A stretch of 64,000 bases of DNA from Eledone cirrhosa. Lineage: Eukaryota. Below the pieces are notes generated by a model. It made no database searches. It saw nothing but the letters and a program-made list of their open reading frames with translations, and was not told the DNA's origin. Positions 1 to 64,000 of the stretch are shown here, in pieces; positions within the stretch are counted from its first letter, which is position 1, and each line of letters begins with the position of its first letter. The translations under genes were made by a program, and so were the position numbers. The stretch is taken from NCBI GenBank assembly GCA_964016885.1, contig OZ024740.1, positions 421,414,001 to 421,478,000 of the forward strand, written 5' to 3'.

Positions 1-3000
1 ATATTATATATCTCACCTGTCACAATACTATATATCTCACCTGTCACAACACTATATATCTCACCTGTCACAATACTATATATCTCACCTGTCACAATAC
101 TATATATCTCACCTGTCACAATACTACATATCTCACCTGTCACAATATTACATATCTCACCTGTTACAATACTACATATCTCACCTGTCACAATATTACA
201 TATCTCACCTGTCACAATATTACATATCTCACCTGTTACAATACTATTTATCTCACCTGTCACAATACTATATATCTCACCTGTCACAATACTACATATC
301 TCACCTGTCACAATACTACATATCTCACCTATCACAATATTATATATCTCACCTGTCACAATATTACATATCTCACCTGTCACTATACTATATATCTCAC
401 CTGTCACAATACTACATATCTCACCTGTCACAATATTATATATTTCACATGTCACAATACTACATATCTCACCTGTCACAATACTATATATCTCACCTGT
501 CACAACATTATATATCTCACCTGTCACAATACTATATATCTGACCTGTCACAATACTACACACCTCACCTGTCACAATATTACATATCTCACCTGTGACA
601 ATATTACACATCTCACCTGTCACAATATTACATATCTCACCTGTCACAATACTACATACCTCACTTGTCACAATACTCCATCTCTCACCTGACACAATAC
701 TACATATCTCAGCTATCACAATACTACATATCTCACCTGTCACAATATTACATATCTCACCTGTCACAATACTACATATCTCATCTGTCACAATACTACA
801 TATCTCACCTGTCACAATACTATATATCTCACTTGTCACAACATTATATATCTCACCTATCACAATACTACATATCTTACCTGTCACAATACTATATATC
901 TCACCTGTCACAATACTATATATCTCACCTGTCACAACATTATATATCTCACCTGTCACAATACTACATATCTCACCTGTCACAATACTATATATCTCAC
1001 CTGTCACAATACTATATATCTCACCTGTCACAATACTACATATCTCACCTGTCACAATACTACATATCCACCTGTCACAATATTACATATCTCACCTGTC
1101 ACAAAACTACATATCTCACCTGTTACAATACTACATATCTCACTTGTCACAATATTACATATCTCACCTGTCACAATATTACATATCTCACCTGTTACAA
1201 TACTATATATCTCACCTGTCACTACTATTTATCTCACCTGTCACAATACTACATATCTCACCTGTCACAATACTACATATCTCACCTGTCACAATATTAC
1301 ATATCTCACCTGTCACAATATTACATATCTCACCTGTCACAATATTACATATCTTACCTGTTACAATACTATATATCTCACCTGTCACAATACTACATAT
1401 CTCACCTGTCACAATACTACATATCTCACCTGTCACAATACTATATATCTCACCTGTCACAATACTACATATCTCACCTGTCACAATATTACATATCTCA
1501 CCTGTCACAATACTACATATCTCACCTGTCACAATATTATATATCTCACCTGACATAATACTACATATCTCACCTGTCACAATACTACATATCTCACCTG
1601 TCACAACACTATATATCTCACTGGTCCCAATACTACATATCTCACCTGTCACAATATTACATATCTCACCTGTCACAATATTACATATCTCACCTGTCAC
1701 AATACTACATATCTCACCTGTTACAATACTACAGATCTCACCTGTCACAATACTATATATCTCACCTGTTACAATACTACATATCTCACCTGTCACAATA
1801 CTACATATCTCACTTGTCACAATACTATATATCTCACCTGTCACAATACTATATATCTCACCTGTCACAATATTATATATCTCACCTGTCACAATACTAT
1901 ATATCTCACCTGTCACAATACTATATATATCACCTGTCACAATACTATATATCTCACCTGTTACAATACTACATATCTCACCTGTCACAATACTACATAT
2001 CTCACATGTCACAATACTATATATCTCACCTGTCACAATACTACATATCTCACCTGTCACAATACTACATATTTCACCTGTCACAATACTATATATCTCA
2101 CCTGTCACAATATTACATATCTCACCTGTCACAATACTACATATCTCACCTCTCACAATATTACATATCTCACCTGTCACAATACTATATATCTCACCTG
2201 TTACAATTCTACATATCTCACCTGTCACAATACTATATATCTCATCTGTCACAACATTATATATCTCACCTGTCACAATACTACATATCTCACCTGTCAC
2301 AATACTATATATCTCACCTGTCACAATACTATATATCTCACCTGTCACTATACTACATATCTCACCTGTCACAAAACTACATATCTCACCTGTCACAATA
2401 CTACATATCTCACCTCTCACAATATTACATATCACCTGTCACAATACTACATATCTCACCTGTCACAACACTATATATCTCACTGGTCCCAATACTACAT
2501 ATCTCACCTGTCACAATATTACATATCTCACCTGTCACAATATTACATATCTCACCTGTCACAATACTACATATCTCACCTGTTACAATACTACATATCT
2601 CACCTGTCACAAAACTACATATCTCACCTGTCACAATACTACATATCTCACCTCTCACAATATTACATATCACCTGTCACAATACTATATATCTCACCTG
2701 TCACAATATTACATATCTCACCTCTCACAATACTATATATCTCACCTGTCACAATACTACATATCTCACCTGTTACAATATTATATATCTCACTTGTTAC
2801 AATACTATATATCTCACCTGTCACAATACTATATATCTCACCCGTTACAATACTACATGTCTCACCTGTCACAATACTACATATCTCACCTGTCACAATA
2901 CTATATATCTCACCTGTCACAATACTACATATTTCATCTTTCACAATACTATATATCTCACCTGTCACAATATTATATATCTCACCTGTCACAATACTAT

Positions 3001-6000
3001 ATATCTCACCTGTCACAACACTATATATCTCACCTGTCACAATACTATATATCTCACCTGTCACAATACTATATATCTCACCTGTCACAATACTACATAT
3101 CTCACCTGTCACAATATTACATATCTCACCTGTTACAATACTACATATCTCACCTGTCACAATATTACATATCTCACCTGTCACAATATTACATATCTCA
3201 CCTGTTACAATACTATTTATCTCACCTGTCACAATACTATATATCTCACCTGTCACAATACTACATATCTCACCTGTCACAATACTACATATCTCACCTA
3301 TCACAATATTATATATCTCACCTGTAACAATATTACATATCTCACCTGTCAATACTATATATCTCACCTGTCACAATACTATATATCTCACCTGTCACAA
3401 TATTACATATCTCACCTGTCACAATACTATATATCTCACCTGTCACAATACTACATATCTCACCTGTCACAATATTATATATCTCACCTGTCACAATACT
3501 ACATATCTCACCTGTCACAATACTATATATCTCACCTGTCACAACATTATAAATCTCACCTGTCACAATACTATATATCTGACCTGTCACAATACTACAC
3601 ACCTCACCTGTGACAATATTACATATCTCACCTGTGACAATATTACACATCTCACCTGTCACTATATTACATATCTCACCTGTCACAATATTACATATCT
3701 CACCTGTCACAATACTACATACCTCACTTGTCACAATACTCCATCTCTCACCTGTCACAATACTACATATCTCAGCTGTCACAATACTACATATCTCACC
3801 TGTCACAATATTACATATCTCACCTGTCACAATACTACATATCTCACCTGTCACAATACTACATATCTCATCTGTCACAATACTACATATCTCACCTCTC
3901 ACAATACTATGTATCTCACTTGTCACAACATTATATATCTCACCTGTCACAATACTACATGTCTTACCTGTCACAATACTATATATCTCACCTGTCACAA
4001 TACTATATATCTCACCTGTCACAATACTATATATCTGACATGTCACAATACTACACACCTCACCTGTCACAATATTACATATCTCACCTGTGACAATATT
4101 ACACATCTCACCTGTCACTATATTACATATCTCACCTGTCACAATATTACATATCTCACCTGTCACAATACTACATACCTCACTTGTCACAATACTCCAT
4201 CTCTCACCTGTCACAATACTACATATCTCAGCTGTCACACTACTACATATCTCACCTGTCACAATATTACATATCTCACCTGTCACAATACTACATATCT
4301 CACCTGTCAAAATACTATATATCTCACCTGTCACAATACTATATATCTCACCTGTCACAATACTACATATCTCACCTGTCACAATACTACATATCTTACA
4401 TGTCACTACTATATATCTCACCTGTCACAATACTGCATATCTCACCTGTCACAATACTCCATCTCTCACCTGTCACAATATTACATATCTCACCTGTTAC
4501 AATACTACATATCTCACCTGTCACAATATTATATATCTCACCTGTCACAATATTACATATCTCACCTGTCACAATACTATATATCTCACCTGTCACAATA
4601 CTATATATCTCACCTGTCACAATATTACATATCTCACCTGTCACAATACTATATATCTCACCTGTTACAATACTACATATCTCACCTGTCACAATATTAT
4701 ATATCTCACCTGTCACAATACTACATATCTCACCTGTCACAATACTATATATCTCACCTGTCACAACATTATAAATCTCACCTGTCACAATACTATATAT
4801 CTGACCTGTCACAATACTACACACCTCACCTGTCACAATATTACATATCTCACCTGTGACAATATTACACATCTCACCTGTCACTATATTACATATCTCA
4901 CCTGTCACAATATTACATATCTCACCTGTCACAATACTACATACCTCACTTGTCACAATACTCCATCTCTCACCTGTCACAATACTACATATCTCAGCTG
5001 TCACAATACTACATATCTCACCTGTCACAATATTACATATCTCACCTGTCACAATACTACATATCTCACCTGTCACAATACTACATATCTCATCTGTCAC
5101 AATACTACATATCTCACCTCTCACAATACTATATATCTCACTTGTCACAACATTATATATCTCACCTGTCACAATACTACATATCTTACCTGTCACAATA
5201 CTATATATCTCACCTGTCACAATAATATATATCTCACCTGTCACAATACTATATATCTGACCTGTCACAATACTACACACCTCACCTGTCACAATATTAC
5301 ATATCTCACCTGTGACAATATTACACATCTCACCTGTCACTATATTACATATCTCACCTGTCACAATATTACATATCTCACCTGTCACAATACTACATAC
5401 CTCACTTGTCACAATACTCCATCTCTCACCTGTCACAATACTACATATCTCAGCTGTCACAATACTACATATCTCACCTGTCACAATATTACATATCTCA
5501 CCTGTCACAATACTACATATCTCACCTGTCAAAATACTATATATCTCACCTGTCACAATACTATATATCTCACCTGTCACAATACTACATATCTCACCTG
5601 TCACAATACTACATATCTTACCTGTCACTACTATATATCTCACCTGTCACAATACTGCATATCTCACCTGTCACAATACTCCATCTCTCACCTGTCACAA
5701 TACTACATATCTCACCTGTTACAATACTACACATCTCACCTGTCACAATATTACATATCTCACCTGTTACAATACTATATATCTCACCTGTCACAATACT
5801 ACATATCTCACCTGTCACAATACTATATATCTCACCTGTCACAATACTATATATCACATCTGTCACAATACTACATATCTCACCTGTCACAATACTACAT
5901 ATCTCACCTGTCACAATACTATATATCTCACCTGTCACAATACTACATATCTCACCTGTCACAATATTACATATCTCACCTGTCACAATATTACATATCT

Positions 6001-9000
6001 CACCTGTCACAATACTACATATCTCACTTGTCACAATACTATATATCTCACCTGTCACAATACTATATATCTCACCTGTCACAATACTATATATCTCACC
6101 TGTCACAATACTATATATCTCACTTGTCACAATACTATATATCTCACCTCTCACAATACTATATATCTCACCTGTCACAATACTACATATCTCACCTGTT
6201 ACAATATTATATATCTCACTTGTTACAATACTATATATCTCACCTGTCACAATACTATATATCTCACCCGTTACAATACTACATATCTCACCTGTCACAA
6301 TACTACATATCTCACCTGTCACAATACTATATATCTCACCTGTCACAATACTACATATTTCACCTTTCACAATACTATATATCTCACCTGTCACAATATT
6401 ATATATCTCACCTGTCACAATACTATATATCTCACCTGTCACAACACTATATATCTCACCTGTCACAATACTATATATCTCACCTGTCACAATACTATAT
6501 ATCTCACCTGTCACAATACTACATATCTCACCTGTCACAATATTACATATCTCACCTGTTACAATACTACATATCTCACCTGTCACAATATTACATATCT
6601 CACCTGTCACAATATTACATATCTCACCTGTTACAATACTATTTATCTCACCTGTCACAATACTATATATCTCACCTGTCACAATACTACATATCTCACC
6701 TGTCACAATACTACATATCTCACCTATCACAATATTATATATCTCACCTGTCACAATATTACATATCTCACCTGTCACTATACTATATATCTCACCTGTC
6801 ACAATACTACATATCTCACCTGTCACAATATTATATATTTCACATGTCACAATACTACATATCTCACCTGTCACAATACTATATATCTCACCTGTCACAA
6901 CATTATATATCTCACCTGTCACAATACTATATATCTGACCTGTCACAATACTACACACCTCACCTGTCACAATATTACATATCTCACCTGTGACAATATT
7001 ACACATCTCACCTGTCACAATATTACATATCTCACCTGTCACAATACTACATACCTCACTTGTCACAATACTCCATCTCTCACCTGACACAATACTACAT
7101 ATCTCAGCTATCACAATACTACATATCTCACCTGTCACAATATTACATATCTCACCTGTCACAATACTACATATCTCATCTGTCACAATACTACATATCT
7201 CACCTGTCACAATACTATATATCTCACTTGTCACAACATTATATATCTCACCTATCACAATACTACATATCTTACCTGTCACAATACTATATATCTCACC
7301 TGTCACAATACTATATATCTCACCTGTCACAACATTATATATCTCACCTGTCACAATACTACATATCTCACCTGTCACAATACTATATATCTCACCTGTC
7401 ACAATACTATATATCTCACCTGTCACAATACTACATATCTCACCTGTCACAATACTACATATCCACCTGTCACAATATTACATATCTCACCTGTCACAAA
7501 ACTACATATCTCACCTGTTACAATACTACATATCTCACTTGTCACAATATTACATATCTCACCTGTCACAATATTACATATCTCACCTGTTACAATACTA
7601 TATATCTCACCTGTCACTACTATTTATCTCACCTGTCACAATACTACATATCTCACCTGTCACAATACTACATATCTCACCTGTCACAATATTACATATC
7701 TCACCTGTCACAATATTACATATCTCACCTGTCACAATATTACATATCTTACCTGTTACAATACTATATATCTCACCTGTCACAATACTACATATCTCAC
7801 CTGTCACAATACTACATATCTCACCTGTCACAATACTATATATCTCACCTGTCACAATACTACATATCTCACCTGTCACAATATTACATATCTCACCTGT
7901 CACAATACTACATATCTCACCTGTCACAATATTATATATCTCACCTGACATAATACTACATATCTCACCTGTCACAATACTACATATCTCACCTGTCACA
8001 ACACTATATATCTCACTGGTCCCAATACTACATATCTCACCTGTCACAATATTACATATCTCACCTGTCACAATATTACATATCTCACCTGTCACAATAC
8101 TACATATCTCACCTGTTACAATACTACAGATCTCACCTGTCACAATACTATATATCTCACCTGTTACAATACTACATATCTCACCTGTCACAATACTACA
8201 TATCTCACTTGTCACAATACTATATATCTCACCTGTCACAATACTATATATCTCACCTGTCACAATATTATATATCTCACCTGTCACAATACTATATATC
8301 TCACCTGTCACAATACTATATATATCACCTGTCACAATACTATATATCTCACCTGTTACAATACTACATATCTCACCTGTCACAATACTACATATCTCAC
8401 ATGTCACAATACTATATATCTCACCTGTCACAATACTACATATCTCACCTGTCACAATACTACATATTTCACCTGTCACAATACTATATATCTCACCTGT
8501 CACAATATTACATATCTCACCTGTCACAATACTACATATCTCACCTCTCACAATATTACATATCTCACCTGTCACAATACTATATATCTCACCTGTTACA
8601 ATTCTACATATCTCACCTGTCACAATACTATATATCTCATCTGTCACAACATTATATATCTCACCTGTCACAATACTACATATCTCACCTGTCACAATAC
8701 TATATATCTCACCTGTCACAATACTATATATCTCACCTGTCACTATACTACATATCTCACCTGTCACAAAACTACATATCTCACCTGTCACAATACTACA
8801 TATCTCACCTCTCACAATATTACATATCACCTGTCACAATACTACATATCTCACCTGTCACAACACTATATATCTCACTGGTCCCAATACTACATATCTC
8901 ACCTGTCACAATATTACATATCTCACCTGTCACAATATTACATATCTCACCTGTCACAATACTACATATCTCACCTGTTACAATACTACATATCTCACCT

Positions 9001-12000
9001 GTCACAAAACTACATATCTCACCTGTCACAATACTACATATCTCACCTCTCACAATATTACATATCACCTGTCACAATACTATATATCTCACCTGTCACA
9101 ATATTACATATCTCACCTGTCACAATACTATATATCTCACCTGTCACAATATTACATAGCTCACCTGTCACAATACTATATATCTCACCTGTCACAATAC
9201 TATATATCTCACCTGTCACAATACTATATATCTCACCTGTCACAATACTATATATCTCACTTGTCACAATACTATATATCTAACCTGTCACAATACTATA
9301 TATCTCACCTGTCACAATACTACATATCTCACCTGTTACAATACTATATATCTCACCTGTTGCAATACTATATATCTCACCTGTCACAATACTATATATC
9401 TCACCTGTTACAATACTACATATCTCACCTGTAACAATACTATATATCTCACCTGTCACAATACTACATATTTCACCTTTCACAATACTATATGTCTCAC
9501 CTGTCACAATATTATATATCTCACCTGTCACAATACTATATATCTCACCTGTCACAATACTATATATCTCACCTGTCACAATACTACATATCTCACCTGT
9601 CACAATATTACATATCTCACCTTGTTACAATACTATATATCTCACCTGTCACAATATTACATATCTCACCTGTCACAATACTATATATCTCACCTGTCAC
9701 AATACTACATATCTCACCTGTCACAATATTATATATCTCACCTGTCACAATACTACATATCTCACCTGTCACAATACTATATATCTCACCTGTCACAACA
9801 TTATAAATCTCACCTGTCACAATACTATATATCTGACCTGTCACAATACTACACACCTCACCTGTCACAATATTACATATCTCACCTGTGACAATATTAC
9901 ACATCTCACCTGTCACTATATTACATATCTCACCTGTCACAATATTACATATCTCACCTGTCACAATACTACATACCTCACTTGTCACAATACTCCATCT
10001 CTCACCTGTCACAATACTACATATCTCAGCTGTCACAATACTACATATCTCACCTGTCACAATATTACATATCTCACCTGTCACAATACTACATATCTCA
10101 TCTGTCACAATACTACATATCTCACCTCTCACAATACTATATATCTCACTTGTCACAACATTATATATCTCACCTGTCACAATACTACATATCTTACCTG
10201 TCACAATACTATATATCTCACCTGTCACAATACTATATATCTCACCTGTCGCAACATTATATATCTCACCTGTCACAATACTATATATCTGACCTGTCAC
10301 AATACTACACACCTCACCTGTCACAATATTACACATCTCACCTGTCACTATATTACATATCTCACCTGTCACAATATTACATATCTCACCTGTCACAATA
10401 CTACATACCTCACTTGTCACAATACTCCATCTCTCACCTGTCACAATACTACATATCTCAGCTGTCACAATACTACATATCTCACCTGTCACAATATTAC
10501 ATATCTCACCTGTCACAATACTACATATCTCACCTGTCAAAATACTATATATCTCACCTGTCAAAATACTATATATCTCACCTGTCACAATACTATATAT
10601 CTCACCTGTCACAATACTACATATCTCACCTGTCACAATACTACATATCTTACCTGTCACTACTATATATCTCACCTGTCACAATACTGCATATCTCACC
10701 TGTCACAATACTCCATCTCTCACCTGTCACAATACTACATATCTCACCTGTTACAATACTACACATCTCACCTGTCACAATATTACATATCTCACCTGTT
10801 ACAATACTATATATCTCACCTGTCACAATACTACATATCTCACCTGTCACAATACTATATATCTCACCTGTCACAATACTATATATCTCACCTGTCACAA
10901 TACTACATATCTCACCTGTCACAATATTACATATCTCACCTGTCACAATATTACATATCTCACCTGTCACAATACTATATATCTCACCTGTCACAATACT
11001 ACATATCTCACCTGTCACAATACTACATATCTCACCTATCACAATATTACATATCTCACCTGTCACAATATTACATATCTCACCTGTCACAATACTATAT
11101 ATCTCACCTGTCACAATACTACATATCTCACCTGTCACAATACTATATATCTCACCTGTCACATTATATATCTCATCTGTCACAATACTATATATCTGAC
11201 CTGTCACAATACTACACACCTCACCTGTCACAATATTACATATCTCACCTGTGACAATATTACACATCTCACCTGTCACAATATTACATATCTCACCTGT
11301 CACAATACTACATACCTCACTTGTCACAATACTCCATCTCTCACCTGTCATAATACTACATATCTCACCTGTCACAATACTACATATCTCACCTGTCACA
11401 ATATTACATATCTCACCTGTCACAATACTACATATCTCATCTGTCACAATACTACATATCTCACCTGTCACAATACTATATATCTCACTTGTCACAACAT
11501 TATATATCTCACCTGTCACAATACTACATATCTTACCTGTCACAATACTATATATCTCACCTGTCAAAATACTATATATCTCACCTGTCACAACATTATA
11601 TATCTCACCTGTCACAATACTACATATCTCACCTGTCACAATACTATATATCTCACCTGTCACAATACTATATATCTCACCTGTCACAATACTACATATC
11701 TCACCTGTCACAATACTACATATCCACCTGTCACAATATTACATATCTCACCTGTCACAATACTACATATCTCACCTGTCACAATATTACATATCTCACC
11801 TGTCACAATATTACATATCTCACCTGTCACAATATTACATATCTCACCTGTCACAATATTACATATCTCACCTGTCACAATATTACATATCTTACCTGTT
11901 ACAATACTATATATCTCACCTGTCACAATACTACATATCTCACCTGTCACAATACTACATATCTCACCTGTCACAATACTATATATCTCACCTGTCACAA

Positions 12001-15000
12001 TACTACATATCTCACCTGTCACAATATTACATATCTCACCTGTCACAATACTACATATCTCACCTGTCACAATATTATATATCTCACCTGACATAATACT
12101 ACATATCTCACCTGTCACAATACTACATATCTCACCTGTCACAACACTATATATCTCACTGGTCCCAATACTACATATCTCACCTGTCACAATATTACAT
12201 ATCTCACCTGTCACAATATTACATATCTCACCTGTCACAATACTACATATCTCACCTGTTACAATACTACAGATCTCACCTGTCACAATACTATATATCT
12301 CACCTGTTACAATACTACATATCTCACCTGTCACAATACTACATATCTCACTTGTCACAATACTATATATCTCACCTGTCACAATACTATATATCTCACC
12401 TGTCACAATATTATATATCTCACCTGTCACAATACTATATATCTCACCTGTCACAATACTATATATCTCACCTGTCACAATACTATATATCTCACCTGTC
12501 ACAATATTATATATCTCACATGTCACAATACTATATATCTCACCTGTCACAATACTACACATCTCACCTGTCACAATACTACATATTTCACCTGTCACAA
12601 TACTATATATCTCACCTGTCACAATATTATATATCTCACCTGTCACTATACTACATATCTCACCGGTCACAATACTACATATCTCATCTCTCACAATACT
12701 ACATATCTCACCTGTCACAATATTACATATCTCACCTGTCACAATACTACATATCTCACCTCTCACAATATTACATATCTCACCTGTCACAATACTATAT
12801 ATCTCACCTGTTACAATACTACATATCTCACCTGTCACAATACTATATATCTCATCTGTCACAACATTATATATCTCACCTGTCACAATACTACATATCT
12901 CACCTGTCACAATACTATATATCTCACCTGTCACAATACTATATATCTCACCTGTCACTATACTACATATCTCACCTGTCACAAAACTACATATCTCACC
13001 TGTCACAATACTACATATCTCACCTCTCACAATATTACATATCACCTGTCACAATACTACATATCTCACCTGTCACAACACTATATATCTCACTGGTCCC
13101 AATACTACATATCTCACCTGTCACAATATTACATATCTCACCTGTCACAATATTACATATCTCACCTGTCACAATACTACATATCTCACCTGTTACAATA
13201 CTACATATCTCACCTGTCACAAAACTACATATCTCACCTGTCACAATACTACATATCTCACCTCTCACAATATTACATATCACCTGTCACAATACTATAT
13301 ATCTCACCTGTCACAATATTACATATCTCACCTGTCACAATACTATATATCTCACCTGTCACAATATTACATAGCTCACCTGTCACAATACTATATATCT
13401 CACCTGTCACAATACTATATATCTCACCTGTCACAATACTATATATCTCACCTGTCACAATACTATATATCTCACTTGTCACAATACTATATATCTAACC
13501 TGTCACAATACTATATATCTCACCTGTTACAATACTACATATCTCACCTGTAACAATACTATATATCTCACCTGTCACAATACTACATATTTCACCTGTC
13601 ACAATACTATATATCTCACCTGTCACAATACTACATATCTCACCTGTCACAATATTATATATCTCACCTGTCACAATACTACATATCTCACCTGTCACAA
13701 TACTATATATCTCACCTGTCACAACATTATAAATCTCACCTGTCACAATACTATATATCTGACCTGTCACAATACTACACACCTCACCTGTCACAATATT
13801 ACATATCTCACCTGTGACAATATTACACATCTCACCTGTCACTATATTACATATCTCACCTGTCACAATATTACATATCTCACCTGTCACAATACTACAT
13901 ACCTCACTTGTCACAATACTCCATCTCTCACCTGTCACAATACTACATATCTCAGCTGTCACAATACTACATATCTCACCTGTCACAATATTACATATCT
14001 CACCTGTCACAATACTACATATCTCATCTGTCACAATACTACATATCTCACCTCTCACAATACTATATATCTCACTTGTCACAACATTATATATCTCACC
14101 TGTCACAATACTACATATCTTACCTGTCACAATACTATATATCTCACCTGTCACAATACTATATATCTCACCTGTCGCAACATTATATATCTCACCTGTC
14201 ACAATACTATATATCTGACCTGTCACAATACTACACACCTCACCTGTCACAATATTACACATCTCACCTGTCACTATATTACATATCTCACCTGTCACAA
14301 TATTACATATCTCACCTGTCACAATACTACATACCTCACTTGTCACAATACTCCATCTCTCACCTGTCACAATACTACATATCTCAGCTGTCACAATACT
14401 ACATATCTCACCTGTCACAATATTACATATCTCACCTGTCACAATACTACATATCTCACCTGTCAAAATACTATATATCTCACCTGTCAAAATACTATAT
14501 ATCTCACCTGTCACAATACTATATATCTCACCTGTCACAATACTACATATCTCACCTGTCACAATACTACATATCTTACCTGTCACTACTATATATCTCA
14601 CCTGTCACAATACTGCATATCTCACCTATCACAATACTCCATCTCTCACCTGTCACAATACTACATATCTCACCTGTTACAATACTACACATCTCACCTG
14701 TCACAATATTACATATCTCACCTGTTACAATACTATATATCTCACCTGTCACAATACTACATATCTCACCTGTCACAATACTATATATCTCACCTGTCAC
14801 AATACTATATATCACATCTGTCACAATACTACATATCTCACCTGTCACAATACTACATATCTCACCTGTCACAATACTATATATCTCACCTGTCACAATA
14901 CTACATATCTCACCTGTCACAATATTACATATCTCACCTGTCACAATATTACATATCTCACCTGTCACAATACTATATATCTCACCTGTCACAATACTAC

Positions 15001-18000
15001 ATATCTCACCTGTCACAATACTACATATCTCACCTATCACAATATTACATATCTCACCTGTCACAATATTACATATCTCACCTGTCACAATACTACATAT
15101 CTCACCTGTCACAATACTATATATCTCACCTGTCACAATACTACATATCTCACCTGTCACAATACTATATATCTCACCTGTCACATTATATATCTCATCT
15201 GTCACAATACTATATATCTGACCTGTCACAATACTACACACCTCACCTGTCACAATATTACATATCTCACCTGTGACAATATTACACATCTCACCTGTCA
15301 CAATATTACATATCTCACCTGTCACAATACTACATACCTCACTTGTCACAATACTCCATCTCTCACCTGTCATAATACTACATATCTCAGCTATCACAAT
15401 ACTACATATCTCACCTGTCACAATATTACATATCTCACCTGTCACAATACTACATATCTCATCTGTCACAATACTACATATCTCACCTGTCACAATACTA
15501 TATATCTCACTTGTCACAACATTATATATCTCACCTGTCACAATACTACATATCTTACCTGTCACAATACTATATATCTCACCTGTCACAATACTATATA
15601 TCTCACCTGTCACAACATTATATATCTCACCTGTCACAATACTACATATCTCACCTGTCACAATACTATATATCTCACCTGTCACAATACTATATATCTC
15701 ACCTGTCACAATACTACATATCTCACCTGTCACAATACTACATATCCACCTGTCACAATATTACATATCTCACCTGTCACAATACTACATATCTCACCTG
15801 TCACAATATTACATATCTCACCTGTCACAATATTACATATCTCACCTGTCACAATATTACATATCTCACCTGTCACAATATTACATATCTCACCTGTCAC
15901 AATATTACATATCTTACCTGTTACAATACTATATATCTCACCTGTCACAATACTACATATCTCACCTGTCACAATACTACATATCTCACCTGTCACAATA
16001 CTATATATCTCACCTGTCACAATACTACATATCTCACCTGTCACAATATTACATATCTCACCTGTCACAATACTACATATCTCACCTGTCACAATATTAT
16101 ATATCTCACCTGACATAATACTACATATCTCACCTGTCACAATACTACATATCTCACCTGTCACAACACTATATATCTCACTGGTCCCAATACTACATAT
16201 CTCACCTGTCACAATATTACATATCTCACCTGTCACAATATTACATATCTCACCTGTCACAATACTACATATCTCACCTGTTACAATACTACAGATCTCA
16301 CCTGTCACAATACTATATATCTCACCTGTTACAATACTACATATCTCACCTGTCACAATACTACATATCTCACTTGTCACAATACTATATATCTCACCTG
16401 TCACAATACTATATATCTCACCTGTCACAATATTATATATCTCACCTGTCACAATACTATATATCTCACCTGTCACAATACTATATATCTCACCTGTCAC
16501 AATACTATATATCTCACCTGTCACAATATTATATATCTCACATGTCACAATACTATATATCTCACCTGTCACAATACTACATATCTCACCTGTCACAATA
16601 CTACATATTTCACCTGTCACAATACTATATATCTCACCTGTCACAATATTATATATCTCACCTGTCACTATACTACATATCTCACCGGTCACAATACTAC
16701 ATATCTCATCTCTCACAATACTACATATCTCACCTGTCACAATACTACATATCTCACCTCTCACAATATTACATATCTCACCTGTCACAATACTATATAT
16801 CTCACCTGTCACAATACTATATATCTCACCTGTCACAATATTACATATCTCACCTGTCACAATACTATATATCTCTCCTGTCACAATATTACATAGCTCA
16901 CCTGTCACAATACTACATATCTCACCTGTCACAATACTATATATCTCACCTGTCACAATACTATATATATCACCTGTCACAATACTATATATCTCACCTG
17001 TTACAATACTACATATCTCACCTGTCACAATACTACATATCTCACATGTCACAATACTATATATCTCACCTGTCACAATACTACATATCTCACCTGTCAC
17101 AATACTACATATTTCACCTGTCACAATACTATATATCTCACCTGTCACAATATTATATATCTCACCTGTCACTATACTACATATCTCACCGGTCACAATA
17201 CGACATATCTCATCTCTCACAATACTACATATCTCACCTGTCACAATATTACATATCTCACCTGTCACAATACTACATATCTCACCTCTCACAATATTAC
17301 ATATCTCACCTGTCACAATACTATATATCTCACCTGTTACAATACTACATATCTCACCTGTCACAATACTATATATCTCATCTGTCACAACATTATATAT
17401 CTCACCTGTCACAATACTACATATCTCACCTGTCACAATACTATATATCTCACCTGTCACAATACTATATATCTCACCTGTCACTATACTACATATCTCA
17501 CCTGTCACAAAACTACATATCTCACCTGTCACAATACTACATATCTCACCTCTCACAATATTACATATCACCTGTCACAATACTACATATCTCACCTGTC
17601 ACAACACTATATATCTCACTGGTCCCAATACTACATATCTCACCTGTCACAATATTACATATCTCACCTGTCACAATATTACATATCTCACCTGTCACAA
17701 TACTACATATCTCACCTGTTACAATACTACATATCTCACCTGTCACAAAACTACATATCTCACCTGTCACAATACTACATATCTCACCTCTCACAATATT
17801 ACATATCACCTGTCACAATACTATATATCTCACCTGTCACAATATTACATATCTCACCTGTCACAATACTATATATCTCACCTGTTACAATATTACATAG
17901 CTCACCTGTCACAATACTATATATCTCACCTGTCACAATACTATATATCTCACCTGTCACAATACTATATATCTCACCTGTCACAATACTATATATCTCA

Positions 18001-21000
18001 CTTGTCACAATACTATATATCTAACCTGTCACAATACTATATATCTCACCTGTCACAATACTACATATCTCACCTGTTACAATACTATATATCTCACCTG
18101 TTGCAATACTATATATCTCACCTGTCACAATACTATATATCTCACCTGTTACAATACTACATATCTCACCTGTCACAATACTATATATCTCACCTGTCAC
18201 AATACTACATATTTCACCTTTCACAATACTATATGTCTCACCTGTCACAATATTATATATCTCACCTGTCACAATACTATATATCTCACCTGTCACAATA
18301 CTATATATCTCACCTGTCACAATACTACATATCTCACCTGTCAAAATATTACATATCTCACCTTGTTACAATACTATATATCTCACCTGTCACAATATTA
18401 CATATCTCACCTGTCACAATACTATATATCTCACCTGTCACAATACTACATATCTCACCTGTCACAATATTATATATCTCACCTGTCACAATACTACATA
18501 TCTCACCTGTCACAATACTATATATCTCACCTGTCACAACATTATAAATCTCACCTGTCACAATACTATATATCTGACCTGTCACAATACTACACACCTC
18601 ACCTGTCACAATATTACATATCTCACCTGTGACAATATTACACATCTCACCTGTCACTATATTACATATCTCACCTGTCACAATATTACATATCTCACCT
18701 GTCACAATACTACATACCTCACTTGTCACAATACTCCATCTCTCACCTGTCACAATACTACATATCTCAGCTGTCACAATACTACATATCTCACCTGTCA
18801 CAATATTACATATCTCACCTGTCACAATACTACATATCTCATCTGTCACAATACTACATATCTCACCTCTCACAATACTATATATCTCACTTGTCACAAC
18901 ATTATATATCTCACCTGTCACAATACTACATATCTTACCTGTCACAATACTATATATCTCACCTGTCACAATACTATATATCTCACCTGTCGCAACATTA
19001 TATATCTCACCTGTCACAATACTATATATCTGACCTGTCACAATACTACACACCTCACGTGTCACAATATTACACATCTCACCTGTCACTATATTACATA
19101 TCTCACCTGTCACAATATTACATATCTCACCTGTCACAATACTACATACCTCACTTGTCACAATACTCCATCTCTCACCTGTCACAATACTACATATCTC
19201 AGCTGTCACAATACTACATATCTCACCTGTCACAATATTACATATCTCACCTGTCACAATACTACATATCTCACCTGTCAAAATACTATATATCTCACCT
19301 GTCAAAATACTATATATCTCACCTGTCACAATACTATATATCTCACCTGTCACAATACTACATATCTCACCTGTCACAATACTACATATCTTACCTGTCA
19401 CTACTATATATCTCACCTGTCACAATACTGCATATCTCACCTGTCACAATACTCCATCTCTCACCTGTCACAATACTACATATCTCACCTGTTACAATAC
19501 TACACATCTCACCTGTCACAATATTACATATCTCACCTGTTACAATACTATATATCTCACCTGTCACAATACTACATATCTCACCTGTCACAATACTATA
19601 TATCTCACCTGTCACAATACTATATATCACATCTGTCACAATACTACATATCTCACCTGTCACAATACTACATATCTCACCTGTTACAATACTATACATC
19701 TCACCTGTCACAATACTACATATCTCACCTGTCACAATATTACATATCTCACCTGTCACAATATTACATATCTCACCTGTCACAATACTATATATCTCAC
19801 CTGTCACAATACTACATATCTCACCTGTCACAATACTACATATCTCACCTATCACAATATTATATATCTCACCTGTCACAATATTATATATCTCACCTGT
19901 CACAATACTATATATCTCACCTGTCACAATACTACATATCTCACCTGTCACAATACTATACATCTCACCTGTCACATTATATATCTCACCTGTCACAATA
20001 CTACACACCTCACCTGTCACAATATTACATATCTCACCTGTGACAATATTACACATCTCACCTGTCACAATATTACATATCTCACCTGTCACAATACTAC
20101 ATACCTCACTTGTCACAATACTCCATCTCTCACCTGTCATAATACTACATATCTCAGCTATCACAATACTACATATCTCACCTGTCACAATATTACATAT
20201 CTCACCTGTCACAATACTACATATCTCATCTGTCACAATACTACATATCTCACCTGTCACAATACTATATATCTCACTTGTCACAACATTATATATCTCA
20301 CCTGTCACAATACTACATATCTTACCTGTCACAATACTATATATCTCACCTGTCACAATACTATATATCTCACCTGTCACAATACTACATATCTCACCTG
20401 TCACAATACTACATATCCACCTGTCACAATATTACATATCTCACCTGTCACAATACTACATATCTCACCTGTTACAATACTACATATCTCACTTGTCACA
20501 ATATTACATATCTCACCTGTCACAATATTACATATCTCACCTGTTACAATACTATATATCTCACCTGTCACTACTATTTATCTCACCTGTCACAATACTA
20601 CATATCTCACCTGTCACAATACTACATATCTCACCTGTCACAATATTACATATCTCACCTGTCACAATATTACATATCTCACCTGTCACAATATTACATA
20701 TCTCACTTGTCACAATATTACATATCTCACCTGTCACAATATTACATATCTTACCTGTTACAATACTATATCTCACCTGTCACAATACTACATATCTCAC
20801 CTGTCACAATACTACATATCTCACCTGTCACAATACTATATATCTCACCTGTCACAATACTACATATCTCACCTGTCACAATATTACATATCTCACCTGT
20901 CACAATACTACATATCTCACCTGTCGCAATATTATATATCTCACCTGACATAATACTACATATCTCACCTGTCACAATACTACATATCTCACTTGTCACA

Positions 21001-24000
21001 ACACTATATATCTCACTGGTCCCAATACTACATATCTCACCTGTCACAATATTACATATCTCACCTGTCACAATATTACATATCTCACCTGTCACAATAC
21101 TACATATCTCACCTGTTACAATACTACAGATCTCACCTGTCACAATACTATATATCTCACCTGTCACAATACTACATATCTCACCTGTCACAATATTACA
21201 TATCTCACCTGTCACAATACTACATATCTCACCTGTCGCAATATTATATATCTCACCTGACATAATACTACATATCTCACCTGTCACAATACTACATATC
21301 TCACCTGTCACAACACTATATATCTCACTGGTCCCAATACTACATATCTCACCTGTCACAATATTACATATCTCACCTGTCACAATATTACATATCTCAC
21401 CTGTCACAATACTACATATCTCACCTGTTACAATACTACAGATCTCACCTGTCACAATACTATATATCTCACCTGTTACAATACTGCATATATCACCTGT
21501 CACAATACTACATATCTCACTTGTCACAATACTATATATCTCACCTGTCACAATACTATATATCTCACCTGTCACAATATTATATATCTCACCTGTCACA
21601 ATACTATATATCTCACCTGTCACAATACTATATATATCACCTGTCACAATACTATATATCTCACCTGTCACAATACTATATATCTCACCTGTCACAATAT
21701 TATATATCTCACATGTCACAATACTATATATCTCACCTGTCACAATACTACATATCTCACCTGTCACAATACTACATATTTCACCTGTCACAATACTATA
21801 TATCTCACCTGTCACAATATTATATATCTCACCTGTCACTATACTACATATCTCACCGGTCACAATACTACATATCTCATCTCTCACAATACTACATATC
21901 TCACCTGTCACAATATTACATATCTCACCTGTCACAATACTACATATCTCACCTCTCACAATATTACATATCTCACCTGTCACAATACTATATATCTCAC
22001 CTGTCACAATATTACATATCTCACCTGTCACAATACTATATATCTCTCCTGTCACAATATTACATAGCTCACCTGTCACAATACTACATATCTCACCTGT
22101 CACAATACTACATATCTTACCTGTCACTACTATATATCTCACCTGTCACAATACTGCATATCTCACCTGTCACAATACTCCATCTCTCACCTGTCACAAT
22201 ACTACATATCTCACCTGTTACAATACTACACATCTCACCTGTCACAATATTACATATCTCACCTGTTACAATACTATATATCTCACCTGTCACAATACTA
22301 CATATCTCACCTGTCACAATACTATATATCTCACCTGTCACAATACTATATATCACATCTGTCACAATACTACATATCTCACCTGTCACAATACTACATA
22401 TCTCACCTGTTACAATACTATACATCTCACCTGTCACAATACTACATATCTCACCTGTCACAATATTACATATCTCACCTGTCACAATATTACATATCTC
22501 ACCTGTCACAATACTATATATCTCACCTGTCACAATACTACATATCTCACCTGTCACAATACTACATATCTCACCTATCACAATATTATATATCTCACCT
22601 GTCACAATATTATATATCTCACCTGTCACAATACTATATATCTCACCTGTCACAATACTACATATCTCACCTGTCACAATACTATACATCTCACCTGTCA
22701 CATTATATATCTCACCTGTCACAATACTATATATCTGACCTGTCACAATACTACACACCTCACCTGTCACAATATTACATATCTCACCTGTGACAATATT
22801 ACACATCTCACCTGTCACAATATTACATATCTCACCTGTCACAATACTACATACCTCACTTGTCACAATACTCCATCTCTCACCTGTCATAATACTACAT
22901 ATCTCAGCTATCACAATACTACATATCTCACCTGTCACAATATTACATATCTCATCTGTCACAATACTACATATCTCACCTGTCACAATACTATATATCT
23001 CACTTGTCACAACATTATATATCTCACCTGTCACAATACTACATATCTTACCTGTCACAATACTATATATCTCACCTGTCACAATACTATATATCTCACC
23101 TGTCACAATACTACATATCTCACCTGTCACAATACTACATATCCACCTGTCACAATATTACATATCTCACCTGTCACAATACTACATATCTCACCTGTTA
23201 CAATACTACATATCTCACTTGTCACAATATTACATATCTCACCTGTCACAATATTACATATCTCACCTGTTACAATACTATATATCTCACCTGTCACTAC
23301 TATTTATCTCACCTGTCACAATACTACATATCTCACCTGTCACAATACTACATATCTCACCTGTCACAATATTACATATCTCACCTGTCACAATATTACA
23401 TATCTCACCTGTCACAATATTACATATCTCACTTGTCACAATATTACATATCTCACCTGTCACAATATTACATATCTTACCTGTTACAATACTATATCTC
23501 ACCTGTCACAATACTACATATCTCACCTGTCACAATACTACATATCTCACCTGTCACAATACTATATATCTCACCTGTCACAATACTACATATCTCACCT
23601 GTCACAATATTACATATCTCACCTGTCACAATACTACATATCTCACCTGTCGCAATATTATATATCTCACCTGACATAATACTACATATCTCACCTGTCA
23701 CAATACTACATATCTCACTTGTCACAACACTATATATCTCACTGGTCCCAATACTACATATCTCACCTGTCACAATATTACATATCTCACCTGTCACAAT
23801 ATTACATATCTCACCTGTCACAATACTACATATCTCACCTGTTACAATACTACAGATCTCACCTGTCACAATACTATATATCTCACCTGTCACAATACTA
23901 CATATCTCACCTGTCACAATATTACATATCTCACCTGTCACAATACTACATATCTCACCTGTCGCAATATTATATATCTCACCTGACATAATACTACATA

Positions 24001-26434
24001 TCTCACCTGTCACAATACTACATATCTCACCTGTCACAACACTATATATCTCACTGGTCCCAATACTACATATCTCACCTGTCACAATATTACATATCTC
24101 ACCTGTCACAATATTACATATCTCACCTGTCACAATACTACATATCTCACCTGTTACAATACTACAGATCTCACCTGTCACAATACTATATATCTCACCT
24201 GTTACAATACTGCATATATCACCTGTCACAATACTACATATCTCACTTGTCACAATACTATATATCTCACCTGTCACAATACTATATATCTCACCTGTCA
24301 CAATATTATATATCTCACCTGTCACAATACTATATATCTCACCTGTCACAATACTATATATATCACCTGTCACAATACTATATATCTCACCTGTCACAAT
24401 ACTATATATCTCACCTGTCACAATATTATATATCTCACATGTCACAATACTATATATCTCACCTGTCACAATACTACATATCTCACCTGTCACAATACTA
24501 CATATTTCACCTGTCACAATACTATATATCTCACCTGTCACAATATTATATATCTCACCTGTCACTATACTACATATCTCACCGGTCACAATACTACATA
24601 TCTCATCTCTCACAATACTACATATCTCACCTGTCACAATATTACATATCTCACCTGTCACAATACTACATATCTCACCTCTCACAATATTACATATCTC
24701 ACCTGTCACAATACTATATATCTCACCTGTCACAATATTACATATCTCACCTGTCACAATACTATATATCTCTCCTGTCACAATATTACATAGCTCACCT
24801 GTCACAATACTACATATCTCACCTGTCACAATACTATATATCTCACCTGTCACAATACTATATATCTCACCTGTCACAATACTATATATCTCACCTGTTA
24901 CAATACTACATATCTCACCTGTCACAATACTATATATCTCATCTGTCACAACATTATATATCTCACCTGTCACAATACTACATATCTCACCTGTCACAAT
25001 ACTATATATCTCACCTGTCACTATACTACATATCTCACCTGTCACAAAACTACATATCCCACCTGTCACAATACTACATATCTCACCTGTCACAATACTA
25101 CATATCTCACCTCTCACAATATTACATATCACCTGTCACAATACTATATATCTCACCTGTCACAATATTACATATCTCACCTGTCACAATACTATATATC
25201 TCACCTGTCACAATATTACATAGCTCACCTGTCACAATACTATATATCTCACCTGTCACAATACTATATATCTCACCTGTCACAATACTATATATCTCAC
25301 CTGTTACAATACTATATATCTCACCTGTCACAATATTATATATCTCACCTGTCACAATACTATATATCTCACTTGTCACAATACTATATATCTCACCTGT
25401 CACAATACTACATATCTCACCTGTTACAATACTATATATCTCACCTGTCACAATACTATATATTTCACCTGTTACAATACTACATATCTCACCTGTCACA
25501 ATACTACATATCTCACCTGTCACAATACTATATATCTCACCTGTCACAATACTACATATTTCACCTTTCACAATACTATATATCTCACCTGTCACAATAT
25601 TATATATCTCACCTGTCACAATACTATATATCTCACCTGTCGCAATACTATATATCTCACCTGTCACAATACTATATATCTCACCTGTCACAATACTATA
25701 TATCTCACCTGTCACAATACTACATATCTCACCTGTCACAATATTACATATCTCACCTGTTACAATACTATATATCTCACCTGTCACAATATTACATATA
25801 TCACCTGTCACAATATTACATATCTCACCTGTTACAATACTATTTATCTCACCTGTCACAATACTATATATCTCACCTGTCACAATACTACATATCTCAC
25901 CTGTCACAATACTACATATCTCACCTGTCACAATATTATATATCTCACCTGTCACAATATTACATATCTCACCTGTCACAATACTATATATCTCACCTGT
26001 CACAATATTATATATCTCACCTGTCACAATACTACATATCTCACCTGTCACAATACTATATATCTCACCGGTCCCAATACTACATATCTCACCTGTCACA
26101 ATATTACATATCTCACCTGTCACAATATTACATATCTCACCTGTCACAATACTATATATCTCACCTGTCACAATACTATATATCTCACCTGTCACAATAC
26201 TACATATCTCACCTGTCACAATATTACATCTCACCTGTTACAATACTACATATCTCACCTGTCACAATACTATATATCTCACCTGTCACAATATTATATA
26301 TCTCACCTGTCACAATACTATATATCTCACCTGTCACAATACTATATATCTCACCTGTCACAATATTACATATCTCACCTGTCAGAATACTATATATCTC
26401 ACCTGTTACAATACTATATATCTCACCTGTCACA
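1..26434. repeat. 24-bp satellite (TCTCACCTGTCACAATAYTAYATA)n, about 1,100 copies in the window, intronic, continues beyond the left edge
   Basis: Direct reading; 8-aa periodic ORFs (ISPVTILH / IVTGEICS); 26.4 kb divided by 24. Confidence 0.99.
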
Positions 26435-26461
26435 CAAAAAGGTCTAACAATTATCACTCAC

Positions 26462-26528
26462 CTTGTAAGGTATTCTGGGAATACACATAAACTGATATCT
26501 GGGTATCAGAAAACGTAATAAATATTCC
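26462..26528 (-). CDS. WDR19: WDR19 exon H (67 bp): GIFITFSDTQISVYVYSQNTLQ(G)
   Basis: Acceptor ttatccag|GGA, donor AAG|gtgagt. Resembles human [23 protein letters not shown]. Confidence 0.88.
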
Positions 26529-26665
26529 CTGGATAATAAAAAATATAAAGAAAATATATTAATTAATTCATTAATAAAATATATTTAATTATCATTAACA
26601 TTGTCATGTGTTACTAATAACATAGGGGACATCTTATATAACTGGTATCAATGAATAAACTAATA

Positions 26666-27100
26666 GTTTCTGATTTAGGCACAGTGCCTATACTTTTTGG
26701 GGAAGGGATAGTTGATTAAATCAACCCCAGTGCATTACTGGTAGTATATTTTATGAACCAGCATAAGGATAAAAGACTAAGCTAACCTCAGCGGGATTTG
26801 AACTCAGAATGTAAAGGGACGTAACTGTATGCCACAAATCATGTTGTCCAACACTCCACCAATACTGCCATTCCACTACCCTATCGTTTCTGATTTAGGC
26901 ACAAGGACAACAATTTTGGTGGAGGGGAAGGTTGATTAAATTCACTCCAGTGCATTACTGGTACTCTATTATATCGACCTCCGTAAGGATGAAAAGTAAA
27001 GCTAACCTCTGCAGGATTTCAACTCAGAACGTAAATGGATATAACGGTATTCCACACAGTATGTTGTCCGACACTCTACCGATTCTGCCAACCACCGCTG
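26666..27100 (-). mobile_element. Two tandem ~220-bp SINE copies (26666-26880 and 26886-27100)
   Basis: Both start GTTTCTGATTTAGGCACA and share CCAGTGCATTACTGGTA and GATTTSAACTCAGAA (B-box-like GAGTTCAAATCC on the minus strand). Confidence 0.75.
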
Positions 27101-27264
27101 CAACAGACTGCTGATAATATCAATGTGAAATTATATATCTATACATTCGTCAACATTTTTACATCCACCATTCTAAGTTAGTTGGAGTTGGGTATGACTA
27201 CTTTTGGGAGCAGTTTTTTCTAGCCAGATACCCTTTCTGATGCCAACCCATTCTTTATTATTAA

Positions 27265-27402
27265 GTAGATTGGTAGTATCGGTAGAGGGTCGGACGCCAT
27301 GCTTTGGCACAAAGAGTTACGTCCCTTTACGATCTGAGTTCAAATCCCGCCGAGGTTAACTTTGCTTTTCATCCTTACAGGGTCGAGAAAATAAAGTACC
27401 AG
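27265..27402 (+). mobile_element. SINE 5' part, same family as 26666-27100, opposite orientation
   Basis: CTGAGTTCAAATCCCGCCGAGGTTAACTTTGCTTTTCATCCTTA is the near reverse complement of 26765-26808. Confidence 0.75.
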
Positions 27403-27437
27403 AAAGTAGAAACAATTATTAAGTATGCTATGTATCT

Positions 27438-27716
27438 AATGGCCTAGTGGTAAAGGTGTTGGATTTACAATCATAATGTCGTAGGCTCAATTCCTGGACT
27501 GGGTTGTGTGTTGTGTTCTTGAGCAAAACACTTCATTTCACATTGTTCCAGTATAATCAGCAGAAAATGAGTACCAGCAACAGTAGCTGGGGGTTTAACT
27601 CTGTGATGGACTGGTGTCCTGTCCAGGGGGAAGTCTTGTACTCTCAGTTTCTTAATGCCACAGGAACTGGAATAAGCACCGGTCTGATGAGTCTCTGGGT
27701 CTAAGACAGACTTTTT
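27438..27716 (+). mobile_element. tRNA-derived SINE with CORE-like central domain
   Basis: A box TGGCCTAGTGG, B-box-like GGCTCAATTCC, CTTGAGCAAAACACTT. Closely similar copy at 29620-29905. Confidence 0.8.
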
Positions 27717-27984
27717 AGATACCAATGGTAAGAAACTCTCAGGAGAGCTAGACAGCAGAAGGTCTTCAGAAAAGAAATTCTGAGGAGAGCTGGACAGCAG
27801 AATGTCTTCAGAGAAGAAACCACCCTCAAGCAAGTCTTTCAGCCCTTAACGCCTGACATTCATTGAAATACTATGGTTAATATAATCCCTGAATGTAATT
27901 AGTATGTCACAGTGTCTGTCAAAGTTGGTCCCTTGAATTAAATACAGTTCATCCAATGGACTTCCACACAGTCTCCTACATAGA

Positions 27985-28190
27985 AGTTATCTCAGTGGCA
28001 GGAAGTCGCAGTAGAGATAGACCAAGAAAGATCTGGGCAGAGGTTGTGAGAGCTGACCTTAAATCGCTAAGACTGGCAGAGGAGATGACAAAGGAACGTG
28101 ACAAGTGGAGAGATGACATGCTGAGGATCTGTCCAACCCATTCAAGCATGGAAAAGTGGATGTAAAAACAATGATGGTGATGATGATGAA
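27985..28190 (+). mobile_element. RTE LINE 3' end fragment, same family as 34530-34700
   Basis: RSRDRPRKIWAEVVRADLKSLRLAEEMTKERDKWR followed by a (GAT)n tail. Confidence 0.75.
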
Positions 28191-28207
28191 TGAAACACAC
28201 ATAAAAT

Positions 28208-28410
28208 GTGGAGATGCGTGGCTTAGTAGTTAGAGAGATAGATTCACAATTGTGAGGTTGTGAGTTCAATTCACCAGGTCAGGTGATGAGTTATGTCTTT
28301 AAGCAAGATACTTTATTTCATGTTCTCCTTCTGCCAGGAGTTACTACTGGTAGATAGTATCAACAATTGGAAAAACCAAAGGAAACATTGTTTCCTTGGT
28401 CCGATTTGAT
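28208..28410 (+). mobile_element. tRNA-derived SINE, related to 29424-29572
   Basis: TGGCTTAGTAG A box, GAGTTCAATTC B box; shared tail GATAGTAT...CAATTGGAAA.ACCAA.GGAAACATTGTTTCCTTGGTC.GATTT. Confidence 0.7.
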
Positions 28411-28514
28411 GAGTTCTCACTCGGTAAGTGAATGGGATCTGGGATCTTGTTGATTCAGATCTTTATAATACTAACACAGATTTTAACGCAACACACATAT
28501 GTATAAATTCTTAC

Positions 28515-28595
28515 CTTATTTTGTGGGTCTGTTTCCCACAAAACTCCATGGACATTGGCATTTAACTTTGGTATATCAACAACTTGGTCATTTGT
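28515..28595 (-). CDS. WDR19: WDR19 exon G (81 bp): TNDQVVDIPKLNANVHGVLWETDPQNK
   Basis: Acceptor ttttcctag|ACA, donor AAG|gtaaga. GVLWE motif. Confidence 0.9.
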
Positions 28596-28981
28596 CTAGG
28601 AAAACAGAGGACAGTTAGAAAGGGACTGACTATAGGACAGCTGTTATTTCACTGGACAACTGTTATTACCAACTGGACAAACATACAATGTAAGACATGT
28701 TAGCGTGTGTTGAACAATACATATAATTCAGTTATTATTTAAACTGTAGATATCTCACCTTTCTAATGGATATGTTGCTCTGATATTTTTTTAAGATCTT
28801 GGATTTTATTTATTTAATCAATTTCAACGTCCGTATTGAGCTAGTAAGCTATGACAGAATAGGAGAGGTATCTAATACCCCTTACAATTAAGAAACAAAA
28901 ACAATACAGAGAGAGTACAAGAGTAATATTTTGGCTGAGATGACACCTCACACTTGTTATGTCTTCAGAAGCTGATGTTAA

Positions 28982-29019
<38 letters not shown>
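28982..29019. repeat. (CA)n microsatellite
   Basis: Direct reading. Confidence 0.95.
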
Positions 29020-29085
29020 GCTATAAATTTAAAATATATATATAATTCTAAATATCTTTGACAAAGTTTAATAAAAATTACTCAC

Positions 29086-29232
29086 CGGGTTATAAACAAA
29101 TCCGTCAAATTTGTCGTCAATAAAAATGAGATTTCCTATAGAGTGTGGATAGACCTTGAGAAGGCCACAGTTGTGTTTATATTCATTAACAAACTTCCAA
29201 TCTTCCAAATAAAAATACTGCAACATTCCAGA
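29086..29232 (-). CDS. WDR19: WDR19 exon F (147 bp): SGMLQYFYLEDWKFVNEYKHNCGLLKVYPHSIGNLIFIDDKFDGFVYNP
   Basis: Acceptor aacag|TCT (an in-frame alternative ttgcag|TAT lies 15 nt downstream), donor CCG|gtgagt. YFY.EDW.FVN and FID.K.DGFVY.P motifs. Confidence 0.9.
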
Positions 29233-29301
29233 CTGTTCCAAATCAAAACAAGTTTTTACATTAAAAGATATGGTTTAAGAACAATTTACACAGGCATATA
29301 C

Positions 29302-29532
29302 ATTGCTAATACTATTTATCGGTCGCAACTCCAGGTAGAAGGAGCAACGTGAAATAAAATGTCTTGCTCAAGGACATAACGCAACGCCTGGTCTGGGAAT
29401 CGAACTCACAACCACAATCGTGGGGTTGTGAGTTCGATTCCCAGACCGGGCGATGCATTATGTTCTTGAGCAAGACATTTTATTTCACATTGCTCCTACC
29501 TGGAGTTGCGACCGATAGATAGTATTAGCAAT
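29302..29532. repeat. Long inverted repeat: ~110-bp arms, ~10-nt loop, head-to-head SINE fragments
   Basis: 29302-29413 is the reverse complement of 29424-29532 with about 6 substitutions and one 3-nt indel. Confidence 0.95.
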
Positions 29533-29619
29533 TGGAAAGACCAATGGAAACATTGTTTCCTTGGTCTGATTTCACAAAAGTCGATCGTTCCTTTTATACA
29601 CAGGCATAGTGTATCTAAG

Positions 29620-29905
29620 TGGATGTGTGTGGCCTAGTGGTAAGGGTGTTGGACTTACGATCATAATGTCGTGGGTTCGATTCTGGAACTGGGTTGTGCA
29701 TTGTGGTCTTGAGCAAAACACTTCATTTCACATTGCTCCCGTATACTCAGCTGAAAATGAATATCAGCTATAGCTGGGGGGTTTAACTCTGTGATGGACT
29801 AGCATCTTGTCCAGGGGGGAGTCATGTGTTCTCAGTTGCTTCACACTACAGAAACCAGGATAACCATCGGACTGATAAACCTCCGGGCTTGCGACAGACT
29901 TTATT
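29620..29905 (+). mobile_element. tRNA-derived SINE, second copy of the 27438 family
   Basis: TGGCCTAGTGGTAAGG...GGTTCGATTC...CTTGAGCAAAACACTTCATTTCACATTG...GATGGACTAGCATCTTGTCCAGGGG. Confidence 0.8.
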
Positions 29906-30351
29906 TAGGACTGCTTTATCAATTATGTCCTTCTCCTTCCTAATGTGAGAGAGTTGAGGTAGATTTGGATGTTATTTCTAGCAGGTCGAGTGACCAACTA
30001 TAGGCTCCCACATTGACTTACTCTTGGCCCCGAGGTTAGTTCTGATTAAAGATGTTCTAAGCTTTTTCCTCCAGACACAATGTATCTAGGATTCCATTAA
30101 TTAGAGTTTTTCCTTTTTTAAGATGACATCTTATTTTTACTGTTAGTATAGTAAGAAAGTGACCATGATCCTTTTCAGGATCTCTGTAATGGGTGGAAGG
30201 GAGGGTGGAAGATATTCTTAAACCAAAAATCTGGTTCAAATAGTTGCAGCAGAATTGTCTCCACTAAAAACATCCAAGAGCAAGGTAGTCGTATTAAACC
30301 AGGTGAAAAATTAAGCCTGTGATTTGGTTGCTATTTCTAGTAGGTCAAGTA

Positions 30352-30546
30352 ACAATATAAAGGCTGCCGCACTGGTCTTCTGTAGAAATTGCTTATCACC
30401 AAGTCAACCCTAATTTATTCTTAACATCCTGTACCACATGCAACCACATTAGAAGCAGCACTATGACTGCATATATTAAGGAGGAGATAGTTATGGCATA
30501 GATGGCAACTGGAAGTTACTCTGAGGCAACCTGTGTATATATGTAT
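30352..30546 (+). repeat. ~190-bp segment duplicated at 33446-33640
   Basis: Near-identical CACTGGTCTTCTGTAGAAATTGCTTATCACCAAG...GAAGTTACTCTGAGGCA in both places. Confidence 0.92.
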
Positions 30547-30870
30547 AATAATAATAATAATAATGAAATTATTGTGTAAAGTGCTCAGGTGCACTACAAC
30601 TCGTCAAAGGTGTATGTATAGTACATAGAATAATACACAAATGTCAGGGAAGTACATGTGTGTATGTGTTAGCTGTAGTGTTGGCACTCGGGAAGCATGG
30701 AGGCCTTAAAGGATGCAATGTCACGACAGCTAACAACTGATGCAGGTAGTTTGTTCCATGCTTCAGCAACTCTGAGCGTGAAAAAATGTTTCTGAAAGTC
30801 ATGGGAACTGTGCTGTTTTCTTACTTTGTGGGCATGTCCACGTGTGTTAGACACATGGAAATCAAAAAGG
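30546..30870 (-). mobile_element. CR1/L2-group LINE 3' end fragment with (TTA)n tail
   Basis: TRGHAHKV...FFTLRVAEAWNKLPASVVSCRDIASFK matches the conserved TRGH...FF..RV...WN.LP C-terminus of CR1-group ORF2. Confidence 0.8.
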
Positions 30871-30959
30871 TTGTAATCTTTTTTGTCCGTTTAACCCATG
30901 CTAGCATGGAAAATGGATGTTAAACAGTGATGATGATGATGTATGTATACATACATACA

Positions 30960-31365
30960 TGCAAGGGCATCACAGCTGCAAATGTGAAAAGGGGTCAAAT
31001 TGCAGCAGAAAGAGGAACCAAAAACATTACATCACAGACATACCAACAACCCAGGATTCTGCATATATCTGCACCAAGTGCAACAGGGACTCTCACTTAT
31101 GCATCAGTCTGCACAGTCACATCAGATGATGCCAAAGACTGGTCATAACTGCAGGCACATTAAACACAGCAGATGATGCTAAAGACTGGTCATAACTGCA
31201 GACACATTAAACACAGCAGTCTGCACAGTCACAGCAGATGATGTCAAAGACTGGTCATAACTGCAGGCACAGTAAACACAGCAGTCTGCACAGTCACAGC
31301 AGATGATGTCAAAGACTGGTCATAACTGCAGGCACAGTAAACACAGTCTCCTAAGACTGAGCTGC
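30960..31365 (+). mobile_element. LINE ORF2 C-terminal zinc-finger remnant with an internal ~65-bp tandem repeat (about 4 copies, 31105-31348)
   Basis: YICTKCNRDSHLCISLHSHIR resembles the C..C.R.C.SRIGL.SH.R tail of RTE elements. Repeated CAGATGATGYCAAAGACTGGTCATAACTGCAGGCAC. Confidence 0.6.
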
Positions 31366-31973
31366 CAATGATATGATATATGTATACTCACATTTACACA
31401 AACACAAAAAATACACACAGCAATGCATACAAGACAAAGAAAGACACATTTTATTAATATACTAGCCGAATTACCCGCGCCTTGCTGCGTTTTACACATT
31501 TTTTTTGTAAGAAAATGATGATTGATATTAAATCAGTGATATAAGTTATGGAGACAAACTCTGCATTTCAATATTACTCAATGTAAAATGTAATGCAAGG
31601 AAAATTGGAAGACATTATTTTTTGTAATATATCAAATCAAAATTACATTATTAAATCTTATTCTTATTTTGTTTCTTGTAAATAGTTTTTTTCAAAATAT
31701 CAATTCAAAACTTTTGTGAATAGGCATCATATCTTGTCATTTACCTATGGTTTAAATTTCATATAAATCGAAGGGAAACATTTTTCAGCAGGGGTTTGTG
31801 ACCCCCGGGGAAACTTTTGATTAAAATGAACTATACTTATTCAAGTACCCTAGGCAATGTAGTTTCAGAATATATATGGTTATGGGGGTCTATCTGCAAA
31901 ACCATAGGAGGTGTTTGTGAACAAACAAACAGATAGGAACTACAACTTTATATATAGAGATAAAACAACTTAC

Positions 31974-32096
31974 ACTGGTGCAGTATATTAAAAAATCTTC
32001 AGTCATTGCATGATGTACAATTTGACATTTGTTGCCTTCAAAAAGACGTGACTGTTTCTGTTTAAACTCATCGTTTTCACTGTTATTTGCATCCAA
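31974..32096 (-). CDS. WDR19: WDR19 exon E (123 bp): LDANNSENDEFKQKQSRLFEGNKCQIVHHAMTEDFLIYCTS
   Basis: Acceptor ttttctag|TTG, donor AGT|gtaagt. Resembles human RLFP...KCRILCHALTSDFLIYGTD. Confidence 0.9.
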
Positions 32097-32117
32097 CTAG
32101 AAAAACATGAAATAATA

Positions 32118-32596
32118 TCTAAATATTTCCACATCAGATGTTATATAATAAAATATTATATAAATATTTCCACATCAAATGTTATATAATGAAATGTTAC
32201 TTAATTATTTCTACATCAGATGTTATATCATGAAATATTATTTAATTATTTCCACATCAGATGTTATATAATGAAATGTTATCTAAATATTTCCACATCA
32301 GATGTTATATAATAAAATGTTAAATATTTCCACATTAGATGTTATATGATAAAATGTTATATATTTCCACATCAGATGTTATATAATGAAATGTTATATA
32401 TAATATTTCCACACCAGATGTTATATAATGAAATGCTATTTATAATATTTTCACACCAGATGTTATATAATGAAATGTTATATATAATATTTCCACACCA
32501 GATGTTATATAATGAAATGTTATATATATTTCCACACCAGATGTTGTATATTGAAATGTTATATATAATATTTCCACACCAGATGTTATATAATGT
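32118..32596. repeat. About 39-42-bp AT-rich minisatellite (ATATTTCCACAYCAGATGTTATATAATGAAATGTTATATATA), about 12 copies
   Basis: Direct reading; ends about 20 nt before the exon E acceptor. Confidence 0.93.
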
Positions 32597-32714
32597 TGTG
32601 AACACAGATTACAGCAATTTCGATGTTTTTGTTTTTATTTTTTCAACTATTTCACATAAACATATATACACAGATATATACAATAATGGTTTCTAACAAT
32701 GGTACAAGGTAACC

Positions 32715-32915
32715 TTTCAGCTGTGTTGAAGACATGATAACAGCTCTTGTGTTGATGATCTACATGTAAAATACACCCAGTACACTCTGTAAAGTGGCTG
32801 ATGATAGGAAGGACATCGAGCCATAGAAAACCTGCCAAACAAAGGCTTGAGAAGATTGTTCAGTTGTGTTAAAGACATGGCAATCGCCCTAGTGCTGGTG
32901 CCACAATAAAATGCC
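32715..32915 (+). mobile_element. Dispersed repeat, related copies at 34700-34970 (+) and 55105-55190 (-); probable source family of the 48-bp satellite
   Basis: Shared CACCCAGTACACTCTGTAAAGTGG..G.TGATAGGAAGG.CATC.AG...TAGAAA and TGGTGCCACAATAAAATGC motifs. Confidence 0.65.
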
Positions 32916-33147
32916 AATGAAATAATCTTCTATATCTGATGAGGACAAAACATGTTTGAAACTTAGGTAGATCTATCTAATCCCTCCACAAAGAGAAAAG
33001 GAAAATAATAAATGTGTTTGCAATAGTCAGAATATAGCAACAGCTCTAGACTGCTTTGAAGAATGGTTCACCTTGCACCACACTGCAACAGATACAGCAG
33101 AGAATGACATCTGTTTAGTACATATTTAATGTGTCTGCTACCAAACA

Positions 33148-33276
33148 TGGGTGTGTGTGAGTGCATGTGTGTTTATGTGAATGTGTGCATGTGGGTGTGA
33201 GTATGCATGTGCATGTGAGCATGCAAGTGTGTGGGAGCATGCATGTGTGTGTGTATGTGTATATATGTATATGTGT
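33148..33276. repeat. Degenerate (GT/GCAT)n microsatellite
   Basis: Direct reading; about 20 nt into the intron after the exon D donor. Confidence 0.85.
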
Positions 33277-33294
33277 AAAGTAATATATACTTAC

Positions 33295-33401
33295 AATATG
33301 TAGTTGAACTTTCTCTCCTATTTGTGCTGCAACATATTTAGAATTCAACTTCATTGACTGGACACTCCCGACATAGTCTACTTCTCGTAACTTCTTGGCA
33401 C
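33295..33401 (-). CDS. WDR19: WDR19 exon D (107 bp): (G)AKKLREVDYVGSVQSMKLNSKYVAAQIGEKVQLHI
   Basis: Acceptor attcag|GT, donor ATT|gtaagt. KVQLH motif. Phase 1 to phase 0. Confidence 0.92.
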
Positions 33402-33699
33402 CTGAATTACAGTTAATAGTAGACACAAATTAACACTATTGCTAACAACATAAAGGCTGTCTCACTGGTCTTCTGTAGAAATTGCTTATCACCAAGTCAA
33501 CCCTAATTTATTCTTAACATCCTGTACCACATGCAACCACATTAGAAGCAGCACTATGACTACATATGTTAAGGAGGAGATAGTCATGACATAGATGGCA
33601 ACTGGAAGTTACTCTGAGGCACCTGTGTATGTATGTATGTAATTACAGTTAATAGAAGACACAAATTAACAGCATTGCTAACATAGGTGATATAATTAG

Positions 33700-34703
33700 C
33701 AGTGGAGGTGGGTAGCTAGAATAAGGATATGGTGGAAGAAGTTTAGGGAACTACTACCACTGCTAGCAACAAAAGTTTTCTCCTTGCGAATGAAATGTCA
33801 GCTGTATGTTTGTGTGCGAAGTGTCATGCTGCATGGTAGTGAGACATGGGCAGTGAATGCAGAGGACATGTGGTGCTACATGGTAGTGAGACATGGGCAG
33901 TGAATGCAGAGGATATGTGGTGCTACATGGTAGTGAGACATGGGAAGTGAATGCAGAGAACATGTGGTGCTACATGGTAGTGAGGCATTGGCAGTGAATG
34001 CAGAGGACATGTGGTGCTACATGGTAGTGAGACATGAGCAGTGAATGCAGATGACATGGGGTGCTACATGGTAGTGAGACATGGCAGTGAATGCAGAGGA
34101 CATGTGGTGCTACATGGTAGTGAGACATGGCAGTGAATGCAGAGGACATGTGGTGCTACATGGTAGTGATACATGGGCAGTGAATGCAGAGAACATGTGC
34201 TGCTACATGGGCAGTGAACGCAGAGGACATGTGGTGCTACATGGCAGTGAGACATGGGCAGTGAATGCAGAGGACATGTGGTGCTACATGGTAGTGAAAC
34301 ATGGGCAGTGAATGCAGAGAACATGTGGAGGCTGGAGAGAAATAAAGCAAGCATGATTTGATGGATGTGCAATATTAATATACGAGAATGACAAAGTATG
34401 GATGAACTGATTAAGAAACTGGGTATAAGAGGAATCAGATGTAGTGTGCAGGAGAGGTGACTGTGTTGGTAATGACATGTGATGTGCATGGATGGTGATT
34501 GCTGGGTGAAGAAGTGCCAAATAATCCCAGTGGAGGAAGACCAAGGAAGACTTGGATGGAAGGAGTAAGAACTGATCTCAGATCACTGAAGCTCATGGAG
34601 AAGATGACAAAAGAATGTGACAAGTAGAGAGATGTTGTACTGAGAAGGACCTGTCCAGCCCATGCAAACGTAGAACAATGGAAGTAAAATGATGATGATG
34701 ATG
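33700..34703 (+). mobile_element. Decayed RTE-clade LINE 3' fragment with (GAT)n tail
   Basis: Translates as FSLRMKCQLY..VRSVMLHGSETWAVNAENMWRLERNKASMI*WMCN...GGRPRKTW, typical of the post-RT region of RTE ORF2. Contains stops and frameshifts. Confidence 0.8.
33826..34328 (+). repeat. 47-bp tandem repeat (about 11 copies) inside an RTE-type LINE fragment
   Basis: Unit GCTACATGGTAGTGAGACATGGGCAGTGAATGCAGAGGACATGTGGT, encoding LHGSETWAVNAEDMW. Confidence 0.93.
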
Positions 34704-35344
34704 TGGGATGGTTGGTAATAGGAAGAACATCCAACTATAGAAAACATACCAAACAAAATGGACTCTTCAGCTGTGCTGTAGACATGACAACCTCCTAAGT
34801 ATTGAAGATCTACACAATAAATGATGACTCACACTGTTGGGTGGTTGGTGATAGGAAGGGCATCTGGCCTTGGAGGACCAGTTAAACAAAGGTTTAGGAA
34901 AACTCTTCAGCTGTGCTGTAGACATGACAACTTCACTAGTGTTGGTGCCACAATAAAATGCACTTGGTAGAGCATGGGATAATATGTTGGGCTCTCAGCC
35001 CACCTGGAGGGCAGAGGCTCCACTCAAGTACTGACTGATCAGTGACAACATATTCAACCCTTACTTACAAAGTAAACAGACACCGACATCGACGATGGGG
35101 AACAACATGATTTACCTAGTTCGCTGGACATCTCACTGTTTGATCTTCTCAAGAATGTGGCATATCTTTGGTCTATAAGTGACCAGTTCAACTCTATGGG
35201 CAGAAAGTATCCTTATGTGTCCACAACACATGGAGCAAAAAACTCCAACCCTCTTCCCCAACATTCATTGACCAAGAGGGCAAGAAAACCTCCAACACTG
35301 TTGCCGCTTCCTGCCTCCCATTCCATGACCTCACACTGCCTTGT

Positions 35345-35588
35345 TATTTACAGCAAAGCCCTCTAACCCATGATATCACTGCCACTCTTACTTCCAGCAA
35401 GGCCCTCGAACCCATATCACTGCCACCCCTACTTCCGGCAAAGCCCTCTGACACCATGATCTCAGTGCCCTTATACTTCCAACAAGGCCTTCTGACTTAT
35501 GATGTCACTGACACCCCCCCCCCCCCTACTTCCAGCAAGGCCCTCTGACCAATGATGTCTTTGACCCTTATACTTCTGGCAAGGCTCC
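35345..35588. repeat. Degenerate ~44-bp tandem repeat (5-6 copies) with a poly-C run
   Basis: Recurrent TACTTCCAGCAAGGCCCTCTGAC..ATGAT.TCACTG at roughly 41-53-bp spacing. Confidence 0.8.
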
Positions 35589-35662
35589 AGCCCCACATTA
35601 ACAACAACAACAGATCTACCAGAATAAACATTATACTCACTTCAATATTTTTAATAACTTAC

Positions 35663-35777
35663 CTTTTTCATCGAGATAGTAAAACCAAGCTATGTTGTTC
35701 ATACCAACAGCAAGATGTGTTGGGCCTAAAGCAATAAATGACGGTTCTATAGCAATTGAAATGACCAGAGGGGATTC
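35663..35777 (-). CDS. WDR19: WDR19 exon C (115 bp): ESPLVISIAIEPSFIALGPTHLAVGMNNIAWFYYLDEK(G)
   Basis: Acceptor atttcag|GAA, donor G|gtaagt. HLAVGMNN.AWFY motif. Phase 0 to phase 1. Confidence 0.93.
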
Positions 35778-35890
35778 CTGAAATAGTTGAAGATAAACAA
35801 TAAGATAGTTATATATATATATATGGATAATTGGAAATGAAATAAGGGTGGAGGATTGGTAGTATCAGTAGAGCAATGGACAAACGTATA

Positions 35891-38800
35891 GACTGGGTGC
35901 TTTTTGTTGTGATACCAACATGACCACTTTACAGTGTGTACTGGGTGCTTTTTGTTGTGACACCAACATGACCACTTTACAGTGTGTACTGGGTGCTTTT
36001 TGTTGTGACACCAACATGACCACTTTACAGTGTGTACAGGGTGCTTTTTGTTGTGACACCAACATGACCACTTTACAGTGTGTACTGGGTGCTTTTTGTT
36101 GTGAAACCAACATGACCACTTTACAGTGTGTACTGGGTGCTTTTTGTTGTGACACCAACATGACTACTTTACAGTGTGTACTGGGTGCTTTTTGTTGTGA
36201 CACCAACATGACTAGTTTACAGTGTGTACTGGGTGCTTTTTGTTGTGACACCAACATGACCACTTTACAGTGTGTACTGGGTGCTTTTTGTTGTGAAACC
36301 AATATGACCACTTTACAGTGTGTACTGGGTGCTTTTTGTTGTGACACCAACATGACCACTTTACAGTGTGTACTGGGTACTTTTTGTTGTGACACCAACA
36401 TGAGCACTTTACAGTGTGTACTGGGTGCTTTTTGTTGTGACACCAACATGACCACTTTACAGTGTGTACTGGGTACTTTTTGTTGTGACACCAACATGAG
36501 CACTTTACAGTGTGTACTGGGTGCTTTTTGTTGTGACACCAACATGACCACTTTACAGTGTGTGCTGGGTGCTTTTTGTTGTGAAACCAACATGACCACT
36601 TTACAGTGTGTACTGGGTGCTTTTTGTTGTGACACCAACATGACCGCTTTACAGTGTGTACTGGGGGCTTTTTGTTGACACCAACATGACCACTTTACAG
36701 TGTGTACTGGGTGCTTTTTGTTGTGACACCAACATGAACATTTTACAGTGTGTACTGGGTGCTTTTTGTTGTGACACCAACATGACCACTTTACAGTGTG
36801 TACTGGGTGCTTTTTGTTGTGAAACCAACATAACCACTTTACAGTGTGTACTGGGTGCTTTTTGTTGTTAAACCAACATGACCACTTTACAGTGTGTACT
36901 GGGTGCTTTTTGTTGTGACACCAACATGACCATTTTACAGTGCGTACTGGGTGCTTTTTGTTGTGACACCAACATGACCACTTTACAGTGTGTACTGGGT
37001 GCTTTTTGTTGTGAAACAAACATGACCACTTTACAGTGTGTACTGGGTGCTTTTTGTTGACACCAACATGACCATTTTACAGTGTGTACTGGGTGCTTTT
37101 TGTTGTGACACCAACATGAACATTTTACAGTGTGTACTGGCTGCTTTTTGTTGTGACACCAACATGACCCCTTTACAGTGTGTACTGGGTGCTTTTTGTT
37201 GTGAAACCAACATAACCACTTTACAGTGTGTACTGGGTGCTTTTTGTTGTGAAACCAACATGACCACTTTACAGTGTGTACTGGGTGCTTTTTGTTGTGA
37301 CACCAACATGACCATTTTACAGTGCGTACTGGGTGCTTTTTGTTGTGACACCAACATGACCACTTTACAGTGTGTACTGGGTGCTTTTTGTTGTGAAACA
37401 AACATGACCACTTTACAGTGTGTACTGGGTGCTTTTTGTTGACACCAACATGACCACTTTACAGTGTGTACTGGGTGCTTTTTGTTGTGACACCAACATG
37501 AACATTTTACAGTGTGTACTGGCTGCTTTTTGTTGTGACACCAACATGACCCCTTTACAGTGTGTACTGGGTGCTTTTTGTTGTGACACCAACATGACTA
37601 CTTTACAGTGTGTACTGGGTGCTTTTTGTTGTGAAACCAACATGACAACTTTACAGTGTGTACTGGGTGCTTTTTGTTGTGAAACCAACATGACCACTTT
37701 ACAGTGTGTACTGGGTGCTTTTTGTTGTGACACCAACATGACCACTTTACAGTGTGTACTGGGTGCTTTTTGTTGTGAAACCAACATGACCACTTTACAG
37801 TGTGTACTGGGTGCTTTTTGTTGTGAAACCAACATGACCACTTTACAGTGTGTACTGGGTGCTTTTTGTTGTGACACCAACATGACTACTTTACAGTGTG
37901 TACTGGGTGCTTTTTGTTGTGACACCAACATGACTAGTTTACAGTGTGTACTGGGTGCTTTTTGTTGTGACACCAACATGACCACATTACAGTGTGTGCT
38001 GGGTGCTTTTTGTTGTGAAACCAACATGACCACTTTACAGTGTGTACCGGGTGCTTTTTGTTGTGACACCAACATGACCACTTTACAGTGTGTACAGGGT
38101 GCTTTTTGTTGTGACACCAACATGACCACTTTACAGTGTGTACTGGGTGCTTTTTGTTGTGAAACCAACATGACCACTTTACAGTGTGTACTGGGTGCTT
38201 TTTGTTGTGACACCAACATGACTACTTTACAATGTGTACTGGGTGCTTTTTGTTGTGACACCAACATGACTAGTTTACAGTGTGTACTGGGTGCTTTTTG
38301 TTGTGACACCAACATGACCACTTTACAGTGTGTACTGGGTGCTTTTTGTTGTGAAACCAATATGACCACTTTACAGTGTGTACTGGGTGCTTTTTGTTGT
38401 GACACCAACATGACCACTTTACAGTGTGTACTGGGTACTTTTTGTTGTGACACCAACATGAGCACTTTACAGTGTGTACTGGGTGCTTTTTGTTGTGACA
38501 CCAACATGACTACTTTACAGTGTGTACTGGGTGCTTTTTGTTGTGAAACCAACATGACCACTTTACAGTGTGTACTGGGTGCTTTTTGTTGTGAAACCAA
38601 CATGACCACTTTACAGTGTGTACTGGGTGCTTTTTGTTGTGACACCAACATGACCACTTTACAGTGTGTACTGGGTACTTTTTGTTGTGACACCAACATG
38701 AGCACTTTACAGTGTGTACTGGGTGCTTTTTGTTGTGACACCAACATGACCACTTTACAGTGTGTGCTGGGTGCTTTTTGTTGTGAAACCAACATGACCA

Positions 38801-41800
38801 CTTTACAGTGTGTACTGGGTGCTTTTTGTTGTGACACCAACATGACCGCTTTACAGTGTGTACCTGGGGCTTTTTGTTGACACCAACATGACCACTTTAC
38901 AGTGTGTACTGGCTGCTTTTTGTTGTGACACCAACATGAACATTTTACAGTGTGTACTGGGTGCTTTTTGTTGTGACACCAACATGACCACTTTACAGTG
39001 TGTACTGGGTGCTTTTTATTGTGAAACCAACATAACCACTTTACAGTGTGTACTGGGTGCTTTTTGTTGTGAAACCAACATGACCACTTTACAGTGTGTA
39101 CTGGGTGCTTTTTGTTGTGACACCAACATGACCATTTTACAGTGCGTACTGGGTGCTTTTTGTTGTGACACCAACATGACCACTTTACAGTGTGTACTGG
39201 GTGCTTTTTGTTGTGAAACAAACATGACCACTTTACAGTGTGTACTGGGTGCTTTTTGTTGACACCAACATGACCACTTTACAGTGTGTACTGGGTGCTT
39301 TTTGTTGTGACACCAACATGAACATTTTACAGTGTGTACTGGGTGCTTTTGTTGTGATACCAACATGACTAGTTTACAGTGTGTACTGGGTGCTTTTTGT
39401 TGTGACACCAACATGACTACTTTACAGTGTGTACTGGGTGCTTTTTGTTGTGAAACCAACATGAAAACTTTACAGTGTGTACCGGGTGCTTTTTGTTGTG
39501 AAACCAACATGACCACTTTACAGTGTGTACTGGGTGCTTTTTGTTGTGACACCAACATGACCACTTTACAGTGTGTACTGGGTGCTTTTTGTTGTGACAC
39601 CAACATGACCACTTTACAGTGTGTACTGGGTGCTTTTTGTTGTGAAACCAACATGACCACTTTACAGTGTGTACTGGGTGCTTTTTGTTGTGACACCAAC
39701 ATGACTACTTTACAGTGTGTACTGGGTGCTTTTGTTGTGATACCAACATGACTAGTTTACAGTGTGTACTGGGTGCTTTTTGTTGTGACACCAACATGAC
39801 CACTTTACAGTGTGTACTGGGTGTTTTTTGTTGTGACACCAACATGACTACTTTACAGTGTGTACTGGGTGCTTTTTGTTGTGACACCAACATGACTAGT
39901 TTACAGTGTGTACTGGGTGCTTTTTGTTGTGACACCAGCATGACCACTTTACAGTGTGTACTGGGTGCTTTTTGTTGTGAAACCAATATGACCACTTTAC
40001 AGTGTGTACTGGGTGCTTTTTGTTGTGACATCAACATGACCACTTTACAGTGTGTACTGGGTACTTTTTGTTGTGACACCAACATGAGCACTTTACAGTG
40101 TGTACTGGCTGCTTTTTGTTGTGACACCAACATGACCACTTTACAGCGTGTACTGGGTGCTTTTTGTTGTGAAACCAACATGACCACTTTACAGTGTGTA
40201 CTGGGTGCTTTTTGTTGTGAAACCAACATGACCACTTTACAGTGTGTACTGGGTGCTTTTTGTTGTGAAACCAACATGACCACTTTACAGTGTGTACTGG
40301 GTGCTTTTTGTTGTGAAACCAACATGACCACTTTATAGTGTGTACTGGGTGCTTTTTGTTGTGACACCAACATGACAACTTTACAGTGTGTACTGGGTGC
40401 TTGTTGTTGTGACACCAACATGACCACTTTACAGTGTGTACTGGGTGCTTTTTGTTGTGACACCAACATGACCACTTTACAGTGCGTACTGGGTGCTTTT
40501 TGTTGTGACACCAACATGACTAGTTTACAGTGTGTACTGGGTGCTTTTTGTTGTGACACCAACATGACCACTTTACAGTGTGTACTGGGTACTTTTTGTT
40601 GTGACACCAACATGAGCACTTTACAGTGTGTACTGGGTGCTTTTTGTTGTGACACCAACATGACCACTTTACAGTGTGTACTGGGCGCTTTTTGTTGTGA
40701 CACCAACATGACCACTTTACAGTGTGTACTGGGTGCTTTTTGTTGTGAAACCAACATGACCACTTTACAGTGTGTACTGGGTGCTTTTTGTTGTGAAACC
40801 AACATGACCACTTTACAGTGTGTACTGGGTGCTTTTTGTTGTGAAACCAACATGACCACTTTACAGTGTGTACTGGGTGCTTTTTGTTGTGACACCAACA
40901 TGACCACTTTACAGTGTGTACTGGGTGCTTGTTGTTGTGACACCAACATGACCACTTTACAGTGTGTACTGGGTGCTTTTTGTTGTGACACCAACATGAC
41001 CACTTTACAGTGCGTACTGGGTGCTTTTTGTTGTGACACCAACATGACCACTTTACAGTGTGTACTGGGTGCTTTTTGTTGTGACACCAACATGACTACT
41101 TTACAGTGTGTACTGGGTGCTTTTTGTTGTGAAACCAACATGACCACTTTACAGTGTGTACTGGGTGCTTTTTGTTGCGACACCAACATGACCACTTTAC
41201 AGTGTGTACTGGGTACTTTTTGTTGTGACACCAACATGAGCACTTTACAGTGTGTACTGGGTGCTTTTTGTTGTGACACCAACATGACCACTTTACAGTG
41301 TGTGCTGGGTGCTTTTTGTTGTGAAACCAACATGACCACTTTACAGTGTGTACTGGGTGCTTTTTGTTGTGACACCAACATGACCATTTTACAGTGCGTA
41401 CTGGGTGCTTTTTGCTGTGACACCAACATGACCACTTTACAGTGTGTACTGGGTGCTTTTTGTTGTGAAACAAACATGACCACTTTACAGTGTGTACTGG
41501 GTGCTTTTTGTTGACACCAACATGACCACTTTACAGTGTGTACTGGGTGCTTTTTGTTGTGACACCAACATGAACATTTTACAGTGTGTACTGGCTGCTT
41601 TTTGTTGTGACACCAACATGACCCCTTTACAGTGTGTACTGGGTGCTTTTTGTTGTGAAACCAACATAACCACTTTACAGTGTGTACTGGGTGCTTTTTG
41701 TTGTGAAACCAACATGACCACTTTACAGTGTGTACTGGGTGCTTTTTGTTGTGACACCAACATGACCATTTTACAGTGCGTACTGGGTGCTTTTTGTTGT

Positions 41801-44800
41801 GACACCAACATGACCACTTTACAGTGTGTACTGGGTGCTTTTTATTGTGAAACCAACATAACCACTTTACAGTGTGTACTAGGTGCTTTTTGTTGTGAAA
41901 CCAACATGACCACTTTACAGTGTGTACTGGGTGCTTTTTGTTGTGACACCAACATGACCATTTTACAGTGCGTACTGGGTGCTTTTTGTTGTGACACCAA
42001 CATGACCACTTTACAGTGTGTACTGGGTGCTTTTTGTTGTGAAACAAACATGACCACTTTACAGTGTGTACTGGGTGCTTTTTGTTGACACCAACATGAC
42101 CACTTTACAGTGTGTACTGGGTGCTTTTTGTTGTGACACCAACATGAACATTTTACAGTGTGTACTGGGTGCTTTTTGTTGTGACACCAACATGACCCCT
42201 TTACAGTGTGTACTGGGTGCTTTTTGTTGTGACACCAACATGACTACTTTACAGTGTGTACTGGGTGCTTTTTGTTGTGAAACCAACATGAAAACTTTAC
42301 AGTGTGTACTGGGTGCTTTTTGTTGTGAAACCAACATGACCACTTTACAGTGTGTACTGGGTGCTTTTTGTTGTGACACCAACATGACCACTTTACAGTG
42401 TGTACTGGGTGCTTTTTGTTGTGACACCAACATGACCACTTTACAGTGTGTACTGGGTGCTTTTTGTTGTGAAACCAACATGACCACTTTACAGTGTGTA
42501 CTGGGTGCTTTTTGTTGTGACACCAACATGACTACTTTACAGTGTGTACTGGGTGCTTTTGTTGTGATACCAACATGACTAGTTTACAGTGTGTACTGGG
42601 TGCTTTTTGTTGTGACACCAACATGACCACTTTACAGTGTGTGCTTGGTGCTTTTTGTTGTGAAACCAACATGACCACTTTACAGTGTGTACTGGGTGCT
42701 TTTTGTTGTGACACCAACATGACCACTTTACAGTGTGTACAGGGTGCTTTTTGTTGTGACACCAACATGACCACTTTACAGTGTGTACTGGGTGCTTTTT
42801 GTTGTGAAACCAACATGACCACTTTACAGTGTGTACTGGGTGTTTTTTGTTGTGACACCAACATGACTACTTTACAGTGTGTACTGGGTGCTTTTTGTTG
42901 TGACACCAACATGACTAGTTTACAGTGTGTACTGGGTGCTTTTTGTTGTGACACCAACATGACTACTTTACAGTGTGTACTGGGTGCTTTTTGTTGTGAA
43001 ACCAATATGACCACTTTACAGTGTGTACTGGGTGCTTTTGGTTGTGACATCAACATGACCACTTTACAGTGTGTACTGGGTACTTTTTGTTGTGACACCA
43101 ACATGAGCACTTTACAGTGTGTACTGGCTGCTTTTTGTTGTGACACCAACATGACCACTTTACAGCGTGTACTGGGTGCTTTTTGTTGTGAAACCAACAT
43201 GACCACTTTACAGTGTGTACTGGGTGCTTTTTGTTGTGAAACCAACATGACCACTTTACAGTGTGTACTGGGTGCTTTTTGTTGTGAAACCAACATGACC
43301 ACTTTATAGTGTGTACTGGGTGCTTTTTGTTGTGACACCAACATGACAACTTTACAGTGTGTACTGGGTGCTTGTTGTTGTGACACCAACATGACCACTT
43401 TACAGTGTGTACTGGGTGCTTTTTGTTGTGACACCAACATGACCACTTTACAGTGCGTACTGGGTGCTTTTTGTTGTGACACCAACATGACTAGTTTACA
43501 GTGTGTACTGGGTGCTTTTTGTTGTGACACCAACATGAGCACTTTACAGTGTGTACTGGGTGCTTTTTGTTGTGACACCAACATGACCACTTTACAGTGT
43601 GTACTGGGCGCTTTTTGTTGTGACACCAACATGACCACTTTACAGTGTGTACTGGGTGCTTTTTGTTGTGAAACCAACATGACCACTTTACAGTGTGTAC
43701 TGGGTGCTTTTTGTTGTGAAACCAACATGACCACTTTACAGTGTGTACTGGGTGCTTTTTGTTGTGACACCAACATGACCACTTTACAGTGTGTACTGGG
43801 TGCTTTTTGTTGTGACACCAACATGACTACTTTACAGTGTGTACTGGGTGCTTTTTGTTGTGAAACCAACATGACCACTTTACAGTGTGTACTGGGTGCT
43901 TTTTGTTGCGACACCAACATGACCACTTTACAGTGTGTACTGGGTACTTTTTGTTGTGACACCAACATGAGCACTTTACAGTGTGTACTGGGTGCTTTTT
44001 GTTGTGACACCAACATGACCACTTTACAGTGTGTGCTGGGTGCTTTTTGTTGTGAAACCAACATGACCACTTTACAGTGTGTACTGGGTGCTTTTTGTTG
44101 TGACACCAACATGACCGCTTTACAGTGTGTACTGGGAGGCTTTTTGTTGACACCAACATGACCACTTTACAGTGTGTACTGGGTGCTTTTTGTTGTGACA
44201 CCAACATGAACATTTTACAGTGTGTACTGGGTGCTTTTTGTTGTGACACCAACATGACCACTTTACAGTGTGTACTGGGTGCTTTTTGTTGTGAAACCAA
44301 CATAACCACTTTACAGTGTGTACTGGGTGCTTTTTGTTGTGAAACCAACATGACCACTTTACAGTGTGTACTGGGTGCTTTTTGTTGTGACACCAACATG
44401 ACCATTTTACAGTGCGTACTGGGTGCTTTTTGTTGTGACACCAACATGACCACTTTACAGTGTGTACTGGGTGCTTTTTGTTGTGAAACAAACATGACCA
44501 CTTTACAGTGTGTACTGGGTGCTTTTTGTTGACACCAACATGACCACTTTACAGTGTGTACTGGGTGCTTTTTGTTGTGACACCAACATGAACATTTTAC
44601 AGTGTGTACTGGCTGCTTTTTGTTGTGACACCAACATGACCCCTTTACAGTGTGTACTGGGTGCTTTTTGTTGTGAAACCAACATAACCACTTTACAGTG
44701 TGTACTGGGTGCTTTTTGTTGTGAAACCAACATGACCACTTTACAGTGTGTACTGGGTGCTTTTTGTTGTGACACCAACATGACCATTTTACAGTGCGTA

Positions 44801-47800
44801 CTGGGTGCTTTTTGTTGTGACACCAACATGACCACTTTACAGTGTGTACTGGGTGCTTTTTGTTGTGAAACAAACATGACCACTTTACAGTGTGTACTGG
44901 GTGCTTTTTGTTGACACCATGACCACTTTACAGTGTGTACTGGGTGCTTTTTGTTGTGACACCAACATGAACATTTTACAGTGTGTACTGGCTGCTTTTT
45001 GTTGTGACACGAACATGACCCATTTACAGTGTGTACTGGGTGCTTTTTGTTGTGACACCAACATGACTACTTTACAGTGTGTACTGGGTGCTTTTTGTTG
45101 TGAAACCAACATGACAACTTTACAGTGTGTACTGGGTGCTTTTTGTTGTGAAACCAACATGACCACTTTACAGTGTGTACTGGGTGCTTTTTGTTGTGAC
45201 ACCAACATGACCACTTTACAGTGTGTACTGGGTGCTTTTTGTTGTGACACCAACATGACCACTTTACAGTGTGTACTGGGTGCTTTTTGTTGTGAAACCA
45301 ACATGACCACTTTACAGTGTGTACTGGGTGCTTTTTGTTGTGACACCAACATGACTACTTTACAGTGTGTACTGGGTGCTTTTTGTTGTGACACCAACAT
45401 GACTAGTTTACAGTGTGTACTGGGTGCTTTTTGTTGTGACACCAACATGACCACATTACAGTGTGTGCTGGGTGCTTTTTGTTGTGAAACCAACATGACC
45501 ACTTTACAGTGTGTACCGGGTGCTTTTTGTTGTGACACCAACATGACCACTTTACAGTGTGTACAGGGTGCTTTTTGTTGTGACACCAACATGACCACTT
45601 TACAGTGTGTACTGGGTGCTTTTTGTTGTGAAACCAACATGACCACTTTACAGTGTGTACTGGGTGCTTTTTGTTGTGACACCAACATGACTACTTTACA
45701 GTGTGTACTGGGTGCTTTTTGTTGTGACACCAACATGACTAGTTTACAGTGTGTACTGGGTGCTTTTTGTTGTGACACCAACATGACCACTTTACAGTGT
45801 GTACTGGGTCATTTTTGTTGTGAAACCAATATGACCACTTTACAGTGTGTACTGGGTGCTTTTTGTTGTGACACCAACATGACCACTTTACAGTGTGTAC
45901 TGGGTACTTTTTGTTGTGACACCAACATGAGCACTTTACAGTGTGTACTGGGTGCTTTTTGTTGTGACACCAACATGACCACTTTACAGTGTGTACTGGG
46001 TGCTTTTTGTTGTGAAACCAACATGACCACTTTACAGTGTGTACTGGGTGCTTTTTGTTGTGAAACCAACATGACCACTTTACAGTGTGTACTGGGTGCT
46101 TTTTGTTGTGAAACCAACATGACCACTTTATAGTGTGTACTGGGTGCTTTTTGTTGTGACACCAACATGACAACTTTACAGTGTGTACTGGGTGCTTGTT
46201 GTTGTGACACCAACATGACCACTTTACAGTGTGTACTGGGTGCTTTTTGTTGTGACACCAACATGACCACTTTACAGTGCGTACTGGGTGCTTTTTGTTG
46301 TGACACCAACATGACCACTTTACAGTGTGTACTGGGTGCTTTTTGTTGTGACACCAACATGACTACTTTACAGTGTGTACTGGGTGCTTTTTGTTGTGAA
46401 ACCAACATGACCACTTTACAGTGTGTACTGGGTGCTTTTTGTTGTGAAACCAACATGACCACTTTACAGTGTGTACTGGGTGCTTTTTGTTGTGACACCA
46501 ACATGACCACTTTACAGTGTGTACTGGGTGCTTTTTGTTGTGACACCAACATGACCACTTTACAGTGTGTACTGGGTGCTTTTTGTTCTGAAACCAACAT
46601 GACCACTTTACAGTGTGTACTGGGTGCTTTTTGTTGTGACACCACATGACTAGTTTACAGTGTGTACTGGGTGCTTTTTGTTGTGACACCAACATGACCA
46701 CTTTACAGTGTGTACTGGGTGCTTTTTGTTGTGACACCAACATGACCACTTTACAGTGCGTACTGGGTGCTTTTTGTTGTAACACCAACATGACCACTTT
46801 ACAGTGTGTACTGGGTGCTTTTTGTTGTGAAACCAACATGACCACTTTACAGTGTGTACTGGGTGCTTTTTTTTGACACCAACATGACCACTTTACAGTG
46901 TGTACTGGGTGCTTTTTGTTGTGACACCAACATGAACATTTTACAGTGTATACTGGGTGCTTTTTGTTGTGACACCAACATGACCACTTTACAGTGTGTA
47001 CTGGGTGCTTTTTGTTGTGACACCAACATGACTACTTTACAGTGTGTACTGGGTGCTTTTTGTTGTGAAACCAACATGACAACTTTACAGTGTGTACTGG
47101 GTGCTTTTTGTTGTGAAACCAACATGACCACTTTACAGTGTGTACTGGGCGCTTTTTGTTGTGACACCAACATGACCACTTTACAGTGTGTACTGGGTGC
47201 TTTTTGTTGTGAAACCAACATGACCACTTTACAGTGTGTACTGGGTGCTTTTTGTTGTGAAACCAACATGACCACTTTACAGTGTGTACTGGGTGCTTTT
47301 TGTTGTGACACCAACATGACCACTTTACAGTGTGTACTGGGTGCTTTTTGTTGTGACACCAACATGACTACTTTACAGTGTGTACTGGGTGCTTTTTGTT
47401 GTGAAACCAACATGACCACTTTACAGTGTGTACTGGGTGCTTTTTGTTGCGACACCATCATGACCACTTTACAGTGTGTACTGGGTACTTTTTGTTGTGA
47501 CACCAACATGAGCACTTTACAGTGTGTACTGGGTGCTTTTTGTTGTGACACCAACATGACCACTTTACAGTGTGTGCTGGGTGCTTTTTGTTGTGAAACC
47601 AACATGACCACTTTACAGTGTGTACTGGGTGCTTTTTGTTGTGACACCAACATGACCGCTTTACAGTGTGTACTGGGAGGCTTTTTGTTGACACCAACAT
47701 GACCACTTTACAGTGTGTACTGGGTGCTTTTTGTTGTGACACCAACATGAACATTTTACAGTGTGTACTGGGTGCTTTTTGTTGTGACACCAACATGACC

Positions 47801-50800
47801 ACTTTACAGTGTGTACTGGGTGCTTTTTGTTGTGAAACCAACATAACCACTTTACAGTGTGTACTGGGTGCTTTTTGTTGTGAAACCAACATGACCACTT
47901 TACAGTGTGTACTGGGTGCTTTTTGTTGTGAAACAAACATGACCACTTTACAGTGTGTACTGGGTGCTTTTTGTTGACACCATGACCACTTTACAGTGTG
48001 TACTGGGTGCTTTTTGTTGTGACACCAACATGAACATTTTACAGTGTGTACTGGCTGCTTTTTGTTGTGACACGAACATGACCCATTTACAGTGTGTACT
48101 GGGTGCTTTTTGTTGTGACACCAACATGACTACTTTACAGTGTGTACTGGGTGCTTTTTGTTGTGAAACCAACATGACAACTTTACAGTGTGTACTGGGT
48201 GCTTTTTGTTGTGAAACCAACATGACCACTTTACAGTGTGTACTGGGTGCTTTTTGTTGTGACACCAACATGACCACTTTACAGTGTGTACTGGGTGCTT
48301 TTTGTTGTGACACCAACATGACCACTTTACAGTGTGTACTGGGTGCTTTTTGTTGTGAAACCAACATGACCACTTTACAGTGTGTACTGGGTGCTTTTTG
48401 TTGTGACACCAACATGACTACTTTACAGTGTGTACTGGGTGCTTTTTGTTGTGACACCAACATGACTAGTTTACAGTGTGTACTGGGTGCTTTTTGTTGT
48501 GACACCAACATGACCACATTACAGTGTGTGCTGGGTGCTTTTTGTTGTGAAACCAACATGACCACTTTACAGTGTGTACCGGGTGCTTTTTGTTGTGACA
48601 CCAACATGACCACTTTACAGTGTGCTTTTTGTTGTGACACCAACATGACCACTTTACAGTGTGTACTGGGTGCTTTTTGTTGTGAAACCAACATGACCAC
48701 TTTACAGTGTGTACTGGGTGCTTTTTGTTGTGACACCAACATGACTACTTTACAGTGTGTACTGGGTGCTTTTTGTTGTGACACCAACATGACTAGTTTA
48801 CAGTGTGTACTGGGTGCTTTTTGTTGTGACACCAACATGACCACTTTACAGTGTGTACTGGGTGCTTTTTGTTGTGAAACCAATATGACCACTTTACAGT
48901 GTGTACTGGGTGCTTTTTGTTGTGACACCAACATGACCACTTTACAGTGTGTACTGGGTACTTTTTGTTGTGAAACCAACATGAGCACTTTACAGTGTGT
49001 ACTGGGTGCTTTTTGTTGTGACACCAACATGACCACTTTACAGTGTGTACTGGGTGCTTTTTGTTGTGAAACCAACATGACCACTTTACAGTGTGTACTG
49101 GGTGCTTTTTGTTGTGAAACCAACATGACCACTTTACAGTGTGTACTGGGTGCTTTTTGTTGTGAAACCAACATGACCACTTTATAGTGTGTACTGGGTG
49201 CTTTTTGTTGTGACACCAACATGACAACTTTACAGTGTGTACTGGGTGCTTGTTGTTGTGACACCAACATGACCACTTTACAGTGTGTACTGGGTGCTTT
49301 TTGTTGTGACACCAACATGACCACTTTACAGTGCGTACTGGGTGCTTTTTGTTGTGACACCAACATGACCACTTTACAGTGTGTACTGGGTGCTTTTTGT
49401 TGTGACACCAACATGACTACTTTACAGTGTGTACTGGGTGCTTTTTGTTGTGAAACCAACATGACCACTTTACAGTGTGTACTGGGTGCTTTTTGTTGTG
49501 AAACCAACATGACCACTTTACAGTGTGTACTGGGTGCTTTTTGTTGTGACACCAACATGACCACTTTACAGTGTGTACTGGGTGCTTTTTGTTCTGAAAC
49601 CAACATGACCACTTTACAGTGTGTACTGGGTGCTTTTTGTTGTGACACCAACATGACCACTTTACAGTGTGTACTGGGTGCTTTTTGTTGTGAAACCAAT
49701 ATGACCACTTTACAGTGTGTACTGGGTGCTTTTTGTTGTGACACCAACATGACCACTTTACAGTGTGTACTGGGTACTTTTTGTTGTGAAACCAACATGA
49801 GCACTTTACAGTGTGTACTGGGTGCTTTTTGTTGTGACACCAACATGACCACTTTACAGTGTGTACTGGGTGCTTTTTGTTGTGAAACCAACATGACCAC
49901 TTTACAGTGTGTACTGGGTGCTTTTTGTTGTGAAACCAACATGACCACTTTACAGTGTGTACTGGGTGCTTTTTGTTGTGAAACCAACATGACCACTTTA
50001 TAGTGTGTACTGGGTGCTTTTTGTTGTGACACCAACATGACAACTTTACAGTGTGTACTGGGTGCTTGTTGTTGTGACACCAACATGACCACTTTACAGT
50101 GTGTACTGGGTGCTTTTTGTTGTGACACCAACATGACCACTTTACAGTGCGTACTGGGTGCTTTTTGTTGTGACACCAACATGACCACTTTACAGTGTGT
50201 ACTGGGTGCTTTTTGTTGTGACACCAACATGACTACTTTACAGTGTGTACTGGGTGCTTTTTGTTGTGAAACCAACATGACCACTTTACAGTGTGTACTG
50301 GGTGCTTTTTGTTGTGAAACCAACATGACCACTTTACAGTGTGTACTGGGTGCTTTTTGTTGTGACACCAACATGACCACTTTACAGTGTGTACTGGGTG
50401 CTTTTTGTTCTGAAACCAACATGACCACTTTACAGTGTGTACTGGGTGCTTTTTGTTGTGACACCACATGACTAGTTTACAGTGTGTACTGGGTGCTTTT
50501 TGTTGTGACACCAACATGACCACTTTACAGTGTGTACTGGGTGCTTTTTGTTGTGACACCAACATGACCACTTTACAGTGCGTACTGGGTGCTTTTTGTT
50601 GTAACACCAACATGACCACTTTACAGTGTGTACTGGGTGCTTTTTGTTGTGAAACCAACATGACCACTTTACAGTGTGTACTGGGTGCTTTTTGTTGACA
50701 CCAACATGACCACTTTACAGTGTGTACTGGGTGCTTTTTGTTGTGACACCAACATGAACATTTTACAGTGTATACTGGGTGCTTTTTGTTGTGACACCAA

Positions 50801-52456
50801 CATGACCACTTTACAGTGTGTACTGGGTGCTTTTTGTTGTGACACCAACATGACTACTTTACAGTGTGTACTGGGTGCTTTTTGTTGTGAAACCAACATG
50901 ACAACTTTACAGTGTGTACTGGGTGCTTTTTGTTGTGAAACCAACATGACCACTTTACAGTGTGTACTGGGTGCTTTTTGTTGTGACACCAACATGACCA
51001 CTTTACAGTGTGTACTGGGTGCTTTTTGTTGTGAAACCAACATGACCACTTTACAGTGTGTACTGGGTGCTTTTTGTTGTGACACCAACATGACCACTTT
51101 ACAGTGTGTACTGGGTGCTTTTTGTTGTGAAACCAACATGACCACTTTACAGTGTGTACTGGGTGCTTTTTGTTGTGACACCAACATGACCACTTTACAG
51201 TGTGTGCTGGGTGCTTTTTGTTGTGAAACCAACATGACCACTTTACAGTGTGTACTGGGTGCTTTTTGTTGTGACACCAACATGACCACTTTACAGTGCG
51301 TACTGGGTGCTTTTTGTTGTAACACCAACATGACCACTTTACAGTGTGTACTGGGTGCTTTTTGTTGTGAAACAAACATGACCACTTTACAGTGTGTACT
51401 GGGTGCTTTTTGTTGACACCAACATGACCACTTTACAGTGTGTACTGGGTGCTTTTTGTTGTGACACCAACATGAACATTTTACAGTGTATACTGGGTGC
51501 TTTTTGTTGTGACACCAACATGACCACTTTACAGTGTGTACTGGGTGCTTTTTGTTGTGACACCAACATGACTACTTTACAGTGTGTACTGGGTGCTTTT
51601 TGTTGTGAAACCAACATGACAACTTTACAGTGTGTACTGGGTGCTTTTTGTTGTGAAACCAACATGACCACTTTACAGTGTGTACTGGGTGCTTTTTGTT
51701 GTGACACCAACATGACCACTTTACAGTGTGTACTGGGTGCTTTTTGTTGTGAAACCAACATGACCACTTTACAGTGTGTACTGGGTGCTTTTTGTTGTGA
51801 CACCAACATGACCACTTTACAGTGTGTACTGGGTGCTTTTTGTTGTGAAACCAACATGACCACTTTACAGTGTGTACTGGGTGCTTTTTGTTGTGACACC
51901 AACATGACCACTTTACAGTGTGTGCTGGGTGCTTTTTGTTGTGAAACCAACATGACCACTTTACAGTGTGTACTGGGTGCTTTTTGTTGTGACACTAACA
52001 TGACCACTTTACAGTGTGTACTGGGTGCTTTTTGTTGTGACACCAACATGACCACTTTACAGTGTGTACTGGGTGCTTTTTGTTGTGAAACCAACATGAC
52101 CCCTTTACAGTGTGTAATGGGTGCTTTTTGTTGTGACACCAACATGACCACTTTACAGTGTGTACTGGGTGCTTTTTGTTGTGAAACCAATACGACCACT
52201 TTACAGTGTGTACTGGGTGCTTTTTGTTGTGACACCAACATGACCACTTTACAGTGTGTACTGGGTAATTTTTGTTGTGACACCAACATGAGCACTTTAC
52301 AGTGTGTGCTGGGTGCTTTTTGTTGTGACACCAACATGACCACTTTACAGTGTGTGCTGGGTGCTTTTTGTTGTGAAACCAACATGACCACTTTACAGTG
52401 TGTACTGGGTGCTTTTTGTTGTGACACCAACATGACCACTTTACAGTGTGTACTGG
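35891..52456. repeat. 48-bp satellite (GTACTGGGTGCTTTTTGTTGTGACACCAACATGACCACTTTACAGTGT)n, about 345 copies, intronic
   Basis: Direct reading; 16-aa periodic ORFs (MTTLQCVLGAFCCDTN). Confidence 0.99.
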
Positions 52457-54179
52457 ACTGTCACCTCAACAGTAATAAACACTCACATTATTGACAATGT
52501 TCTGGCTGTCACCTCAACAGTAATAAACACTCACTTTATTGACAATGTCCTGGACTGTCACCTCAACAGTAGTAAACACTCACATTATTGACAATGTCCT
52601 GGACTGTCACCTCAACAGTAATAAACACTCACTTTATTGACAATGTCCTGGACTGTCACCTCAACAGTAGTAAACACTCACATTATTGACAATGTCCTGG
52701 ACTGTCACCTCAACAGTACTAAACACTCACTTTATTGACAATGTCCTGGACTGTCACCTCAACAGTAGTAAACACTCACATTATTGACAATGTCCTGGAC
52801 TGTCACCTCAACAGTAATAAACACTCACTATATTGACAATGTCCTGGACTGTCACCTCAACAGTAATAAACACTCACTATATTGACAATGTCCTGGACTG
52901 TCACCTCAACAGTAATAAACACTCACATTATTGACAATGTCCTGGACTGTCACCTCAACAGTAATAAACACTCACTTTATTGACAATGTCCTGGACTGTC
53001 ACCTCAACAGTAATAAACTCACATTATTGACAATGTCCTGGACTGTCACCTCAACAGTAAGAAACACTCACTTTATTGACAATGTCCTGGACTGTCACCT
53101 CAACAGTAATAAACACTCACTTTATTGACAATTTCCTGGACTGTCACCTCAACAGTAATAAACACACATTATTGACAATGTCCTGGACTGTCACCTCAAC
53201 AGTAATAAACACTCACTATATTGACAATGTCCTGGACTGTCACCTCAACAGTAATAAACACTCACATTATTGACAATGTCCTGGACTGTCACCTCAACAG
53301 TAATAAACACTCACTTTATTGACAATGTCCTGGACTGTCACCTCAACAGTAATAAACACTCACATTATTGACAATGTCCTGGACTGTCACCTCAACAGTA
53401 ATAAACACTCACATTATTGACAATGTCCTGGACTGTCACCTCAACAGTAATAAACACTCACTATATTGACAATGTCCTGGACTGTCACCTCAACAGTAAT
53501 AAACACTCACTATATTGACAATGTCCTGGACTGTCACCTCAACAGTAATAAACACTCACTATATTGACAATGTCCTGGACTGTCACCTCAACAGTAATAA
53601 ACACTCACTATATTGACAATGTCCTGGACTGTCACATCAACAGTAATAAACACTCACTATATTGATAATGTCCTGGACTGTCACCTCAACAGTAATAAAC
53701 ACTCACATTATTGACAATGTCCTGGACTGTCACCTCAACAGTAATAAACACTCACATTATTGACAATGTCCTGGACTGTCACCTCAACAGTAATAAACAC
53801 TCACTATATTGACAATGTCCTGGACTGTCACCTCAACAGTAATAAACACTCACTATATTGACAATGTCCTGGACTGTCACCTCAACAGTAATAAACACTC
53901 ACTATATTGACAATGTCCTGGACTGTCACCTCAACAGTAATAAACACTCACTATATTGACAATGTCCTGGACTGTCACATCAACAGTAATAAACACTCAC
54001 TATATTGATAATGTCCTGGACTGTCACCTCAACAGTAATAAACACTCACATTATTGACAATGTCCTGGACTGTCACCTCAACAGTAATAAACACTCACAT
54101 TATTGACAATATCTTGCACTGTCACCTCAACAGTAATAAACACTCACTTTATTGACAATGTCTTGGACTGTCACCTCAA
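52453..54179. repeat. 49-bp tandem array made from the exon B donor junction, about 35 units
   Basis: Unit CTGGACTGTCACCTCAACAGTAATAAACACTCAC(TTT/ATT/TAT)ATTGACAATGTC. The right-most copy is the coding end of exon B (54148-54179). Confidence 0.97.
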
Positions 54180-54388
54180 GCAATGATGTTAAGTTAGCAA
54201 TACGTGTTTGGTAAGTGACAGCTAACATGGGTAATTTGGTCAAGAAAACCTGCAGGTGACCATACGACGTTGAAATTGCCATCAATTGCCCATCTTCAGT
54301 CCACTGCATTTTGTCAATGGTACAATCTTCTTTGAGTTGACGTATAGTATAGATTTCTTGTGGGTCATTCATTTCATGAATACGAACA
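54148..54388 (-). CDS. WDR19: WDR19 exon B (241 bp): VRIHEMNDPQ...WTEDGQLMAISTSYGHLQVFLTKLP...LTSLLEVTVQDIVNK
   Basis: Acceptor tttcatcttcag|T, donor AAA|gtgagt. Contained in ORF 54127..54408. Strong WDR19 motifs. Confidence 0.93.
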
Positions 54389-55479
54389 CTGAAGATGAAA
54401 TAAAACAAAAATAAAACTTAATTAAGTAATATTACCCTTTTGTGTCTTAACTTGTTGCTAATTAAATCTCATATCGTTATACATTGAACATCTGAGCAGT
54501 TAATTTATTCAGTCATAATTAGATTACTCAACAACTAGTACACATTTATTTTTCTGAAAATGATGGTTAACAACTTAAGATGTTTTGGTATTATTCTGAC
54601 CTCATCAGCAAAATAGCCCCCATTGTATTTTCCTGAGGAAATTATTGTACATTGATTGGCATAGGTAAACAGAATTGTATATTGTCTCTGAGTTATTTAT
54701 TCTCTACAGAATTCTGATGAGGTCAGAATAAGACTGAAATGTATCCAGTCATTTGTATTTGCAGAATAAAATGACTTCAAAGATGCTTTATAATGTTTCC
54801 TGTATTAAATATATTAATATTAACTGAACCCTCATACTACTAGTTTGACCAACTGTAATTCTGCTAGCCACTATGGCAGAAGATAGTAGTTTTCTCTGAT
54901 ATCACACAATTGGAATCAAACCCCAAACCACATGAGTGTGAAGTAAACTTCTAAACCAGACACCCATGTCAGTGGCATCAGATACATCATCATCATCATC
55001 ACCGTTTTACGTCCATTCTTCCAAGCTAGCAGGAGTTAGACAGGTTGTCCTGTTGTGGGCAGTGTCCAGTCGGCTGACTTTGTCTTGCTCATACAGGAAC
55101 TGGTTCTGGCTTGATTTCTACAGCTTGATGCCCTTCCTAACACCAACCTCATTTACAGTGAGTGTTGGGTGCTTTTTTACCGTGGCACCTCCACATCCAC
55201 TTTGCAGCGTGAGGGGCGGGGGCATATTGTCAATATGCTTCAGTTTCGACTTGTTTGAATATACAATGAATATATTTTATTAATCTCTAAAGGATGAAAA
55301 GTTCATCTCAATGAGATTACAATAATTGATATTACTGTTGATTCCAGTTAATTACATAACTTTTCAAGACATTAAATCATTTAACATCGAATATATGTAA
55401 AATTGATTGGTAAATTCCATATAGAAATAAAGTCAATTTTAGTTAATTGGTTAAAATTTTTCTCATTTTGAATTTAGAA

Positions 55480-56208
55480 AATCTAGACTATATAATCTAG
55501 ATTATATAATCTCCAGACTATATAATACAGACTATATAATCTAGACTATATAATACAGACTATATAAGCCAGACAATATAATCTCCAGACTATATAATCT
55601 CCAGATTATATAATCTGGAGACTATATAATCTCCAGACTATATAATCTAGACTATATAATCTCCAGAGTATATAATCTAGACTATATAATCTCCAAACTA
55701 TATAATCTAGACTATATAATCTCCAGACTATATAATCTAGAGACTATATAATCTAGACTATATAATCTACAGACTATATAATCTCCAGACTATATAATCT
55801 ACAGACTGTATAATTTGCAGACTATGTAATCTCCAGACTATATAATCTAGACTATATAATCTTCAGACTATATAATCTCCAGATTATATAATCTCCAGAC
55901 TATATAATCTCCAGACTATATAATCTACAGACTATATAATCTACAGACTATATAATCTGGAGACTATATAATCTACAGACTATATAATCTCCAGACTATA
56001 TAATCTACAGACTATATAATCTCCAGACTATATAATCTACAGACTATATAATCTGGAGACTATATAATCTACAGACTATATAATCTCCAGACTATATAAT
56101 CTAGACTATATAATTTCCAGACTATATAATCTCCAGACTATATAATCTCCAGACTATATAATCTCCAGACTATAATCTACAGACTATATAATCTGGAGAC
56201 TATATAAT
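55480..56208. repeat. 14-16-bp minisatellite (CT[CC/AC/GG]AGACTATATAAT)n
   Basis: Direct reading; starts about 33 nt into the intron after the exon A donor. Confidence 0.96.
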
Positions 56209-56241
56209 CAAGAAATCTCAAAACTGAGATAATATTATTAC

Positions 56242-56333
56242 CTGTTGCCACCAGATGTCGCTACTTTGTTCAAATATGGAGACAATGCAATATTTGTCAG
56301 GCCTTCTTTGTGGTCTAATGTTGAAAATAGTTC
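56242..56333 (-). CDS. WDR19: WDR19 exon A (92 bp): ELFSTLDHKEGLTNIALSPYLNKVATSGGN(S)
   Basis: Acceptor atcag|GAA, donor AG|gtaata. Ends phase 2, matching the 1-nt start of the next exon. Resembles human [30 protein letters not shown]. Confidence 0.9.
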
Positions 56334-57504
56334 CTGATTAATAACAATGAAAAACAATTAATTAATATAACAATGATTAATATTTAATAAAGATAACAAA
56401 CAATACAAAGGGTCTTTGGAGTAATGTTACTTGATAAAGTGATCAGAGAATCACTCTAGGTAGAACTACTACTTCTCCGAATTGAGAGATCACAGCTCTG
56501 ATACTATGGCTATGTGGTTAGAATGTCTCATTCTCAAATGTTGCAGGTGAGCTGTTTAAACAGTTATAGTGTTTTAATGCCATACTCTTCCTTTCAAACC
56601 CAACTGTATTTAGTGGTGCCAGTGTCAAGGATGAGAAGAGGTTGTTAGGCAGAGGTGATTGTGTTGTACATGCTATATAGAGCAACCCTTTAGGGGGCAC
56701 TGAAAGTTCCCCCCAACTGTCCAGCTTCAGTGATATTGAACCTAGAGACACCAATAAATCAATAGGAATACATCAATGATATTCAACCAGTTACATTAAG
56801 TAAATGTGACAGAATCTACTTAGCTGAATCAATAACAGTAAATAATAAGGATTAAGTCAATATTGTTATACCATTAATGTTAAGTTAAAGGGACTAACTG
56901 AATATGACTGAGGTGACCCTTTTGATACCAAACTGCTTAAAACAGCCTATCCTATGATAGCCATATCAAGGGTACCTCGTGTAGGATGTGGTTTTTCACC
57001 ACACAGGTCAGCAGGTTAGTCTTCAAACTGAGAGAGGTTAAGTCTTCAGCTTGAATGAACATATAATGCATGTCATCATTTCACTGAGTGACATACCAGA
57101 CACTGGGTCACCTAGGGATGCCACAAAAGACTATCCAGTGCCAACCAACACTGCACACACTAAATCAATAGACTAAATCAGAAAAGGGCTATAAATCTAT
57201 AGGATTTACTCAGAATTACATCATTAAATTTAAGTTGACTAAGTAACTAGTGATAGATCATTAGAGTTAGATCAATAAACATAGAAAGAAGTAAATCAGT
57301 AGAAAATATCAATGGTTGCTAAGTTATAAATATTTAATCAATAACAGTAATTCAATAATACTATGGGAACAGTTGATTTTAATAATGCAATTCTATTGAA
57401 TTACAACATTAAAGTAAAATTGTTTGGGTTAAATAAATAGAACTAAAATAGGTTCCATTTTGATTTGATGTCAGAAGAGTGAATCACTAAACTAGGGACC
57501 ATAA

Positions 57505-60500
57505 CACATCTAGAAACATGTACCAACAGTACCACATCTAGAAACATGTACTAACAGTACCACATCTAGAGATATGTAACAACAGTACCACATCAAGCAA
57601 CATGTACCAACAGTACCACACCTAGAAACATGTACTAACAGTACCAAATCTAGAGATATGTACCAACAACAGTACCACATCTAGAAACATGTACAAACAG
57701 TACTACATCTAGAGATATGTACTACCAGCAGGACCACATCTAGAAACATGTACCAAGAGTACCACATCTAGAGATATGTACTACTGACACTACCACATCT
57801 AGAGATATGTACTACCAGCAGTACCACATCTAGAGATATGTACTACCTACCAACAGTACCACATCTAGAGATATGTACTACCAACAGTACCACATCTAGA
57901 AACATGTACCAGACAGTACCACATCTAGAGATATGTACTACTGACAGTACCACATCTAGAGATATGTACTACTGACAGTACCATATCTAGAGATATGTAC
58001 TACTGACAGTACCATATCTAGAGATATGTACTACTGACAGTACCACATCTAGAGATATGTTCTACTGACAGTACCACATCTAGAGATATGTACTACTGAA
58101 TGTACCACATCTAGAGATATGTACTACCAACAGTACCACATCTAGAGATAAGTACTACTGACAGTACCACATCTAGAGATATGTTCTACTGACAGTACCA
58201 CATCTAGAGATATGTACGACCAACAGTACCACATTTAGAGATATGTACTACTGACAGTACCACATCTAGAAACATGTACCAACAACAGTTCCACATCTAG
58301 AGATATGTACTACTGAAAGTACCACATCTAGAGATATGTACTACCAACAGTACCACATTTAGAGATATGTACTACTGAAAGTACCACATCTAGAGATATG
58401 TACTACCAACAGCACCACATCTAGAGGTATGTATCAACAACAGTACCACATCTAGAGATATGTACTACCAACAGTACCACATCTAGAGATATGTACTACT
58501 GAAAAATATGTACTACTGACAGTACCATATCTAGAGATATGTAGTACTGAAAGTACCACATCTAGAGATTGGTACTACCAAAAGTACTACATTTAGAGAT
58601 ATCAACTACTGACAGTACCACATCTAGAGACATGTACCAACAACAGTACCACATATAGAGATATGTACTACTGAAAGTACCACATCAAGAGATATGTACT
58701 ACCAACAGTACCACATCTAGAGATATGTATTACTGAAAGTACCACACTAGAGATATGTACTACCAACAGTACCACATCTAGAGATATGTACTACTGAAAG
58801 TACACATCTAGAGATATGTACTACCAACAGTACCACATCAAGAGACATGTACCAACAACAGTACCACATCTAGAGACATGTACTACCAACAGTACCACAT
58901 CAAGAGATATGGACTACCAACACTACCACATCTAGAGATATGTACTACCCACCAACAGTACCACATCTAGAACCATGTACCAGCAGTAGCACATCTAGGG
59001 ATATGTACTACTCAAAGTACCACATCTAGAGATATGTACTACTGACAGTACCACATCTAGAGATATGTACTACCAACAGTACCACAGCTAAAGATATGTA
59101 TCAACAACAGTACCACATCTAGAGATATGTACTACCAACAGTACCACATCTAGAGATATGTACTTCTGAGAGTACCAAATCAAGAGACATGTACCAACAA
59201 CAGTACCACATCTAGAGATATGTACTACTGAAAGTACCACATCTAGAGATATGTACTACTGAAAGTACCACATCTAGAGATATGTACTACCAACAGTACC
59301 ACATCTAGAGATATGTACTTCTGACTACCACATCAAGAGACATGTACCAACAACAGTACCACATCTAGAGATATGTACTACTGACAGTACCACATCTAGA
59401 GATATGTACTACTGACAATACCAGATCTAGAGATGTGTACTACCAACAGTACCAGATCTAGAGATATGTACTACTGAAAGAACTACATCTAGAGATATGT
59501 ACTACCAGCAATACCACATTTAGAGATATGTACTACTGACAGTACCACATCTAGAGACATGTAGCAACTACAGTACCACATCTAGAGATATGTACTACCA
59601 ACAGTACCACATCTAGAGATATGTACAACTGACAGTAAAAAATCTAGAGATATGTACTACTGACAGTACCACATCTAGAGATATGTACTACCAACAGTAC
59701 CACATCTAGAGATATGTACTACCAGCAGTAACACATCTAGAGATATGTACTACCAAGGGTACCACATCTAGAGATATGTACTACCAACAATACCACATCT
59801 AGAGATGTACTACCAGCGGTACCACATCAAGAGATATGTACTACTGAAAGTACCACATCTAGAGATATGTACTACTGACAGTACCACATCTAGAGATATG
59901 TACTACTGACAGTACCATATCTAGAGATATGTACTACTGACAGTACCACATCTAGAGATATGTTCTACTGACAGTACCACATCTAGAGATATGTACGACC
60001 AACAGTACCACATCTAGAGATATGTACTACTGACAGTACCACATCTAGAAACATGTACCAACAACAGTTCCACATCTAGAGATATGTACTACTGACAGTA
60101 CCACATCTAGAAACATGTACTACCAACAGTACCACATTTAGAGATATGTACTACGGAAAGTACCACATCTAGAGATATGTACTACCAACAGTACCACATC
60201 TAAAGGTATGTATCAACAACAGTACCGCATCTAGAGATATGTACTACCAACAGTACCACATCTAGAGATATGTACTTCTGACAGTACCACATCTAGAGAT
60301 ATGTACTACCAACAGTACCACATCTAGAGATATGTACCAACAACAGTACCACATCTAGAGATATGTACCAACAACAGTACCACATCTAGAGATATGTACT
60401 ACCAACAGTACCACATCTAGAGACATGTGCGAACAACAGTACCACATCTAGAGATATGTACTACTGACAGTACCACATCTAGCGATATGTACTACTGAAA

Positions 60501-63500
60501 GTACCACATCTAGAGATATGTACTACCAACAGTACCACATTTAGAGATATGTACTACTGAAAGTACCACATCTAGAGATATGTACTACCAACAGTACCAC
60601 ATCTAGAGATATGTACTACTGAAAGTACACATCTAGAGATATGTACTACCAACCGTACCAAATCAAGAGACATGTACCAACAACAGTACCACATCAAGAG
60701 ACATGTACCAACAACAGTACCACATCTAGAGACATGTACTACCAACAGAACCACATCAAGAGATATGTACTACCAACAATACCACATCTAGAGATATGTA
60801 CTACCCACCAACAGTACCACATCTAGAAACATGTACCAGCAGTAGCACATCTAGGGATATGTACTACTCAAAGTACCACATCTAGAGATATGTACTACTG
60901 ACAGTACCACATCTAGATAAATGTACTACCAACAGTACCACATCTAAAGATATGTATCAACAACAGTACCACATCTAGAGATATGTACTACCAACAGTAC
61001 CACATCTAGAGATATGTACTTCTGACAGTACCAAATCAAGAGACATGTACCAACAACAGTACCACATCTAGAGATATGTAATACTGAAAGTACCACATCT
61101 AGAGATATGTACTACCAACAGTACCACATTTAGAGATATGTACTTCTGACTACCACATCAAGAGACATGTACCAACAACAGTACCACATCTAGAGATGTG
61201 TACTACTGACAGTACCAGATCTAGAGATGTGTACTACCAACAGTACCACATCTAGAGATATGTACTGCTGAAAGAACTACATCTAGAGATATGTACTACC
61301 AGCAATACCACATTTAGAGATATGTACTACTGACAGTACCACATCTAGAGATATGCACTACCAACAGTACCACATCTAGAGATATGTACTACCAACAGTA
61401 CCACATCTAGAGATATGTACTACTGAAAGTACATATCTAGAGATATGTACTACCAACAGTACCACATCAAGAGACATGTACCAACAACAGTACCACATCT
61501 AGAGACATGTACTACCAACATCAGGAGATATGGACTACCAACACTACCACATCTAGAGATATGTACTACCCACCAACAGTACCACATCTAGAAACATGTA
61601 CCAGCAGTAGCACATCTAGGGATATGTACTACTCAAAGTACCACATCTAGAGATATGTACTACTGACAGTACCACATCTAGAGATATGTACTACCAACGG
61701 TACCACATCTAAAGATATGTATCAACAACAGTACCACATCTAGAGATATGTACTACCAACAGTACCACATCTAGAGATATGTACTTCTGAGAGTACCAAA
61801 TCAAGAGACATGTACCAACAACAGTACCACATCTAGAGATATGTACTACTGAAAGTACCACATCTAGAGATATGTACTACCAACAGTACCACATCTAGAG
61901 ATATGTACTTCTGACTACCACATCAAGAGACATGTACCAACAACAGTACCACATCTAGAGATATGTACTACTGACAGTACCAAATCTAGAGATATGTACT
62001 ACTGACAGTACCAGATCTAGAGATGTGTACTACCAACAGTACCAGATCTAGAGATATGTACTACTGAAAGAACTACATCTAGAGATATGTACTACCAGCA
62101 ATACCACATTTAGAGATATGTACTACTGACAGTACCACATCTAGAGACATGTAGCAACTACAGTACCACATCTAGAGATATGTACTACCAACAGTACCAC
62201 ATCTAGAGATATGTACAACTGACAGTAAAAAATCTAGAGATATGTACTACTGACAGTACCACATCTAGAGATATGTACTACCAACAGTACAACATCTAGA
62301 GATATGTACTACCAGCAGTAACACATCTAGAGATATGTACTACCAACAGTATCACATCTAGAGATATGTACTACCAACAGTACCACATTATGAGACATCT
62401 ACTAACAGTACCACATCTAGAGATATGTACTACTGACAGTATCACATCTAGAGATATGTACTACTGACAGTACCACATCTAGAGATATGTACTACTGACA
62501 GTATCACATCTAGAGATATGTACTACTAACAGTACCACATCTAGAGATATGTACTACCAATTGTACCACATCTAGAGATATGTACTACCAACAGTACCAC
62601 ATCTAGAGATATGTACTACAAGCAGTACCACATTTAGAGATATGTACTACCAACAGTACCACATTTAGAGATATGTACTACTGACAGTACCACATCTAGA
62701 GACATGTACGAACAACAGTACCACATCTAGAGATATGTACCACTGAAAGTACCACATCTAGAGATATGTACTACCAACAGTACCACATCTAGAGATATGT
62801 ACTACCAACAGTACCACATCTAGAGATATGTACTACTGGCAGTACCACATCTCTAGATATATACCAACAACAATCCCACATCTAGACATATGTACTACCA
62901 ACTGTACCACATCTACAGATATGTACTACTGAATGTACCACATCTAGAGATATGTACTACCAACAGTACCACATCTAGAGATATGTACTACTGACAGTAC
63001 CACATCTAGAGATATGTACTACTGACAGTATCACATCTAGAGATATGTACTACTGACAGTAACACATCTAGAGATATGTACTACTGACAGTACCACATCT
63101 AGAGATATGTACTACTGACAGTATCACATCTAGAGATATGTACTACTGACAGTACCACATCTAGAGATATGTACTACCAATTGTACCACATCTAGAGATA
63201 TGTACTACCAACAGTACCACATCTAAAGATATGTACTACCAGCAGTACCACATCTAGAGATATGTACTACCAACAGTACCACATTTAGAGATATGTACTA
63301 CTGACAGTACCACATCTAGAGACATGTACGAACAACAGTACCACATCTAGAGATATGTACCACTGAAAGTACCACATCTAGAGATATGTACTACCAACGG
63401 TACCACATCTAGAGATATGTACTACTGACAGTACCACATGTAGAAATATGTACCAACAACAGTACCACATCAAGAGATATGTACTACGAACAGTACCACA

Positions 63501-64000
63501 TTTAGAGATATGTACTACTGACAGTACCACATCTAGAGATATGTATTACTGACAGTACCACATCTAGAGATATGTACTACCAACAGTATCTCATCTAGAG
63601 ATATGTACTACTGACAGTACCACATCTAGAGATATGTACTACCAACAGTACCACATTTAGAGATATGTACTACTGACAGTACCACATCTAGAGACATGTA
63701 CGAACAACAGTACCACATCTAGAGATATGTACCACTGAAAGTACCACATCTAGAGATATGTACTACCAACAGTACCACATCTAGAGATATGTACTACCAA
63801 CAGTACCACATCTAGAGATATGTACTACTGGCAGTACCACATCTAGAGATATATACCAACAACAATCCCACATCTAGAGATATGTACTACCAACAGTACC
63901 ACATTTAGAGATATGTACTACTGACAGTACCACATCTAGAGACATGTACAAACAACAGTACCACATCTAGAGATATGTACCACTGAAAGTACCACATCTA
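57505..64000. repeat. 31-bp satellite (AGTACCACATCTAGAGATATGTACTACYRAC)n, more than 200 copies, runs off the right edge
   Basis: Direct reading; 28-bp variant units at the left edge; more diverged than the 24- and 48-bp arrays. Confidence 0.98.

Follow-up and report, generated by a model that had tools for sequence, protein, structure and literature searches.

Tandem arrays and exon borders in an AT-rich octopod WDR19/IFT144 locus

The WDR19 exons and the arrays between them

The window, a stretch of 64,000 nt, contains eight minus-strand exons (A to H) of a predicted octopod WDR19/IFT144 gene (Table 1). WDR19 is a cilia gene, and the genome is octopus-like. The exons, which had been proposed in a preliminary description of the locus, are borne out by AG/GT borders throughout, a spliced model that is free of stop codons, and colinearity with consecutive residues 280-606 of the Octopus bimaculoides protein P0001 (59-85% identity). 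The Pfam WDR19 propeller domains (beta-propeller 1 and 2; PF23389, PF15911) matched in all five exons tested, with one match below the curated cut-off. Propeller domains and colinearity with a known orthologue together place the predicted protein in the WDR19/IFT144 family.

Tandem arrays account for 53,802 of the 64,000 nt (84%), which agrees with the locus-wide array tendency proposed earlier. All seven closed introns carry at least one array, each array is confined to one intron, and the WDR19 reading frame stays open. The units match each other at 74-96%, and the GC content of the locus is 28-45% per kb. Six arrays were checked for foreign insertions; none was found, and only two diverged stretches of 18-19 nt were present. 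Composition noise is an insufficient source of the small dimers, as locally shuffled introns yield 0.09 TRF rows with a score of at least 50 per gene (300 shuffles). A 220-nt dimer at 26666-27090 was excluded from the array counts, as it consists of two neighboring copies of a dispersed element that are 79% alike.

Table 1. Exons and tandem arrays of the WDR19 window (positions are those of the window; none, no strand assigned).
Feature	Position	Strand	Basis or description
Exon A	56242..56333	-	Pfam, splice borders, P0001 match
Exon B	54148..54388	-	Pfam, splice borders, P0001 match
Exon C	35663..35777	-	Pfam, splice borders, P0001 match
Exon D	33295..33401	-	Pfam, splice borders, P0001 match
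Exon E	31974..32096	-	Splice borders, P0001 match
Exon F	29086..29232	-	Pfam, splice borders, P0001 match
Exon G	28515..28595	-	Splice borders, P0001 match
Exon H	26462..26528	-	Splice borders, P0001 match
24-mer array	1..26434	none	At least 1104 copies, continues past window edge; first unit 27 nt from donor H
25-mer dimer	26551..26598	none	22 nt from acceptor H, upstream side
42-mer dimer	27730..27820	none	Middle of intron G-H, 694 nt from donor G
19-mer dimer	28635..28680	none	39 nt from acceptor G, upstream side
(AC)n microsatellite	28982..29019	none	66 nt downstream of donor F
47/65-mer array	31118..31346	none	Middle of intron E-F, 627 nt from donor E
41/42-mer array	32107..32595	none	12 copies; edge 10 nt (strict TRF: 23 nt) upstream of acceptor E
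TG-rich microsatellite tract	33151..33277	none	CA-rich on transcribed strand; 17 nt downstream of donor D
47-mer array	33827..34328	+	Mid-intron, inside retrotransposon ORF remnant 33712-34550; 425 nt from splice site
Degenerate 44-mer array	35344..35595	none	67 nt (relaxed TRF) or 148 nt (default TRF) downstream of donor C
Sole non-array part of intron B-C	35778..35891	none	Acceptor region plus about 40 nt from one end of a 220-nt dispersed element
48-mer array	35892..52452	none	346 copies; 114 nt from acceptor C
49-mer array	52453..54179	-	35 units; spans donor B
16-mer array	55485..56209	none	47 copies; 32 nt downstream of donor A
26-mer dimer	56341..56399	none	7 nt from acceptor A, upstream side
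31-mer array	57515..64000	none	At least 210 copies, continues past window edge; 1181 nt from acceptor A

Origins of the repeat units

The preliminary description regarded the units as unrelated and apparently locally derived, and asked whether each is unique to the locus. Uniqueness and local derivation hold for the 49-mer. Its unit comprises 32 nt of exon B and 17 nt of the adjacent intron, so the array is a true, locally derived stutter of the exon border. The 35 units create 34 additional exon B donors, seven of which share a 9-mer with the real donor, and splicing at any of the downstream donors would lead to a stop codon six codons on. In the related organisms B and C, only the first unit is matched, followed by 127 and 102 other letters, respectively. 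The array is missing at the corresponding place in both, and by this comparison it postdates the divergence from organism B. The mid-intron block 54985-55270 is also missing in organism B.

The read comparison for exon B and the 49-mer covered four of the nine listed runs and one stretch. One contig of run X5 covers exactly 54147-54391, which fits splicing at the first donor; the kind of run is not on record, and contigs drop rare variants. The depth of the X1 contig is 235-546 over the 49-mer units compared to 7.6 in unique DNA, although X1 is possibly the source sample itself. An assembly artefact is an unlikely source of the array; total array lengths are those of the assembled sequence.

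Two further arrays derive from mobile or dispersed sequence, and not all units are unique to the locus. The 47-mer unit comes from the interior of a local reverse-transcriptase retrotransposon copy whose frame is continuous on both sides, and no flank was lost. This frame was identified by homologue search and not by Pfam (five frames) or the protein atlas. The 48-mer derives from a high-copy repeat that is dispersed genome-wide, contrary to the proposed local origin.

The remaining units were compared within the window. The 41/42-mer repeats the sequence immediately upstream of acceptor E, and a 43-nt direct repeat (33405-33447 and 33641-33683) likewise copies splice-proximal sequence. In the 24-mer array, 844 units carry the donor-like motif CAG/GTGAGA on the transcribed strand. 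An origin of the 24-mer in donor H was dropped, since the alignment between them is not significant (shuffle p 0.19; top 3.8% of 6456 windows). Comparison of five other units with their adjoining splice regions gave a single low value, for the 16-mer (p 0.021, uncorrected).

Array position and its possible causes

The distances in Table 1 confirm most of those noted previously: the 24-mer about 30 nt past donor H, the 16-mer about 33 nt past donor A, a 42-mer about 20 nt before acceptor E, a GT-rich microsatellite about 20 nt past donor D, the 48-mer about 113 nt before acceptor C, and the overlap of the 49-mer with donor B, where the array takes in the 32 nt of exon B. The 44-mer, put at about 75 nt past donor C, is close to that position with relaxed TRF settings only. 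The general claim that arrays repeatedly sit at exon borders stands insofar as 8 of the 16 arrays counted have a splice site no more than 50 nt away (p < 0.0001, pooled, array-free null), and four near-edge arrays can be added that had been overlooked (the 25-mer, 26-mer and 19-mer dimers and the (AC)n tract). It had, however, omitted the 47-mer, the 47/65-mer, the 42-mer dimer, an ATA run (1180 nt from the nearest splice site), and the 31-mer (1122 nt when only array-free nucleotides are counted).

For the closed introns except B-C, the 50-nt zone next to splice sites would be expected to hold 1.26 of the 11 arrays and holds 5 (p = 0.003, post hoc). This surplus survives the null for array-free intron length that the preliminary description had named as its own refutation, here run on WDR19 alone and post hoc. 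Within 200 nt, 7 of 11 arrays are found against 5.0 expected (p 0.12). Of the five minisatellites of at least 200 nt in these introns, the 50-nt zone contains two (p 0.061) and the 120-nt zone three (p 0.057).

Two properties of the introns bear on this excess. Dispersed repeats make up 3982 of 8076 nt (about 49%) of array-free intron. Their cover is 7% in the 50 nt next to splice sites and about 60% at distances above 250 nt, as measured with an incomplete mask that is mostly based on self-similarity of the window. The Fisher test, with p 0.014 before masking, gives p 0.041 after it for 11 arrays, 0.068 for 10 arrays with the 47-mer left out, and 0.092 for the four non-transposon minisatellites of at least 200 nt. 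The second property is intron length at the time of seeding. In a growth null, arrays are seeded in short ancestral introns that later lengthen. Ancestral introns of 300 nt give p 0.19-0.30 for 5 of 11 arrays within 50 nt, and introns of 800 nt are rejected (p 0.017-0.019). If the seeds fell in introns of at most 300 nt, the near-splice excess vanishes.

Array makes up 18,256 of the 18,370 nt of intron B-C and leaves an array-free part of only 114 nt, so the 48-mer cannot sit far from an exon. A 220-nt dispersed element is truncated against the 48-mer (for two of the three copies compared, none of 2000 shuffles scores as high; p 0.0035 for the third). At the other end, the 49-mer array terminates in a partial exon-derived unit, and a short motif common to both arrays, CTGG, marks its fusion with the 48-mer. 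The 48-mer is bounded by truncation junctions on both sides, and deletions at array edges have occurred in this intron. The earlier suggestion that arrays expand until stopped by selection at splice signals gains support here.

With moderate confidence, the locus is interpreted as sequence stuttering like that of birds but in AT-rich DNA, with array placement governed by the transposons that fill intron middles, by deletions at array edges, and by selection acting on splice sites. WDR19 would sit in a domain where short pieces of any intron sequence become tandemly duplicated and amplified, the seeds being native intron, exon-intron junction or transposon pieces, as observed among the units. 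New arrays probably arise by slippage or microhomology-mediated duplication and then undergo unequal exchange. Arrays would then lie near exons for three reasons. Dispersed repeats occupy the intron middles, as observed here, and leave native sequence mainly near the exons. Large arrays lose flank that the gene can do without through edge deletions, which persist only where the splice signals stay intact; this is seen in intron B-C and may apply elsewhere. Finally, a donor-spanning array would be tolerated because the first donor is used, as is known for human F7 and fits the one contig here. The arrays themselves are most likely non-functional.

The array cover, the open frame, the scarcity of dispersed repeat near splice sites, the masking and growth-null results, and the B-C junctions support this interpretation, as do the block absent from organism B and the single 49-mer unit in organisms B and C. 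Against it, the excess persists in part after masking: 5 of 10 arrays are found within 50 nt where 2.0 would be expected (p 0.030), and the pooled count of 8 of 16 has p 0.002 when evaluated over non-transposon positions. For the growth null to apply, the seeds must predate the transposons, yet the six arrays checked are free of foreign insertions, and the 49-mer postdates the divergence from organism B. The 47-mer has its flank intact, and the 16-, 41- and 44-mers retain 570-1440 nt of far-side flank.

It is unlikely that no positional bias exists beyond WDR19 and that the pattern arises from a limited array count, from the shortness of the array-free introns and from its recognition after the fact. 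The test indeed covers one gene and 16 arrays and shares its data with the hypothesis, five arrays lie at least 425 nt from any splice site, the 44-mer edge shifts with TRF settings, and the values for larger minisatellites and for all arrays at 200 nt are those of the weaker tests above. The 50-nt counts in the closed introns and in the pooled set speak against this explanation, as does the excess of small dimers over the shuffled-intron yield.

A more far-reaching scheme is similarly doubtful, namely that octopods possess their own AT-rich stuttering domains, independent of the GC-rich ones in birds, where seeding at splice sites is followed by a ratchet of edge deletions toward the exons until introns consist of little besides arrays and splice signals. 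If true, it would constitute a general, splice-anchored route of intron turnover.

It is quite unlikely that lesions coupled to transcription or splicing (polymerase pausing, R-loops or breaks), repaired by slippage or rolling-circle synthesis, preferentially seed arrays near splice sites. The excess left over after masking would fit such a process, and splice-proximal sequence itself has been copied three times (49-mer, 41-mer and 43-nt direct repeat). The largest array also begins close to a donor, with a donor-like motif that is present in 1.8% of random 24-mers. However, the 24-mer lacks a significant alignment to donor H, arrays adjoin donors and acceptors alike and also occur mid-intron, in one case inside a retrotransposon, and simpler nulls absorb part or all of the excess. 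The break-based branch of the preliminary description found no direct support, for a lesion or for a circle, and a single gene is insufficient to establish splice-linked seeding. Retention of the arrays as regulators of WDR19 splicing (decoy donors, CA-rich protein-binding tracts or tunable nonsense-mediated decay) is highly improbable: the extra exon B donors with their nearby stop and the 844 donor-like motifs would suit it, whereas the 49-mer array is missing in organisms B and C, the one X5 contig fits use of the first donor, and the units are unrelated and partly transposon pieces.

Comparison with known systems

Each ingredient of the preferred interpretation, stuttering placed by ordinary forces, already has a published precedent, and the current evidence is one gene. 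The comparisons refer to the consulted sections of the cited sources. In 31 plants and green algae, intronic tandem repeats follow a U-shaped distribution (PMC3887541) and are, as here, more common toward intron ends. That survey describes relative position genome-wide with motifs of 1-3 nt as the most common, in contrast to the 16-49 nt units and kilobase arrays of one animal gene. Mammalian intron ends are zones of transposon under-representation (PMC3088655), and dispersed repeats are similarly scarce within 50-100 nt of exons in WDR19. The mammalian data concern human and mouse transposons and not tandem arrays, and serve here as a null. For cephalopods, the literature searched, which excluded most subscription journals, gave no report of stuttering or edge-biased minisatellites; the consulted part of an O. 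vulgaris transposon paper (PMC13282606) does not address them, and that of a stick-insect preprint (10.64898/2026.09.22.753450) contains no splice-site analysis.

Donor-spanning minisatellites are known from the 37-bp VNTR in intron 7 of human F7 and from 6-16, CBS, LMNB2 and PDGF (Borensztajn et al. 2006, PMC1557585). As in F7, the first 49-mer unit crosses the exon-intron boundary and the donor is reiterated. The most upstream donor is used in F7, with which the X5 contig (of unrecorded run kind) is consistent. Unlike the F7 VNTR, the array has 35 units of 49 nt and is fused to a second array of 16.6 kb.

The closest likeness is to sequence stuttering of introns and exons on avian dot chromosomes, which was described in 2026, tied to GC-rich dot chromosomes and, in the sections consulted, given without a mechanism (Hron et al. 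2026, PMC12954441). Shared features are at least one locally expanded motif of tens of bases in each intron, blocks confined to single introns with intact exons, and orthologous introns that differ between close species. The copying of an exon edge together with its splice site, seen in the 49-mer, of which organisms B and C have a single unit, has a median of 36 exon nt, 1-44 copies and spans of up to 23.5 kb in birds, compared to 32 nt and 35 units here. A local unit origin is seen for the 49-mer and 47-mer, with the 48-mer as an exception and the other units compared with the window only. An edge bias of purely intronic arrays is not tested in the consulted sections. The octopod locus differs in being from an invertebrate, AT-rich and about 49% dispersed repeat in its array-free intron, whereas the avian loci are GC-rich and described as devoid of interspersed repeats; its arrays are also regular, and two stem from dispersed elements. 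The GC-rich dot-chromosome context is an association in birds and not among the authors' three main features. Stuttering anatomy in an AT-rich, transposon-rich locus would speak against a requirement for high GC content or G-quadruplexes. Additionally, the locus would offer a second lineage for testing replication-slippage against recombination models, and its 34 extra donors and 844 donor-like motifs provide a natural setting for testing how the first donor is selected in an invertebrate.

The gene and its arrays

Tandem Repeats Finder returned 52 rows that merge into 16 blocks across the whole window, and 53,802 of its 64,000 nt are array. The arrays are interspersed with eight exons on the minus strand; these have canonical borders, splice to an open frame and consecutively cover residues 280-606 of an Octopus bimaculoides protein. 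All five exons scanned against Pfam match WDR19 propeller models, one of them below the curated cut-off, and exon B is 84% identical to proteins of O. bimaculoides and O. vulgaris. The gene is WDR19/IFT144, from an octopod that is neither of these two species.

Exons, tandem arrays (named by unit length) and dispersed elements, with positions along the window
Feature	Position	Splice site and distance	Remark
Exon A	56333-56242		
Exon B	54388-54148		
Exon C	35777-35663		
Exon D	33401-33295		
Exon E	32096-31974		
Exon F	29232-29086		
Exon G	28595-28515		
Exon H	26528-26462		
24-mer	1-26434	donor H, 27 nt	
41/42-mer	32107-32595	acceptor E, 10-23 nt	
TG tract	33151-33277	donor D, 17 nt	
47-mer	33827-34328		
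44-mer	35344-35595	donor C, 67 or 148 nt	
48-mer	35892-52452	acceptor C, 114 nt	
49-mer	52453-54179	donor B, overlapping	
16-mer	55485-56209	donor A, 32 nt	
Dispersed 48-mer copies	55152-55211, 32768-32797, 34940-34963		
Very high-copy dispersed repeat	54985-55270		includes source element of 48-mer
43-nt direct repeat	33405-33447, 33641-33683	acceptor D, 3 nt	93% alike; flanks 195-nt block
195-nt block	30350-30544 (intron E-F), 33443-33636 (intron C-D)		95% identity; other dispersed copies 72-82%
Head-to-head inverted dispersed elements	29302-29572, centre ~29417	acceptor F, ~70 nt	two copies
Adjoining 220-nt dispersed elements	26663-27100		two copies, 79% alike; third, reversed, at 27264-27405

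Array-to-splice-site distances

The preliminary description had listed tandem arrays that repeatedly sit at exon borders. The listed distances were borne out; for the 44-mer this is so with relaxed settings (67 nt) and not with default ones (148 nt). The list itself was selective, as it omitted five arrays 425-1180 nt from the nearest splice site and four small arrays less than 70 nt from one. For counting, the 220-nt dimer, which consists of two adjoining copies of a dispersed element, was left out and the 48/49-mer block was split, leaving 16 arrays. When all 16 are pooled, eight are no more than 50 nt from a splice site, vs 8.8% of positions. With just 114 array-free nt in intron B-C, the two arrays there carry no positional information. 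In the other six introns with both exons inside the window, array-free length predicts that 1.26 of the 11 arrays should be found at most 50 nt from a splice site, 3.0 at most 120 nt and 5.0 at most 200 nt. The observed counts are 5 (p 0.003), 7 (p 0.006) and 7 (p 0.12), which yields a Fisher's combined p of 0.014; these counts use the 67-nt edge of the 44-mer, and with 148 nt the 120-nt count falls by one. Once array-free intron length is allowed for, the distances thus depart from random expectation. Small dimers are not composition noise, with 0.09 rows of score at least 50 per shuffled gene (300 shuffles).

Of the 8076 nt of array-free intron, 3982 belong to dispersed repeats. Their share rises with distance from the splice site (7% within 50 nt, 23% at 50-120 nt, ~60% beyond 250 nt), and GC climbs alongside from 27% to 41%. 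On repeat-free coordinates, under an incomplete mask drawn mostly from self-similarity inside the window, Fisher's p was 0.041 (11 arrays), 0.068 (10 arrays, 47-mer left out) and 0.092 (four non-transposon minisatellites of at least 200 nt), and 5 of 10 arrays within 50 nt still gave p 0.030. A growth null was simulated, in which arrays were seeded in a short intron and blocks of 150-450 nt were then inserted. It reproduced the counts from starting introns of 150-300 nt (p 0.19-0.97), was borderline from 500 nt (p 0.04-0.07) and failed from 800 nt (p 0.02). In its favor, the relative termed organism B lacks the very high-copy mid-intron repeat and its contig joins across, so that intron middles are still growing on the same time scale. 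Against it, foreign insertions were found in none of the six arrays in which they were sought; the array bulk is therefore younger than the transposons, or transposons were purged from it.

The edge excess is probably real at this gene and largely due to known forces. It was tested on the same data that prompted the hypothesis, in a single gene, and post hoc chance is an unlikely explanation of the pattern.

Origins of the units and losses at array edges

The 49-mer unit consists of 32 nt of exon B and 17 nt of intron. GTGAGT is kept in 34 of its 35 units, and the 9-mer of the real donor is present in 7 of the 34 extra donors. The exon part of 14/35 units ends in AAT (Asn, as the aligned O. 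bimaculoides residue); the exonic unit has AAA (Lys). Contigs of four out of nine listed sequencing runs were compared with 54082-55480. Those of organism B (~93% alike) and of organism C, another relative, match the first unit only, ending at 54129 and 54134, and run on for 127 and 102 letters unlike the second unit, which makes the array lineage-specific, with the native junction as its source. A 1023-nt contig of a run whose kind is not on record (X5) matches 54147-54391 without a single difference and has no flanking intron depth. Its overhangs of 1 nt and 3 nt are those expected if it is joined to exon C (by the first donor) and exon A, so far as contigs, from which rare forms are lost, can tell. 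Exchange between array and exon could, speculatively, change the exon end of the protein.

The 47-mer is internal to the frame of a reverse-transcriptase retrotransposon (74% to an O. bimaculoides protein that carries PF00078), and this frame runs on at both sides without loss. The 48-mer is matched by dispersed copies, and the element behind it has a summed contig depth in the millions vs 7.6 for unique DNA; in organism B, contigs point to a similar tandem restart. Units had been described as unique and locally derived, which holds for some, such as the 49-mer, and not for the 48-mer.

On the transcribed strand, 844 units of the 24-mer carry CAG/GTGAGA, which fits the donor consensus at 7/9 positions, just as well as does the real donor of exon H, located 35 nt upstream; so good a donor occurs in 1.8% of random 24-mers. 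The 24-mer may represent an exon stutter that is old and has since diverged. Splice-linked seeding of arrays would fit this motif and three duplications that copy splice-proximal sequence (49-mer, 41-mer and the 43-nt repeat beside acceptor D). However, alignment of the 24-mer to donor H is not significant, and the present data hold no sign of a lesion or circle; such seeding is doubtful, more so than chance. At the 43-nt repeat, it looks as though acceptor-proximal sequence was duplicated upon insertion, and the 195-nt block is either the product of a local duplication or a young element.

After simple tandem expansion, an array is expected to end in the native intron that came after the copied unit. 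In intron B-C, the far end of the 49-mer is a partial, exon-derived unit joined to the 48-mer at a common CTGG (7/8 letters alike). The other end of the 48-mer adjoins ~40 nt from one end of the 220-nt dispersed element, the remainder of which is missing; from its tRNA-like boxes, we take this end to be a putative 5' head of a SINE. The truncated-element match was reached in 0/2000 shuffles for two copies and gave p 0.0035 for a third. Nearly all non-array intron B-C was lost by at least one deletion, probably by two, and the donor and last 114 nt were spared. That arrays are stopped by selection at splice signals is supported for this one intron; beyond it, the 16-, 41- and 44-mers keep 570-1440 nt of far-side flank.

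Explanation and known systems

By a modest preference, we favor a reading in which local tandem duplication and amplification affect any intron sequence of the domain, as the units show, by a repair pathway that we infer. Array position would be set by where native sequence persists, by those deletions at array edges that splicing lets through, and by the extent to which extra donors further downstream are tolerated. A functional role for the arrays is very improbable.

A literature search of incomplete coverage found no cephalopod report of such arrays. Tandem repeats are reported to be commoner near intron ends in 31 plants and algae (PMC3887541), mammalian intron ends are reported to be poor in transposons (PMC3088655) and the 49-mer belongs to the F7 type (PMC1557585). 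Among known systems, the sequence stuttering of avian dot chromosomes (PMC12954441) comes closest. The WDR19 locus shows two of its three main features, the third being length variation, and lacks the avian GC-rich, transposon-free context. By analogy, the locus would behave like sequence stuttering.

Follow-up and report, generated by a model that had tools for sequence, protein, structure and literature searches.

A recent minisatellite seeded on an exon-intron junction of WDR19 in Eledone cirrhosa

Which of some 35 near-identical 5' splice sites is used when the end of a coding exon and the start of its intron have been amplified in tandem, and does such an array serve the gene that carries it? 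Both questions are raised by a 49-bp minisatellite in the 64,000-nt stretch of DNA analyzed here (the window), the first unit of which consists of the last nucleotides of a WDR19/IFT144 exon and the first nucleotides of the following intron. An earlier note on this DNA, made from the letters alone, had described the array and offered three roles for it: inert, a rheostat acting through nonsense-mediated decay (NMD), or a loading platform for U1.

The host exon and the array

The identity of the host gene was borne out. The exon at 54388-54148 matches residues 298 to 375 of human WDR19 in a phmmer search (E 1e-17) and is 84% identical to two WDR19 proteins labelled Octopus. By tblastn, with 200 kb added on each side of the window, 35 WDR19 exons were mapped across 300 kb (window positions -159961 to 139885). 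Tandem repeats make up 81% of the gene, which holds 20 minisatellites with a period of at least 15 and at least four copies. The exon together with two units was found at no other place in a DNA search of the genome.

As a repeat, the 49-bp array far exceeds anything that chance would produce. Tandem Repeats Finder (TRF) placed it at 52449-54179, with 35.4 copies of period 49 and a 96% match, in agreement with the approximately 34 copies of the exon's donor reported earlier, and reading of the units upheld their composition of 32 exonic and 17 intronic nucleotides on the minus strand. In the array, GTGAGT occurs 34 times on that strand, from the true donor at 54147 down to 52486. Two details of the earlier description needed correction. 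The series of GTGAGT sites from 54098 to 52486 is present, but its spacing is not a constant 49 nt, because two units have 47 nt and one has 48 nt; GTGAGT is kept in 33 of the 34 downstream copies, the remaining unit having GTGTGT. The copies were also said to lie in their native exonic context, which is only approximately so: the letters before GT in the 34 downstream copies are AAA in 7, ATA in 13, and AAT in 14, with AAA absent from all 16 copies nearest the exon, and G replaces the exon's A at position -16 in 30 of the 31 full-length downstream units; the true junction alone combines this A with AAA.

The units are of 14 distinct types in an ordered pattern, ABCDEFFFCCDEFFFCCG..., in which a 7-unit internal block occurs twice (Table 1). 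This duplicated block may be read as pointing to growth through slippage or unequal exchange, and it suggests that the array is unstable; combined with private changes in the edge units, it gives a pattern that looks as in ordinary minisatellite turnover.

Table 1. Features of the WDR19 array, its surroundings, and related arrays elsewhere in the genome (a slash marks an exon-intron boundary; positions are those of the window unless a locus is named)
Feature	Position	Strand	Basis or remark
49-bp minisatellite with 35 units and one partial unit of 17 nt	52453..54179	-	Each unit joins 32 nt of exon end to 17 nt of intron start
WDR19/IFT144 coding exon, 241 nt; last 32 nt = array unit 1	54148..54388	-	Homology and spliced contig
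True 5' splice site AAA/GTGAGT, first of the series	54142..54147	-	Spliced X4 contig
Next WDR19 exon, acceptor at 35777	35663..35777	-	tblastn mapping and spliced contig
Previous WDR19 exon	56242..56333	-	tblastn mapping and spliced contig
Unit 2, first wholly intronic copy	54082..54130	-	Private substitutions, frequent in array edge units
7-unit internal block occurring twice (units 4-10 and units 11-17)	53347..54032	-	Unit code
CCAG common to last partial 49-mer and 48-mer satellite; abrupt junction	52453..52456	-	
48-bp satellite (346 copies) unrelated to the 49-mer; occupies most of this 18.4-kb intron	35892..52456	.	TRF
AK9-like exon, donor reiterated in 49-bp array, 56 copies	L151 1950-2142	minus	G000:C9, about 39.3076 Mb
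ECM29 N-terminal exon, donor reiterated in 41-bp array	L174 1950-2259	minus	G000:C9, about 10.599 Mb
Candidate exon-like starts of 49-bp arrays	L144 7600-7700; L145 7860-8040	plus	

Reality and age of the array

The stretch 54033-54932, comprising the exon, upstream intron, and the first three units, was compared with four runs kept as contigs. Two of these, X1 and X3, are DNA runs of one sample, which may be the one used for the assembly, and the array is not spanned by any single contig; both points leave room for a short duplication mis-assembled into an expansion. The depth of array words agrees, however, with the assembled multiplicity. In X1, it was 77.4 and 20.4 against a single-copy depth of 2.91, giving ratios of 26.6 and 7.0 where the assembly predicts 24.7 and 5.8, and in X3, it was 107 against 8.98, giving a ratio of 11.9 where 15.7 is predicted, so the array exists at about its assembled size. 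The array contig of X3 has 79 nt, one period plus 30, and is a collapsed loop. A single-copy X3 contig leads out of the exon and enters unit 2, reaching 12 letters past the unit junction, and this contig and the ordered pattern of 14 unit types also speak against mis-assembly, which is thus extremely unlikely.

Run X5 belongs to another organism, a close relative (organism B) and the one species compared. Its contig (1142 nt, depth 17.8) covers 54129-54922 with 57 differences and 14 gaps over approximately 790 nt, eight of the listed differences falling within the exon. The exon is followed by 19 intron bases and then by 127 unrelated letters, and the junction is present once. The comparison of orthologous introns that had been proposed thus finds no array in organism B, and because a close relative has a single copy, the array is recent. 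It probably arose after the split from organism B, though loss in the relative would also be possible with one species. TT flanks the repeated segment at either end, as would suit a microhomology-guided tandem duplication. The relative's intron continuation after unit 1 was not found within the window; because of this absence and the abrupt end of the array in CCAG, the old intron start was probably deleted.

Relation to known systems

Arrays of this kind have been described before, contrary to the novelty that the earlier note implied (PMC1557585, PMC3087553, and PMC5954066). In the 37-bp VNTR of intron 7 of human F7, the most upstream site alone is used (PMC1557585); mutation tests showed no competition from downstream sites of equal or even greater strength, and a switch to the second site occurred only after loss of the first. 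According to the same paper, two of the 25 pseudo-sites of 6-16/IFI6 are used, as are two in intron 13 of CBS, and in the repeats of LMNB2 and of PDGF intron 4, the true site alone is used. The WDR19 array resembles the F7 type in that unit 1 straddles the exon-intron boundary, further copies of the donor follow in the intron, and the site seen in use is the most upstream. It differs in copy number (35, compared with 5 to 9 in F7 and 25 pseudo-sites in 6-16), in the exonic part of the unit (32 nt, compared with 4 nt in F7), and in having a mollusc as its host.

The amphioxus "mirages" of Adh3 and the globin genes BflGb6 and BflGb9 are tandem copies of exon-intron boundaries with normal splicing (PMC3087553). 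They share with the present case a minisatellite-like boundary duplication in an invertebrate, several loci per genome, normal splicing, and edge units that are less homogenized; they belong to another lineage, whereas the arrays here have 35 to 60 or more copies and lie amid giant satellites, which take up 81% of the gene. The WDR19 array has a head-to-tail unit within the range of about 10 to 160 bp, a terminal unit that spans a real exon-intron boundary, a reiterated splice signal, and, in one shallow library, a most upstream donor that is the main one used. By these four features, it belongs to the known class of F7-type VNTRs and amphioxus mirages. No cephalopod case was found in the literature searched, supplements lying outside the search, and the passages of PMC10078293 that were examined contain nothing on junction-spanning repeats.

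Two further systems are relevant to the downstream copies. The 25-bp VNTR in intron 18 of ABCA7 also includes its exon's donor, and use of the next copy leads to a frameshift or stop and predicted NMD; retention of one unit with a premature stop has been shown there (PMC5954066). The ABCA7 unit starts at GT without an exonic part, and decoy use is shown there, whereas none was seen here in the shallow X4 library. An in-frame stop also precedes the unused donors known as latent intronic 5' splice sites. Such sites match by chance and are scattered, while those here are copies of a real junction. PMC3510495 describes an in-frame stop before a latent intronic 5' splice site as the usual state of introns, and the stop before the decoy donors of WDR19 is therefore no sign of design.

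Use of the first donor

Run X4, a single shallow library kept as contigs and not recorded as RNA, was called RNA-like from its spliced joins alone. Its sole contig on the exon (1023 nt, depth 5.1) agrees with 54147-54391 at every position, and beyond that range its two ends correspond to 35747-35776 in the next exon and to 56245-56274 in the previous one. The contig is therefore spliced and uses the first donor, and it contains the junction 54148 to 35777, as expected from the acceptor predicted earlier. No decoy-spliced or intron-retaining contig was found in X4, the depth being 0 over 54033-54122 at a library depth of approximately 5, in a comparison that took in the first three units. With rare forms lost from contigs and so little depth, X4 displays the main form and may conceal a minor leak.

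The choice of the first donor is not explained by its sequence, since pairing with the U1 5' motif is predicted to be the same at the true site as in both common variants (-7.6, -7.4, and -7.6 kcal/mol, respectively). Weakening of the decoys by their variants at positions -1 and -2 was accordingly ruled out; the nearest donors in two further arrays described below, AK9-like and ECM29, are moreover identical to the true one. An array of recursive-splicing (ratchet) sites was also rejected, because AG precedes GT in none of the copies, the letters there being AAA, AAT, or ATA. CAGGTGAG, looked for as a ratchet-site mark, is absent from the 18.4-kb intron that carries the 49-bp array.

Read-through beyond the first donor gives V-S-V-Y-Y-C-stop, the premature stop announced in the earlier note. 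Unit 2 holds both the in-frame TGA (54129-54127) and, at 54098, the nearest of the decoy donors (AAT/GTGAGT). These features would suit an array that leaks in the manner of ABCA7, CBS, or IFI6, in which the second or third donor would be used measurably, the product would carry a premature stop and undergo NMD, and copy number would shift the output of WDR19. Such leakage could be a by-product or a tuned rheostat, and the rheostat idea has a precedent in the unit retention of ABCA7, where splicing is also reported to change with VNTR length (PMC5954066). Decoys with the predicted U1 pairing of the true donor (-7.4 to -7.6 kcal/mol) and the in-frame stop added by any decoy use are both in keeping with it. 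The shallow X4 run contains no decoy-spliced contig, however, and in F7 downstream sites of equal or greater strength do not compete (PMC1557585). Since a close relative is without the array, a conserved regulatory role is not indicated. A leak large enough to affect dosage is therefore unlikely, though of the alternatives to a mostly silent array, it is the most probable.

Chance expectation for the position, and other arrays in the genome

The position of the array on a splice junction is not beyond chance. When the seed units of the 20 minisatellites were placed randomly on the repeat-collapsed gene, approximately 1.0 junction-spanning array was expected over the 68 WDR19 splice sites, and one was seen; this estimate is local and post hoc, and it is slightly inflated because TRF gave two arrays at a multiple of the base period.

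The scan for other arrays at exon ends suggested in the earlier note did reveal further cases, with no sign of an excess of donor-motif arrays. The genome was searched for three AG/GTRAG-type words in tandem, and 40 arrays from among the matches listed, mainly of two periods and one donor class, were examined; one of the 21 listed period-49 arrays, two of the 18 period-41 arrays, and six short-unit or simple-repeat arrays were left out. The 5' end of the array was reached in 38 of the 40 (the exceptions being L160 and L167). Among 31 upstream frames of at least 20 aa compared with Pfam, one matched, with ECM29_N extending up to the donor (E 7e-13), and among four frames compared with solved structures, one matched adenylate kinase 9, the match again reaching the donor (E 1e-4). 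At least two of the 40 donor-motif arrays (AK9-like and ECM29) thus start at an exon end confirmed by homology, a number that is a floor because short or poorly conserved exons escape detection. In both, the nearest copies repeat the true donor unchanged. The five nearest copies of the AK9-like array are identical (CAG/GTGAGT), with later copies mostly GTATGT or GTACGT, and the ECM29 array comprises 62 copies, a 2.7-kb gap, and 55 further copies, with TAG/GTGAGT in 47 of the first 48. Since two of 40 is a floor obtained from mainly two periods and one donor class, a fair guess is that a hundred or more junction-seeded arrays exist per genome.

Raw match counts favored the donor motif over the control in all three scans (5542 versus 917, 120 versus 53, and 187 versus 51), which would tell against a chance position. 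An enrichment based on these counts was ruled out, because a few long arrays dominate them, and arrays were counted instead. At period 49, there were at least 21 donor-motif arrays (among the 100 of 120 matches listed) and 33 reversed-motif arrays (from all 51 matches), approximately 14 of which look by eye like one dispersed family, leaving approximately 19. Donor-motif arrays thus show no sign of excess over the reversed control motif at period 49.

Two more 49-bp arrays (L144 and L145) start with exon-like stretches that have a pyrimidine tract followed by AG, an open frame, and a donor at the first unit; these stretches had no match in Pfam or among solved structures.

Loss of AATAAA near the exon

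The exonic part of unit 1 ends in AATAAA (54148-54153), followed by the GU/U-rich start of the intron, so that perfect copies would form a row of intronic poly(A) signals. Of the 34 downstream copies, 7 keep AATAAA, all of them beyond the 16 nearest the exon, and two of the three common unit variants fall within it. This distribution could reflect selection, which would count against an entirely inert array: near-exon copies might have lost AATAAA under selection on 3'-end processing, and the U1 sites may guard the long, satellite-filled transcript from early cleavage. The 125-kb intron of the same gene, with 3,538 sense CAG/GTGAG words just past its donor, fits the latter part. The argument is post hoc, however, and the copies are not independent, since a 7-unit block has been duplicated and the pattern stems from approximately two mutations; for this reason, no permutation test was applied to the loss of AAA near the exon. 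Moreover, the nearest copies of the AK9-like and ECM29 arrays have kept the sequence of the true donor, the shallow X4 run showed no transcript ends within the intron, and organism B manages without the array. It is very improbable that selection on 3'-end processing or U1 loading shaped the array, and the loss of AATAAA, resting on approximately two mutations spread by duplication, is a lead only.

A broader version of this proposal is just as doubtful. It holds that junction-seeded arrays are common in satellite-bloated octopus genes and filtered by RNA processing, with near copies shedding AATAAA and rows of U1 sites kept to shield very long, repeat-filled transcripts. If it were true, tandem repeats would act as telescripting boosters that let introns grow, with 33 U1 sites here and thousands in the 125-kb intron.

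A probable by-product of repeat turnover, tolerated by the gene

The locus is probably best explained as a recent minisatellite that was seeded on the WDR19 exon-intron junction as a tolerated by-product of a very high tandem-repeat birth rate in this genome, the downstream copies being mostly silent. A 49-bp tandem duplication over the junction, guided by a 2-nt TT microhomology, would have occurred after the split from the close relative, and the order of the units suggests growth to approximately 35 copies by block duplication. The original intron start would have been lost at the 4-nt junction with the 48-bp satellite. At low depth, the first donor is seen joined to the next exon, and by analogy with the F7 experiments, the most upstream of equal donors would win by position. 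Exon definition would help it, as each further copy adds 49 nt to a 241-nt exon. In rare slips, a stop six codons past the exon would have at least 25 junctions after it, and NMD would clear such products; at so small a cost, the array could persist. Of the three roles proposed earlier, inertness is best supported, because the first donor is used, the relative is without the array, one overlap is expected by chance, and the donor motif is not in excess; the rheostat and the U1 platform gain no support from the shallow contigs examined here. The silence of downstream copies is judged from one shallow contig library (depth 5.1), from which rare forms are dropped, and it is not universal in the class, because the nearest copies are used to some level in IFI6 and CBS (PMC1557585) and in ABCA7 (PMC5954066).

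As a single locus, the array matters little, because its class is known and chance predicts such an overlap. It is of value as study material. Among the young arrays of this genome are at least three (WDR19, AK9-like, and ECM29) that offer 35 to 60 or more near-identical donors in conserved genes, and a close relative without the WDR19 array adds to this. The rule that the first of equal donors is chosen has been worked out mainly on human F7, and with these arrays and the array-less relative, deep RNA-seq could measure leakage in an invertebrate by copy and by distance.

Other repeats in and around WDR19

WDR19 holds single arrays of 125, 36, 33, 16.5, and 12.5 kb, and several arrays end approximately 10 to 50 nt from a splice site without crossing it. 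The 125-kb intron is filled by a 24-bp satellite of approximately 5,200 copies, which occupies 1-26434 of the window, continues to approximately 98 kb before the window start, and begins approximately 27 nt past the true donor of that intron. Its unit loosely resembles the adjacent real junction. The predicted U1 pairing of its 3,538 CAG/GTGAG words in the gene's sense is -11.1, compared with -11.5 for the true donor of that intron, and latent strong donors are far more numerous in this satellite than in the 49-mer array.

The 48-bp satellite at 35892-52456 resembles a dispersed element, with a similar stretch near 55130-55180, and also resembles the units of many other arrays in the genome, including the approximately 14 of 33 control-motif arrays grouped by eye. 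A single repeat family thus seems to seed satellites repeatedly in this genome, to judge from the likeness of the units. A stretch of approximately 170 to 200 nt occurs, by eye, twice in neighboring introns (33431-33660 and 30364-30540), and one of its copies directly precedes the acceptor at 33401.
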